Assembly (NCBI GenBank): GCA_905178155.1
Contig: CAJINV010000002.1
Location: 6,912,743 to 6,976,742, forward strand
Origin: Amoebophrya sp. A120
Lineage: Eukaryota > Protista > Dinoflagellata
DNA length: 64,000 nt
Reading direction: 5' to 3'
Shown piece by piece: positions 1 through 64,000 of this stretch. Positions within the stretch are counted from its first letter, which is position 1. The number at the start of each line of letters is the position of its first letter. The notes beneath the pieces are model-generated. The model did not search any database, was not told the origin of the DNA, and saw nothing but the letters and a program-made list of their open reading frames with translations. The position numbers and the translations under genes are program-made.

Positions 1-1191
1 GGACGAGGCTCTTCGACAGGAACTGGAAACGGCGAAAATGAAGGTCGCGAAACTGGAGGAAGTGCTGCGGGAAAAGGAAGAAGTATTTATCTATTTTGGA
101 TGATCGTCTTTTTGTAAGAGATGAGCATGAAGTAAGAGGATGAGCGACTGGTGCGAGAGATGCGTGAGAGTTCTTTCCTCACCACAACCGCAAGGAATCG
201 ACTCCGGTTCCTTCATCAAAAAGTCTATTGAGATGAAACTATTCTGGCTAAAGATAAAGAACCTAGAAATCCATGCAAATTTCAACAAGAATCCACTTTC
301 GGAGATCTGCCTTGCAAACCTCCAGCTAATATCACTATTTCACTACTACAGCAACAAGGAACCTCCTTGAACCTGCTGCAGCAGACCTTCGAGGACCTGA
401 CGGCCGAGCACGACCAGACCCTCCGCCGCTTAGCCGCGGTGAGGGAGGAAAATGAGGCGCTGAAGAACAAAACTACAGGTGGTACCAATTCTACTTCCGG
501 TGGAGGAGCGACAGCATCTACTTCTTCCGCAGGCAATGCAAACCACTCCTCTGGCGTAAATTCGACTTTGCAGCGGACCATCAATCCCAAATCTCCCAGT
601 TCGTCCAACAGCAAGGAATCCACAGCTACCCCACTGCACGACAACGATTCCGAGGCCCAGCAGCAACAGATCGACGCACTGCAGAAGCAGGTCAAGGGGT
701 TACACCGAGATTTGGAGCGACTCCTCCGGGAAAAGGAAGAACATTTTTTCGAGAAAGAAAATTTCGTCGATAGAAGGTTAGTTCTGTCCATGGCCTCGCA
801 ACTCCAGAGCGAGCCAAAACCGGCGCTGAAGGACAAGATTTTAGCGCAGATGATCGAAGTGCTCTGTGTCGACGAAACGTGGAAGCAGTTGATGCCCCAG
901 AGACCGGTGTCGACGCGGAACTCCAGAGACGACCTTGGGCGGGGCGCTAACGGAAAGCCCGCGCCCCTGTCCGATGCGCTGATTGATTTTGTCGATCGGG
1001 AGATCGAAGGGGCGGAAACGGGAGTAGTAGTCGGGGGCAGTAGATCTCCAGGCGCGGGGACGGGAGGAGGTGGTCCTTCTGTGGGCGCTGGCGGGATCAC
1101 GCCGACCGGGATTGCTGGTAGTTCTGCAGCGAGCAGTGGAAACAGCAATTCGGCGGGGTCTAGTCCGAGCTTTCCCGCCGTGCCGGGATAG
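1..1191 (+). CDS. 5'-truncated coiled-coil golgin-like protein with C-terminal GRAB/GA1-like motifs (Rud3/GMAP-210-like); join(<2..82,352..1191)
   Basis: Open frame from the window edge (DEALRQELETAKMKVAKLEEVLREKEE) joins through a phase-0 GT-AG intron (83-351) to QQGTSLNLLQQTFEDL. Coiled-coil heptads are followed by VDRRLVLSM...KDKILAQMIEVL (GRAB-like) and LSDALIDFVDRE (GA1-like). Family call is by motif recollection. Confidence 0.6.
83..351 (+). other. canonical GT-AG intron (269 nt)
   Basis: GTATTT at 83 and TACAG ending at 351; removal fuses the two open frames in phase 0. Confidence 0.75.
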
Positions 1192-2054
1192 AAGCAGCTG
1201 TCACAGTATTGATGAAGCCAAAGGTGGTCGTGAAAACCACACTTCGAAACGACATAGCGACTTTTTTTCTCATGAAAATAGAATAGTACTACCTCCTACG
1301 ACGCGACGCGAGTGTAAGTTTGTAAATTTCTCTACCACATGCACTCCTGGTCGAATGAAGACCAGGCGCTGGCTGTCGTAACGTGCGCGTAGACGAGAAG
1401 CGAGAGGAAGGGCTCCTGTTAGTTTGAAAGCTCACCTCATGAAGATGATCTTCTCACGACCCAGTCCGGTAATTTTAATTCATCGATCATGGTAAAATTT
1501 GATGAACGACTTCGATGAAAAATTATTTTTCGAAAGAACACGATCGAAGTACAACTAGTAGAAGGAGAAACAGTTGTCGGTGAAAAATTGAAAGAATTCT
1601 GCAGCTCGGTCTCTTTTGGAAAAGGATCACTGCTCGGATATATGATTCATCGGTCAACAGCAGCTGGCACCAAGTCCAAAACCGAGTTTCGCTTTTTTGC
1701 AGCCAACTTTCAAAGTTAATGTGATACAGCAGGGAAATAACGGAAACTACGAAAAAAGTGACGACGACCAGTGCGAGCTTTATATACTTTTAGTTACCTC
1801 GACGCCATTTTGATTTCTGAATGCACAAACCTGCTTACAACGAACACAATCAGAAGTTACCTTTTACCATTACCACACTTACTCACTATTCAACACGAAC
1901 GACGCGTAGCGTGACCTCACTTTTACTTCTCGATCCGACACCTTTATTGAGCTTCAGTGCTTAGTAGATCTTTGTACTTACTCCAAGATCTTTCTGCTCG
2001 TTTTAATACTCGACACCTTCCAGTACACTCACAAGTCAAACGATTTTGTTCGAG

Positions 2055-5000
2055 ATGAGCATGACCTCGTCTACTGCTCCACCTCGAACAGCTGCCGCCT
2101 GCAAGGGCGGCGCTCTTGCTCTTGAGTGGCGTAACATCACGATTGAGGTGGACGGAGGGAAAAAAATCTTGGACAACGTTTCGGGGTTCCTACCCGCGGG
2201 CGAGACCCTCGCCATCCTCGGTCCGTCCGGTTCGGGGAAAACCACGTTGTTGTCTCTTCTTGCGGGCGTTTTCCGGGATGACGGAAAGATGAAGATCACC
2301 GGCGACATCATCGTCGGGAACGAGATGGCCGATAAGGAAGCGAAGTCCGATATCCTGAGTAAAAATGTCCCCACACCATAGTCAAGATGGGGAATCGGCT
2401 AGACAAATCCACAAGTTTTGGCTGTTTTCTTGCATCACTATGTCGCTCCAGCGCCTGCGGAGGCTTGCCTCCAAAGCTATGCTGGACAATGGCAATGTCG
2501 GTGCGGTTGTTTTAGCATCACAAATTTGCATTCGTAGTGTAGTGCTGTTTGAGCTAGCTCAGCAGCATGACAGACAGAGCATACCATGCTGATTGCAGCA
2601 TGACAAATTGCAAAACACGACTAGAAACTGCTTCTCATGGGACTCCGCATGAGAAACATTCTCAGCATGCCGATTTGCATTACAACTTTGGGGTGGGGAC
2701 GTTTTTAAATAGGATATCCGATGCGAGGATGCATGCGTATTCCAAGCACATGAATTACATCCGCATCGTGGAGCAGTACGACACGTTTCTCGGTTCCTCC
2801 ACGGTCTGGGATATGCATTGCAAATATGTCTCGGTCTGGAAAAATGCCAGGTTTGTCATGCTGTGCTAGCATGACTGTCAAGTCTGTCATGCAAGGTACC
2901 CAAAACTGCCACTTTTGTGTCATGCAAAAACCCAGTTTCTCATGCAGAATAGGCAACACCTAGCGACTCAAAAACCTGTCATGCTGAGCCGTCATTTCTG
3001 GCGTTCTGTTGATTCGCCAACCAGCATCACAAGTTTCCAGACCCAGACATATTTGCATTTCATATGGGAGCACATGATGCTAAACGCCAGCCTGCGCCTT
3101 TCCCATTTGAAGTCCGACGAGGAACGGGAAGAGAAGGTCGTGAGAATCCTGAGTCGGTTGCGGTTGCAAGGGTTCGAAACCGTAAAACTCCAGTCTTTGT
3201 CCGGCGGGCAGAAGAAGCGGCTGTCTGTCGCGGAGGAACTTTTGTCGAACCCCGCGATCTTGTTTCTCGACGAGCCGACGTCTGGGCTGGACTCCACCGT
3301 CGCGCGGGAAGTGGTCGAAATTTTCTACGATACCAAGCACATTGATCAGTGCGGGGAGGCGCTAGCACGGAAGATGTCGATTCCATCTGGACAAGATGAT
3401 GGCGCAGCTGGTGCGACGAGTAGGACCTCCAAACAACGGACAAAATCGGCAACAAGCATGAGATCTGGCACTGCTGGTGAGCCGACAAGCGCGACCTATC
3501 TGTACGGCGAAAGCATGATGTACTCCCGGGAGCCCCGATACGCGCAGTTTCAGTCCGGCGACAGTCGCAAGTCTGCCTCTTTCATCGAGGAAGGCGGTTT
3601 GGAGCCGAAATCCCTGACCGACCGTGCATTCGACGAAATTTATGAAAATGTCCAAAACGACGCCAGCGGACGAACCAGCGGCGCAGCGGGAAGAATCGAT
3701 TTTCTTCCAGACGCACCGACCACCGCGTGGGATCGTGCGCGCCAGCGCGTGGAGGTAGCGAAAAAACTGAAGAATAAGAACGCTGAAGAAGAGGATGAAC
3801 ATTTGACGACGATCATCTACACCATTCACCAATATCCTTTGCAAACGTATAGCACTTGCAGTCAATTGAAATCATGCGCCGTGATAAATCTGAGTCTCTA
3901 CCTCTAGTACCTGGTCTAGCATGACAAGTTGTGCTCTACTTTGTAGTCCTTGAAAAAATTTGTATATATGCAACTTTCGATTAGTGCGTGTGCGATAGTT
4001 TTGCATTGCATAACCAACCGTCTTCACTCATCTGGTCCTGGTTCAAACATTCCATGTTTCTGTCCCAGGGAAAAACCATTTATTTCGGCCCCGGTAGTGA
4101 TGTGGTCGATTACTTGGAGAAAAATCTGAAAAACGTGACGTGCCCAAAGGGCTACAGCGCGTCCGAGTTCGTGTTAGACACGATCAACGACAAGGAGGCC
4201 GTCGATAAAATCACAGAGGTCCGCACGCAAGAAAATCATTCGGCAAAAGAGATCAACGCAATCGCGGCGGAGGCTTTGGAACACATGCGGCGAGACGGCC
4301 GCAGCGGAAAGAACAACAACAGCACTGATGATAAGGAGAAAGCCCTTTACGCCCCGTGGTCGACCCAGTACCGCGTTTTGTGGACCCGTTGTTTCCGCGA
4401 CCGCTTGAGGGACGTGAATAAGACGAGACTCACCGTGATCGGGTCCGCGGTGATGCTGCTCCTGCTTTCGCTGTGTTTCTGGCAGAACGGAGAAACACCG
4501 CAGCAGGCCGGGGCAAGGTCCGGAGCGATGTTCATTTTACTCACGTTTCCGATCATGAGCGAGGTTTTCAGCTACATGATCGGCATCATCCTCCTGCAGC
4601 CACAGATTTGCCGCGAGTACAAGACGAAAAGGCTCTATTACATCGGTCCCTACTGGCTGGCGCAGCGCACCGGGACTATCCTGTTCGACTACCTGCAGCT
4701 CGCGGTGTTGTACGTGACTTCACTCTACTGGACGATCGGTTTCTTTCCGGATTTTTCCCCGGTGAAGTATTTCGAGTTGTTGGCGTACATATTGGTGACC
4801 CAGACTATCGGCCACGGGTACGGGATTCTCCTCGGAAACATTGTGACCGATCCGGGGAAGATGCCTTTTCTCTCGTCGATTATGGTGCTGCCGTTCCTCT
4901 TCATCAATCCAGCGCTGGCACAGGGATTGAAGATCCCGCTCTATTTGTGCTGGCTGAACTACATTTCTCCCTTCTACTGGTCTTCGAAACTGCTCGTGTG

Positions 5001-5475
5001 GTGGGCCTGGAAGGACTTTGTGATGCAGGATTTGGATCCGACTGCGGAGGAACTGACGACGTACGCGAACTACTGTGTGTACCAAGATAACACCGGGCAA
5101 GTCTACACGTGCGACGTGATTCACCAAAGCCACACCCTTATCCCGGCCGCTGATTGGTTTAACGAAGGCAAGCCGTTTCTCCGGTTAGAGGGGAATAAAC
5201 TCCTGCCCGCGCAGTTCAAGATCGACCCAACGCAACCGTTCTGGGAGTTCTGGCTCGCGCTGATCATGTGCTTCGTGCTCATCGTAGTGCACAACGCTTT
5301 GGCCTTTACGACCTTCGCGTTCCGGCACAAGTACACGTGCAGCTGCTCGGCGATGTGCAGCAGCCGACGGAAAAAATTTGCGAACGCGGGTCGGAAAAGG
5401 AAGCTTGCTGGCGGTAGTCTCGTTGGGGAGGCCGAAGTTGCGGGAGACGACGATAAGAAACCACTTTTGCCATGA
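2055..5475 (+). CDS. ABCG (White-like) half-transporter, ~868 aa; join(2055..2350,2722..2811,3070..3832,4018..5475)
   Basis: Walker [11 protein letters not shown]-loop region [17 protein letters not shown], signature LSGGQKKR, Walker B/D-loop [12 protein letters not shown] and H-loop TIHQPS (the last rebuilt only after removing an insertion), followed by an ABC2 membrane domain. NBD-TMD order is the ABCG order. Confidence 0.93.
2351..2716. mobile_element. introner-like non-canonical intron element, 366 bp, 5-bp direct repeat TCCGA
   Basis: Left end TATCCTGAGTAAAAATGTCCCCACACCATAGT pairs imperfectly with right end ACTTTGGGGTGGGGACGTTTTTAAATAGGATA. TCCGA at 2346-2350 and 2717-2721. Removal gives ...KSD-ARMHAY in frame. 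Confidence 0.88.
2812..3064. mobile_element. introner-like element, 253 bp, direct repeat TGGGA
   Basis: 31-nt IR TATGCATTGCAAATATGTCTCGGTCTGGAAA / TTTCCAGACCCAGACATATTTGCATTTCATA. TGGGA at 2807-2811 and 3065-3069. Removal gives [14 protein letters not shown], typical of ABCG. Confidence 0.92.
3833..4012 (-). mobile_element. introner-like element, 180 bp, direct repeat ACCAA; reverse-orientation member of the 21713/37546 family
   Basis: Starts TATCCTTTGCAAACGTATAGCAC and ends GTGCGATAGTTTTGCATTGCATA. ACCAA at 3828-3832 and 4013-4017. Removal rebuilds the H-loop TIHQ|PSS. Confidence 0.9.
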
Positions 5476-7585
5476 GATGTACGAGGGTGACGAGAAAATC
5501 ACAAAACAGCCCTCAACTGATTTTTTTGATGTAGTTGTGATTTCGTCATCGTCGATATCGCTTCTAGGCCTGCTACCGCCGCTTTAAATTTAGATTAGAC
5601 CCTAGCACGTAGTAATGTATGATAAACATGATGATTTCATTTTGGTTTTTGTTGTGTTGATTGACTTTCACGCCAAGATCGATGCGTATCCACGATGGCG
5701 CACGATGCGGGTGCATCATCCGCAGCTGCGTCATGATCTTGTTGTGATGCGACAACGCAATAGTGCTGCTGTATTTTTTCGTACAACCCCAACCTTAACC
5801 TTTACCTTTCCCATACTGAAAGCGTTTTCCAACCTATTGGAGCCGCCCTAAAATGTGAATTTTGCGGGCACTCTCCAACAACTACAACTAGACGCATTTC
5901 TGTTTCTTGAACTGATTAAGCGAAAACCGGTTCCTCCATGATCTTCTTGGAACAGACAAGGAGCGATGAAATTCATTGAAGAGATAGAGACTTATTTATT
6001 TCTTTCATAACTGTTGAAGCTCCGGCGAGACATCCTCTACATTTGTAGCAGTTGCTGGAATTGCAATTGATATCATGACTGTCATGGAGAACCTCCAGAA
6101 GAAGCGGTTGCGTTTGTTGATTGGAACGTGGTATAATGGAGGAGGTGTTTCTTGCACGCGACCTTTGTTACTCACAAAAACCCTCTACGCACGAAGGGGC
6201 TCAACTTTTTAGTTTGTCCCTTTATCCGAAATGCTCTGCTTGGAAGCCCTGCTCCAACAAATCGAAGCAACGAGGAAACTGTTTGGCTCCTGCTGAGCAT
6301 GGCCAATTAAGAACAGCAGTTGCGCTAGATGTGAGCACGCAATTGAAAGTGCTTTTGCTGTTCGACGCCCGACTGGCGCACAACTTCACTTTCCACAAGA
6401 GCGACGAGAAACATTTGTACTGCTATTTTATCTGAGAAGCAGGGGAGTCTCATCGGCAACGTTCTGAGTTGTTTCTCTTCATCTCTTGCGTTCTGTGGTA
6501 GTTTTTGTTTTGAGTTTGAGAGGCCTTGTTCTGATTTTTGCTCACAAAATGCACTACGTAGAAGGTGAACGAATGGGCGTTGGGCTTCGTTGCGTGGCCG
6601 GCCGATCGTTCTCTGGCTGGCACGCACGGCGGCGGCCGTTTGCGCACGCAGGGGCCGGGCGGTCCGACATTGGCGGCGGAGTGTGGCCATCCACTCGGGG
6701 AAGCAGATTCTGCCAGCGTATTTCCACGCCCCTGATGTTCGGCGAGGGAGCTGCGAGCCGGATTCCGAAAAAAGTTGCGAAGCGCGAAGGCGGGCCGTGG
6801 AAGAGCGGGGCCGGCGCGAGCGGAGCCCTTGGCTCGGCGTGTTGGTTGTGTTGCTGCGCTGCCTGGCGCGCGCCTGTGAGTGTGGCGCTGTGGAATGCAT
6901 AGCAGCGCCCTGCCGGCGGCGCCCCTGCCGGTTCGTTGCCTTGCCGTAGCCCGCCCGGGCTGCCGGCGTTTTCCCCGCTCGCTGCCGGCGCGGCTGCGCG
7001 CCCCATTGTTTCTGCGGACTCCCGCTCCGCTCGCGCCCTCTTCCGTTGCCGATGCGCTTTAGCCGCAGCCATGGCAGGGGGCCCCGCAAGCCGCCCCACC
7101 CGGCCGGGCGAGCGCGCCCTGGCTGTTCCAGCTTCTAGGCAGGGAGATCAAGTCGGCGCCGGCCGTGTCTTCGAAGGCTTTCTTCAAAGCGCGGAGCAGC
7201 CTCGTCTGGGCCTGTTTCGATACAGCTTGCCCCGGGCGAATGAACGAACCAGACAAAGAGATCCACTGTGACCTGCTTGTTTGTTTCGAGTGACCGCTCT
7301 TGGCTCCTCTCTAAGAGCCCCGCGGCCGTGTGTCATCGTGCCTGACAACTGTTCCCCCGGCGGGCGGCGCACCTGAAGATGGAGCTACAGAACTTGTGTT
7401 GTTCCTGTTTGGAGTATATTGCTTTGTTCTCGGAGCGAAAATCCTTCTAGTCGTTGTTGGCTTGTCTTATCGGTCCTTCTGCACGCGGCCCAGATGCATC
7501 AGACCATTTTTACGAAGCAAGTGCCCCTCGCGCGCGCTGTTTAAAGGAAAGCTACACTCGTTATCTCCCCCACACCTCCACGGAA

Positions 7586-10134
7586 ATGGCAAAGTCGTCG
7601 CGCCGTCCAGTACACGCAAGTGTCCTCGCAGCCATACCCTCCGCCATACTTCTGTACCAAGCTGCTATTCTCCCGGCAGAGACCCATGCCTTCTACGTTG
7701 ATTCTGCTTCCTGGAGGTCCGCCGGTGGCTCCCTTTTCAGCGTCCACCACGGAGACACGTTGAACATAATTTTGCGACAATTGAACGTCACGGAGGAACA
7801 GGAGAAACATGATCGGGAGCAGGAAGAGGAAAATCGGAAGGCGGACAGGAACATTCTGCGCAAGAAGAACCAAACCAACAGCACCTCATCGAAAACTTCA
7901 CATGGGAAAAAGCAAACATCATTTCCCGAGCAGTGGTAACACTTCGCTTTATTCTTTGCAAATGGCTGCTTCTCAATCACCGTTGTTCATGGCAGGATTG
8001 ATAGGGCTACTCGATCAAACTCAGAAAAAATTCACTATCGTGCACTCAGTAAATGCAACTCGTTTCAGGTTTCCCCAGGTTTTCGACCACTTCGCATCAT
8101 CTTCAAGTTCCTCCTCCTCCCAAACATCGAAAAACGACACCTCCACCTGGCCCCAGCGTTTTTTCGAGAACGACCAGCATTTCCAGCCGAATGGTCCGGT
8201 TTTCCTGATGATCGGTGGCGAAGGGGAGATCAGTGACGCGTACGTGTCGGACAGGTTTCTGGCGGCCTATTTCGCGAAGCAGTTCAACGGCAGCGTGTTG
8301 GCGTTGGAGCACCGGTTCTACGGGAAGTCGCAGCCGTTCAACGGGGACTTGTCGGATCTGCAACTGCTCTCCTCCCAGCAAGCGCTGGCGGATTTGGTCG
8401 GCTTTGTCAGGGCGCAGAAGGACGGGAGGGTAGATGGTCTTGGTGGTGAACAAGAACAGAAGGAAGACTCATCTCTTGTTAGAACGGAGCGAAATAAATC
8501 GAGTTCGACGGAAACTCTAACTGCGAAATACGCCAACTCAAAGTTCATCTGTCTCGGCGGCTCTTACCCGGGAAACCTGGCGGCCTGGTTCCGGCAAAAG
8601 TACCCCGATGTCGTACACGGGTGCTTGTCGTTTTCCGCACCTGTTTTCGCAAAAAAAGACTTCTACGAGTACGGACAGATGGTCTACAAGGCGCTCGATG
8701 TGTCGAGGCTGGAAGCAGGAGATGTGGCTGCACCAGACACAACTGCAACTACAATAGAGAGGACAGGGCGAGAACAAATTGAAAAAAAACGAGCCAGCAA
8801 GAGCTCATCTTCAACAGCGCCTACTCCTTCTTCCGCGGCATCAGCGACCTCCAGAGCCGCATCTGCCTCCACAGCACGAGACGTGAGTGCCAAGCTCTTG
8901 CAGGGCTACGAAGCGATTCTGACGGAGCTGAAGACCGGCACGCCGAAGGCGACGGAGCGGATTAGGAAGAAACTAAACGCCTGTCCGTTCACGATTCTAT
9001 CCGATGCGGATATTGCCAACGTGGAGAGCATTTTGACGGGCGTCACGGCCGGCGTGGTCCAGTACAACAACACCTTGCCGGAAGGACGAAAAATTTCCGA
9101 CGTTCGTAAGCTCATCGAGAAAGCTGAGACGCCGGAAGCCGCAGCGTGGGGCGTTTTTGAGCAGTTCTCGGAGTACTTTCTAGCGAGTTTAGCGAAAGTG
9201 TCGCGGATTGGGAGGAGTGCAAATGCGGTTGTAAGGGGTGGAGAACGGGAAAAGATTTTGCTGAAGAAGGCAGCGCCAACAAGTAGAAGATCAGGGGCGT
9301 CAAGGAGGTAGGAAACTAAAAATGCTGATAAGTAGATACTGATACACCCTGTGAGTAGAATCATGACTATGACACAAATTGAAATTGAAAATAAAGCGCA
9401 ACTTCTCCGAAATTTCATCATGATTTGAAACACTGGTACTTAGGTCCGTCCGAAGCCTTCCATCCTCTCCTACGATCGCATCTCTGAACAGCACAACAAA
9501 GTACACCCGGAACAATATTACCAATAACGACACTGCAACGAACGTGACAAACCGCACTTCCTCCACTTCTGCGCAACACAAAGGGCGGACGCGCTCAGAG
9601 AAGCACGCTGAACAGGACAGTTGCGTCGATTACAGCCAGCGGATTGAGTACACTTCCCTCGTCCCCGACTCCGCAGCGGCCGCGCGGTCCTGGGTGTACC
9701 AAACCTGCAACGAGTTCGGGTACTTTCAAACGTCCCGCGTTTCTCTACACAACAAAACGATGTACACCTCGGGGGTGTCGGACCCGAGTCTGTGGGACGG
9801 GATTTGCGAGAACGTGTTCGGCATTTACGACACGGAAACCCGAATCGCGAACACCCGGAGTTACTACGATATCGAGGAGATTCCGGACAGAACGGTGTTC
9901 ATCAACGGGGCCCTGGACCCCTGGAGCACGTTGTCACGGAAGCCGAATGGGGAAAAAACGAGTTATTTGGTCCCGCACGGGTCGCACTGTGTCGGTTTGT
10001 ACGGCCACCCGGGGGATGACAAGGTAATGCCGGCGGCGCAGGAGTTGCAGCTGGAATTGGAAAAAACGGTGAAGGGGTGGCTGTTTGGTGGAGAAAAGGA
10101 TGAGGAAGAAGAGGAGCAGGAAGTTTTTAATTGA
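7586..10134 (+). CDS. secreted/lysosomal serine carboxypeptidase, family S28, ~759 aa; join(7586..7935,8069..9307,9444..10134)
   Basis: N-terminal hydrophobic segment. Motifs WFPQVFDHF, PVFLMIGGEG, LEHRFYGKS, LSSQQALADL, GGSYPG (catalytic Ser), WVYQTCNEFGYFQT, NGALDPW (Asp) and SHC (His). Two GT-AG introns restore the frame. Confidence 0.92.
7936..8068 (+). other. canonical GT-AG intron (133 nt)
   Basis: GTAAC...TTCAG; splicing gives QW-FPQVFDHF. Confidence 0.88.
9308..9443 (+). other. canonical GT-AG intron (136 nt)
   Basis: GTAGG...CTTAG; joins ORF 7809-9311 to the frame of ORF 9544-10134. Confidence 0.78.
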
Positions 10135-12599
10135 GGAAAGTTGTTTCTACTAATATTTATTTTTATTTGAGTTTGATTTTCAGTGGCTTACATTTTTGAA
10201 CCATGCATCAGATTTTTTTCGAAGCGAGAAACTACGTACCGAGCATGTGCATGAGCAAGAATATGGAGGACGCTTGTAATGCTAGCACCTTCTTCGAGTA
10301 GCGTCCTTGTGCGAAAAATATCAATAATTTGCGGGGTTTAGCTATACCAAGTAGTCACCTTCACCACGTCCAGATTTTGCGTTCACTGTGCACCCCTGCA
10401 CCATTCGGCGCCAAGGTGTACAAATAGTCTGAGTTGATGTAGTAAGTCGCCCACCCGAAGCCCGAAGTCCGAAGTTGTGGCACTTGAATGATGTGAACAG
10501 AATCGCTAGCCATATCAGGTGTCCGGTAACGAAAAGCTCTTGTAGATGAAGTGACTTCATGTTTTTCTTTCTATTCATTTTTCTGGCACTAGCGTACATT
10601 GATGTCCTTGAAACTCACTGTGTGGCTGTCCTCGTTCGAAGAGCTGAACCTTCAGCATCGGCTTTGCTCTTGCGGTCATTGCCACGAAAAAGAAAAGGAC
10701 GGACGACATCCACTCCAACGAACCCGATACATGTAATCAACATGGCAGCTCTACTCCTTCTCAATGAGGGCGCGCTTGTTCCGCCGCGCCGAGACGGAGG
10801 CTCCGCTCACTGAGCGAGAGGGTGAGTGTTCAGTGAGCAAGAAGGTGAGTCTGAGTGTGTTTTGTTCTTTTGCGGGCCAGTTTTCGAATCATCCATCAAC
10901 TAACCGAAGGACGAAGCGGCGCGCGCCGGCGCCGCTTTGGGAGGCGGAGCCTAATAGCCCCGGAGCGAGCTGCGCAGATGCATCAGCATGGGCGTGGGCA
11001 GCACCGCGGAGCGGGGAGGACGTGAAGGAGGCGCCAGCGCTGCCGGTGGGTGCGCTCGCCGGCTACCGCGGTGGGCATTTTGCCGCGCCGCTGGCATCTG
11101 GGCCGCGTTGTGACTCTCGACGAAATACGGGAAGGAGCCGACCCGGGGCCGATCGGGTCCGCGTGGTTAGGTAGGGCAGGGGCAGCGGTTGCTTTGCCGG
11201 CGCCGCCGCCGGCCCGCCCTTGTTTCGGCTCGGCGCGAGGCGAGCGGGAAAAGGGCCGCGGGTTGCCCCGCCGACCTCTGTCGCCCCGGCCCTCCCAAAG
11301 ATCGGGCGCGCCGCGGTGCTATTTTTTCCAGGCAGGGAGGGCGGCCGGTGCGCTTGCGAATCGCTCGGCCGGTCCGTCCGGGGCCTCCTCCTATCCGCTC
11401 TGCTGCACGGATACCGCCGCGGGCGAAATCGCGCAGGCACGCACGCGGCGCGCTGGCCGTGCGCCGCGTTCATGTGGGTAATGAACCCGTGCGATATTTC
11501 CCGGCGCGCGTATGGCAAGGCCCTGGCGCCCGCACGGGGCAGCCGGGCGCGTTTGGCCCGCCCCTTTGGCAGTGTGGCGCAGCGGCCGCGAGTGTTGGCC
11601 CGCTCGGTCGCTGGGTCGGCCCCGCCCCAAGCTGGGTGGTGTGCGGCGCTTTTCGTTGTCGCCCGCGGTATGGCGCCCGGCCGCCCCTTCGGGAGGCAAC
11701 GCACGAACGCGCCCCGCGTTTTGCTGGGAGGCAGCGCCCGCCTGTTTTGTGTGGGGAGCGAGGGGCCAGCGGCCTGAAGGGATCCGCGCGCCGCGCGCAC
11801 TTCTTCTGGTGAAGCAAGTAGCAGGCCTCCCCGTAAGTGGGTGTTGGTTGGCCCTGCTCGCGGTCGAGGCCCTGCGCGGGCGCGCTTGGTTTCATGCCTG
11901 GGGCACGTTCCGCAGCCCGTGGTCGGTGCCGCCTCCTGGGCCCGTTGGATGGCTCCTTGTCCCCAGCATTTATCTGTGGCAGGGACAGGAGGTTTAGCCC
12001 GGCAGCACTGCTTGCCCAGGTAATAGATTCTTGATAAGATTCGCGGCCGCTGTGCGCAAGCTGGCTAGGTGGGCCAGTCACGCAAACTTCTTGCTTCACA
12101 TGACGCTTACACCCACCTTCCTGGGCAAGTGCTTGCGATTATTTGGGAACGCCCCTGAGCCAGCAACCGAAGAAGAGGATGTCCATTGAGTGGGCCATTG
12201 TTCGTCATGAGCGAGTTTTGAGATGACGTAGTTGATGAGGGTTTTATACACATTTAACGATGTCGTAGCGAGTTACGCGTGAAGCGACTGTCTATGCATG
12301 TTTTTCTTTTTAGTGTGTCAATGTCTATGTGTTGTGGTTATGTTTTCTTTTTCCCGGAGGATGAGGAGGAGCGGTGATTGAGACTTGTGGCGCCGCGTGT
12401 TTCAACATCTTCATCATCTATTCTGTACGTAGGGTAGGTCGATGAAGGTCGCGCAAGAAGAGTACTGGTTGCGTTCGTGCTGTCGTCGTCGGCAGCCCGC
12501 GATATAGCAATTGTTCTTTGTGATTGTGGAAAGGGGACGATGTTGACTAGCTCACTCCGCCACTCTTTGCTGCTGCTTACAAGGGAGGTAGCGCCCTAG

Positions 12600-15500
12600 A
12601 TGGCTGCCTCCAGCAGCTCCACCTCCCCGTCCCGCGGCCAGCAGCCGACCCTGCTGCGCGACCGTCCGGCGCTCGATGACCCGCTTGCATCCACCGACCT
12701 GTTTGGGAGCGGAAAAAGGGCGGCCGATCACAATGCGGTCGCGCAGGGAAGTCTGGCGTCCCTGCGGAAGTTCGACCCGGGCGGCGGCGCGATTGGCACG
12801 ACCGCGATCTTGCACCGCGACCAGGCGATCGACCAGAACATTCTGGAGCCGGATTTTAGCTTCCGAAGAAATTTCATCTCCGACCCAAACGTCCGGAAGT
12901 TGCCGCAGCTCCTGTGTCTCTGCGTCATCTTATCCACAGAAAATTTCCCATCCCCATCCAAAGGGCGATTTTTTTAATGAAAAAATCAATCAATTTTTCA
13001 AAAAAAAAATAAGGTGCGGACGGTAACGGCTGGACTATGTGCGTCATCATTCCGATAGCTAGCGACGTCTCCCGGAAGCAAATAGGTTTAGGTATATAGC
13101 TAGATCTTCCAAACACACATCAGATAAAGTCGGTCAGTGCCAGCGACGCCAGAGCCTGGGCCTACCCCTCGGAGAACCACGCTGGCTCGGCAGCATAAGG
13201 TGCTGGCCCGGCTTCAAATGAAGCTGAGACTTTGCCTCGGAAGGCTCGCGGCGAAAATTCTCGAACACTCTCGAGAATTTTCTTGCTCGGGCCTTCAAAA
13301 AATTTGAAAACGGTGCAACTTTCGAAAAAAACTCGCGTTCCCAAAAATCGTGGATGGGAAATTTTCGTACGGTGCTACGGTCAATTGAAAAATCTCCCAT
13401 CCTCTCACTTCTAAAGAGAAACGAGTGGATGGGAGATTTTTCAATTGACCGTAGCACTGTACGAAAATTTCCCATCCACAAATTTTTGAAAATTGAATGG
13501 TGGTGAACAATTTGAGCATTTTCGCTACCATTTTTTTGTGGATGGGAGATTTATGCACGGTGCTACGGTGAGTTGAAGAATCTCCCATCCACTCATTTCC
13601 AAAGAGAAGTGAGTGGATGGGAGATTTTTCAATTCACCGTAGCACCGTACGAAAATTTCCCATCCACTTTCAAAAAGTGCCACTTTTCGCTCATTTTGGC
13701 TGATTTTCACAATGTTGCTCAATTTTCGCGATTTTTTGCTGTTGGCCGGAGATGAAATGCTCTCGGATTGTTCATCAAATCCGAAAAATCGGCTTGTGGA
13801 TGGGAAATTTTCAGACACAAGCAGGCCCGCCCATATTACGACACATGGGGCCAGCGAGCATCTGCGCCGTCGCCTCCCCTGTCTCGGACCTCGGAATTGT
13901 GCCTTCAATGTGGGTGCTTTGATGTCAAGTAGCTAGCTAAATTACCTGATATATAAGGCTTCCGGGAAACGTCACTACCTAGTTCTCATCTCATGAAAAC
14001 ATCATCCAGATCATCAGCAAATACCTGTGAATTTTTTTGATTTTTTTTATGTTTTTTTGAATAAAAAAACCGGATTGTGGATGGGGATGGGAAATTTTCT
14101 GTGGATACATCTTCGTCGTCGGCTACAACTGCGTCCGCAATGTGAAAAATTGCGATGGCGAAGTGAAAACAAGAGTAATTGCTTCTGGATCTTCTACAAC
14201 GCCTTCTCCTTCACCATCATCCACAACCGACAACTACTACGAGGACTTGATCCACAAGACGATGCCTCACGCGTTTCTCTACGGGGCGGATTGTGCCCTC
14301 CGCGGCATGCTCGCGGGTTTGATTCTGGGCGATATTGCGCAGATCGTTCTCGACCAGTTTCCGGATCTGCAGGAAAAGGTCAAAATTCGCCTTATCGCGA
14401 GTTCGTTCGGCATTGTGCTCGCGGCCGTCGGTGTCTTTCTCGGTTTTCGCGAACAAAACACGGACTACTTCTTTCTCGGCCGTGCGGGCGGGACGGTCAT
14501 GTTCCTGCTCTACCATTTGTTCTCCATTGTGCGACAGTACGACAAGCCGACCTCCAAACTATTCGGCACTGGGAGGAAAATATCGCAAAACGAGGTCTCT
14601 TTCACGCGGGTGAACCAGGAAAGACGGATTCTGTTTTGGCGGTTCGTGAAGCTCTACGGCGTTTGGCTCCTGTGCTTCATCCTGTTTCTGTCTGCGAACC
14701 GGACTTTTTCCGAGCGGATTTACCCCGAAACTCGGTCGTGGCTGCAGAGCCAAATTCCCGATTGGCAGTACACGATCGCGTTCTTAGAGATGCTACTGGT
14801 CGCGTTTTTCTTTCAGGTCTGGCTCCCGCTGTTCTTCCGCTTCTTGGCGCACGGCGTGACGAATTTGGCGAAATTAAGACGCGAATTACTGTTCAACGAA
14901 GACCAGGCGGCGGAGTCTTTGATCGAGCACCAGGAGTACTGGGAGCGGATCGTGTTTTTCGTCAATTTTCAGATGGACTGCCTGCGGTTCTGCTGGGGAC
15001 GGGCGTTACTCTTGCGGATCTCCCGCTACGAGCTGTTTCTGTTTTTGGTCTTGAAGGATAGCTTGTACCACTACCGGCACTTTGGGGTCTGTTACATCGA
15101 CGCGGTGCGCTCCTTAATGGTAAAAGTGTTTGAGCCGAGCGGGGGAAAGGTCGGGCTAGAGCAGGAGGTGGAGCAGGTCGTGGAGTCGGAGTCGAGCTCT
15201 GAGGAAGAAGCTTTTTCGGACGAAGATGATGCTGATGCAACAAGTAATGCCGACGGAATTTTCGCGGACCAGGAAAGCAAAAACGACTTCTGCGCAACAT
15301 CTTCAAAAAACGACAACATCAGCAGTCCGACGATTCCCAATGAAAACTCCACAACCAGCGCGCCAAATGTGAACGCTGCTTCATCTTCTTTAGCTGGTTG
15401 TTCGGGATCTCCGGTGCCCCCAGCGGCAAAAGCGAAAACAAGCCCTCCGGCCTCAGGAGGAACTCCTCCAGCAGCTGCCGCTGCAAAGCAAGGCCAGGGT

Positions 15501-18500
15501 GGACAAGTCGGTGAGGACGTGGGCGCCGCGGCGACCTCCACATCAGATGTTGCAAAAGGAGAAGATCCTCAAACGCACACTCCCGCCGCACAGGTGGCGC
15601 AACAACAAGATCTCACGGAGGAAAAGCCTTCTTTTCTGTCAACCGCGAAACGCAATTTCAAGTCTCTGACTTCGATTCCGTCATTTCTCACTGCCGTGTG
15701 GAAGTACGAAATCGATTTCCAGCAATTAGCTACAGCGGACGATCAGGTGTCGAAGAGCACGCAACTGAATTCGCTTTTCAAGAGCAACCGGAGGGGCAGC
15801 GTCGACAGTACGATCGCGCTGTTAACGGGTGGAGCAGGTGGGCGAGGAAGCTTTGGTAACGTTGTTGAAACAGCAGCTGCACCAATGGACAGTATAGGAG
15901 TTTCAACTACTACAGCAGGTGGCGGGAGCAACGCAGCTTCGCCTGCTTTTCCAACAGGAACAACTGCCGGAGGAACTTCTCCATTTGGCGCAGGAGGAGC
16001 CTCCAGCCGCCCCGGCGGCGCGTCTTCGTCCGCCACGCCGTCCCTGTTTTCGGGCGCAAACAGCACCACCAGATCTGCGTTGAGCAGCCAAAAAACAGTC
16101 AGTAAGCTGGACGAAGCGAGCGCGTCCTTGGCGAAGTTTGACGCGGCGGTGACGGGTCAAGTGAAAAACAAAGCGGAGCTGACGCGCGGATTGAAAATCA
16201 ACGCCAAAAGTCCCATGATGCGAAAGAATTCGTCGGACGGAAGCGGCGGCTCAGCCATGATGAATGTGGGCAAGCAAAGCTCATTTGGTGCGAAGCAAAC
16301 CACGAAAACCGGGTCGCAGCGAGAAGCCGGACTCATGGAGGAGCTACGTAATTTTACACTTCCTCGTAGTTCTTCTTTTTTGTATCTTGAGCTGCATTGT
16401 GCCCCACGAGTTCGTTTTGAACTAAACTTGTCAAGATGAAAGCATGCCGGCTTCCACGAGGAACGCGTAGATGAGAGATTGTGATGACCAACTTGACTTT
16501 GTACAAAAAAATCAGGGATGTTTCGCGAGAATTTGGAATCGCGGAAGACAGAGCTTGTGGATCGTAAATCCACGGTGAAGCAGACTCCGGCGAACACCCG
16601 GAGCCTCACCTTCAAAAGATTGAAATCTGGTTTCGGCATGCTGAAATCCGCCCCCTTGCGAAAGCAGACCCCCACGTCGAAACGGAGCCACAAGCGCAAC
16701 GCAGATCCTGAAGCAGGACCGGAAAGGGGCAATCCCGCCGAGGAGAGCCCGACGCACTCAGACGACACTGATCCAGAAAACCCCACTGTCGGAAAGCAAA
16801 GCAGCGGTGTGTCCACTACGGTTGCATCTAAACGATCCTTCCGATCGCTCGCCCTTGGTGGGCGGTCACGTGTCCTCGGTAGGCTGTTCGGCGCGGGCGC
16901 TGCAACGCGGGATTGGGATGACGATGAGGACGAGGACGATGCCCAAACCAACAAGCGACTCAGTCAAAACTCCACTGACGAATACTCCGCCATCAATTTT
17001 CATTCTTCTCGCGCGATGCAGACGATACGGAGTCTCACACCGTCGGTGGTGCAGGATGTAGGCACGAGCACGGAGATGCTGTTGCGGGAGACCTTTCTGT
17101 CCGGTGCGCACATGATCAAAAACGTGTTCCCCTTGGTCCAGAAGCAATCCCACGTCATGCTGAGCAACAACGTTTGTGTGGTGGTTTCGAATCTTCCGGC
17201 CAACATCGGCAGGAGGAAAAGTGGCGGCAGTGTAGGGCGGGTTCCTGGTTCGGGTGGTACGGCATCGACAAAAGTGAAACGCTCGAAGTCCTTGCGGAAA
17301 AGAACCAAGAGCAGGAAATCGAACGCTTTTGATACCACCTCCACCTTCGGTGGTGACAAGACAGGTATTGACACGGCTGCACCCGATCTTGGCGACTGCG
17401 GGGGAGTAGATTTTTCCCCTCGCAGTGCTGGTGATGCTGTGCTAGCTCCTACGGACCCTCATGCGGACACCAGTACCAAAGAAAAAGATGCAGAAGATAC
17501 TTCAACCATATTCAGCGGGCTCTCCAAGAGCGCGCACCTGCGTAGTGGCAGATGGGCTAGAACAACCGTCGGCGCCGGTAGCAACTCTAGCGCGGATCTC
17601 AATGGAGGAGCGACTAGCAGCAGGGGCGCAGGTTCCTCTTCTCCATTAAGGCGAAACAACCAACGAACCAGGACGGAAGTTTTTACGGAAAAACTAAAGC
17701 AAACGGTTTTAACGGGCAGTAAAACGGCCAAGGAACGGAAAAAACGAGACGAGGAGAGGGCGGCAGGGGATCAGTCGGTTGGGCTTCACGTCACAACGTC
17801 GCGAAAAAGCGGTCGGGCGAGTATTGGATTAGGACTGCTGGCGAAACCGAATGAGGAAAGTGCGAAGTTGCCGGGTGCGGGAGCTACACCAAATAGCGCG
17901 TCTGCTGCAACGGGAAGCGCGCACTCGCAGCGAGCGACATCGAGCTTCGACTTTTTCGGAAGTTTGTCCACGGGTAGATTCAAACGCAACAGCACGTTGG
18001 CAGCAGGTTCGACGGATGATTTGGTATCAGCTCCTGACGGAAAGAGCGAGCGCGATGCTCAAGTAGAAGTGCCGAAACAGGACGATGAGGAAGAATCCCT
18101 GGACCCCGTGTTGCCCAAGATCACTGAACGATCTGAAGCGCCGGATGTTGCAGGCAAGAAGACTTTCGGCCCTGCTGCAAAGGAGGCGACAAAAGATAAT
18201 GAGAAGAACAAGCTCGGTATTCCTGGAGGTGGTGGACAGCAACAGCTGAGAGTCGGTTTTCGCTTCTCCTTGGTTTCCTCCATTTCCAAGCAGAGCTTCC
18301 GGCCCAGCGTCACGAAACAGGAAACTACGGACTCGGCAGCTGGTGGTGTCACTTCTGCGGCGTTGTTTTCCCCTTCGAAGTTCAACGCGACCAAGGCCGT
18401 GCGCGCTTTGGACGTGAATGCGACAGACGCGTTTTCCGCGATGACGAAAGCCAACAGCTTGATCAAGACTTTGGCCGGGTTCCAAACCGACAAACGGTTC

Positions 18501-19208
18501 TTCGCCCTGCGGGGGACCAACGCGAAAATGAACGCGGCGACGCGGGGTAAGATGCGTAGTCAGAACCCGGTGATCGACGAAATGCTGGAAGAGATGAATC
18601 TTGAGGTGTCTGCCGCGCATGTCGCCGTTGTCGAGGATATCTGCGACGCATTTCAGCTTCGGGTCTTTCTCCGTTACATGGCACGGTACATTGTGAAATT
18701 GATGACGTGTTTCGCCTTCTTGGCGACGCCGACGGTCGCAAGCTTGACCCCGACGAAGTATTTGCCTGGGTTTAACGAGTACTACGATAGCCACGCTTCA
18801 AGTGTTGAAAACAAGAACAGTCGGCAAACCATTTTTTTCGGAACAGACTCCCGGACCACGTTTCTCCTGATGGTGTGCACGTTTCTGGTTTTGGACTCGT
18901 TAGAGGCGGTGTTTCTGCTCTCCCAGGTGTTGCTGAAGTTCACGAATAAGCCGAAGGAAAAAATCAAAAAGTACAATGCGATTTTAGCGAACAAACCCCT
19001 GCGCTGGAGTTGCACGACGTTTTTAGTTTACGCCTTGATGGACGTCTTTCAGACCAGGTGGGATCCTTGGAGTCAGAGACTTTGGGAGGAGGAGATTGGC
19101 GTGGAAGGAAATACGGGTGGTGGTATAGGCGAAGTAAAGCCTTCTGGTCAGGGTCTAATGGCCATGCTCTTTCAAGCCTGTGAGGAAGACATTTTTAGTT
19201 TATTCTAG
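12600..19208 (+). CDS. large hypothetical multi-pass membrane protein (~1750 aa) with a very long Ser/Gly/Ala-rich loop; join(12600..12930,14113..16347,16516..19208)
   Basis: Three long ORFs join in frame after removing the 12931-14107 element (LCLCVI|FVVGYNC) and a GT-AG intron (16348-16515). Several hydrophobic helices lie at both the N- and C-terminal ends. No family recognised. Confidence 0.75.
12931..14107. mobile_element. large foldback introner-like element, 1177 bp, direct repeat CATCT
   Basis: Perfect 30-bp TIR TATCCACAGAAAATTTCCCATCCCCATCCA, with degenerate IR extending ~190 bp inward. CATCT at 12926-12930 and 14108-14112. Two internal ~130-bp palindromes. No credible ORF. Confidence 0.93.
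13350..13667. repeat. two tandem ~130-bp palindromes (13350-13479 and 13538-13667) with ~53-bp arms built from the TIR core GTGGATGGGAAATTTT
   Basis: Arm GTGGATGGGAAATTTTCGTACGGTGCTACGGTCAATTGAAAAATCTCCCATCC is followed by its reverse complement after a ~24-nt spacer; the second unit is a diverged copy. Confidence 0.9.
16348..16515 (+). other. canonical GT-AG intron (168 nt)
   Basis: GTAATT...ATCAG; gives EEL-R-MFRENL in frame. Confidence 0.8.
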
Positions 19209-20356
19209 GTGGCAGTTTTTGGGCGATGAAATATTGAAACTTGTCCTTCTAGTAGGTACAACGTGGTTAAAGTTTACAATTTCATTTTTCATCATCAAAT
19301 TGGAGATTGATGCTGGACTTTGCATAAAAATATAAAGCTTACCTGAGTGTGCGAGACTCTATCATATCGGTTGCGAAACAAGAGCCCTCGGGAAAAAGGT
19401 AAAAGCCAAGTTCACGTTGTGTCGTTGCCTGCAAAAGGTAAAAGCGAAGATCGGGGAGTCGGAGTGGTCTTCAGCTCTTGTAAAAAATAGCCCGCGATTG
19501 GAGAAAGACAAGGACATGAAAGTGGATTCGAGTTAGAACAACATGCGTTTTACATAATTGTAGTAAAAGTGACGCTGGTGGAGCTGGTGCCGGTGCGCAA
19601 AGTAGAACCAATTAATTCGAATGAATCTTCAAAACCTCTCGGCGAGTACTGCAACAAGAAATCGGCTCTATTGGAGTTAGGTGTTCAGCAGAAGCTTTTC
19701 CTCGATAATTTTCACCGAGCTCCAGTCAGAAGCACTTCTATCTCACTCCCATTGCGAAAAAGAACAGAGAGTCGGTTGCGTGTCTACCGTGTCATGATAG
19801 ATTTTGAGTATACTCCTGTTTGCTGCGGGGTTCGTTAGGTACGTATGTTGAGCATGACGCTAGACAGGAGTACTCTCTTGCAATAGCCACAGCATCAGGA
19901 CGACGAGGCGTTTGTACAGGACAAGGGAGCTTCGCTTGTGCAGATCATTATCCAGATCCCCAGTGACTGAAATTGTACCCCTACCCTTCTTGTCAATGAT
20001 GCCGAGCAAAACCTAAACCTACTATCTACTTTAGAGAAAATTTTATCGCACAGTAACATTATATATTTTACTTAGGAAGAAACCTCGCACTTGCTCTGTT
20101 TTTTTGGTTTTGTAATTGTATCGGGATATATGGTGCTCCACTCGATTGGGATTTCGCACTAGCCCGTTGCTGATTTTTTTATTGCTAATACGAACAGTTT
20201 GCCGATCAATAAATGCTCACATCCACCTACTCGTCCCTCCTGATCTCTTCGTCTTGGAAAGGGGGCTGCGAAACGAGTAAGAGCCCACTTCTGTACTTCT
20301 CGCGCAAGTCGTCCTACCACAACTTACAAAAAGCTGTCAAGAGCATCGTGGCGAAG

Positions 20357-22442
20357 ATGTTTTTCCACTTTCTCGTCCTCACCGCGGTCCTGCTGCTCTT
20401 TCCGGCGACCAATTTCTACGCGGCTACCGCGGCGCCGCTGAACACGGCGCGGGACCTTCACCGTCAGTACCACAATATCTTCCGCTATGGGAACCGGAAC
20501 GCCGCGAGCCACCTGTGGGTTTCGTTTTTGTTGAAGAGTGAGAACTATCAAATGCAAAAATGTCTGGGTGGTCTGGAAGAGTGCGCGACTTGTCATGCTG
20601 CTTTTCCATGACCCATGATGTCTGGAATGCAGGATCTAGCATGACAGATTCTGCGAGACCTTTATCATGCCTATCCTGCATGAGAAACCCCCTCCAGACT
20701 TGGTTAAAACTGGACGACTTCTGGTAATCATGCAACACAGATTTTTACATCCATGCGTCAGATTTAGCATGACAAGTTGCAATCTTCCAGACCCAGACAC
20801 TTTTACATTTGATAAGAACATGAAGGGATACAAAAACTTCGCGAAAATGGAGGAAATGTTCACGGCCTTCTGTCCGATTTCCGGCTCCCCCGTGAATCCC
20901 AACGATTACAACCGGTACGGGCTGGCGTTACCCGTCGTGCCGGAGTTAGCGGTCACGGAGGCGATGGAATTGCAGGCGGCAGCAACTGGTGCAGGCGGCA
21001 CACAAACGTCTTCAAATCAAGATCCCACAGCAGTCGTCCCAGCTGCGTCAAACAACAACCCGAACGCCAGTGCTGCGACAGCAGCTCCGGACGCCATTTT
21101 ACTTTCCACCGCGAACGCGGCCAGGTTTGGCTTCCTGCACTACTGCTGCTGGCCGTGCGTTTGCGACACCCAGGACTTCTTACGGGTGGACTCGAAGACA
21201 ATCACGTTACCGGTTGGGAAAAACAAGTTGATGGAAAAGAAGTACTACTTCGTGGTGATCGGGAACCCCTGTGAAAAGCAGTCGCACTTGGACAAACAAT
21301 TCTACCAACGTTTCGACGGCTATGGATGTGTCAGGTTTGAAACCGTCAAAGTTGAAATAGTTTGTCATGCATAAAACGGATACCAGTTAGACCTACAGTT
21401 TGTAGTCGGTGCATGACAAATCTCCCCGGTCCCGGAAGCGAGTCTGTCATGCGGTTTAGGGCAAAAGAGCTGCCTTCTGTCATGCTCGTCAGCAGTCCAA
21501 CTTTTGACCCTTACCAGGAGTATAATCTGCCTCCCGTGCGTCCTCTGCAATAGCGTCACTTTCTGTCTTGCATTTTATGCATGGCAAATCATTTCAACTT
21601 TGACGATTTCAATCCTGACACCCCCATAATGGCCGGCAAACGACATTACGACGCGAAGCGCCGGAGGTCAGGTGTGACGAGGATAACAACCTGATTGGCG
21701 CGACCTATTCCGTATGCATTGCAAAAGCATCGCACTAGTATAAATTGCATGACAAATTTTGGCAAGAAGGAAAGTGGAATTTGTAATGCTGTTTTGCCCT
21801 AGGAAAAATATTTGTCATGCATATTTGCAATTAGTTTTAGTACGAGTGCGATACTCTTGCACAGGATATTCCGACCACGGGTACGTGATCATCGGCATGT
21901 TTTTCGATTCAGAACCGGTGACAAAGGTTCCGACCCGCTACACCACCGAGTTTCCGAAAATCGGAGACGATTTCTCCTACGTGCAGCCGGGCAGGCCGAG
22001 TTACAAAACGGTTTCTGTGTCCGCCGGGGACGAGGTGAAAAGTAGTAGTGATGAAACAGCGGCAGCGGTGGTGAAACATGGCGAGAAGAGGGAGAAGCAG
22101 TTGCAGTTCATGAACGAGTCGGATTTCGACCAGATGTGTGCGCAGCGGAAGGCGCAGGGCTACAACTCCGGAATGGGGGAGATTTTTCGCAAGGTCGCAG
22201 AGATTGCGCCGATCTTTCTGCCGCTGGGCATCGAAATTCCGCGGGACGCGAGCGCAACGAACGGACTGGTCGGGGGAAAGAAATTGGCTTTGCCGGCGGG
22301 AGTGGGTCGTTTTGGTGCAGCGGTTGGAAGCAGTGTTGGCGAAGATGATGGGGACGTTTTGAAGAAGACAGTGGACCAGAAAAACGTGCTCGGCGTCGAC
22401 GCCACGGGCGCCAGGAGCCGGATCAGCAGTGGGGAACTGTGA
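20357..22442 (+). CDS. putative secreted Cys-containing conserved hypothetical protein, ~445 aa; join(20357..20545,20820..21320,21634..21712,21874..22442)
   Basis: Signal-peptide-like start MFFHFLVLTAVLLLFPA. Motifs IFRYGNRNAASHLW, FCPISGSPV, HYCCWPCVCDTQDF and YNSGMGEIFRKVA. Three insertions, each removed with one direct repeat, give one continuous frame. Confidence 0.82.
20546..20814. mobile_element. introner-like element, 269 bp, direct repeat AGAAC
   Basis: TATCAAATGCAAAAATGTCTGGG..TCTGGAAGA / TCTTCCAGACCCAGACACTTTTACATTTGATA. AGAAC at 20541-20545 and 20815-20819. TIR is related to the 2812 element. Confidence 0.9.
21321..21628. mobile_element. introner-like element, 308 bp, direct repeat ACGGC/ATGGC
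   Basis: ~55-nt IR starting TATGGATGTGTCAGGTTTGAAACCGTCAAAGTTGAAAT and ending ATTTCAACTTTGACGATTTCAATCCTGACACCCCCATA. Removal gives RFDG|RQTTLRREAPEV. Confidence 0.88.
21713..21868 (+). mobile_element. introner-like element, 156 bp, direct repeat TTCCG
   Basis: TATGCATTGCAAAAGCATCGCACTAGTA ... TACGAGTGCGATACTCTTGCACAGGATA. TTCCG at 21708-21712 and 21869-21873. Removal gives GATYS|DHGYVIIG. Colinear near-copy of 37546-37695. Confidence 0.92.
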
Positions 22443-22677
22443 CTAGATTCGACGTTTCCGCTCGGGTTCAGTTTTGAGTTTCTAACACAGTTCTTTCGCA
22501 ATTTGTTTGGGTTTTGAGTTTTTAGTTTACGAAAAAACCGTAACCGAGCTGTATTGCCTGAAGTTGAAATCATCCTAGTGCTGTAGGATGATGAACTTGA
22601 TACGAGATGATCGAGGGGGCTCATACTTTATGTTTATTTATAGTACTAAGAAGTGTAGTTTATTTCCTTTTGTTAAT

Positions 22678-23690
22678 CCCGCCCTTGTAGGGAAGGGAGC
22701 CCATGTGCTCGGAGCACAAAAGTACTTGGTCTGTCTTTAGGACCCAGCAGATGCCAGGACCGACTGGCAACGCGCTCAGAGTGAGACAATGTATCCGCCT
22801 CAGCTACGCGAGGCCTGTGGAGCATCTGGCCTAGTTCGGTCCGTGGAACGCTCGTCGCAGCAGGTCTAGCTCGCAGCTAGACCATCGCGCGCCGCCTTCA
22901 GCGTCTAAAAACATTGCCCACGCCCCTGTAGCCTCCCCTGTGGCATGCCCGTCGCATCCGATCGGTTGCGTGTGCAGCCCCGGAGCATACGACAACGGGA
23001 CGCCAATACAGGGCCACGCAGCGAGCGCGCAAAGATGTGCGAGACACGAAGGCCCGCGACTGCCATGCGCCTCCCTGCCACCTAGCAAGCACCTGAAAGC
23101 CATGGGCCCGCGTCCGAAGGATTGGGCTGCGCCCCCCATCGCTCTTAGTTACGCGCGTTGACGCATGCAATGCCCTCGCAGGGCTGGTCCCTGCGCCTTT
23201 CCCGTGCGTCCGCGTCTGCCCTCCGGGTTGCTGCCGTAGAGGCTGCCCTGGCATCGGGGGGCCTGCTCGTAGTAGATTCCCCCCCTCCTCTCTCTATCTG
23301 TGGAGAGATGGAGCAGTAGCATCCGCTAGAATACAGGATGCACGATGAACGCGGCACAAGGCTTGTAGCCCGCCGCCGACATTGAAAGATCGTGGCAAAA
23401 TCAATCAACACGACGCTCGTAGCGAAGACGCATTGATGCGGCCATCAGGAGCATGGATATAGAGCCCGCCGGTGCGCTCTAAGTCGCCCCCCCCAGCAAA
23501 GGGCGGCCCAGGCACCTCCAGGATCCTTGTTCACCTCTTGCGGCGTTCGTCCACATCACGAACGCAGAGGGTTCCTTCACACCCTTGCTCGCCCGTACTA
23601 CGTTGGGTGGATCGCTTTCCGGGAGACAGGGTCAAATTTAGAGCACCACAAACCTCTCGCAGAGCCGCGTGGAGCGTGTATGTATGTATG
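22678..23690 (+). mobile_element. ~1-kb non-LTR retroposon-like insertion (degenerate, probably 5'-truncated)
   Basis: Identical 17-bp flanks TATTTCCTTTTGTTAAT at 22661-22677 and 23691-23707. The insert ends in a GTGTATGTATGTATG microsatellite tail. GC-rich body, no intact ORF. Confidence 0.7.
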
Positions 23691-26152
23691 TATTTCCTTT
23701 TGTTAATGTGAAGCACGACGACGGATTATATCGGTATCGACTTCGACGCCCACAATTAAAAAAACAGAAAGATGAAAAAGCAGAGCAGCACTTTCGTTCA
23801 GTAACTACTTACATTGTTGAGATAGGATGCACGCGCAGCAATGGCATGAAAAACTGTATATTTTTCACTGATTGGCAATGGTAACAAGGAAGAAAGGTTG
23901 ATGTATCAAGCATGGCTCCTTCCCACCTTGAAGTCGTTTCATCCGCATAGCGCCACTTATTGTTTCTTTTCGTGTGCAGTATCAACACAAATGATGTCCC
24001 TGGCAGCAACGCACAAAGTACAATAATGATGATCCAAGGCAAGGAAGTAAGTAACCAATGACCGAAATGAGAAGTTGGATCGGGCGACAAGATTACGATT
24101 AGTTGTTCTATTCCCGGTGAGTTCGTGGATTGCGTGCACTCTTGGAAGTGATGGCTTTTCGGGTTATCCGACCAACTTCATGACTTAGCGCGCGGCCGCG
24201 CTGAGGTGTTCACTCTGCCGCCGCTCATGTCGTGGCGTCTTGATCGCAGTGGGCCCCTCTCGATCGACATCGAAAACAGGCGGGCGGGGGCGCATTTATT
24301 TACGCAGATCGAAGGCCACCGGCGCAGGGCTGGCGTTTGCCGTCGCAAAGTGCAGGGGCTCTACGTCGTGCGCCGCCCGCCCAACCGCTTGGGGTGCCTC
24401 CTGTGGGCCCCTTTTGCGATTCTACAAGGTCAAATGACAACTTTCGCCATTTCGTTCTCCGCGAAGTTGCGGAACTGGCGCGGCGCATGCAGAAAGACCG
24501 GCCGCGCCAGACCACCCGCGGCGCGGCGCCGGAGTGGCGCCGCCATGGCCCGCTTTCGTTGCGCGAGAGCAGCCCGGCGCGTCTCGACGCCGGCCGGCGC
24601 GCCCGTTCCTTCTTTGGGGCTTGTCTGCGCCCCGCCCGCGCGCCGGGCGCCAGCATGCCAGCCCGCCGGCCCGCGCCTGGGTGGTTTGTTATCGGGGGGT
24701 GGGGCCCTCTGCTGGTCTGTCCGGGGCGAGCGTGCATCCTGCTCAAGGTGGTCCGGAGGCTGCACTCCCTGTGGGGGCAGAGGCGCCGGCGGAAGAATCG
24801 CGAGGCTCGTCCTTAGGGTTGGCGCGAGCAAAGTGGAAGAAGCCTCCAAGACATGCGCCACCTTCGCAGAGGAGCACGAGTGACCGGCGCAAGCCCCTGC
24901 GCCTGTTTTCGCCGCCGCGCGCCGGCATTGCCTGCCCGCCGAGCCGACCGCGCTCGTATTTTGGCAGGCCGGCGGCGCGCGCGCTGCCCTGCGCGTTTCT
25001 TCCCGGGCTGCCGCCGGCCGGCCGGCCCGCCCCCGCGCCTACGCCGCAACTCCGGGGGGGCGAGGGTGGCCGCCTGGCGTCGTCGGCGCCTTTGCCTGGC
25101 CCCTCTGTATGTTCTTGGGCAGCCCACCTCCTGTCTGGGTGTGCCCCGCCGGTGTTGCACCTTAGCCGCGCGCCCCCGCCCCCTTCGCCGGCGCCCCATC
25201 GGCCGCTCACTCTGGTCCCGCCTTGCCCAGCTTTGTTTTTTTCATTGCCTTCGCGGCCCTGCTTGTTTGACTGGGCATCGCCGCGCAGGGGGGGGGGCGT
25301 CAGCGCGCAGCGGCGTCGGCCATTCTTCCGATCCCGGGTTCGGGGTGAAGAACAACATTAGCCGCAGCCTTTTGGCGGGCCGCCGCGCGCCCGCGCGAAG
25401 CGCGCGGACGGATCTGTCCTCAGCATAGATACCTGCCTGTCATCTTGCTAGTTTTGTCCCTCCCGGGCAGTTGTGCGCGGTTTGTCAGTGTCATAACCTG
25501 TTCTATTGTGCCACGTTCTTCAGCGGCACTCCTGCGACAGCGACACCACCGATGGTCGGCAGTTTATTCCAATTCCTGCGTATTCCTTATGGAGCGCCGG
25601 ATATCATATTTGGTCAGACAGTGGAGGTTGAGAGGGCCATCGCTATCTCTTGTTGGTTACATGATGTTGACGCGAATGAAATCGATCATGAATCGTGCGA
25701 AATGAGGATGAGGGAGAGAGACAGCTTTTCCGAGCTTCGTTCATTGAGCGAGCGTCGTACTTGTGTGTGGTACATGGTAAAAACATCAAGTCAAGATGAA
25801 CTTGAAAGCAAAACAGACGTGACATGATAATCACGATACTCAATGTGAATATTTTGCTGCTCGGTTTTTCGCGCAGAACAGAACTTAGTTTCCTCGATCA
25901 TAGGGAAAGTCTGAGCTTTATTTACACCATAGAGGTTTGTGCTCATCTTGCCAGGAGACAAAATAAAGCCCCCGGCCATGATCGTTCGCTTCTGGTGAAA
26001 AAGGTGCGCCGCAGCCTCCCATGAAGGAATTCTCTCTGCCTGACGTGCTTCACAGCCGGGGGGACCGACCTATCAACCTGCACCAGTAGAGCGCAAGCGG
26101 TGACGGTGCCTCGCTGCGCACGAATAGGCAACATCACTAAAGAGGAGACGAA

Positions 26153-29100
26153 ATGGACGAACTCGAGAGCGTTCCGGCGATTCAAAGTGAGATCCGCGTC
26201 TCTTCCGCCTCAAGGTCCCCGCAAAACAAGAATTACAATCATGCAGCTGCAGGAACTGCTGGCGCAGCTACAGCTGGTACTTCGTACGGCACCGCCGGTG
26301 TAGTTGGCTCTCATGTAGTCCAACACGAGCACCACAAGCACAATTTCACTCACAACCCTTCCACCGCTTCTGGCACTACGACCTACCACTCGAATTCCAC
26401 GAATTCCGGTTCTGGTATTGGTGCGAACTCACTAGCCGACCACTTTCATGGCACTAACAGTCTACAGCATCGTCCTTCCTCCTACGGTTCCGGAGGTGGT
26501 CCTTCGCCGACAAAATCGTTACAGGGTGCAGGTGGTGGAGGAGCATATCAATATCATGCAGCGAACCCTGCAACGTCGGTGACCAAGGGAGCTGCAGCTA
26601 CAGCATCTTCAAAACCCCGTGGCGGCCAACATGCTGGCACGACTGGACGGCAGCAAGGCGGGGGTGGGTACTATTACGAAGCGGCGAGCAGTATGGATTG
26701 CACATTGGTACCGGACAGTGATGCAGCTCAAACGCAACATGTTGCTCACAAGAATATGCAACCGGCTCAGATGAAGGGACGACAGCAGACCTGGTCCTCC
26801 TCTTCCGCCAGCCCAGCTCCGGCTACTGCAGTAGTTGTTGCCAACAAAGGAATGAGCACAACGCCAACGCAAAAGCAAGGCAACGAAGTTGGCAAAGGAG
26901 CGGGAGTTGGAACAGCGGCGCAACATAGCGGAAAACCGGTGATTTCCGTCCCTGTCGACATCATGAAAGGCGGTAAGACCGGCGGACTCAATTCATCCTC
27001 CAAAAGCAAAAACTTTTCAACATCATCTGCACCTGGAACAAACCAGCAAGCTAACCCATACCACTACCACCCGGACCAGCGCGGCGCTGGAAAGCCATCT
27101 TCAGGCGGCAAGGGGGGCAAATCAGGTAGTAAAGGTGGCTCATATCAAGCGCTTTACACGTATGAGCAGGTGGATATCACGCACGGAGCCTCCACCTTGG
27201 TGGTGCCGTCGCCGGGGCAGCAGATGGCGCAGCAAGTCGTAGCTGCGGCAGGGCCGCGTGAGCAAGTCGTCGTGGTCGAGCATCCAAATAACCAGCCACA
27301 CGGTGGCAAGATCATGAGCGCAAATAAAGGCGGACCGCTGTACAAAGAACCAACTCCAGGTCCTCCTGTGTACAATACGTCCTCCCCGACTAAGAACGTG
27401 GAGGAATTTCTTGGGGCGAATTACGTCAAGGGAAAGGGACAGAAACGCCCAGCACCGCCGCCACCGGGGACGAGTAGCGCAGTAACGGTGGTAGTGCCGC
27501 CCCAACAGGAGGCTGGGGCTCTACGAAGAAATGTTACCGGGGGAACTGGTATTAAAGGTGCAGTTCTTCCGTGTGCGTTGCTTTGTGTTATTCTTAGGGT
27601 TACGATGACGAGACGAAACCGAAGCTCTTTATGAAAACGAAAATATAAAGCCTAAAGCTAAACAAGCACATCTAGAATCTGAAACTTTGTCCAACCGTCC
27701 ATCAAGGTACACCCGCCCGCACACTTTCAGACCTCCAGTCCACACCGCACAAGGTGCCGCCAGGGTTGGAACCGCCAGTAGCAGCAGGGCAGCGAAGCGT
27801 GAACCTAGTTGATCACCCGAGCATCACTCGAGTCGGAACCGCCCCGCTTTCCGAGGCCGGAGTTTCAAGCCGACACGGTTCTCGACGGCAAAGTCGCACC
27901 TTGGTGGATTATTTGGAGTCGCCGGACTGCAACAGTACTAGCGGCAATTTCAACACTTCTGCTGGGTCTGCTGCCCCTATTGGCGGTGGAGAAGCTGCAG
28001 CTTCAGCTTCTGGGCCGCAGCAACAAGGGAAAACCAAAAGTGGGTTTTTCTATCAAGAAGTCGAACTGTTGCCCAGATCGTCCTCTTCGGCTAGCAAGGG
28101 CGGGAATAAGGATAGCTCGAAGCCGACACCAAATTCGGTGGAGCACCAGCATGACACTGGCACAATCACAACGAAAGGTGCAGGTCGGAGCAAAAGTGGT
28201 AGAAAGGCTTTAGAAATCATCTCGGACAGCACGACAAGCAGCAGTAACAAGCAGCCCCGTGGCAAGACGCCATCCTCGAGCTCAAAGTCTACTTCGAAGC
28301 AGCCGAACAACAAAGGCCAGAATTCGTCCGGCGGTGGGGAAAACAATACGAAGATCAAGTCCACGAAAGACTCCAACGTGTACGGTGCGAACAGCAAGGG
28401 CGGGATGTACGATATGCAGCAGGAGCAGCATCGCGGCTCTACTCCAAGCAGCAAGTCGAAATCAGCTTCCGGCTTGTCGTCGAAAGGTGCAAGTACTGCG
28501 GGGATGAATTATGGGAAGCAACTAGCAGGAAGTGTTGATAAAGATAATCATGACCCGCACCTAGTGAACCTAACGGCGCAGTACCAGGACCCAACGCAGG
28601 CTGCAGTGTTGTATGACAGCCTCAGAATGGAAATCCTCAAAGTGGAAATGATTTGTGATGCATGAAATGCGACACCAAAAAGACTGTATTGCAGAGGACG
28701 CAATGGAGGCCGATTATTGTCCTGCCAGGGATGAAGAATTGGAGTGCTGCTTAGCACGAGAGAAGGGCACCCCTTTGCCTTAACCTGCATGACAGACATG
28801 CTTTAAGGGTCCGGAAAATTTGTCATGCGCCGACTACAAATGGCGCTTCAACTGGAGTCGTTTTTTTGCATCACAAAATTTCCACTTTGAGGATTTCCAT
28901 TCTGAGGCCTTCATATGTTGTCCACGCAGTCAACTCCCTCGAGCACGACGCATTTCAATGTTGCTTCTTCCGCAACTAGTGGCCATCCTAGTGGAATAAA
29001 GTTAAAGACCGGCGCTCTTCCGGGGAGAACGATGTCGTCTGGCCGCACACCGAAACACGTGCATCAATATTCCATTTCGACGACGTTTAGTACAGGAGCA

Positions 29101-32064
29101 GAACAACAACATCAAGCAGGTTCTTCTACTTCGAAGGGTGGTTCTTCAAAAGGGCAACACAACTCCAACCGAGGGGAGAGGCTGACTTTCTACAATTTTC
29201 CCGAGGGATGTCCGTTACCTTCTAAGCAGCAGATCTCGAGCGGCAAGGGCAGCACGGTTCCGAATTGCACACTGGAGCAATTTGATCAGGATATCAAAGC
29301 GGGGTCGGAGTATGACAATAAGCAAATGCAGCGGGTGCCGAAAGCAGTTGGCAGTGCTGTGAGTACTGCTTCGACCTCATCATCTGCAACTACGCTTGTT
29401 CATCTGGCGGGAGAAGATGCTGGTTCTGATGCAACTTCTTCTGCTGTGACTGAGAAACTACCTGCTCAGCAAGCACAATGTGCTCCGAAAATGAAAATAA
29501 AGCAGAAATTCGACTTCACCATTCTCCGCGAAATCGTGTGGAAGTACCTGGGATACAACGTGGAAGAGATGAAAGCCAAAACAAACAACTCTTTCCAGTA
29601 CGAACACTACAAGAAAGACTGCATTGCGTGGCTGCGGTTCTTGCTCTCCCAAGAATCGCAGAACTGCGAATGGAAGTTGGGCTACTTGCTTGCGATGTGT
29701 CTGAAGGAGGATTTTTCACCGGCGGAGGAAGAACAACCTGCGGAAGAGCAGAGTCCACAGGACGGCGCAGCGGGGGCTGCACCTGTAGAAGGTAAAAGCA
29801 CTGAGGTAGCAGGGGAACATGATCAAGATGCATCAAATCAGGCGGACAATAAAACCAAGGCCGCGGCGAGCACTTCTAAGTCAGCGTCGAACACAACCAC
29901 GACCGCCTCGACTTCATCGAAAGCGACGTCGAGCGCGGTGAACAAAACAAGTAACACGACGACCACAACTACGAACAATAAGCCGAGCATTCTCGAGTAC
30001 GTGCTGGATTCGCAAATGTTCTCGCTGTTGACGCAACTTTTCATCCAAGACACGAAAACGAAAAAAGTGGACGAACTGGAGCAGATTTTCCTACAATTGG
30101 GCGGCCGGAAAAAGAACTCGCACGTGCTGGCAGCGATGATTCGCGGATATGGGTGTAAAGGGTACTATAGAAATTCGAACTAGAAGTCGATGCGTTTAGA
30201 GTTTAGTATTTGACTGCTGATGCTTTTTCTTTACTCCAGCGTCATTTTTGGTTTTGTTCCTTTGTGATGCCTGCGGAGAATGAATCAAATCATACACTCG
30301 TCCCTTAACCCTTTTCATCACATCTGAAAGATTCCCCAATAACCTCTTCACCACAGCCACTGGAAATCTTCCCTGAAACTCTTTCTGCACGCCCGCGAGC
30401 GGCAATTGGATCCGGAGTCGAAGGATTACGAGTACCGCTATCTCTGCTACCAAGCGGCCTTAGACTGGGCCCTGCAGAACGAAATTTCCTTCATGATCTA
30501 CACAGTTTTGCGGTTTTGCCAGATCGACCAAATCCCCATCCGCTACCCCGGAGGAATCTCCAATAACAACTCCCTCGTGCAGCAACAGCACAGCGGTACT
30601 AACAATTCGAATTCTACTTCCAACGTTGCTCCCGCTAGTAGTACAACTCAGAACCAGGTGCACAGCAGCACGAATTATGCAACAGCTTGTGATAGCCATA
30701 ACCAACAGAACCCAAACGACCAACAAGCGCTGAATCACTGCTCCGGGCCAACTGTCGGTGGCGTAGATTTTGTTCGGTGGCCGGTGGAAGAGTTGAGGTT
30801 TATCTGGCCGGAGGAGCCGGGGCTAGGGGCGCCAAAGATCAAGTATTACGTCTCTCCCTCAACCCCGGAGGACAGAGTCGACGGAACCTTCAAACCCCTG
30901 CCAACGCACTGCATCGTCACCGATCCGCGGCTGGTGGAGTTAGAAAGAAGCGATCCGGAGTTTGCGAAGGAAATTTCCGCAGCGAACAACGGGGATGGTC
31001 GCGGTGTGACAGAAACGATAAACCAGCAGGCTGCACAGCATCACGCGGCCACAGTGAGCGCATTTCACCCTACAGGAGGTGCACCAGGTGCTGGTCCTGT
31101 CTACGGAGGTCCTCCGGCCGCTGAATTGTATCCAGGTCAGCAGATCACGTCGTACCCGTATCCCTCTCAGCACCAACACCCACCTGCGCAGGCTGCGGAG
31201 CACCACCGCGGCCACGGCCACCATCATCAGCAGCACCATTACGAACATTTCGCACCAGCTGCACTCTACCAAGAACAGGAATACCATGCACAACACCAGT
31301 ACTACGACCCCTACGCGGCGGCCGCTGCAGCAGCTTCCTACCACCATCACTACGACCCGGCAGGCGGAGGTACAGTAGATCCATACACAGGAGCCGCTCC
31401 CTACAACCCTCACGATTCCTCGTCTCTCCTTCACAACCAATCTACGCTGACCGGCGACAGCATCACGCCCATTGCGGCGGACCCAAACAACACCTCTATG
31501 CACGGCTTCTACCACCACGACCCGAATTGGAGTCAGGGACACGATTTCTGGCCTCTGTCGGTTGAACCCAGCCCGACTGGGGCGGAGGGCGGGCAGTTCC
31601 TCGATTTCAATAGGTATAGTACTCATGTTGAGTACAACAGCGGCGGTGTAGGACCAACATCTGCAGGTAGTTCTGGCGCCGGAATTATGGCTGCATCTTC
31701 AGCGGCTCCTGGTCATCTCGCGCAGCAACCTCCGCCGCCTTCGGTTGACAACACGCCCGCCGCGGCCTTTCACGAGTATTTCTACGCGGGACAGCAAGAA
31801 CATCAGGAACTACACCAGCAGCACCACCAGCCCGGTTCGTTTTCGCAAGAAGACTATGACAGTTACTACGCGCATTTGGCAGCTTCGATGGGTGCACCAG
31901 CTGGAGGACCCTATCATGGCGCGGAACCGTCTCCGATTGGATCGGAGGGGCACATCGATCCGAATTTCGGGTTTGAAACCTTTGAACGGCAGAACTCTTT
32001 GCTGGTGCTGGGAGAGGACCACGCGCTGTTGAAGAATAGCAGCCCGGGAACGCGTGCGGTGTGA
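26153..32064 (+). CDS. large low-complexity (G/S/Q/H-rich) protein with a PPR-like helical-repeat segment, ~1750 aa; join(26153..27557,27707..28611,28921..30161,30357..32064)
   Basis: Four ORFs are joined by GT-AG introns (27558-27706, with an alternative in-frame acceptor at 27730; 30162-30356) and one TAT..ATA element. Splicing creates AAMIRGYGCKGHWKSSLKLFLHARERQLDP, which is PPR-like. Confidence 0.72.
27558..27706 (+). other. canonical GT-AG intron (acceptor 27706 or 27730, both in frame)
   Basis: AAAG|GTGCAG donor; CAAG or TTCAG acceptor; AT-rich interior with stop codons. Confidence 0.6.
28612..28915. mobile_element. introner-like element, 304 bp, direct repeat TGTTG
   Basis: ~50-nt IR TATGACAGCCTCAGAATGGAAATCCTCAAAGTGGAAAT / ATTTCCACTTTGAGGATTTCCATTCTGAGGCCTTCATA. 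TGTTG at 28607-28611 and 28916-28920. Removal gives AAVL|STQ. Confidence 0.92.
30162..30356 (+). other. canonical GT-AG intron (195 nt)
   Basis: GTACT...CACAG; phase-2 junction gives CKG-HWKSS. Confidence 0.8.
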
Positions 32065-35000
32065 GAGGGAAGCGGGCTCCTGAGCAGGGAAGAAGCATGG
32101 TGTAGAAGTGGTGCCTCTCGCCTGTATTAAGAAGAGGAGAAAGTAGAGATCGACGCTTTTATTGTAGATGATTTGTCTTCAGTATCTAGGTCAACTCGAG
32201 TGGGATGTATGAATTGCTCGAAATTAATTTTTGTGATCAGAAACCGTAACCGAGGATGAGGTTGAGGATGGCCGCCGGGTTTTGATTGCAGGAATCCCGC
32301 TGATAGAGATAGACGGCCCACTACCTGTTACATTTTTGAATTTAGAATTAAATTCAGAGCTGCCCGTAGACTAGGAGCAGAAAAATGTAGTCGAGACGTA
32401 GCAACGCCCTTTTTGAGCACAAAAGTGAAGCGAGAACGACGCCCTTTTTGAAGCGAGAACGACGCCAGCCAAAACCTGAGCCGCAGCGGCATTGAACTAG
32501 CGCCGCGTCACGCCTCTAGTATGGAAAGTCAAATTTACTTTTTCAAATGTTGTATGTCCGCTAGCCGTGAAGATATGACACGATACGAGTACCGCTATTG
32601 TTCTCACGACTTGTGCTAGACAGACTTCTGAGAACTTACTACTTTACCTTTGTTTCAATTTTATTAGCACCAATCTATGATATTCTTATTCAGTATTCAC
32701 AAACACAAAAAGCTACACTGTAGTTAAGCAAAATTTGTTTGAAATGCACAATCAAGTTCAAGAACAGTATCTATCAGTTTCTGGCAATGAGCTTCTGTTT
32801 TTATTTTTTTGCCCCAAAAAATAACAAAGGCGAAGTCGATGTGTGAGTGTGAGTCGGCACCGCGCTCTACTAATGAACTATAACACCGAAAAACAATTCT
32901 TCTACGTTCTAGCGCCACGCTTTATTTATTCGACAACCAACTGCCTGGCAGCCAAAACCATGTACAATCAACACCAGCTTTTCGAAGACAGAGATACGAG
33001 TAAATTGATTTTCAATAATATCGCCGAGTAGCATGTCTATTTGCATCAACAGAGTATTCTTCGTGCACTTACCTATCCGTATCATGGTATGACAGATTTT
33101 TGAACGGGATGGAGATGCTGCAGATCTTTTAGCAACGAGGATTGCGAATGACATCAAGACTCGGGAATTCGAATTATTACAAGAACTTGTAAATAAACAG
33201 AAGCAGCACAGCACCAAGCAACCAGAGACAAAAGAAGAAGTCAGAAACTAGTATCAGAGCAACGATAGCAGCCACTTGTAGCTACGTGTAAGATTTTATT
33301 ACTATACTCCGACAAACAGTCTGCATCTTGAACTTCATTTCTAGAGTCGTTGACTGAATGATGGAAAAAACGCGAGCGGTGGCGGTGCTCATCGGCACCG
33401 CGCCGCAAAATAAGAGGAGAAACAAAGACAGGCGCGCCGGGAGTTTTAACAAGGGCGCGCGATGTTGTTGAATCAAAGTCATTATATGATAAATAACACT
33501 GCTCGTCGTGTTGTTCCCAAAAGATGGCAGGGCGACTAATGTTGTTCTTGTGGGCGGCAATGTCGCTGGTCGTGCACGTACATACCGGTGCTCCACGGCA
33601 GGTTCTTCTTCTGAAGGCTACTTTTATTCGACGATGTTCCGTGTCGCTTTCTTGTGTCTGTTGCCTAGTTTTCTCTACTTCCATCGCCACCGAGAACGAC
33701 GCGGCGCGGGCCGGTATGCCATCGCAGCGGCGGCGCGCGGCCATACCGCGACGCGGCAACAGGGCGGCCCCAGGGGTGCGGGTGGTGGTTGTGGCCTGGT
33801 GTTCCCGCTTTCTGGTTGCTGAAGAAGCAGCCTGCTGCGTTGCCGTCTCTGCCTGCCCCTGTGGGCCGACCGGCCAACCCAAAGGGCCCACCGGGCGCCC
33901 TTGGTGTTTTCGCTAAGTTGAGAGACCGGGCGCGGGGCTTTGGTTGCAGATACCCAAGCCCCCAAGCCTGAAAGTTTTGGCCAGGTCACGAGCGAAGGTC
34001 GCCAGCGGCGAGATTTGTGGACGCCCCTGCCTTCAAAAGCAGCCGCGGGGGAGCCAGAAGTTTCCGGCAAGCCCGCCGCCAATTGTGGCCCAGCCATCGT
34101 CTGGGGGGGGGGTGTGGCGCCTTCCGGCCCGCCTCCTTCCGTCCGCCGGGTTCTGGTGTTGGGCTTGGGGGTTCTTGTTGAAATCCGCCCGGCCGCGCCC
34201 CGGGGCATGTGTGCTTGCTAAAAGGTGGGCCGGGAGGAGACGACCCGCCGGCGCCGAGGTCCGCCGTGATGTCCTCGGAGCCTCGCCAAAGGTTTTCGAT
34301 CGGGCCCAGCGAAATCCGGGCGGGGCGCAGAAAGAGGCTCGCGGCGTCGGAGCTCAGAACCATTCTCGGAAGCAAGCGCCGTCGGTGCAGTGGAGGCGTT
34401 TGCCGCGATTCCGCGTCGCTGTCTGCGCGCTTTCCTCGTAAGTAGGTCGCGCGCTTTCGGCGGGGGGCAGGGCGAGGATGGCCCCCGGCCTAAGTGCCAG
34501 GATTCACCCAGCCGCGGGGGGGCCAAGCTCATCGACGCCAAGCCCATGAAAGAAAGCGCGCGCAACCGGCTGCGAAAATCGCAACACGGGCAGGAAATCG
34601 AAAACGGGCCCTGTCCATCCTTCAGCGATTACCGCGACCGGCTGCAGGCGCCTTGGGGCCCCCGGGTGTTGGAGTGGTACTTGGAAGAGGCCGAGCCGAA
34701 GGCGCAGGGCGTGACAAGGTCGGTTGGCGAACTTCAGCCGGGCCCCAGGAAGTGGCCCCATGGCTTGACCCGACGACAGGGGCCGCGCGCCCGGCCAATC
34801 GCCGCCATCGGCGGAATAGATTGGGGGCGCCGGCCAGGCTCGAAGTCGCAGCCTGCGCTATCTTCGGGCCGGCGCCGATCAATTTCCGCACCCCGCCCGC
34901 ACAGTATGAAGGGTGGGCGCCGCCACTGGCGCGCCGTCCGGCCGTCCCCCAAAAAATGCCGGGAGGGGCGAATGTGGAAAAGGAAAAGCGCGCGCGCGCC

Positions 35001-35518
35001 GGCAAGCAACCAAGTGGCGCCGGGCCCCGCCCGGGCCGGCTTCGCGCCGGGCGGCAGGATAGAGGCCGGGGGGCGCCCTTGTTCGTAAGGAACGAAGGGC
35101 AGCTAGGTTGCTCTTTTCCTCCGCCGTGTATTTTATGCGAAGGTGGGGCCTCAAGCTTTGTCGGCCTCGGCGCAGCAGTTGCCTTGCTTGCGTTTGACAA
35201 CAAAAGGGCCTGCTTAGAGAATACAGAGCGGACTATCATAGTGAAAGCATATATGTGCCCCCGTCCAATTGCACAATGTGGCGCCATGTCTCTGGTTGTG
35301 GTTGATGAAACAGTTCCGTCTCCGTGTTGTTTTCACGGACGATGTTCTCTTGACCCGTTCAGTATAAAAGCTTGAGCATCCTCTTTTTGGCCCCAACCTC
35401 AGAAAAATCAACCCAGACATCGCTCACAGACGCAGTCTCTCCTCGTGTATACCGCACAGTATCTTCTTTCTTGTTCTCTGAGTCTGAACGAACGCACAAC
35501 TGCGGAAATAAAGCCAAC

Positions 35519-38500
35519 ATGTCCACCACCGCGCTCCCAACGCCCGTGCGTGTTGTCGTTCCCCGAGGTACAGTCCGATCCTCTTCCGCCGCGCCTCACC
35601 GCAGGAGGAGCAAAGACGCAACAACCGGCACACCCGTCGTCGATGTGGTTGAAGAGGATCTGGATATCTTCGGGAAATCGATCGAAGACAATGTGGAGAA
35701 TGTTTTGTGGTTCGGTCCGGCGAACGCAGCGCTGAAAACTGTCGGCTTGGTCGCGTCTTTGGATGACGATGTTGGCGCGAGTGTTGTGGGTGTTTCCTCA
35801 TCGTTGTCCAGCAGCAGCAAGTGCTTTGTATTGCAGAAGCTCGCTCACGCTGTGGATTCGAAACTGCGGAAAATTGTTGAACGACATCCAACTTTTATCG
35901 CGAGTGATAAGAAGACTGATGGCGGGGGACCACCAGGCCGCAGCTACAGCTTTTCTGTCAGTTGTGTTTCCGTTCCGAACCAAACAAGTGCCACTACCGC
36001 CCCTTCTGTCGACAACCAGCCTCAGATCCTCTGTCCCAAAACAGCCTACGACAGTAAGGCGGAGCTGTGGGAGGAAATCATCCGAGAAAGATGCCTTGCC
36101 AACCGTTGGCGCATGGCACTGTCTGCTTGTGATTCCCAAGCCGCTTCCAGTCTGCTCTTCACTTGGACCGTGGAGAGAAAGGCAGACGTGGTTGGAACTA
36201 GTACTGGAGTCGCGGGTGGCAGTTTGCATCCGGCGCTGTCGTTCCTAAACAATCCGTCGAATTCCAAGAATTCGTCCGAGGAGTTCCTGTTCATGGTGCA
36301 GCTATTACTCCTGCCGACCATGGCAGCCCAAAGTGGCATCTACGACACCTTTCTCAAACAGGTCGCCGTTTCCAACATTCACCGGCAGCTGACGACGAAG
36401 GACACACCGAAAAGACAAATAACGGCTCCAGGAACTACTACAGAATTCCCATCCATCTCCATCGAACAGCTCCTGCAGTGCTTTTTTGCCTGCTCGACCT
36501 TTCGCGCAACCGTTTTGCTGTTCGGTGAGGGAAGAGAAAACGGGAATGTCGTGAACGCGTTGGAGATCGCGATTGGAGAAATGCGAGCAAATTTATCCAG
36601 GAAAAACACCCATCCCCATCCAATTTGTCATGCAAAACATGCATAAAATCCACTTCCACTGTTTGCCATGCCAAAAATGGATGGGGATGAGGGTGTTCTC
36701 CTGGATAAAATTTCGCAGCATTGTCAGCTGAAAGTCTCGACCACAACACAATCAAGGACCACAAAAGTGTTGATAAGATTCTCCAATCCGTCGGACGAGT
36801 CGTGCCAGAATACATGAGTTCTCTGAGCAAGAGGGTGACCACGGAAAAAAGTTCAACCGCGGCAGGGGCAGGAAGCGGCAGTATCAAAGCGGAGAAGCGG
36901 GTTTCTTTCGATGGCGCAGCAGCGGAACAGGCGGGGAGCTCGGGAGGTCTGCCGGGAGGAGGAGGTGGCTTGTTAGGCGGAACATCGAGCGACAAGACTG
37001 CGACTGGTGTTCCAAAGATCATAAAGAGCAACGAAAATAAGGACTCAACCACTTCTGTGCCTTTGTTCTATTTGCTCGGTCGACATCTGGATCCCGTGTT
37101 AGATCAGGCGTTTTGTTTTGGTTTCCAGGAAAACACTGTGGCTCCTGATCAGATGAAAGTTGAATTTTCTGTCCGAGAGCCACTCTGCACGATTTCATCT
37201 ACATCTGCCGCGGCCTCAGCATCAAACTCCACGGCAACATCTTCATCCGCAGAGCGGAGCCAGGTTCTGATAGCGCCTGGCGAAGACGCCGCGCAGTCAA
37301 CGATGATCACAGTTTACCCATTCGCTTCGTCTTCGAATAAATCCGCTGACGCTACCGGTGTCGGTGCAAAGGTAACACTTCAACTGAGCTTACCTGCTCC
37401 TGCAGCTTCTTCAAAAGCAGATCACACCGGCGCCGAACAACCAGCAGCCAAGCCGAATGTGATCTTGACAAAACCTCCTCCAGGAAACAAGTCCTCATCT
37501 TCTCTGAAGCTCCGGATTAACGGAGTTTTGCTTCGAGACGAGAGCTATGCATTGCAAAACTATCGTACTAGTATAAATTGCATTACAAATTTTCCCAAGA
37601 AGAAAAATGCAATTTGTCATGCTATTTCAGGTAGAAAGTTGGATTTGTCATGCATATCTGCAATTAGTACGAGTGCGATACTTTTGCACAGGATAAGAGT
37701 TGTGCGCTCCAACCAGGCGATCTTATTTCGCTGAACGACGTCGGCCCGGTATTACAACTCGTATCCGGGGAGAATAAGAAACCTGACTTTCCGCAGCCGC
37801 TCCCCTCCGCAAACGAAATCCAGACTTTGGCTGCGATGAACCTGCGGGAAAGCAGCTCCTCGGCGGATGGAGGCTCCGCCGGCGGAGACAGAACGCCGAT
37901 CAAGGATCCGTACTTCTCCAGTGCGTATTTCAACGACACATCACCCACCGCGGTGCGAAAGTCTGGTAGTGTGAGTCCGACGAGAAATAGGAGTGTGGGA
38001 TTGGGATTTGCACAAGACGATCCTGTACAGCACCAGCGCGAACGAACGCCCGCAGATCAAGCACCGCCTCGATTGCGATCTTCACAAGGTGGAAACGCAA
38101 CCTCATCTGCAGGAGCCACGTCGTCCTCTCCTGTCTACGAGAAGATTTTATCCGAAGCATTTGGAATCAGTCGCGATCCGCTGGCGACGGAGGGGAATCT
38201 TTTGTTGCAGGAATTCAACTTGTTAGACGTCGGGAGAGGAGGTTGCTTCGAGAAAATCTTCGTAGCATCTGCATCTGAGCAAAGCAGCACAGCAGGTTAT
38301 AGTAGAGGGACAAGTAAAAGTAGAGGAAGTGGTGCTCGGAAGCAGGTGCTCTACTCGTATCGCTCCGAGTACTTTGACTCGGAGAAGATGCTGAAAAACT
38401 ACTTGCCGAATCTGCGGTATTTGTACGCCGCGACAACAGGGGTCAACCCATCTTCTGCAAGTGCAGCTTCGTCAGCGGCACAGGAACAAGCTGGTGCTCC

Positions 38501-39221
38501 TACAAAAATTGCAGGAGCAGGAGCAGTAACATCCACAACCACGACCAGCACCAGAGCGTCGCGCCTCGCAGACTTGATTCGCCAAGAGCCATGGCGAGAC
38601 CCGTGCAAAAGTTCTTGGAGTTCATTGGATTTGGAGTTGTTCCTTGCCGGATGTTTGTTAAAAGGCGGAGGAAACAGCAGTAGCACGGCGACTGGAGGTG
38701 GTGTAGTATCAAGCGCTGCAGGTGATGGCACGGCAGTGCGGGAACAAGAACCAAGCGACGCACGGGCAGTAGCCGCGACGGCCGCGGCCTCTGTGCCTGC
38801 TGTTTCATCGCACATTGCGGCTTCGTCCTTTCTGCAAGGCCGGCAGTTTGCAGAAGAGCGCGCAACGGTTTTCGGTCCGGGAATTTCCGCATCCTCTTCT
38901 GCGGCCGTGGTGGACCAGGAAACGCAGACAAGCGACGAATTGAGTCCGAGACGAAAGAGCTTGTCCGAACGGAACGGAGGAAGTACAGGGATTGAGGGTG
39001 GGAGTGGAACGGGTGCAAATGGGCCAGATTCTGCTGATCATGCCGATCTTGCACATAAGAGCATCGCGAAAGAAGACTTTCTGAAAATGCAAACTGATAT
39101 AAAGAAGGTCGCATTGGAAAAGAACTTCGATTCCGCGCTGAGTCTGCAACTAGAACAAATCCACAAAATGAAAGATCGCTTGAGCCAAAATCATCCGATG
39201 ATGCACAGCACGAGAAAATGA
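35519..39221 (+). CDS. hypothetical protein, ~1140 aa, with an FHA-like segment and C-terminal coiled coil; possibly a degenerate kinesin-like protein; join(35519..36593,36713..37545,37701..39221)
   Basis: Three ORFs are fused by removing two TAT..ATA elements. The second junction gives LRINGVLLRDES|CALQPGDLISL, like an FHA C-terminal strand pattern. Confidence 0.72.
36594..36707. mobile_element. small introner-like element, 114 bp, direct repeat AAATT
   Basis: TATCCAGGAAAAACACCCATCCCCATCCA / TGGATGGGGATGAGGGTGTTCTCCTGGATA. AAATT at 36589-36593 and 36708-36712. Removal gives RAN|FAALS. Confidence 0.9.
37546..37695 (+). mobile_element. introner-like element, 150 bp, direct repeat AGAGC/AGAGT
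   Basis: TATGCATTGCAAAACTATCGTACTAGTA ... TACGAGTGCGATACTTTTGCACAGGATA; full-length similarity to 21713-21868. Confidence 0.92.
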
Positions 39222-41107
39222 AAACAACACCAGTGAAAGTTGATGAGCTGATGAAACAAAATCCGTTCTGCGCTCACCACGAATACGAAATGCGCGAGGT
39301 CATGTTCTACTCGGAGTTGCGGAGCGCACTGTTGATCATGATTCCTTGATCATGCTAGAAGGAGAAAAGCCACTTGCTTTGCTAGATCTATGCATGTGCT
39401 TGGTAATTTGTTATCTTGTTTGAAGATGTCGGCTGCAACGCGTCCGCGTACCGCGGACCGCGTACGGATCCAGACCAGAGCACTCTGGTCCGTCGTGCGT
39501 GTTCGCCGGTTTTTGCCCCGGCGCGCGCCTGGTTCGGGGGTGGGTTGGCGGTGGTCGCAGTTCTTTCCTGAATGGCTTCAAGCCTTTACGGGCCGCGGAC
39601 ATCCCCGGTCGGAAACCCGCCCGGGGCCCACCCCGTGAGGCAGGTGGCCTCCCTGCTCCCCGTCGGTGGTCGCGCATACCGGGGCCATGTCTGCAACCCC
39701 TCGCAGGGGCGAGCGCAACGGGCCTAGGTAGCCTCTGGCGCCACCCACGGCAGTTATTGCCGGGGCAAGGCCGAGGGCCGCAGGCGGCCGGCCCTCTTTC
39801 AATTAGCCGAGGGGCCGCAGTGCCTGCCGCACTCGCCCGCCAGCTTTGTAAGAAATCCATTGCGGACGCCGCTCGCGGACAGCGCCCAGCCAGGCTGCCT
39901 CCGCGATCGGTCTGCCGGATTTCGATGGCCGGCCGCCGAGGTCGGTGCGTGGCGCGCTTGGCCAGGGGAGCGGGGCGAAAATCTTCGGGCCTATTCGGGA
40001 CCCGTCCCTGGCACTGCCGCCGGCGTCGCATACGAAATGGAGTGCCCTGCTGCGAGTTCGCTGGGTAGAAGCGAAGGGCGTCGCGGTCTTTGTTGGCCCT
40101 GCCATTGTCTGGCGTTGCCACCCGGGATAGGGCGCCCGCTCGACAACCGCCGCGCCGGGCGGGGTGCAAGAGCAAGGGGGCGCGCGTGGGTTGCCTCGGA
40201 TCTCTCTGGAAGCGGCCCCACTGGAAAGTGCCCCGCGCCCGCACGAGCTTGCTGCCGCCGGGCTGATTTCGGACGGCGGCAGCGCCGCCGGCGCAGGGCA
40301 GGGGATTAGATGGCGCGGCGGCATCCATTGGCGCGGCGCCGCGCCACGCCTGGCGCGGCGGCCCTCGGGCGGGGCCCCTTTGCCGCGCTTGTCGCTCCGG
40401 CGTATTCACTGCCTGAGAGAAGTCGCGGCGCGCGCCTAAGCTGCGCGGCGTGGCTTGGCGGCCCGCCTCCTGGCCCGCTTTCTTGTTGGCAATGGGCCCG
40501 CCCTTTGCTCCCGCCGCATTCCGCCCGCCCGCCCGGCTGTTTGTTCTTGTCGGGTGATGTTTGTCCCGATGGCCATTAGCCTCATGGCGGGCGGCCGGGC
40601 AGTGTCACAATCCGCCTTCACCTCGGGACCCTCGCTCCCCTGGCCTCCCTGCCTCTGGCTCTGTTTTTCATTCATTCCGCCCTCGGGGCGGTGTCAAGGA
40701 GGGTCATTACCAATGTCGCCGGCGCCAAGATCTGGGCGCAGAGCTAATCTGCCGCCGGGCCCATATTCACGCATTGTTTTTGCTGTTATGCCGTATGCGT
40801 ATTTATTTCCTTATTTTAATACTCGCGCTCCCGGCAATTGAAGTCGTACTTTTTGCCTCTTCCTCTCGTTGTTCCCTTTCCTCAACCCCTGTGATATGAA
40901 GAACGGCACTTGATGCCTAAATACAACTATGAAAATCAAACTACGATCTCTCCATGTCACAGGTGGGAAGCTGCTTACTTATTCGCATATAGAAGCTGAG
41001 CGCCAGAAGTAGCGACGAGTGTCCGATGTTTATTTCTTAGATGTAAGTACTTACTTACCCCATAGTACTCATAGTTTCCTCTTCTTGATAAACGCAAACT
41101 AGCCACC

Positions 41108-43768
41108 ATGGGCGTGACGCGACAGGAATTCGAATTGGCAAAGTCGTCAGCTCGGACCTTTTGGGTCGGGCTTGGGTTTGTGTATGTGCAGCTGGCAGTA
41201 TTCTGCTCGGGTGCCGGTCTGTTGAGCAGGAGTTGGAAACCAGAATTGCCTACCCCAAAGAAGTACGCAGATGTGATCGCAAAGTGTTGCAATGTCACTG
41301 TGGCTTCCGGTCCCGCTGGCATTGTGCACGAGGATGAAGAACAAGCGACCGCACTTTCGCATGCCGTTTCACGATCAGCGCGAGAGTCCTCTCTGCGCCC
41401 TCAGTCGGAAGGGAGAACGAGAACTCCAGCAGCGAAGCCACGGAGTGCCTCGACGAATCCCACCAGACCGCAAGCGTCACTGCGACCTGCAGCGACGTCC
41501 GTCCATCGTCGGACGAAGAAGGTACTACAGCAGGACCACGAGCAGCCGCGGGCAGCCAGAATATGGGTCAGTGGCACTCAGAAGAGGTTGCGCCAAGCGG
41601 CTTCTGAGGAATTTCAATTTGACTCAGTTGAGACAACCCCAGCACCAGCAGCTGCAGCTCCTGCCCCACGCACGCTGTCACCATCACGCGGACGCTCTTC
41701 AAGGAGGAAGCAAGCAGGAAAGGAATCAGCTTCAGCTCCCCCTCCCCAGACAGCACTAGCTGATCGCGCGGACGCCCCCGACGCGGCATCAAAAAAGGAC
41801 TCAGCCCATTCTTCTGCCAAGGTAGACGAGCAGTCCAGCGATCCCGCTGACTACAGCAGCTGCTATTCGGATGCCGATACCCGCATCCCAACCTCCGACA
41901 TGTCCCTTTGTGAGTTGTCTCTCAGCACATCCTCTACCGACCCAAGGAGGGCAGAGCTGCTAGCCGCCTTCGCAGCGGTCGCAAAGCAGGCTGGAGCAGC
42001 AGGACGACGGGAAGCCGTGATAAGGCGGGAAGCCAAGGGGAACAAGATGGAAGATGCTGATAAAGAACTGCCAGCATCAGAGCATGAAGATCGGGAAGGG
42101 GAGCGCATCAGGAGAGAAAAACAAGACCAATCCAAGAGGGATTCCGAGGTGAGACAGATGCTCGTGCTGGAGATTTTGAAAGCAAAGGCGAAACCGTTAC
42201 CACCACAGCTGTCCTCGTTGCCACCAGTGATGGAACGCTCTAGCAGCTCAGGAACAAGTTCTTCTGGCGAAAATGCTACTCCACCAGCACCTGCTGCCCA
42301 AGGCAGCGCAGGCTCTGCTTGCGTGTCGGTCTCCTGTGTGCAGCTGCCCTTCGGAGCTTTAACCGCGTCGCCCGAAGACAAAGAGACGAGGGAGGTTCTA
42401 CATCTGGAACCCGCAATAGCCACGGGAGTATGCGGTTCAGGAGAGCGATATCCTGAGCAGTTGCAGCTACACAACCGGGTGATGTATCGCGTAGAGGGAA
42501 ACCAGTCGAGCTTCTTGACCCCCTGGCACGTGCAGCAGTGTTGCCCCTACGTGCCCCGCTCCCAGGCAGAATTCAGCGAAATGCAGCGCTTTCTTGCACA
42601 TCTTCGGCAGAAAAAGATGCTCGGGGAGACCGCGACTATTCCAGAACCCGTGGCTCCGTGCTTTGTGTGCTGTGTGCCGGTGGCCCTTGACGCAGTGACG
42701 AGAACTCCATCACCAGTAGAGACAAAAGACCAGGCTGCCCAGACGCAGATCACTCCCAACGACGAGAGCTTGCATCCGAGGGTGCTGGAGCTCTTCGCTG
42801 TAAACGGTAATTGTTTTCATCGTGATAATTGGCCACGGACCGAAGATGTTGCAAGTGCGACAACGACGGAGCAGGCAACAGCAACGACGACGGACCAGAT
42901 CTTCACTCCCGCTAGACAGCCAGAAAGCGCAGACCACGGAGCAGAACAACATCTCTACTGGTGCGCGGTGCGATACCCTCCGCGTGATTCTGATTTTGAT
43001 GTTGCTGCTGGTGCCGCGTCCGCGGCCACCCCTGGCGCTCCTGCGGCTTTACTTTCACCTGCAATGGAAGAAACTGCAGAAGAGCACCAAGCTGCTTCGA
43101 CCCTTCACCGCCCGAAAGCGCATCGAGCAGACTCTACTTTCTCCTTGATTTCGGAGTTTTTGGCGAATACCGATGGTGAGACCTCCGCTCCCAGCAGCGG
43201 TTCGAATCCGGAGCCACAAGTGCAAGCCGGTCCTGCATCATCCACAGCCTCAAGCAAAAGCAGGCGGAGCAGCAAGAAAAGATCGAAATTTGTTCCGCCG
43301 GCTCTGCGTTTGTCAAACTCCGATGAAACGGACAGAACAGCGGGCTCCACGTCCCCGTCTGTGGAAGTAGACGGGCAGAAATACTACGCGCCGGCTGGAC
43401 AGGATGCTGCAACGGCGAGCGTCGCCGGACCGTTGAGGGGATTCGAAGATATCGTCCGTCGCCCGAATACTTTCGCCAGCATTAAAGGCCCGCTGCTTGA
43501 TGCCGATCCAAGCTCGTCGTCCCATCAGCTGCCGTTTCCACCACCACCGCAACCTTTGTCCACTCCCTCGACCCAGGCACCGTCGACACCGCAGAGTACC
43601 CTGGCAGCAAGCTCGGTGCAAGGAACGCCAAACTGCCTGCGGCCGCACGAACCGCCTCCGGGGCTTGGGAGTTTGCTGGGAAGTCGGAGCGGAACACCAG
43701 ATCTGTTCGGTGTGATGAAACCGCACCAGGAGGAGACGGAGACCATGCACATCCACATTTGCGATTAA
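41108..43768 (+). CDS. hypothetical low-complexity protein, 886 aa
   Basis: Single long ORF, start context GCCACCATGG, N-terminal hydrophobic stretch, S/A/P-rich, same strand as its neighbours. No domain recognised. Confidence 0.6.
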   Translation: MGVTRQEFELAKSSARTFWVGLGFVYVQLAVFCSGAGLLSRSWKPELPTPKKYADVIAKCCNVTVASGPAGIVHEDEEQATALSHAVSRSARESSLRPQSEGRTRTPAAKPRSASTNPTRPQASLRPAATSVHRRTKKVLQQDHEQPRAARIWVSGTQKRLRQAASEEFQFDSVETTPAPAAAAPAPRTLSPSRGRSSRRKQAGKESASAPPPQTALADRADAPDAASKKDSAHSSAKVDEQSSDPADYSSCYSDADTRIPTSDMSLCELSLSTSSTDPRRAELLAAFAAVAKQAGAAGRREAVIRREAKGNKMEDADKELPASEHEDREGERIRREKQDQSKRDSEVRQMLVLEILKAKAKPLPPQLSSLPPVMERSSSSGTSSSGENATPPAPAAQGSAGSACVSVSCVQLPFGALTASPEDKETREVLHLEPAIATGVCGSGERYPEQLQLHNRVMYRVEGNQSSFLTPWHVQQCCPYVPRSQAEFSEMQRFLAHLRQKKMLGETATIPEPVAPCFVCCVPVALDAVTRTPSPVETKDQAAQTQITPNDESLHPRVLELFAVNGNCFHRDNWPRTEDVASATTTEQATATTTDQIFTPARQPESADHGAEQHLYWCAVRYPPRDSDFDVAAGAASAATPGAPAALLSPAMEETAEEHQAASTLHRPKAHRADSTFSLISEFLANTDGETSAPSSGSNPEPQVQAGPASSTASSKSRRSSKKRSKFVPPALRLSNSDETDRTAGSTSPSVEVDGQKYYAPAGQDAATASVAGPLRGFEDIVRRPNTFASIKGPLLDADPSSSSHQLPFPPPPQPLSTPSTQAPSTPQSTLAASSVQGTPNCLRPHEPPPGLGSLLGSRSGTPDLFGVMKPHQEETETMHIHICD

Positions 43769-43836
43769 GTAGCGGAGTCAGGCGATTGAGTGCCGCAGCT
43801 CCAGCTTGGCTGCAACTTGTTTTGTATAATACGTAG

Positions 43837-45908
43837 GAGTGGGGTAACAATGAAATCCTTATCCGCCCCCCCGGCGGATAAGCCGGGGGGGGGCCCCCCC
43901 CCGGCTTATCCGCCGGCGGGCTGTCCCGAAATAGGCCCCATGAACTGGCCCGGCCCCGGCGCCCCTCGGGCTCACCCCAGCGGCGCCGGGGCCGGGCCAA
44001 TTCATAGGGCCTNGGGGGGGGCCCCCCCCCGGCTTATCCGCCGGCGGGCTGTCCCGAAATAGGCCCCATGAACTGGCCCGGCCCCGGCGCCGTTTGGATG
44101 AGCCCGAGGGAGCCCGGGCCGACACACGGCACGCCGCTGGTGCTTATGGTTTTTTTATAGTAATGCGCAGGAAGTTGCCAAGCGTCGCACTCGCACCATC
44201 GGGGTTGGCAGAGCAAGAAAATGGAGGGACACAGCGCGTCAATGTTTGCCATGCAAGCAAAACAAGGCGGAAAGACGTGGCGTTGGGAATTCACACACAG
44301 AAAGTAGATAGCCTCGCACGTCGGGGCCTGTTTAGGGGTTTTGTCAATAGAAGCCCGGCCCTCATCACGTTACAGGCAGAAGAGACACACACACACACAG
44401 ACCGAGTCCGGCAGCGCGCCTCGCAAACAAGGGCGCCGGGCTTCACGCGTACAGGCTGCCTTGGGGCTGTTCGCAGGTGAAAGCGCCTCGCTGGCTTTGC
44501 AAGCTACTCACAAGCCCCGACGGCTACCAATTGACTCGCGCTGAAAACAGGCCACACAAGAAATCACCACTCAGCCCGCAGCCCCATGCAGGCCCCCGGA
44601 GCTGCTGCCCCGGCGCCCTGGCGCCATGCGTGCCGCGTGGCGAGGCGGCCGGGGTGCCGCGAGTGAGCCAGCACGGGGGTGGTAGCTCGCTGGTAGCGGG
44701 CTGCGGCTTGCCCAGGGCCACAACCCGCCGCACTGGGCCCCGGGGCCTGTGCGGCGGGAAAACCCCACCGGGGCCCGAGGTGGGAAGCGGGAAAACGTGC
44801 AATGGGAACCGAGAAAACCTCATTGGGCCCCGAGGCCTGTTGCGCGTCACTAACTTCGGACGAGCATCTGCGCCGCGCCGGAAACCTAGAGCACATTGGC
44901 CGGCGGCGGTATGAAAAAAAAAGCCGGCGAACAAAAGTAGAGCGCGCGAGGCTATCGCCCGCGCGGCTCAATTGCTCAAATATCTATGGCCGTGGCGGAA
45001 GCTATTGAGCCGCGCTGTGGCAAGCTAACATGTCACCAGCACGGCCCGGCCCGCGGCCCAGGAAATGGCTGCCCAGCCTAGAGCCCCCTCCTGCCTCGGT
45101 AGAATATAAGTCGAGCACGCCACCGGAGGGAATTTTACCAGCGATGGCGCCCCACATTTATAAGAGGCGAGCCCTCGGCGCGCAGCCGTGGGCGTTGTCG
45201 CGGCCTGTTTCGGTGCGTGGCAGCCTGGGCCCATTGAAAAAGCAGGGCGGGGGGCCCATGACGGGCGGCGGGCTTGGGTTTGCACAGGCGCACACCCCTA
45301 GAAGGCGGGCGCGCGCAAGATGAAACCCTCAGCCCGTTGCGTTTCATTCTCGCTTCGGACCCTAAGCCGCTGCCTGCAGGCATGCGTGCCCAAGAGCAGG
45401 GCAGCATGGCCTGGCAAGTACGCACACAGCCCGAATGATGTAAGCGAGGAAGCTCGGCGGCCCTCACGCTGGGGGTTTACTTCTGTGGGGCAAGTTCTAG
45501 CCCTGGCCCTGTGTGCCCGCTGCTATTTGCTGGCCCACTTCTTGCATGGCGAATGTATTCCCCAAGCTTTAGCACCTTTTGCGTGGCAAGTATGTATCTG
45601 CTGGCGGTTTTTTTAAGTCTAAAGCGGTCCCGGCAGTGAGTGTAGAGCCTTCAAATGCTGCGCCTGCTACTTTCAAAGAAACACCTCAAAGGCCGGCGGC
45701 GTCATGCCGTCGACCTTTGTGGTGTTTCAAAATCTTCCCACAACATGCCGGATGTTGTCGGCATTTCCGGGTCCTTCAGGCGATGGTAGCGCCCGGCCAC
45801 TTTGTCGCGGCTATACCGGTACGGCCCGCCGGCGGATAAGCCGGGGGGGGGCCCCCCCCCGGCTTATCCGCCGGGGGGGCGGATAAGGATTTCATTGTTA
45901 CCCCACTC
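43837..45908. mobile_element. 2.07-kb non-autonomous TIR DNA transposon (PIF/Harbinger-like by its 3-bp TSD)
   Basis: 85-bp TIRs (43837-43921 and 45824-45908) beginning GAGTGGGGTAACAATGAAATCCTTATCCGCC. TAG is duplicated at 43834-43836 and 45909-45911. GC-rich interior with no transposase ORF. Confidence 0.88.
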
Positions 45909-47614
45909 TAGATAGTTTTCGTTTTGAAACTGAAACAAGAAGTGCTAAATTAGAAGATTCTAGCTCAGTAGTTCGTAGTTGTCGTGATCGTTCAAAGTGG
46001 CAGAAAGGGCTACATGAGCGACCGAACAGCTCACAAATGAACTGCATCTATCGAAAAAGAAGCGTTACTTTTCGTTGTATCTCTAAATGCAATCACATGT
46101 GTCAACTTTACAATTACCACACACGGATCTGCAGCTGGGCAATCCGGATCTACCGAGGTTCCAAAAAGGCATCGTAATCGTACGCACGTACTAAAGCGGC
46201 CCGACCGCAAAACGACCCTAACATGTAAAACAATAGTTCGCATGAAGATCGAGCGTTAGCAATTTTCACCCTAGCCGGTTTTGGTAAGTTTTCGGTTGAA
46301 AGCAGTTGCAAACTCAGCTCGATTTATCCATTATCTCGCGGATTTATTATATTCTAGTGCAGTACAACTAGCAGCATATGATTAGCTAACGAACACGAAG
46401 CACGATAGATCAAGCGCAGAAATAAAAAGCGCGAAGTACTATTCATCGAGTGTAGTTGATGAACTCTGAGGATCATGATATCAGAAGTAGATTATTTCTC
46501 GTTTACATGTGAATCTCGTCACTGCGCCTGCAGCGGAAGCTTCTGTAGCAGAAAAGGCCTCTGCTGCGAGCTGGGATGACGCGTTGTGTCACGCTGCAAG
46601 CTTCTTCTCGCTTAAAAAGAAGCTTCCGGCTGATACGGTAGTGACCATGGCAAGAGCCGAGCACTGGTTATTGTCTCCGAAGACTTAGACTGCGTATTCA
46701 GCGCAACGGCAACGACTTCTATTTCAATTTCTACATGATTACTATAACGACTTTCGATTATCTGCTGAACGAACAAATTAAACCGACAACGAATGTACGA
46801 GGACACGGGATTTTCTATTGATCTTGATGCAACTTCTGAATCTGATGACCAGTTTTGGGAGGACGAAGAACGAGTAAAACCTGCGGGCTAACGGGAGCGG
46901 TGGATACTCGACCGCAGTTTTTAGAAATGACCCTCATTGCAAAAGAACCGCGTGATCGTGAACCAGCTCGTTCGCTGTGCGAAATGCAAAAAGAAGCTGC
47001 ATTATTTCCACGACCTTGTAGTTGCAGCGAATTCATCAAGAAGCGAACACACCGAAGCAAGTCAGGCCGCCTTCTGTTGTTCACGGTACTAGTAGAAGGC
47101 GCATTCCTCACCAAGTAAAGATCCTCCAACATGATTGGTATTATCCATGATACGCAGAATCGTCTGCACTAAGGTGCATCTACTTGCGCATGCAGCCGGC
47201 ATACATCAAGAAGATCTGGAATGAAACGAAGTACAACGCTAGAAACATTAACGTTTTCGCCTGGAAACAAGATGCACAGTCACATTGAGCTGTGTTTCAT
47301 GGTTTTCTATAGCCTCACGAATTACATGGTGGTGTGTACTTTTCTTCAAGCAGCTGCACACGAACATGCTCACATTTTATTTTTATCAGAACGAAGAAGA
47401 AGACAGCGATTTCACGAACATGATATTTTTGTAGGCGACTTCAGATTTCATTTTTATCAACAACAACGTTGTAGTTTAATTCCAATAAAAACGATATACG
47501 AGGATAACGCACTTAGCTTCATCTTGTAGGAACTGGGAAAATCGTCTCATTGTTCTAAATTGCTAAGTACCACATCTTCAGCATTTCAATAAGACAAAAA
47601 ACAACAACTCGAAG

Positions 47615-48378
47615 ATGTCGGGCATTATGGAGTACAACGGTTCGGCCGTGGTGGCCATGACGGGGAAGAATTGTGTGGCCATCGCCACGGACAAGCGACT
47701 CGGGGTTAGGCAGTTGACGACCGTCTCCTGCAACTTCCCAAAGGCGTTCGAGCTCACCGACAGGTGCTACATGGGCCTGTCCGGCTTTGCCACCGACGTG
47801 CAGACGGTGTCGCAACTGATGAAATTCAAGTTGAAACTGTACCAGTTACGGGAGGAACGGACGATGCAGACCGAGACAATTATGAACTTGATCTCTACCA
47901 CGATGTACGAGAAACGGTTCGGCCCGTATTTTGTGGAGCCGGTCGTGGCAGGCTTGGACGCGGAGAACAACCCAAAAATTTGCAGCTACGATTTTATCGG
48001 GGCGCAGTCGATCTCGTACAGAAAATCATGGAATGCTTTTGAATGAGAATGATCATGTAGAAGTTCTTCTTAGCGAGGAGGCCAGGACGTATGATCCTCT
48101 AGGTCTAGATTCTTGATTTATTCGTCACATTATAGCCAAAATCCTAAATCACCCTCAGGCACGACTTCACCTGTGCGGGGACCACTTCCGACCAGTTGAT
48201 GGGTGTGTGCGAATCCTTCTGGAAACCCGACATGAACCCGGACGAGTTGTTCGAAACGATCTCCCAGTGCCTCCTGTGCGCCGTGGACCGTGACTGCCTG
48301 GCCGGTTGGGGCGGCGTGGTCCATGTCATCACGCCGGAGGGGGTGCGAACCCGGTCGTTGAAGGGAAGAATGGACTAG
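47615..48378 (+). CDS. PSMB3: 20S proteasome subunit beta type-3, ~206 aa; join(47615..48015,48159..48378)
   Basis: MSGIMEYNGSAVVAMTGKNCVAIATDKRLG, YEKRFGPYFVEPVVAGLD, GVCESFWKPDM, AVDRDCLAGWG and the RSLKGRMD C-terminus are all characteristic of beta-3/Pup3. Confidence 0.97.
48016..48158 (+). other. canonical GT-AG intron (143 nt)
   Basis: GTACAG...CTCAG; gives QSIS-HDFTCAGT. Confidence 0.92.
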
Positions 48379-49901
48379 TTTATTTCAATTGTGATAGTAG
48401 ACTCGATGAGACGAGTGTGCTTGCGTGTGGTAGAAGATAGAGTGGGTTTGTTTTTCACAGCGACGACGCGAAATTGGTCTACCTGACCAGGTGTCTATAC
48501 GAACATGGCGGGAACGGAAAATTTCGAAAAAACGCATTTTTTCTCGTCTCTAGTACCCCTATCTCACTTTCTAGGCGCCGGCAGAAATCGTATGCGATGG
48601 TGCTGCTGTCGTCGACAAGCATTTTTTAAAGCGAATACAAAAAAGGCAAATTATAGGAACGAAGCTGCAACACACGCACCCGCACGAGATGACGGGCCAG
48701 AGCGCCAACAGATCTTCGCGTCTGTGTCTCTTCATTTAGAAGTAAAAATGGAAGAAAGAATTATGGCTGCTATTAAGAACGAAAACGATCCAGAAAAATA
48801 ACCAAAAGATCAAGCTTTGTTGATGATGTTTCTTTGCCGCCCTGACGTCGCTTCCCTTTATGCTACAAGAAAATCCCGACTCTCAGTACGCCAATGATCT
48901 CGAAAAGAAAAAGCTCATTCCTAGCTTGTAGATCTTCAGCTGTTTTGCTGATTTTGGCACAGAAGCGATCTGTTTTTTTTACTTGACACTTGATCCTGGA
49001 CGACCTGGACGTCAAAATCGGGTCCCTTTCTTGAAAAGTGAACTTTGCTTGAAGTATATGATCGAATACATAGGTTTTTCAAATTTGTCTTTGCAATTGG
49101 AATATCTCTGCTTGTTTACCTCCAGGTTTCATTTCAGCACGCGACAAGGTACCAACGTACCTCGATGCAATCAGTAGAAGTACAAGAAATTTCACGAAGT
49201 AAGTCTAATTTTGTTTTTCATCTCACAGATATACTTTCTCATTATCTCGCTGCGCAAAGTACTAGACCCGTCTAAAAACGACAAGAAGTATCAATATAAA
49301 CGACCTAGTTGTAAACAGTGAAACCATGGCTGACAAGACCGCTAGTGCATTTCCTTTCCAGCCTGCTTGCCTTTGAAAAGATGAAAAAGTCGACGAAAAT
49401 TTGTTGGTGAAAATGCTGAGCGCGACTTTTTTCATGCTTTTCTTATTCGACACCGTCCTGGGAGCCGGATAGCAGGACGCGTGCGGAATCTAGAAAAGAC
49501 GAGAAGCACGAAGAGAATAGCAACAGGAGTTCCTTGTTCACTGCAGCGGTGGCGGACGAGAGGCGGAGTCCCAGCGGTGGTCACAGCTCGCCCTGTCAAA
49601 AGACCAATTGCAAGAGAGTCTTCACCTTTATTCGCACCAAGTAAGTATTCTGGCGACCTCTAGTACTACAAGTTCATCTGCAGCGACAATTATTTTCACG
49701 GTTCTTTTCCGACCATAAGCAATTGCAGCTCGCTCCACGAACGCAGTACCGGCGACCTATAGAGAAGAGGATACTACAAGAGACGGCCGACACACGATTC
49801 CGTCTGCCTGTATCAACTGCATCTCAAAAAACGCCGACTACCTAGAACTACCCGGCGCAGCTTAACCACTCTTTTTTTTCGGCCCGAAATATACCGACGC
49901 C

Positions 49902-52900
49902 ATGCTGCTCCAGTACGGCCAAGAACGAGCAGCTGCTCGTGGAAGCACCGCTTCCAGCCCCGGCTCGTCTGCGCGGAGCAGCGGCGCGAAGAAGCCAGTG
50001 GAAAAACTGGCAGGTATGGGTCGCGCCTCTTCCAGGCCGTCTACCACCACGGATTTGCATTTGTCCGGCCCGGAGACTTTCTTGCCGGATCCCGATGAAG
50101 ACTCCTCTCTGTACGAGCAAATCGTTAATTTTCCCTCACAGTTTCAAAGTTGGCGGGAAGGTAGACGCATGCGGGGGACCAGAACCAGTTTGATGTCGGG
50201 ATCGGTTGAAATTGGAGATTTGGGCAACAAGGATTTCTACGGGGCGGCAAGAACATCAGAAGCACGAGCTGCAGCCGAAGAACAACACGAATCCGCAGAG
50301 GTGGGCGTGGCGGAGGCGGCAATGGCAAGAACTACCGATTATGAGGATCAGCTGCAGCCGCTCTTGCTGTCCGAAATTACAGCTAAGCCTGGTCCAAAAA
50401 ACTCAACCACTCTCTCCTCCGCGTCCCGGACCGACTCGCCGAACAACTTCGCAGACAAAGAGACAGCTTCCCAACACACCAAAAAAATGCGCGTTCCGGC
50501 CGTCGCAGCGCTGGCTTTTTTCTCCGTGTCGGGCGGTCCGTGGGGTGTCGAGCAGATCTTCAATTTTTCTCCGCTCCTCGGACTCCTCGTGTTGGCCTTC
50601 ATCGCGGTTTTTTGGTCCTGGGCGCAGTGCCAGTGGATCAGCGAGCTGAGCTGCGCGATGCCCCGGGACGGCGGGGCGTGTGTGTGGGTAAGACGAGCGT
50701 TTGGCGATACAATGGGCCACCAGATGATTTTGTGGAGTAGAGTTTCGAGCTCCTTCAGCTCGGCGATTTTCGCGGTGATGCTGGTCGACGCGCTGCTGGA
50801 TATTTGTTTGAAATCGGTGCTGCCGTGCGACTCGTTTTGGTTCACATGGTGGGGAATCCGACTGTTGCGGGTGTTGATCATTTTGTTGCTAGCGGTTCCG
50901 AGCCTGTTTTCCGCAAACACCTACGACCGAATTCTGGAGATCATGGCAGTTACCGGGATGGTCAGCTTACTGGCGTTCTGCGTCTATGTGTTCGGCTTTT
51001 ACACCGGGGGCAGCCGGTTCGACGCGGTTGCGAAGCAACCAGTTGTAGTTCCGACGAGCAGCGGAATTTTGTTACCGTCGACCGGTCCAAATCCGCAGTC
51101 GGGCGAAATGCACGACAGGTTGCAGCTATTAGGTCCTCAGCATGAGGAAGTGGTCATACAGCGAGCCTCTCTAGCGAAGCGTCCGACAATGATGGAGGCA
51201 GCAGCAGCTGCAGCAGCCAATCCAGGCCCTGACGAGGAAATAACAATGAAGGACTCGTCGATATTGACATCATCTCCCAAAGAACCAACTCGCGGATTTC
51301 TCGAGCCACCACGTGCTACTCCCGAGGACAAGAATCAACAAGGCGCAACCCAAAATGGTGAATCAAGCACCAACCGCCCACCACAGCTCACTGGAGCTGC
51401 GCCGTCGTCACCAAACGCCGACCCACCCGCCGATGAGGACCAGACGTGCATTCGCCCCTGGACGAGGGGCCCGAAGGACTGGGGCATTTTGCTCGACAAA
51501 CCCCCGGAAGATTTCCACTGGTTTTCCGACGGGAACAAGCTACTGATGTTTGCCTATTGGTCCATGTCCGGATGGGACAACGTTTCCTCCGTCGCCGCGG
51601 AAATCCACCAACCGGAGAAAACTTTACCGAAAGCCCTGACTATCGCCTGCGTCGCGTCCTGGCTGCAGTACGCGATCGTTTTTTCCGCGGTGGCGATCGC
51701 AAACGTGGAGCCGTGGGCGAATTGGGGGGAGGAGGAAGACGAACCGGGCGAAAAGGACATGATCCCCATACCGCAGCTGATTGAGCGGATCGTCTTACCA
51801 GGGCCAGCAGTCGGGGAGAGAGCGAACGTGGAAGCAGAGCGTGTTCTTGCAGGTCATGAAATCTCGGAAGCAGCTGCAGGCCGCGAAGAAGATACTCAGC
51901 AACAAGCTGCCACGGACCACGATGCTAAACAACAAGCTGGAACAAACAACACCTGCCCCAACCGCAAGAACACCGCGCCGGGGAAAAGCAAAGCCAAACA
52001 TCAGCAGTTCGCGACTGAGCACGACGTGGAAAAGACTCCTCTGTGGAACTTCCTAAAAACCCTGATCATCCTCACCATGCTGTGCGGTTACGTCGCTCCC
52101 TACGCGTCGGAACTACTTGCGTCCGCCCATCAAGTGCCGGGTTTGGTGGAGGACGGCATGCTCCCGAATTGGAAGGTCTTCAGCTACAGACACCCGAAGT
52201 TCCACACCCCCTGGGGCGGGATCTTAGTGCACACGACAACGGTGATTTTTCTGGTGGTGGCTTTGGATTTCAGCATCCTACTGATCTTCGATAGCATGTT
52301 CAACGTGTTGCCGGACATGTTTGGCTTGCTGGCGTTCTTCAAGCTAAGAAGAGATGATCCGCTGGAAGTGGTAGAAATCGGAGAAATCGCCGGCGATTTG
52401 TCTTGTCGGAACTCTTTGGTGAATTTGGATGGCGAAAATGCTCTTGCAGACGACGCTCTGGAAGATTGTAGCACTAGAAAAAATGTCGCGGGAGTAGACC
52501 AAGATAATGAGCGCCGTGCTCTTCTTGTGCAAATCCCGTCCGACGCAGTCGCCGCCTCGGTTCCTACCTCGCCCGGAAAAATCACCAATCACCCATTAGC
52601 AGGACAAGCTCAGCAAGAACCTGGCACAGCAGGCGTTAAGACCGACAATCTCGCTCCTCAGGTCACTCCTTCTTCAACAACGAAGAAGAGGCAGTACCAG
52701 CACAGAGCGACGAACAAGCGCACCAGAAGCCGCAGCGTGACCAAAAAATCCTCTCCAAACCACCACGAAAAGCACCACCGAACGCGCACCCCGACGCCAG
52801 CTTCCGGCGACGAACTGTCAACGACCTCTCGATCGCCAATCGAGGGGGAAACGTGCACCACGCAGTTCAGCCGGGAAGACCCGTCTTTTGCGATCATCAT

Positions 52901-55288
52901 TCAGACCGACCAGCCGGACCCGAAATGTAGTTCCCGTGCAGAAGTAGATGCTGCCTTAGCTAGTCCGATGAGGAGCAGTTGTGGAACAAAAGCCAGCGGA
53001 AGTGGCGCCAGTAGTGCTTGTTCGCCTGATTCCACATGTAAGCAGAAGGAAACGATGGCGAATGCAGATGCAGCTCCCTGTGACGTTCTTGCATCGAACG
53101 GCATGATTCCTGCTGGTGGAGCAGCAGATATACAAGTGCTCAGCTCCCCCTCCCCCTCAAAATATTGATATTGGAATATTTATTTGGTTACCAAATAGCG
53201 CGCTTCTATGTCACCAAATAGTGCGCTTTTATGTCATCAAACCGTGCACGTTTCGACCTCAAATGCGGAGCGCTTGCGTTGCTTTTTGTGCGACCAAAAG
53301 CGTCGCAAAAGTTTGCAGTCTCTCGCTATGTTGTGAAAGCTAATCGCGATGCTTTGGGCTCACTCCCCCTCGCCAAGGCTGTCCACTTCCCCTCATGAGG
53401 GGGAGTGGGCCCATAGCATCGCGATTAGCCATCAAAGTGTAATATTTTTTGAGCTCACTTCCGAGGTCGCAAAAAAGTCGCTGATTTGACGACACAAAAA
53501 GTGGCGATTTGGCGAGCATTTGCCGGAAGTCTTGCAACTTCTCAACTTACACGCAGAAGAAGGCCCGGCCTTTTCTTTTGGTTGTTGCCGTCTCCTTGTT
53601 TATTCCTGACGCAGTCATCTGACCCCGATTTCTGCGCCAGGTGTGCGGAGATCACAGGCTCGATCGATCAAAGGCACGAAGACACTCCGGGTCCGCGACC
53701 TTTTGCGACGCGTTTGCTGCCACAAAACGCAACGCGATGGATCGCTGCGCATTTATCGGAGTCGAAACGTGCGCGATTTGATGGCACAAAAGTGCAACAT
53801 TTGGTGACATAAAAACGCATTATTTGGTAACCAAATAAATTGCGAAATATTACGAAAAAGTAATACTTTGAGGGGGAGGGGGAGCTTGTCACTTGTATAG
53901 CAGATACCAAACACGAAAATTTCGCACAGAGCGAACGGGAAGAGCAGCACCACATCGTGGAAAATTTGACGCCGAAAAATTACTACGTCGGAGCTGGCTG
54001 TGTCAACAAGAATACAACCTCTGCCGTTGTTGAAGATGGCAAGGGGGGCGATCTGAATCTGTTTCAGCTGCAACATCCTGCTGCGCCATCTCTGTCTACT
54101 TCCCAGCACCCAGCACACAACTACACGACCACTCCAGATTTTAACCCTTTTCAGGGCACCCATCTACAAATAAATCGATTTGACAGCCGAAGAACCAGTC
54201 TTTCTTTCGTCCAGTCGGACGGCTGCGTGTTGACAAACAGCTGTTATGGTCACAATCACCTGGAAGTGCCTCGTGACTCAAAGGAGCACCATCATTATCG
54301 AGGAGGGACACAGCATCACCATCATCAGCGGCACGTTTTTGTCGGCCGTAGAACAGGGAGCAGCGTTCGGACCGCGAGCCCAGACGCGAATTCTGTAAAG
54401 AACGGCGGCAAAAGCAAAAGCAGGAAAAACAAAAAGCGGGAGAACCGGGATAGGAATAACGCTACTTCGAAATCGCGGAACGACAGCTTCGATACTCACT
54501 CGAGCTTGGTATCCTCTGCGGGCGTGGTTTACCATCGTCACGATCCAGACTACACCGGGAACAACAATAAAGAGCACTTCTCCCCTTCTCTATCCTCGAC
54601 CGGAAGGCAGACCTGTGATGTCGACTACTACAAAACCCTGCACGTTGATGTGGATGGTGCGACAAGTATTCGCAAGCTCTCCGCACTTTCCATCAGAAGC
54701 CTGTCGCTGTCCACAACATCTTCCTCCCGGACTCCGTCGTACATCCACGGTGGGGAAATCAAGCGCCCCTTCGTGGTGAAAAGCTGGGTGGTATATGGGA
54801 TTTTTCCGATCTCGTTCTTGTTGTCTATTCTGATCCTGTTTGGCAGCATTTTCGGGACCTACATCGACGAGGGAAAGACCACGACGATGATAGGTTTTTT
54901 CTCCGTCGTCACCTTCGGTTTCGCAATGTCCTTCGGGTTGAACGTGATCGGAAACTGTGTTGAGAAGCACGCCGCTGCTCGGAAAGTCGATGAGCTGCAC
55001 GGAGACTGTCGTGGACGAGGTGTGGGGTTTGATGAAGAAGCCGGTGTTCTTGTGCACCATTACGACCATCATGCTCCGGCGCCGGCACCACAGCCTGTTG
55101 ACTGCAGTGACAATGCAATCTTCGCAGTGCCGCCGGGTGGTTCATCTGGGGTGGAAAAGATCGGCAACGGAACAAAGAGCAGCGGCTTGTTGTTGGAACG
55201 ATGTGATGAACAAGGCCTAGCTAGTGCTAGTGACGAGCAAGCGGGTCGTGCAGCTGCGGAATCGGAAGATGTGAAGCCTTCTGTGTAG
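49902..55288 (+). CDS. APC-superfamily amino-acid/polyamine permease with very large hydrophilic insertions, ~1536 aa; join(49902..53128,53905..55288)
   Basis: FFSVSGGPWGVE, ELSCAMPRDGG..WVRRAFG, YWSMSGWDNVSSVAAEIHQPEKTLPKAL, GMLP..RHPKFHTPW and a final RPF plus two TM helices match the plant PUT/LAT and LmPOT1-like pattern. Confidence 0.88.
53129..53899. mobile_element. large foldback introner-like element, 771 bp, direct repeat GCAGA
   Basis: ~180-200-nt imperfect TIRs (53129-53311 / 53700-53899) starting TATACAAGTG..AGCTCCCCCTCCCCCTCAAA. GCAGA at 53124-53128 and 53900-53904. Internal hairpin at 53339-53429. Removal gives GAAD|TKHENF in frame. Confidence 0.93.
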
Positions 55289-56408
55289 AAACGATACTGC
55301 CCACCCTGGGGAAGTCTTGACTTTACTTGAATATAGACGAACTTGAAGATGATTATAGGAAATCTAATGACACCAGAATCTCGCAAAGATTCTTTGCTAC
55401 TTTATGCCCAGGCTAAAGTAGTAGCTCCAGAACTTCCGTCTTAACTTTTATCATAGCAAATGCACCTTCTAGGCAAAGTTCCGAGAAGATCAAGTCGCAG
55501 CTTTATTCATGCACAACAGTGTGGTGCAGCGATGAACTTCTTGGTCAAAACGAAGGACGAGAAGCAGTACACCTGGTATGGGTTTTCACCACGACACTCA
55601 GCCTACAGCTTTCACTTTGGATTATTCTCGTATTATTTTTCAACCGCGACCGGCAATCTTTCCATCAATTAAATCCTCACGGACCGTTTAGTACTTTTTG
55701 AAAACGAACCGCAGCACAATCACATCAAGAAATCTAGTATACAACTAAAGACAACACCAGATCACCAAAGAATCCTTACACGAGGACGCAAGAGATGACA
55801 ATAAGCAAACGCAATCGAAAGAACAAACCCTCTGCAGCGCAAACTTCAACATCGAACGCTAACGCTAACAAAAAAAGAAAGACGATTGAAGATCGGGGAA
55901 ACAAGTCGAAGCAATGCCCTTGGTGCTGATTCCGGAGCAGTTTTGTTGCGTCATGGGGTGTTGTGTTACCTTGGCTTGATGGTGTCGTTTTGAAGAAGAT
56001 CAAGATTTGTTTTTGTTTTTGCTGGAAGAAAAGCCTGCAGATCTATTTTTGTGATTGCTGCTCCGATCGTGTGATACGACGCACGATTATTTGACATCTA
56101 TGAAAGACGGTTGACGGGAATGGGAAGTTCTTGTCAGATGTTGCTATTGCCTGCTGTTGCGTAATGTGAAGATCAATGTGGTGTGCCGCGAACAATTTAG
56201 TACTTGCTCCTTCAAGGGAGGCACTTTTTATTTTTTGACAATTACTAACTTCATTTCCATTCATCTTCTCCGTTCTAGTATTCGCAACACAGAAATTGAT
56301 CACTCGGTCCGCGCTTTCATTTCGCACCTCGTCTATTTCTTCTGTTTTTCAGCAGTTCAACAAGCGAAAGCTGAATACAATCAACAAGGACGCAAGCGTG
56401 AACAAAAA

Positions 56409-56954
56409 ATGCCGTCCCTCAACCCTCCGCAAGCCCCCGGCGTCATCAAGGCTGGGGACAAAGGGAAAAAGCAATCCAAACCCGCCCCGAAAGTATTGTC
56501 CCCGGAGCAGCTGCGTAAAAAATCGCAGAAGACGCTGGAGCAAATTTGCAAGAAATGCGTTTCCGCGGTTAAGAAGACCGTGCATACGCAGAAGAACGAG
56601 CCCTACACCACTTACAGTCACCCGATTGAGTCGCAACAGGAGGGGTTGGATCTCCTGAAGGTCGCGCCGGGCGACATCGCCAAAATGCCGGAGGATGGGA
56701 CGGACTGCTTCGCCGGGGAGGAAGACAAAAACAAATCGGGACCCCGCGCGAAAAAGTTCTCCTTGGATCAGGAGATGATCGCGGACTGGTGGGGCTACAA
56801 CGTGGTCCAAAATGTCAAGACCAAGGGGGTGAAGGTGTTGTGCTTCGCCGGGCAAAACCCGGGCCCGATGAAGTTCGACGCTGTGATGATCGGAATGGGG
56901 ATCAGTGTGGATTCCAAGAAGATCACCTTCAAAATCCAGTCGCAGTTGTCGTGA
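56409..56954 (+). CDS. hypothetical Lys-rich protein, ~181 aa
   Basis: ATG at 56409 inside ORF 56157-56954, followed by codon usage like neighbouring genes (GC3-rich). No family recognised. Confidence 0.65.
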   Translation: MPSLNPPQAPGVIKAGDKGKKQSKPAPKVLSPEQLRKKSQKTLEQICKKCVSAVKKTVHTQKNEPYTTYSHPIESQQEGLDLLKVAPGDIAKMPEDGTDCFAGEEDKNKSGPRAKKFSLDQEMIADWWGYNVVQNVKTKGVKVLCFAGQNPGPMKFDAVMIGMGISVDSKKITFKIQSQLS

Positions 56955-59590
56955 TGGTCGGGAGTGGTTTGGTGGTAGTGTTTGAAGTGACAACTGACGA
57001 AGTCCATTATAGCGGCATGATTTCGCGCAGCTACGTCTGACACGCTTGCGGAGGATGTTGCAAGCAAGTGAACGCAAGCGCTAACATTTCTATACTTCTT
57101 TATGATTCTACTCTTGAAAGTGATGCTGATGACGATCGCCCAAGGACCTTGCGGATGATGGATGCTCCTTTTGATGGATGTCAGACTGTATTAGTCGGTC
57201 CGATCGAAAGTGCAACAAGTGGAGCGCTAACACTTAGATTTCGCAAGCCATACCCACGATAGTTGAATTGCTGCTGATACTGCTGCCGGACCAGGACATG
57301 GGCAACAAGGCTCGCGCAGCTCCGGGGCCTTTCTGTTGTTTCTGGCTGTGATGTTGATGCCGCGACGACCTTTTGTTCATCCGTCATCATGTAGCCTGTT
57401 CGCTGATGACATGAGGCCAAATTTTTCGTGAAGTCGGAAAAGAATCGCGTGAGTTCTACGCACTTTAAATTCTGGCGATTCTTCAAAATGCAACGCAGCG
57501 GGTGGCGCTCGGGTCTAGGTTTCCGGTCGCCCTTTGTGCGCAGTGCTCAGGCCAGGGCTTTGGGCTCGTGCGCAAGTGCGTAGAGCTACGCCGACGAGAG
57601 CCAGCGGCCTGCCACCTCGGACCCAACAAAGGGCGGCGGCTGGGCGTTTGCGCAGGCTGGCGCGTTCCTTCTGTGCCGCGCCCCCTTCACGCATCTGGTG
57701 GAAGCGGCGGGAGCGCGGCCCGCCCCGTGGCCGCGCATGCGTGGCGCGCTGCGCGCTTTGCCTGGCACGCAGACAAGTGAAGGCATTCGCGCGGCCCCGT
57801 GGCCCTCTCGGATTGCTCGGCGACCTCCCGGGCGCGGGGCGTTGGTTGCGGCCAAAGTGCCCAGGGCCACCCAGTCACGGCTGGTCGGGCGGCCTCACGC
57901 GCCGAGCCGCCCGCAGCGCCAAGCCTGCAAGTCTGGGAAGAAGTCCGGCAAGAAGTAGATGCCTGGCGCCGGCAATCAATGAATCACTCATGGCAAACGC
58001 TTGCCGGGAGATGATTGAAAGAAAGCACAAAAGGCGCCGCGTGGGATCATGATGACGAAGAACCTCGGCCCCGGATGGCCGCGCGCCGCATGCGGAGGGA
58101 CAGAAAGATCCGGGCGGGGCTGTGCAGCAAAAGGGACAGGGCCCAGCCGCTGCAGCCTTGCAGGCCGGCGCGCCAGGCGATGTCGTTTCTGTATGCGGCC
58201 GGGCCAGCGCCTCTATTTTCGTTTTTGTGTCGCATCTGGTGGGCCAGTGGGCGGCAGTCCCGTTCTTGCAGTAAGTCGCACAGGCGCAGGCGTCACCACA
58301 GGCGGCGGAGCTATTTGGGGGCGGGCATCTAGACGACCGCAGTTTTTCCGTTGCACACCCACCACCGCGCCCCCGGTCGTCGGCCGGGGGGGGGGGCCCG
58401 CCGTTTCGTTCCGTTTCCCCCGCCCAATGGGGGCGCGCCCGCTTGTTCAGGCCGGCCCGCGCCTCTGCTATTTGGCGCCCGCCCCTTCCCCTTGGCGCCG
58501 GCCCTCGGGCGGGAGGCAGGAGCCGCGCGCCCGTGGCGCCTGGTGCCATTGGTTGGATGGGGCCGGACTCCCCCGCCGCGCCCGGCCCTTGGCCCCCCCA
58601 CCCTGCCTTCAACGAGCCGGCCCGCCGTTGTGTCTTTGTTTGGTCCCATCAGCTTCTGCGTCGCATGCACGCAAGCGAGGGGCGCCGGGGCCTCAGGCGT
58701 CTGAAACAAACATCTCAGGGCTCTGGTTTGGTTGGCTGCCTTCCGGTTGAGGCAGCGTCGGTAGCGCCTGCAAATAATGGCAGGCCGCCAGCAACAGCCT
58801 TTCTGAGAATTCTCCCGCCGCTCTGGCCGTGTCTCGCGACAGGGAGAGGGGGGGCGGTCGCCGTGTGGCTGCTTCACAATCCGGGCGGTTTTCTGTGGTT
58901 TCTTTCCCTTGTCGCTTGTGCGTGTTGTGTTTATGCTATCGCGACTTATAATGCTCCAAAGCATGTGAATGTTGGCCGTTGTTGTTAATTATGTTCATTT
59001 TTACCCCCGTCATAGCTTGACCTCGATCAGCAACTAAGATACAAAAAGCACGTCAGACGAAGATGTTGGCCCTGTGTTTAGAAAGAACGCAAAGAGTAGC
59101 TGCAGTAAAGGCACTGATGTTGATCAACGATCGAAGGAGTTCACAAACGGCATCAGAGTGAACTGGGCTGGTCAGTGAACCTGTAAATTCACGGGTCTCC
59201 GTCTCGATCATGTGAAATACAAGTATGATGATCCTGTTCTAATGGAGCATTCTTGTTGCACTATGTGTTTCTATGGTTTGAACATTTCTACTTGAAGTTG
59301 AATGGTCCCGGTTCGGAAAAAAAGTTTTCCATATGCAAGAATCTACAAAGTGCAAATCAGAGTCAAATTAGCTCGCTTCCTAGGGTGGTTGCCTTGCAGT
59401 GGCAATATTATTGCTTTTCTGACAACTACATCCAGCTTCATGTTGGCGATGTCGTCGCTATGACTAGTTTTTGCCTTGTGCTGTAGATGCCCGGCTATAT
59501 CATAAAGATTTCTCACGAGGAGGTTCCTTTACGTTGTTTTCTTTACACTTCACGAACATCACGCAGAATCGACGCCTACTGGATAGAATC

Positions 59591-61624
59591 ATGAAAACTC
59601 AAAATATGGATTCCAACCTGGACCAGGACGCGCTGCCTGTTAGCCGCGATGTTGGCTCATCAACGAAGCAGAACCGAGGCGACGTTGTTTCTGATCCTTC
59701 AAATATAGAAGACAATAAGGAAACGGCAACTGCGGCAATCCCGCCGACTTCCGCCTGCAAAAAGAAACCGCACGACGCGACCAATTTTGAGGAGCTGCTG
59801 AACCAACTCCCAATTGGAAAACTGTACCCGGAACTTGTGCAAGAATGCCTTCCGATCTTGAGAAATTGGGAAGCGCACATGCCGAACTTCCACTCGAAGA
59901 TGATGAAGAAAACACAGTCGCCGATGCCCCGAATTTTGAAGGAACTGAACGAGGCCGCGCCGGTGATCATGAAAGTCAGGGACTTTGTCGAGAAGGCAAA
60001 TTTTCCAAAAGATGGAGACTCTAGCACTTCCTCGGCCATCACTACTTCTTCTCCAGATGCAGCTACAGCTGCACACGAAGGAGCGTGTCAGGATGAGCAG
60101 TTCACCATCGTGGATTTGGGCTGCGGGTTGGGGATTCTCTCCATGTTTCTGTCCGAGCTTCTACCGAAAACGAAGATCAAGGAATGCTTCCTGGTCGACA
60201 AGATGTGGCCGCAGGCAAAGATTCCGCGAACGAACACGGATGGCATGCACATGACGAAGGAACATTTGGAGTACTGGAACAACAGTGCGGGAAACAGTAC
60301 CACTCCGTGCAAGCTGAATGCCAATCCATCATCTCCAGACGCGACGGTAGAAACCAGGATACCATTGAAGACGTTGAAGCTGGACATCAAGAAGGGGCGG
60401 GATTTGGCGGATTTGGTCCACTTCATCTTCGAAAACGGAAGTAAGGAAACTAGGGGAAGCGGAAACAGGATTGGAGGAACACCAGCTACGGCCTCGGCGA
60501 CAACTTCTGATAGCGGAGGTGCCGTGCTAGTTGATCCGCAGGGTCAACCCCTACAGAACCAGAAAAAGAACCGCATCATTCTCCTCGGTATTCACCTGTG
60601 CGGCTCTCTGTCCCTCCGTTTCGTGGAGCTGATCAACAAAAATCCGGACACGGTGGAATTCGCAGCCTTGAAGCCCTGTTGCCTCCCCGGGAAGATGCAC
60701 TTGCACCACGAAATGCTGTACCGGGTTGGGGGGCACGAGTTTACGGCGCAGGAGGTGTACTATCCGGGCGTGAACAGGAATCAAGACGAGGTGGAAAAGT
60801 TGACGTGCTTGGAAGTGCAAGAAGTCGATGAGGAGGAGAAAAAACAACGATCGAAAGTTACTGTTGACGATGCCGAGGACGCAGTTGTCGACGAGAACAG
60901 CGACACAGAGGGGGAAGAGGATGATCATGAGAATGAGACCTATGGCATGACCAACTGGGATGAGGAGAAACCTAAGCCAGTTTCTGACCAAGCGGCAGCT
61001 GATGACGCTGCAGATGCCGCCGCTCAAGAACCGCCTCCAGCAACCGCCAACACTGAATCCTCATCAAAGAAGAAAACGCACTCTGGCCGCGGAAAGCGAC
61101 GGTTCCGGGCGTGGTGCTCCAACGTTTTCCAATGTCTGACGATCGAGGAGGAGAAAACGACGGCGAGTATTGAAACCCACCGCGTTGCGCCGCACTACTT
61201 CCAAGACCAGTTTCTGTTTGTGGAGAGGGAAAGGAAGACTTCTGACGGTCAAGGCGATGGAAACAATGGTGACAAGACGAAGCAGAATAGTACCGACACA
61301 GTGACTGACTCTGCCTTCAACCGCGGACTCACGTACAATGAGGATGATCGCGCTTTTCGAAATCAAATCTTGATCCCACGGTACCAGCGAAAAAAGGAAG
61401 AAAATGCCAGAAAGAAATTGGAGAACGGTACTGGTGGTGGTGAGGGCGGAATAAAAGCTGATGTTGATGCCACAGGAGGTGGAGGTGGAAAGAAGCGAGC
61501 AGTTGAGAAAATTCCCGCGAAACGGAAAGCAAATGCTCTGAAAACGAAGGAAGGCAATATTGCCGCTGAAGAGAAAACGAATATTGCAGCTCCCAGGGTT
61601 GCAATTGCAATTGGAGGACAATGA
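59591..61624 (+). CDS. class I SAM-dependent methyltransferase-like protein (Methyltransf_32/Trm13-like motifs), ~677 aa
   Basis: Motif I TIVDLGCGLG, acidic motif FLVDK, GIHLCGSLS and LKPCC, interspersed with low-complexity inserts. Confidence 0.78.
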   Translation: MKTQNMDSNLDQDALPVSRDVGSSTKQNRGDVVSDPSNIEDNKETATAAIPPTSACKKKPHDATNFEELLNQLPIGKLYPELVQECLPILRNWEAHMPNFHSKMMKKTQSPMPRILKELNEAAPVIMKVRDFVEKANFPKDGDSSTSSAITTSSPDAATAAHEGACQDEQFTIVDLGCGLGILSMFLSELLPKTKIKECFLVDKMWPQAKIPRTNTDGMHMTKEHLEYWNNSAGNSTTPCKLNANPSSPDATVETRIPLKTLKLDIKKGRDLADLVHFIFENGSKETRGSGNRIGGTPATASATTSDSGGAVLVDPQGQPLQNQKKNRIILLGIHLCGSLSLRFVELINKNPDTVEFAALKPCCLPGKMHLHHEMLYRVGGHEFTAQEVYYPGVNRNQDEVEKLTCLEVQEVDEEEKKQRSKVTVDDAEDAVVDENSDTEGEEDDHENETYGMTNWDEEKPKPVSDQAAADDAADAAAQEPPPATANTESSSKKKTHSGRGKRRFRAWCSNVFQCLTIEEEKTTASIETHRVAPHYFQDQFLFVERERKTSDGQGDGNNGDKTKQNSTDTVTDSAFNRGLTYNEDDRAFRNQILIPRYQRKKEENARKKLENGTGGGEGGIKADVDATGGGGGKKRAVEKIPAKRKANALKTKEGNIAAEEKTNIAAPRVAIAIGGQ

Positions 61625-63471
61625 GCACAGCTTCTGTTTCTGTCTCGACTGCGATTCACTTTTTTCTCGATGTGCGTCGATGTTTGTCAAAGATGAATGC
61701 CATTGGTAATAGAAGTGACTCGCGCGCCACTGTGATTTTACTATGTTCTCCGCTTTGTTCATCTGCCGGAGTGCCGTTATGCTCATGGAGCAGTGATCAG
61801 TAAGCGATCCGTCTTTTGAAATTGAAAGTGAAAGCCTGAGCGTATTGAGTGCATTAAAGAATCAATGACGTATATGGTCCTGTGAGTGTGACGACAGTGA
61901 CTGCAGTGTAAGTAGCGTCTCACTCTCTTGTGGAGTAGAGGAAATTTGAAGATAGACGAGTAGTGAAAACGGAGGCGTGGCGAGCATGAGGACGAGCTCG
62001 AGTAATGTTCTTGAGTCTCAGCGTTTATACTTTTTGTTTTTCCATTTTGGACCTTGTGTAGCCGTGCTATTCTAGTCGTGGAGCGGCATATCCATGAGCG
62101 CCGACGTCGCGATGTTGTGGCGCGCTCGTTTCCGTGAACAATCATGGTCGTGACCGGCCCCCCTTCCATGATCGCGGCCGGGCCCCCGCCTGTGTTCCTG
62201 TTCGTGAACAATCAGCATAGGCGGCGTGTGCATGGGAGCGGGGCATCATCTTGCGACCAGGCGTCTCCCCCTGGCAGCCTAGCCAGGTGCAGCCCGGAAA
62301 AAGTCGCAGGCGCCCCGGTGGCCAAACGCGTAGCGGTAGCAGCCTGCCCAGCTATCAGGCATCCCAAGCATACGGACGCGTGGCACATTTTCCACAACGC
62401 GAACGCATGGAGGCGCGGACCACCAGAAGCAAGGGGGCCCAGCGATTGCTGTGACTGTGGGCACGCAACCGGATCTACGGATGGCAGCGGAGAGGCGTCG
62501 GCATACCACAACGAACCAGGCATACCGGCGCGAGCTTGGTGCCCTATCGGAGACCCGGCGCGCGAGGGATGGCGCCCCAGCGGCCTCATCCAGGCAGCTC
62601 TAGCAATGCGAACAATGCCAGAGCCTGGGGGCGGGCGCGCTTGCTTCTTGGGGGCCCCGTGGCCCGCCACGCACAGGGCGACACGCGTGCCGCTCGCGCC
62701 GTTTGCGGCCAATTGCCCGGGCGCGCCTGCCGCTGCCGGGCCTGAGCCGCTCCCCCCCCCGGCAGGTCGGGCCTTTCGGGCGCCCTCCCTGCCGCACAAG
62801 CTTGCCCGCCCTTGTGGCCCGGTTGTTCTTATTTCCGCCCGCCTGCGCAGCGGGCCTGTCAGTCTGGTCTGTGGGTGCGTGTCCGGCCAGCGTCCGCGAC
62901 GGGAGGGGCGAGGGAGGGCACCTCGCCGCCGCGGCGCGTCGCGCGCTCAGTCTGTCAGCGATTTGATTCGGATTCACGCGAGCGCGCCCATTAATGTCGT
63001 GCCCGCATTCTGCGCGCCCCTGAATATCGGGGAGGTGTTGCGCGCGTATCTTCGGTGGTCCATCCCCATGTTGAATGAGCACGCCTTTCGCATACATTGA
63101 CAGTCCTCGTAAGATCCCGCCCATTCGTTTGGTGTGGGAGACCGTTACGCGCGACGATGAAGGACAGTATGTTCAGAACAGATGAGAAAAAAATAGATGG
63201 AAGATGAAGGTGTATCTGTACCACGACCATGCCGGTTCCTGTGCAATCCTTCTATTGCAATGGCAGAGCGAAGTAGCTGGTGTGTGGTGTTGAGTGAACG
63301 AAGAGGGGAGCTCAGGTTGATGAACGAAAGTCTAGATTGATCTATGCCCGGTCTCAATTCATAAGGAAGCTGACGCCAGCTCTTTATCTGCATCTGTCTG
63401 TTTCTCTGTTTGTCGTCCTCTTATCCACCTCGCACGCTTTCTACTGCTAGAAAGCAACTACTCCCACCAAG

Positions 63472-64000
63472 ATGCCTCGTGGTCCCAATAAGAATCCCAA
63501 CCCCGTTCCCTCCTCGTCCTCGTCTTCTGCTAAGCAAACCGACCAGAAAGATTTAGAGCGGCTCATCAAGAATTACCACATCGAGGACAGTGGCTTAACG
63601 GATTTCATCGGCGTGGAGCCGCAGTACCTGGAGCAGGACCAAAACACAGCAAACACCCCTGGAGGAGGAACACGAACTCGTCGGAACAGCAACGCCTTCA
63701 ACGACGACGATTTCGGGAATGAGTCGTCCTTTCTCGAGTTCCAGCGGCGGCTTGCTGCGGCCGGCGGCCACCACGACTTCTTCGAGGAGAACCGTTTCAG
63801 GCGAAGCGCGGAGCCGACGCAGGGGGAGATGGCGACTTTTCTGACGTTCGTCAAAGGATTCGTCGGGATCGGGATTTTGTCGCTACCGTACGCGATGAGC
63901 TGCGGCGGCTACATCGGCGGGCCGGTCGGGCTCACGGGCCTGGCCTACATGGCGTACCGGTGCATGATGAAGTTGTTGGAAGCGACGGCGATCATAAACG
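63472..64000 (+). CDS. amino-acid transporter, AAAP/Aa_trans (SLC36/AVT-like) family, 3'-truncated by the window
   Basis: Open frame from ATG 63472 to the window edge (absent from the ORF track because there is no stop): TFLTFVKGFVGIGILSLPYAMSCGGYIGGPVGL...YRCMMKLL. Confidence 0.88.
   Translation, partial: MPRGPNKNPNPVPSSSSSSAKQTDQKDLERLIKNYHIEDSGLTDFIGVEPQYLEQDQNTANTPGGGTRTRRNSNAFNDDDFGNESSFLEFQRRLAAAGGHHDFFEENRFRRSAEPTQGEMATFLTFVKGFVGIGILSLPYAMSCGGYIGGPVGLTGLAYMAYRCMMKLLEATAIIN

Follow-up and report, generated by a model that had tools for sequence, protein, structure and literature searches.

Introner elements with TAT and ATA ends in Amoebophrya sp. A120 and their likely removal from transcripts

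Elements and host genes in the window

We analyzed a window of 64,000 nucleotides from Amoebophrya sp. A120 (contig CAJINV010000002.1), in which a preliminary description had reported 11 transposon-like non-canonical introns. We found all 11 where it had placed them, each on the forward strand, each beginning with TAT and ending with ATA, and each with inverted ends in which 16-24 of the first 24 bases are complementary. Three interrupt an ABCG transporter gene (2055-5475, forward strand; 868 aa without them), namely 2351-2716 (366 bp; 2346-2721 including the duplications, TCCGA), 2812-3064 (253 bp; 2807-3069, TGGGA), and 3833-4012 (180 bp; 3828-4017, ACCAA), the last of which interrupts the H-loop IHQP. 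These are followed by 12931-14107 (1177 bp; 12926-14112, CATCT), which has a 30-bp perfect terminal inverted repeat (TIR) and internal inverted repeats; 20546-20814 (269 bp; 20541-20819, AGAAC); 21321-21628 (308 bp; 21316-21633, ACGGC/ATGGC); 21713-21868 (156 bp; 21708-21873, TTCCG), for which a hairpin is predicted (z -2.97); 28612-28915 (304 bp; 28607-28920, TGTTG); 36594-36707 (114 bp; 36589-36712, AAATT); 37546-37695 (150 bp; 37541-37700, AGAGC/AGAGT); and 53129-53899 (771 bp; 53124-53904, GCAGA), which lies in an amino-acid permease gene. The 5-bp duplication is thus present at all 11 sites as described, but it is perfect at only nine, with four of five bases matching at 21321 and 37546. 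A base composition test found no strong bias in the duplicated bases. When we searched by rule (TAT..ATA ends, at least 16 of 24 inverted bases, and at least four of five duplicated bases), the window gave 11 matches, and none of 40 block shuffles gave more than one.

For none of the 11 elements could a GT-AG pair be obtained by sliding through the duplication, and in all 11 the frame is open on both sides once the element and 5 nt are removed, as had been claimed; 12931 is a less discriminating case, since a 4-nt variant of the removal also leaves an open frame there. Retention would shift the frame or halt translation in every case. Neither of the two long elements has a stop-free stretch beyond 138 aa, and no coding capacity was seen. 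With its three elements removed, the ABCG protein carries the Pfam domains ABC_tran and ABC2_membrane and is identical over 868/868 residues to P0132 of Amoebophrya sp. A120, so that removal of 2351 plus 5 nt reproduces a public A120 protein. Relatives align across the 2812 site without a gap, and the H-loop IHQP, which is conserved in three relatives, is indeed formed across the 3833 junction. Two proteasome beta-3 exons are identical to CAD7934569.1 of A120 (133/133 and 72/72), and exon 1 matches AT5.2 at 126/131 and A25 at 124/133 positions. Pfam searches gave no match for 8 of 12 exon translations, and a homology search with the gene interrupted by 12931 found no longer homologue, which we regard as weak evidence.

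The TIR sequences differ, as described, but the elements are not all unrelated: we could group 21713, 37546, and 3833; 2812 and 20546; 21321 and 28612; and, by their ends only, 12931 and 36594. The elements at 21321 and 28612 match on the minus strand with 75% identity over 288 nt (E 1.5e-51); 3833 and 37546 share a weaker minus-strand relation (E 1e-8), and 2812 and 20546 also match better in reverse orientation. Relatives in another locus, L004, are up to 96.7% identical, and the summed depth of the elements in sequencing run X1 is far above single copy. Beyond the window, we listed 31 elements by hand in eight loci (33.2 kb); 25 of these have perfect 5-bp repeats, 29 have TAT..ATA ends, and a GT-AG slide is possible in three. 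Across 42 elements, TAT stands at the sense 5' end in every one and A at positions 11-13 in 36-39, while sense-strand stem mismatches of the G.U and A.C types are balanced at 32:33 and thus do not point to selection for RNA pairing along the stem.

Many of the elements also share an octamer, GCATGACA, which matches 22 times in the window against 2.0 expected by chance. Between 2565 and 37653, 21 copies in both orientations lie within 9 of the 11 elements, and one lies outside (28149); the two longest elements, 12931 and 53129, lack it. Among the 31 locus elements, 22 carry the octamer and nine do not, and 13 further copies in the eight loci fall outside the listed elements. A search for a paired-octamer pattern found nothing. 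PMC7789003, PMC12130899, and PMC9860276 contain the octamer in neither orientation in their main texts.

Transcript joints and the position of the cut

To follow the elements into transcripts, we compared ten of them, all except 53129, with the assembled contigs of sequencing runs. Because no raw reads of A120 were found, the RNA evidence is limited to contigs; the raw-read runs X10, X11, and X12 hold just 2, 112, and 38 partial reads on the stretch. Among the joints listed, 7 of the 10 elements are skipped exactly together with 5 nt in contigs from which rare forms have been dropped and whose RNA nature is a guess: no run is recorded as RNA, and X3, X4, and X6 are taken as such from their spliced behavior. 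In the interval 20000-39990, these three runs skip two GT-AG introns and all six elements (36594 in X3 and X4 only). The joints are 20540-20815 for 20546; 21317-21631, with a slide of 3 letters, for 21321; and 37540-37696, with a slide of 4 letters, for 37546, while 161 nt are skipped at 21713, 309 nt at 28612, and 119 nt at 36594. For 3833, a contig of X6 runs from 3065 to 3827 and continues at 4013-6276, skipping 185 nt. Together, these contigs support the earlier claim that the element and one duplication are removed at the RNA level at seven sites.

No joint for 2351, 2812, 12931, or 53129 is among those listed, and one piece in X6 begins exactly at 3065, the first position after 2812. The restored frame suggests that 12931 and 53129 are removed as well. 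One family is removed in either orientation, since 21321 and 28612 belong together, run in opposite directions, and are both removed; the same holds for 3833 and 37546, whose relation is weaker. Separately, the RNA contigs contain element ends with foreign flanks, which indicates that some copies elsewhere stay in RNA.

The two imperfect duplications allow the cut to be placed. In the transcript, base 2 at 21321 comes from the left copy and base 5 at 37546 from the right copy. This leaves three positions for the cut within the duplication, behind base 2, 3, or 4, presuming that these two elements share one geometry and that there is no strain difference at either base. A fixed cut at any of these positions would restore the host sequence whatever the target, and insertions into exons would therefore survive.

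Candidate routes of removal

Our findings are best explained if these are the published A120 introners, whose spread is probably due to an integrase-type transposase and whose removal from pre-mRNA is probably the work of a machinery that measures from their paired ends rather than reading GT-AG, an explanation to which we assign a probability of about 0.6. The elements would leave the pre-mRNA together with one duplication and remain in the DNA. The preliminary description had raised excision from DNA before transcription, as for ciliate IESs, as an alternative, and the resemblance of the ends and duplication to transposase substrates speaks for it. However, the DNA-like run X1 keeps the elements, which argues against such excision: an ungapped contig of 9957 nt (3042-12998) retains 3833 with both junctions at a depth of 43.6, like its neighbors, and X1 also extends by at least 31 letters across three element boundaries, on the left of 12931 and of 21321 and on the right of 21713. 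The DNA side consists of this one run, to which no life stage is assigned, and of the joints listed. Amoebophrya is not known to have a separate germline nucleus, and elements excised from DNA would then be lost for good. We consider excision from DNA very improbable. We give equally little credence to the idea that the joints are template switches of reverse transcriptase over repeat-bounded hairpins, with no removal in vivo. Direct repeats with hairpins are a known setting for this artifact in the parts of the literature available to us, the RNA evidence both here and in the accessible parts of PMC7789003 is all cDNA, and the words "template" and "artifact" are absent from the main text of that paper. 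Against this, single unbranched contigs span three elements at depths of 474 and 456, and retention would break the frame or translation at all 11 sites, including the conserved ABC H-loop, in a genome with 29,850 elements.

A more serious alternative, possible but on balance unlikely, is that the elements are removed by an ordinary U2-type spliceosome that was adapted once U1 had been lost and that cuts after base 4. The introns would then start with N-U-A-U-(G/C), a donor whose first base is unconstrained; the U-run located 11-14 bases inside the 3' TIR would serve as the pyrimidine tract; and the symmetry of the TIRs would supply the signals in both orientations. Both imperfect duplications permit this cut, and in this register 42 of 42 elements have U at +2 and A at +3 and 36 of 42 have G or C at +5, with the four canonical introns listed also beginning GTA. 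On the other hand, the U at +2 is built in by the TAT end, and the 3' dinucleotide would be free, not being AG in 36/42. Slight trends in that register toward a 3' AG (6/42, p 0.053) and a purine at +1 (29/42, p 0.024), obtained under one strand assignment and uncorrected for many tests, vanish in the 26 elements of firm strand. Moreover, the stem would hide bases needed for pairing with U6 and U2. In favor of this route, A120 is reported to have almost the full set of spliceosomal proteins together with U2, U4, U5, and U6, U1 not having been found, and Fritillaria is described in a review as using the spliceosome to remove non-canonical introns.

By our analysis, a nuclease and ligase that read the hairpin or the ends, as on the Euglena route, may be slightly favored over the spliceosome, each falling a little short of even odds. 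A bolder version, which we find doubtful, is that a dedicated, spliceosome-independent machine reads the TAT/ATA stem and the shared motif GCAUGACA in either orientation and cuts in one fixed register within a random 5-bp duplication. If true, any exonic insertion would be scarless, nuclear mRNA would have a third splicing route, and the machine would possibly be a domesticated partner of the mobilizing enzyme. These possibilities bear on how more than 60% of Amoebophrya introns are removed without GT-AG, a question since 2021. Imperfect duplications are built-in cut markers, of which thousands are expected among 29,850 elements; removal in either orientation narrows the candidate machines; and the octamer could be used as bait for a protein that mobilizes or removes the elements. 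Altogether, these three clues make the removal mechanism testable from existing data.

Spread of the elements and known systems

A single mobilizing enzyme, as proposed in the preliminary description, may have spread these elements, to judge from their shared ends and octamer; no transposase was seen. A DDE transposase would insert them by 5-bp staggered cuts, and the TA..TA ends suggest an IS3EU/GingerRoot/Ginger-like enzyme with GCATGACA as its putative sub-terminal binding site. Pattern searches found no autonomous copy, three TIR patterns gave 0 matches in viral contigs and one gave none in prokaryote genomes, and Rfam gave 0 matches at the gathering threshold. In the accessible parts of the cited reports, IS3EU/GingerRoot elements (PMC6839031 and PMC10045372) share TA..TA termini, TIRs, and little target preference with the window elements but have target site duplications (TSDs) mostly of 6 bp rather than 5 bp, and Ginger1/Ginger2 have TG..CA instead of TA..TA termini.

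The proposed link to Amoebophrya introners was right and proved stronger than claimed, since the window is from A120 itself and published work already describes both the TAT start and the 5-bp repeats. The system has been known since 2021, and the window adds modest clues. As far as the accessible text goes, Farhat et al. (2021; PMC7789003) describe 29,850 introner copies in A120 with RNA-seq support, many families, non-canonical borders, and no internal transposase, and their elements share with ours a TAT-starting inverted repeat, about seven variable bases, an A-run, and direct repeats flanking the element, which the legend of Fig. S19 gives as 5 bp. They found no transposase in A120 and rejected general mobilization by one. 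In the same text, the repeats are 3-5 nt and the border position is unplaced, whereas the repeats are 5 bp in all elements listed here and the cut would fall after base 2-4. The parts available of Gozashti et al. (2025; PMC12130899) label A120 introner family 38 as "5-bp TSD, TA/TA termini, Ginger". The cut window, two-orientation removal, and the octamer were not found in the openly available text on A120.

Among other known systems, introns of the U2 and U12 types have GT-AG, GC-AG, or AT-AC ends, whereas the window elements have no GT-AG at any slide (11/11), and ciliate IESs are absent from somatic DNA, whereas the window elements are kept in the DNA-like run X1. The nonconventional introns of Euglena, so far as PMC12501133 and PMC11282704 are accessible, likewise lack GT-AG and have TSD-like repeats, and their paired motif (there N3CDG...CH'GN5-6|R) keeps a constant spacing to the cut sites; they differ in motif and lineage, and circles are reported in Euglena.

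Element structure and host reading frames

We found all 11 elements of the preliminary description (2351, 2812, 3833, 12931, 20546, 21321, 21713, 28612, 36594, 37546 and 53129), each starting with TAT and ending with ATA; over the first 24 bases, 16-24 pair between the ends. The 5-bp flanking repeat claimed for all is perfect in 9/11, while 21321-21628 (ACGGC/ATGGC) and 37546-37695 (AGAGC/AGAGT) carry one mismatch each. A rule combining TAT..ATA ends, an inverted repeat of at least 16/24 and a direct repeat of at least 4/5 gave 11 matches in the window versus no more than one in any of 40 local shuffles. The terminal inverted repeats had been said to differ in sequence, but the 11 elements are not all unrelated: 21713 and 37546 share 81% identity, 21321 and 28612 share 75% over 288 nt (E 1.5e-51), 3833/37546 and 2812/20546 are weaker kin pairs, and 12931 and 36594 have ends in common. 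The octamer GCATGACA occurs 22 times against 2.0 expected, with 21 copies lying within 9/11 elements in both orientations and none in the two longest. The long window elements hold no transposase-sized open frame, and no copies were found in the viral contigs or prokaryote genomes searched.

Removing an element plus five bases leaves the frame open on both sides in 11/11 cases, as the preliminary description held (for 12931, a 4-base removal does likewise), and retention would bring a frameshift or stops in all frames for each. Its statement that sliding the junction through the repeat yields no GT-AG pair also holds for 11/11. Without its three elements (plus 5 nt each), the ABCG gene encodes an 868-residue product with the same sequence as P0132, a public A120 protein, and the public annotation already handles the three as introns. 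Three relatives align gap-free at the site of 2812 and at that of 3833; the IHQP H-loop lies at the second of these, which bears out the H-loop claim. The two exons of proteasome beta-3 match A120 CAD7934569.1 at 133/133 and 72/72, AT5.2 at 126/131 and 70/72, and A25 at 124/133 and 66/72. The window is DNA of Amoebophrya sp. A120.

Within element 12931, an inner inverted-repeat unit (13347-13670) is CAAAA-flanked, contains many GTGGATGGGA repeats and has diverged copies elsewhere in X1, a run of assembled contigs. Element 53129 has a near-perfect internal hairpin (53349-53419) and sub-terminal repeats TATGTCACC/TATGTCATC that resemble the TGTCATGC octamer in sequence. An intergenic 2.07-kb element of different grammar (43837-45908), presumably PIF/Harbinger-like, has long GC-rich palindromic terminal inverted repeats that open with GAG, and a 3-bp TAG flanking repeat; the window's only N (about 44013) lies where part of this element's left arm is duplicated and perhaps marks an assembly join. 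GC-rich (0.63-0.72) intergenic blocks at 11000-12000, 24000-25400, 34000-35100 and 39400-40800, where RNA-like runs give little or no depth, are possibly another repeat class.

Probable removal from RNA and position of the cut

We compared seven of twelve sequencing runs with the window, covering 10/11 elements (53129 left out). In X3, X4 and X6, runs guessed to be RNA, contigs skip two GT-AG introns (27547-27706 and 30160-30356) and depth is zero in several bins between genes, so these runs behave like spliced RNA. These contigs skip 274 bases at 20546, 313 at 21321, 161 at 21713, 309 at 28612 and 155 at 37546, with 119 skipped at 36594 in X3 and X4 only and 185 at 3833 in X6. Among the joints listed, the skip equals element plus five bases in 7/7, matching the proposed loss of one duplication, and none falls at 2351, 2812 or 12931; at 2812, an X6 piece begins exactly at 3065. 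Of eight introns in these contigs across 20000-39990, six are elements and two are GT-AG, with both kinds in the same gene once.

It is unlikely that the joints are reverse-transcriptase artefacts. Excision from DNA, the alternative raised in the preliminary description, is also unlikely: X1, with even depth of about 45, behaves as genomic DNA, and one ungapped X1 contig (3042-12998, depth 43.6) retains element 3833 and both stretches skipped by X6. The RNA evidence consists of contigs, which lose rare forms, and the raw-read runs X10-X12 contain next to nothing of the window. RNA contigs also hold element ends with foreign flanks, so some copies elsewhere stay in RNA. The sole window piece in X11 is 2380-2428 (49 nt within element 2351), covered by 112 raw RNA reads that carry a single fixed difference and are flanked by foreign sequence.

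Perfect repeats do not allow the cut to be placed, and the accessible text of Farhat et al. 2021 (PMC7789003) gives the intron border as unknown. The two repeats that carry a mismatch set limits on it. The transcript at 21321 (joint 21317-21631, with a slide of three letters) has the left copy's base 2, so the cut there can be no earlier than after base 2. The transcript at 37546 (joint 37540-37696, with a slide of four letters) has the right copy's base 5, so the cut there can be no later than after base 4. If shared by all elements, one geometry would put the cut after base 2, 3 or 4, a range that rests on n=2 and presumes that the runs derive from the strain of the window; no letter differs from it in their long exon pieces. 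Elements 21321 and 28612, one family in opposite orientation (minus-strand match), are both removed from plus-strand genes, and removal signals therefore work on either strand.

Like elements in eight further loci

A pattern scan of metagenome contigs gave eight loci (33.2 kb) with 31 more elements listed by hand; the end of a single family was used to pick the loci, and pairs that overlapped or spanned two elements were dropped, so this is not a random sample. Here 25/31 elements have a perfect 5-bp repeat, 29/31 have TAT..ATA ends and two CAT..ATA (plus strand), and GT-AG sliding is possible in 3/31. The octamer occurs in 22/31, with 34 copies in 6149 bp inside elements versus 13 in 27052 bp outside the hand list. 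The only terminal deviations among the 42 elements, L002:3377-3641 and L003:86-305, start with TAT and end with ATG on what is probably the sense strand (weak strand calls) and keep a stem-base U.G pair (n=2). Insertion is very dense in L003 and L004, with seven elements each in 4.6 and 6.0 kb and some exons under 40 bp.

RNA-level selection on the stems should give more G.U than A.C mismatches on the sense strand, but we found no G.U excess in the 42 elements (32 vs 33). Repeat base composition in the same set is near the coding background. AG ahead of a base-4 cut (6/42, p 0.053) and a purine just past it (29/42, p 0.024, one strand assignment), both uncorrected, were trends that disappeared when only the 26 elements with a firm strand were counted.

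Removal route and relation to known introners

The target is restored for any sequence and in either element orientation, and the position must therefore be read from the element's ends. We slightly favour a nuclease/ligase route that reads the hairpin or the ends over a U2 spliceosome that has been re-tooled. The former would resemble the route of Euglena nonconventional introns, whose code (N3CDG...CH'GN5-6|R) is unexplained in the accessible literature. For the spliceosome, a base-4 cut would yield an N-U-A-U-(G/C) donor, and parts other than U1 are reported present in A120 in the text available.

The elements may be non-autonomous, spread by a DDE enzyme making 5-bp staggered cuts, and their TA..TA ends would place them, within the integrase-like group, towards IS3EU/GingerRoot. 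As far as the accessible sources describe them, IS3EU/GingerRoot elements have similar TA..TA ends, but their duplication is mostly 6 bp rather than 5 bp. The available part of Farhat et al. 2021 reports no transposase found in A120. In the parts of the literature searched we did not find the octamer, the limits on the cut position or removal irrespective of orientation; figures or other papers may hold them. The link to Amoebophrya introners was well drawn, as the organism is the same and the grammar is that published, in the sections available, by Farhat et al. 2021: A120 inverted repeats with a TAT start, direct repeats of 3-5 nt (5 bp in Fig. S19), and 29,850 copies in 1954 families with RNA-seq support. 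Gozashti et al. 2025 (PMC12130899), in the portion accessible, label A120 family 38 'Ginger, 5-bp TSD, TA/TA Termini'. Because of this publication and this label, the window elements are the already known A120 introner system.

Follow-up and report, generated by a model that had tools for sequence, protein, structure and literature searches.

Related introners in both orientations within genes of Amoebophrya sp. A120, and their absence from likely-RNA contigs

More than 60% of the introns of the dinoflagellate Amoebophrya sp. A120 are reported to lack GT-AG ends, and the genome paper treats their removal as an open question (PMC7789003). The introners of this organism are described there as carrying inverted repeats of TAT, seven variable nucleotides and AAA, with direct repeats of 3–5 nt over their boundaries, a predicted hairpin and no GT-AG (Farhat et al., 2021; PMC7789003). 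The window analysed here, a stretch of 64 000 nt from contig CAJINV010000002.1, poses a sharper form of the question: can elements of one family be removed from transcripts when they lie in either orientation and, if so, which signal in the element would be read?

Three related elements and their host genes

Three introners, here called A, B and C, and the genes that they interrupt are central to the argument.

3833..4012, minus (TATCC end 5' in the transcript): introner C; repeat ACCAA at 3828–3832 and 4013–4017
21713..21868, plus (TATGC end 5'): introner A; 5-bp direct repeat TTCCG
37546..37695, plus (TATGC end 5'): introner B; imperfect repeat AGAGC/AGAGT
2007..5475, plus: host of C, an ABCG-type half transporter (Pfam ABC_tran and ABC2_membrane; ABCG1 match)
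20005..22442, plus: host of A and of the elements at 21321 and 20546; joined ORF for a conserved 493-aa protein
35354..39221, plus: host of B and of 36594–36707; 1197-aa frame, the longest minus-strand frame being 257 aa

The first-pass annotation had described A and B as colinear copies and C as a more diverged relative with its ends swapped, splitting a TIHQ/PS motif in a plus-strand gene. Both the positions and the end sequences were confirmed, and the gene proved to be the ABCG transporter: ABC_tran lies upstream of C and ABC2_membrane downstream, and the downstream exon, from its first residue on, matches PSAKLFELF of ABCG1. Removal of C leaves a 741-aa frame without stops. The same gene is also broken by elements at 2351–2716 and 2812–3064, and is free of stops from 2007 once both have been taken out. 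The joined ORF of the A host is 100% identical to an NCBI protein of Amoebophrya sp. A120 (P0001), from which these introns have already been removed in the annotation; its junction motif GATYSDHGY aligns with homologues, and a Pfam search with this protein matched no family. Because all three hosts are on the plus strand, C is oriented oppositely to A and B relative to transcription. The strand of the A and B hosts, on which the claim depends, and the 5-bp direct repeats were points that the first-pass annotation did not make.

A and B are 81% identical over 158 positions in a pairwise alignment, and cluster with 135 other copies. C matches B from end to end in reverse only (65.6% over 180, E 4e-6), and a three-way alignment has 96 invariant columns with C reversed against 76 with C forward. 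With 35 nt trimmed from each end, C against B still gave z=7.3 in reverse and z=0.3 forward, while against A neither orientation was preferred at 14–35 nt of trimming. Against an HMM built on 115 other copies, reversed C scored 50.9 bits across the full model, compared with 18.8 bits for forward C, the former being a marginal score when true family members reach 127–132 bits and their own reverse strands 40–46 bits. An interior-only HMM gave C 12.2 bits, not above elements of other families (13.6–15.2), and strict clustering at 60 bits left C a singleton. To judge from these alignments, C is probably a diverged sister of the A/B family, at best a marginal member rather than a close copy; to that extent, the claim of one family in both orientations within genes holds. 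The terminal inverted repeat of TAT, seven variable nucleotides and AAA is present, and A, B and C correspond to the published A120 type in organism, inverted repeats, direct repeats, lack of GT-AG and repetition in families.

Loss from likely-RNA contigs in both orientations

Further elements in the window extend the comparison.

21321..21628, plus: second-family introner; imperfect repeat ACGGC/ATGGC
28612..28915, minus: reversed relative of 21321–21628; repeat TGTTG
20546..20814, plus: third-family introner; repeat AGAAC
2812..3064, minus: third-family introner, inverted relative to 20546–20814 (orientation by family clustering); repeat TGGGA
2351..2716, no strand assigned: introner; repeat TCCGA; four GCATnACA copies, on the sense strand only
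36594..36707, no strand assigned: introner; repeat AAATT; GCATnACA on the antisense strand only
12931..14107, no strand assigned: long TAT...ATA element; repeat CATCT; 24/24 terminal complementarity; internal repeats
53129..53899, no strand assigned: long TAT...ATA element; repeat GCAGA; 3' of an amino-acid permease exon

The elements at 21321–21628 and 28612–28915, aligned inverted, are identical in 226 of 308 columns (73%); the latter lies in a plus-strand gene with GT-AG introns and a 1753-aa frame. Terminal inverted repeats, target duplication, lack of coding capacity and strand-free insertion fit miniature inverted-repeat (MITE) or other non-autonomous DNA transposons. No TAT...ATA element of 1.5–15 kb that might be an autonomous transposase source was found within the window, and four frames that lie within the two long elements or overlap them matched no Pfam family.

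Removal was followed in assembled contigs from four runs, X1–X4, drawn from two samples of one study; none is recorded as RNA, and we took them as such by guess and by behaviour, since in the runs without elements GT-AG introns and intergenic cover are missing too. A single raw RNA run (X8) gave two reads. Seven joints could be displayed.

C: 3827 to 4013, 185 nt absent (X1 and X4)
A: 21705 to 21867, 161 nt skipped, that is 156+5 (X1 and X4)
B: 37540 to 37696, 155 nt skipped (4/4 runs)
21321–21628: 21317 to 21631 (X1 and X4)
28612–28915: 28606 to 28916 (4/4 runs), in a contig that also drops plus-strand GT..AG introns
20546–20814: 20540 to 20815 (X1 and X4)
36594–36707: 36588 to 36708 (3/4 runs)

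At all seven, the removed length is that of the element plus 5, and one copy of the repeat remains. At 2812–3064, the contigs of X1 and X4 pick up again at 3065, and removal restores the frame. Likely-RNA contigs give no cover across the long element at 12931–14107. Elements of both orientations are thus absent from likely-RNA contigs, C and 28612–28915 being reversed and A, B and 21321–21628 forward.

Orientation was tabulated more widely in a second assembly (contigs JACKZZ01), at 116 pattern-selected loci that share no long match with the window. Among these the 5-bp repeat was perfect at 80 and had one mismatch at 28. After a duplicate locus (L073) was dropped, the 115 distinct copies comprised 28 sense and 39 antisense to the host gene, with 48 uncalled; several loci have more than one copy, and three (L024, L053 and L057) share one repeat and may be related sites. 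On 87 held-out sites, with 240-nt flanks and an unchanged score threshold, the strand caller made 65 calls, all 65 of them correct. Pfam agreed with the called strand at three antisense and three sense loci (7 hits in 100 flank pieces; the other 93 had no match). Sense and antisense copies are intermixed, with mean identities of 0.796 (sense–sense), 0.802 (antisense–antisense) and 0.797 (sense–antisense); some opposite-orientation pairs are 97–98% identical, and both orientations occur in 8 of the 10 families with at least two called copies (families 0–5, 7 and 9; the two-copy family 10 is excluded). The counts are skewed at the locus level (52:27, P=0.007) and stand at 39:28 locally (P=0.22), so that there may be a mild orientation bias, with the two orientations not fully equivalent. 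In-frame read-through of inserts was considered and rejected: a length divisible by three with any stop-free frame was found in 0/28 sense and 6/39 antisense copies.

What the ends offer to a removal machinery

The first-pass annotation had gone on to conclude that removal cannot depend on strand-specific donor, branch or acceptor sequences. Several results bear this out in part. Coding-strand GT/GC..AG can be placed in no register at the C, A, B or 21321 junctions, GA-type donors with AG are absent from the same junctions, and among perfect-repeat copies a GT/GC..AG register is possible in 4 of 46 only; on these scans we rejected hidden canonical splice sites. No base exceeds a frequency of 0.37 at any of the five repeat positions (n=134), and the branch-like motif CTRAY shows no strand bias (13 sense against 15 antisense of 171). 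The conclusion was nevertheless overstated, as symmetric ends still leave room for a reader of donor- or acceptor-like sequence. The outermost ~35 nt on either side form inverted repeats, and the profiles of the 5' end and the reverse-complemented 3' end cannot be told apart at any of the 20 positions (P>0.3 throughout, n=171); in either orientation, therefore, the element opens with nearly the same UAU...GCAAAA and closes with nearly the same UUUUGC...AUA. TAT and ATA themselves were imposed by the element finder, and their invariance is not independent evidence. A and B have predicted end-to-end hairpins (z=-2.97 and z=-2.98), whereas that of C is no more stable than shuffles (z=-1.14), yet C is removed as cleanly. 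What the removal machinery reads is likely to be these mirror-image ends and not a signal with a direction; the data speak against GT-AG signals or strand-specific ones in the interior.

Where the two repeat copies differ, the joined sequence itself shows where the cut can lie, with no need of an experiment. The B joint keeps the T of the right copy, which places the cut at repeat base 4 or earlier, and the 21321 joint keeps the C of the left copy, which places it at base 2 or later; a stop-creating variant at one locus of the second assembly (L040) also bears on the position of the cut.

We tentatively propose that non-autonomous DNA transposition is the route of spread, and that a non-spliceosomal nuclease plus ligase reads the two-fold symmetric hairpin end; we hold this combination to fall slightly short of an even chance. 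A DDE transposase would bind the TAT ends and internal GCATnACA boxes on double-stranded DNA and, by cut-and-paste or copy-paste, insert the element strand-blind at a 5-base staggered cut. The transcript would then fold end to end, with UAU/AUA closing over an internal loop (positions 4–7) and a long stem. Both repeat copies would be cut internally, after base 2, 3 or 4 on the assumption of a single rule, and ligation of the exons would leave one repeat copy. Orientation independence would follow because reversal leaves the end structure nearly unchanged. That U1 snRNA is reported as undetected in A120 (PMC7789003) also favours this proposal.

The earlier preference for DNA transposition over reverse splicing is supported by near-identical opposite copies and 5-bp duplications, which together argue against direct reverse splicing into mRNA as the route of spread; an RNA intermediate copied into double-stranded DNA could also fit. 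Farhat et al. found no transposase in A120, and argued against general mobilisation by one (PMC7789003).

The main competitor is a modified, U1-independent spliceosome, in which a protein on the symmetric ends or hairpin would set the sites and donor and acceptor marks would be present either way; we rate it a serious candidate, though doubtful. Spliceosomal chemistry normally constrains terminal bases, which counts against it, as do a repeat that holds no fixed dinucleotide and the lack of a strand-biased branch-like motif. In its favour, contigs that have lost elements have lost GT-AG introns as well, and the symmetry of the ends makes sequence reading fit both orientations. The genome paper, moreover, reports U1 snRNA as undetected and its authors propose a divergent replacement subunit for U1, with 83 of 89 spliceosomal proteins and U2, U4, U5 and U6 present (PMC7789003); a spliceosome so nearly complete makes this reading about as plausible as a nuclease and ligase.

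A third reading starts from GCATnACA, which occurs in 261 of 268 elements (6 expected) and in all 14 families, at preferred distances of 33–34 and 41–46 nt from the element ends. It is neutral to transcription (28 sense-only and 22 antisense-only of 171, P=0.48) and has no tie to the 3' end, so that we rejected it as a branch point. A protein, transposase-derived or other, might bind the boxes on DNA and bring in the removal machinery during transcription, and elements with the exact motif on the sense strand only (C) or the antisense strand only (36594–36707) are indeed removed. We think this improbable, because the same data follow simply if the boxes are where a transposase binds and play no part in splicing, and because the elements at 12931–14107 and 53129–53899 interrupt open frames although they have no exact GCATnACA.

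Still more improbable is that the joints arose when reverse transcriptase switched template at a repeat-flanked hairpin, an artefact that would also be blind to orientation. Hairpins with short direct repeats are its signature, and all joined contigs are cDNA-derived. However, retention would break proteins, since the lengths of C, A, B and 21321 do not divide by three and 28612 has stops in each of the three frames; lengths divisible by three are not over-represented among those removed (45/171); joined contigs are continuous at depths of 150–474; joined ORFs match homologues; and C goes cleanly despite its weak hairpin. Excision from DNA in transcribing stages, whether ciliate IES-like or precise somatic, is the least credible, for although TA-type ends with precise loss of one repeat copy resemble it and the DNA and RNA runs were made from separate samples, a contig of the single DNA-like run X5 (3042–12998) retains C and two GT-AG introns unbroken at single-copy depth, the element-less runs, which lack GT-AG introns and intergenic cover too, behave as RNA, and nuclear dualism is not known from dinoflagellates. 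For B and 28612–28915, the window itself is the DNA control.

Relation to known introners and transposons

Introners of Polarella glacialis and Aureococcus anophagefferens are likewise described as transposon-like, with target duplications and both orientations, one of them favoured (bioRxiv 10.1101/2020.10.14.339549; PMC10228655). They are reported as spliceosomal, with GT/GC/GA and AG sites drawn from the element end or the duplication, unlike the A120 elements, where such a register is rare (4/46). Bidirectional introners were thus already known elsewhere with GT/GC/GA-AG; what may be new for Amoebophrya is removal in both orientations, the shared GCATnACA and the cut window. A search of the text and supplement of PMC7789003 met with no orientation analysis, internal shared motif or cut window in the repeat, though figures, including S19–S25, could show some; 'GCAT' does not occur in its main text, and a literature search found no orientation statement for Amoebophrya introners. 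The survey in PMC12130899 describes a method demanding that like ends align with like ends, so that reversed copies may have been split into separate families.

Non-conventional introns of Euglena resemble these elements in paired terminal motifs, direct repeats at junctions, a suggested MITE origin and a probably distinct machinery, and differ in a CAG...CTG code, spacers of 3 nt and 5–6 nt, a purine after the intron and an unrelated lineage (PMC12501133, whose main text does not contain the word 'orientation'). That their paired motifs stand at fixed spacers, with machinery likely to be distinct, sits well with a nuclease and ligase (PMC12501133). IS3EU and GingerRoot transposons share TA..TA termini and have integrase-like DDE transposases, which agrees with integrase-like ORFs reported from some A120 introners (PMC12130899); their duplications are usually 6 bp (PMC10045372) against 5 bp at the seven joints here, and we treat kinship as a lead only.

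With removal in both orientations, the candidates for the cis signal come down to the symmetric ends or the hairpin, and opposite-orientation copies 97–98% identical are natural matched pairs for comparing efficiency. The presence of GCATnACA across families suggests a single mobilising protein for the 1,954 described families, and offers a handle for finding it. A bolder reading, which we consider possible while leaning against it, is that Amoebophrya possesses, apart from the spliceosome, a second system of mRNA splicing that is blind to strand, in which a two-fold symmetric nuclease and ligase would act on any UAU...AUA hairpin and cut in the 5-base duplication, while a GCATnACA-marked transposase seeds the introns. 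If so, one transposase system could supply genes with tens of thousands of introns, whichever way round these lie and almost free of cost.

Host genes and removal of the elements

The first-pass annotation had described three introners, A (21713-21868), B (37546-37695) and C (3833-4012), the last interrupting a + strand gene between TIHQ and PS; coordinates and ends were borne out by the sequence, and the gene split by C is an ABCG transporter. Joined at the contig joints, the + frames of the hosts are 741 aa (C), 493 aa (A), 1197 aa (B) and 1753 aa (introner 28612-28915), and on their minus strand frames do not exceed 257 aa. Joining across A restores GATYSDHGY, a motif aligned in five homologues, and the joined ORF, from a host-exon query and the contig joints, is 100% identical to a 493-aa Amoebophrya sp. 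A120 protein. The A host (20005-22442) belongs to a conserved family with motifs HYCCWPCVCDTQD and GNRNAASH; it has 44 relatives, Chromera and environmental proteins among them, but no Pfam family. All identified window genes are co-oriented; those beyond the hosts are:

7785-9308, +, S28 serine carboxypeptidase
47567-48043, +, proteasome subunit
49866-53126, +, amino-acid permease
59468-61621, +, methyltransferase

Removal was read from contigs of four runs, X1-X4 (two samples from one study), whose RNA nature is a guess; a single raw-read run yielded two reads. The skipped length at every joint is that of the element plus 5.

Contig joints at window elements
C (3833-4012), 3827 to 4013, X1 and X4 contigs
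20546-20814, 20540 to 20815, X1 and X4 contigs
21321-21628, 21317 to 21631, X1 and X4 contigs
A (21713-21868), 21705 to 21867, X1 and X4 contigs
28612-28915, 28606 to 28916, 4/4 runs
36594-36707, 36588 to 36708, 3/4 runs
B (37546-37695), 37540 to 37696, 4/4 runs

No GT/GC..AG register was found on the coding strand at A, B, C or 21321. Four ordinary GT-AG introns (7936-8068, 9308-9443, 27549-27706 and 30162-30356) are removed in the same contigs as the non-canonical ones, or beside them. Artefact or DNA excision, taken together, seem improbable. X1-X4 contigs lack GT-AG introns and leave some stretches uncovered, whereas the DNA-like run X5 covers 30/30 bins and retains C and two GT-AG introns in a single contig from 3042 to 12998. 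The 28612 element is a reversed relative of 21321 (226/308 columns; local score 802 versus 414), and the two are a cleaner inverted pair than A/B and C. Removal from RNA in both orientations is very probable.

Orientation of related copies

A and B are colinear (81% identity). All copies being partly palindromic, orientation was also tested with the ends trimmed. C aligns with B end to end only as its reverse complement (65.6% over 180), and after trimming of 35 nt the reverse z is 7.3, against 0.3 forward; the same check against A was undecided, neither direction being preferred after trimming. A profile of 115 outside copies gives C 50.9 bits in reverse and 18.8 forward (A and B, 127-132; their own reverse strands, 40-46). 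By interior alone C is no closer to the A/B family than to others, and it clusters as a singleton. We regard C as probably a reversed, distant sister of A/B, in keeping with the annotation's more diverged relative, and the trio by itself as thin proof of two orientations.

An exact two-end pattern recovered 116 loci from one other assembly, 108 of them with a 5-bp repeat carrying at most one mismatch. Strand was called with a coding model for which the window served as training set (threshold 5, 240-nt flanks); the model was correct in 65/65 calls among 87 held-out sites. Tabulated against transcription, as the annotation had proposed, both orientations occur: among 115 distinct copies 28 are sense, 39 antisense and 48 uncalled (P=0.22, coding model). 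Calling by locus gave 27, 52 and 36 (P=0.007), and the two levels agree for all 55 copies called by both; Pfam confirms the strand at three sense and three antisense loci. Copies in opposite orientation are up to 97-98% identical, and sense and antisense copies are intermixed and conserved to an equal degree. In the set of 268 elements (outside loci plus window; one shuffle of the loci gave 0), families 0-5, 7 and 9 contain both orientations, and families 6 and 8 (four called each) and 10 (two called) a single one. Judging by restored frames, the outside copies would also be removed. At one outside locus (L065), two oppositely oriented A/B-family copies, 2001-2151 and 3338-3486, are separated by 1.2 kb, and each is called inside + strand coding sequence.

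Ends, probable cut position and a shared box

Read in the direction of transcription, the elements have a 5' end profile that matches the reverse complement of their 3' profile at each of the 20 positions (P>0.3, n=171); the element finder fixes the first three, and some two fifths of these elements were selected by pattern. Reversal therefore alters the interior and hardly the ends. This supports the ends or hairpin as the removal signal, as the annotation had argued, but does not make a sequence-specific reading of donor and acceptor impossible, the ends being symmetric. End pairing is weakest at positions 4-7, also outside the A/B family (0.59-0.72 versus 0.85-0.96 at 9-13). The 5-bp repeat has no fixed base, and its mild asymmetry resembles that of the A-rich coding strand.

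The joined form of B takes base 5 of the repeat from the right copy and that of 21321 takes base 2 from the left, and at one outside locus (L040) taking base 2 from the right copy would create a stop. Under a single cut rule, these imperfect repeats would leave 2-4 bases of the repeat on the 5' exon. Mismatches between repeat copies are synonymous in 23/37 called elements with one mismatch, against 34-43% expected with one copy free (P 0.0005-0.017; outside loci plus window, predicted frames, a small sample). This excess hints against a single cut rule, and the junction may slide.

GCATnACA occurs in 261/268 elements (6 expected from base shuffles), in 14/14 families and, outside the A/B family, in 126/131 elements; n is almost never A and the base after the box is A/G, GCATnACA(A/G). 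Of the copies in the window, 28 fall within elements, which make up 4 kb, and 6 in the remaining 60 kb. The box shows no strand preference relative to transcription, lies preferentially 33-34 or 41-46 nt from the element end, and recurs at preferred spacings of 31-33 and 45-52 nt. On the simplest reading it would be a candidate dsDNA binding site of a common transposase; a text search did not find it in the main text of PMC7789003. TA..TA ends like those of the A120 elements are described for IS3EU/GingerRoot, with a 6-bp rather than 5-bp duplication (PMC10045372, in part).

A 1177-bp element (12931-14107) in an open + frame has perfect 24-bp terminal complementarity and internal inverted and tandem repeats; it lacks an exact GCATnACA box, and two overlapping frames gave no Pfam match. 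At 43877-44118, nested GC-rich inverted repeats, different in build from the TAT elements, include the window's single N.

Known elements and possible routes of removal

The window contains 11 elements of TAT...ATA build that do not overlap (a loose-threshold search gave 12 candidates, versus 0-4 per shuffle). They match the introners of Farhat et al., in which inverted repeats start with TAT followed by seven variable bases and then AAA, direct repeats are 3-5 nt long and there is no splice-site signature (PMC7789003, in the portions consulted), and so are already known.

We tentatively favour a non-spliceosomal nuclease-ligase that would act on the hairpin ends. Somewhat less probable is a spliceosome that would work without U1 and recognise the symmetric ends; U1 was undetected in A120 (PMC7789003, same portions). 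The nearest working analogue is the non-conventional introns of Euglena (PMC12501133 and PMC11282704, in part). The portions consulted of PMC12130899, PMC9860276 and PMC11453091 contain no statement on Amoebophrya introner orientation; such data could be present in the supplementary figures of Farhat et al. and in the datasets of the introner surveys. In Polarella and Aureococcus, introners create introns either way round, but use spliceosomal sites (bioRxiv 10.1101/2020.10.14.339549 and PMC10228655, in part). The orientation property of the A120 introners is real and, apparently, had not been stated before.
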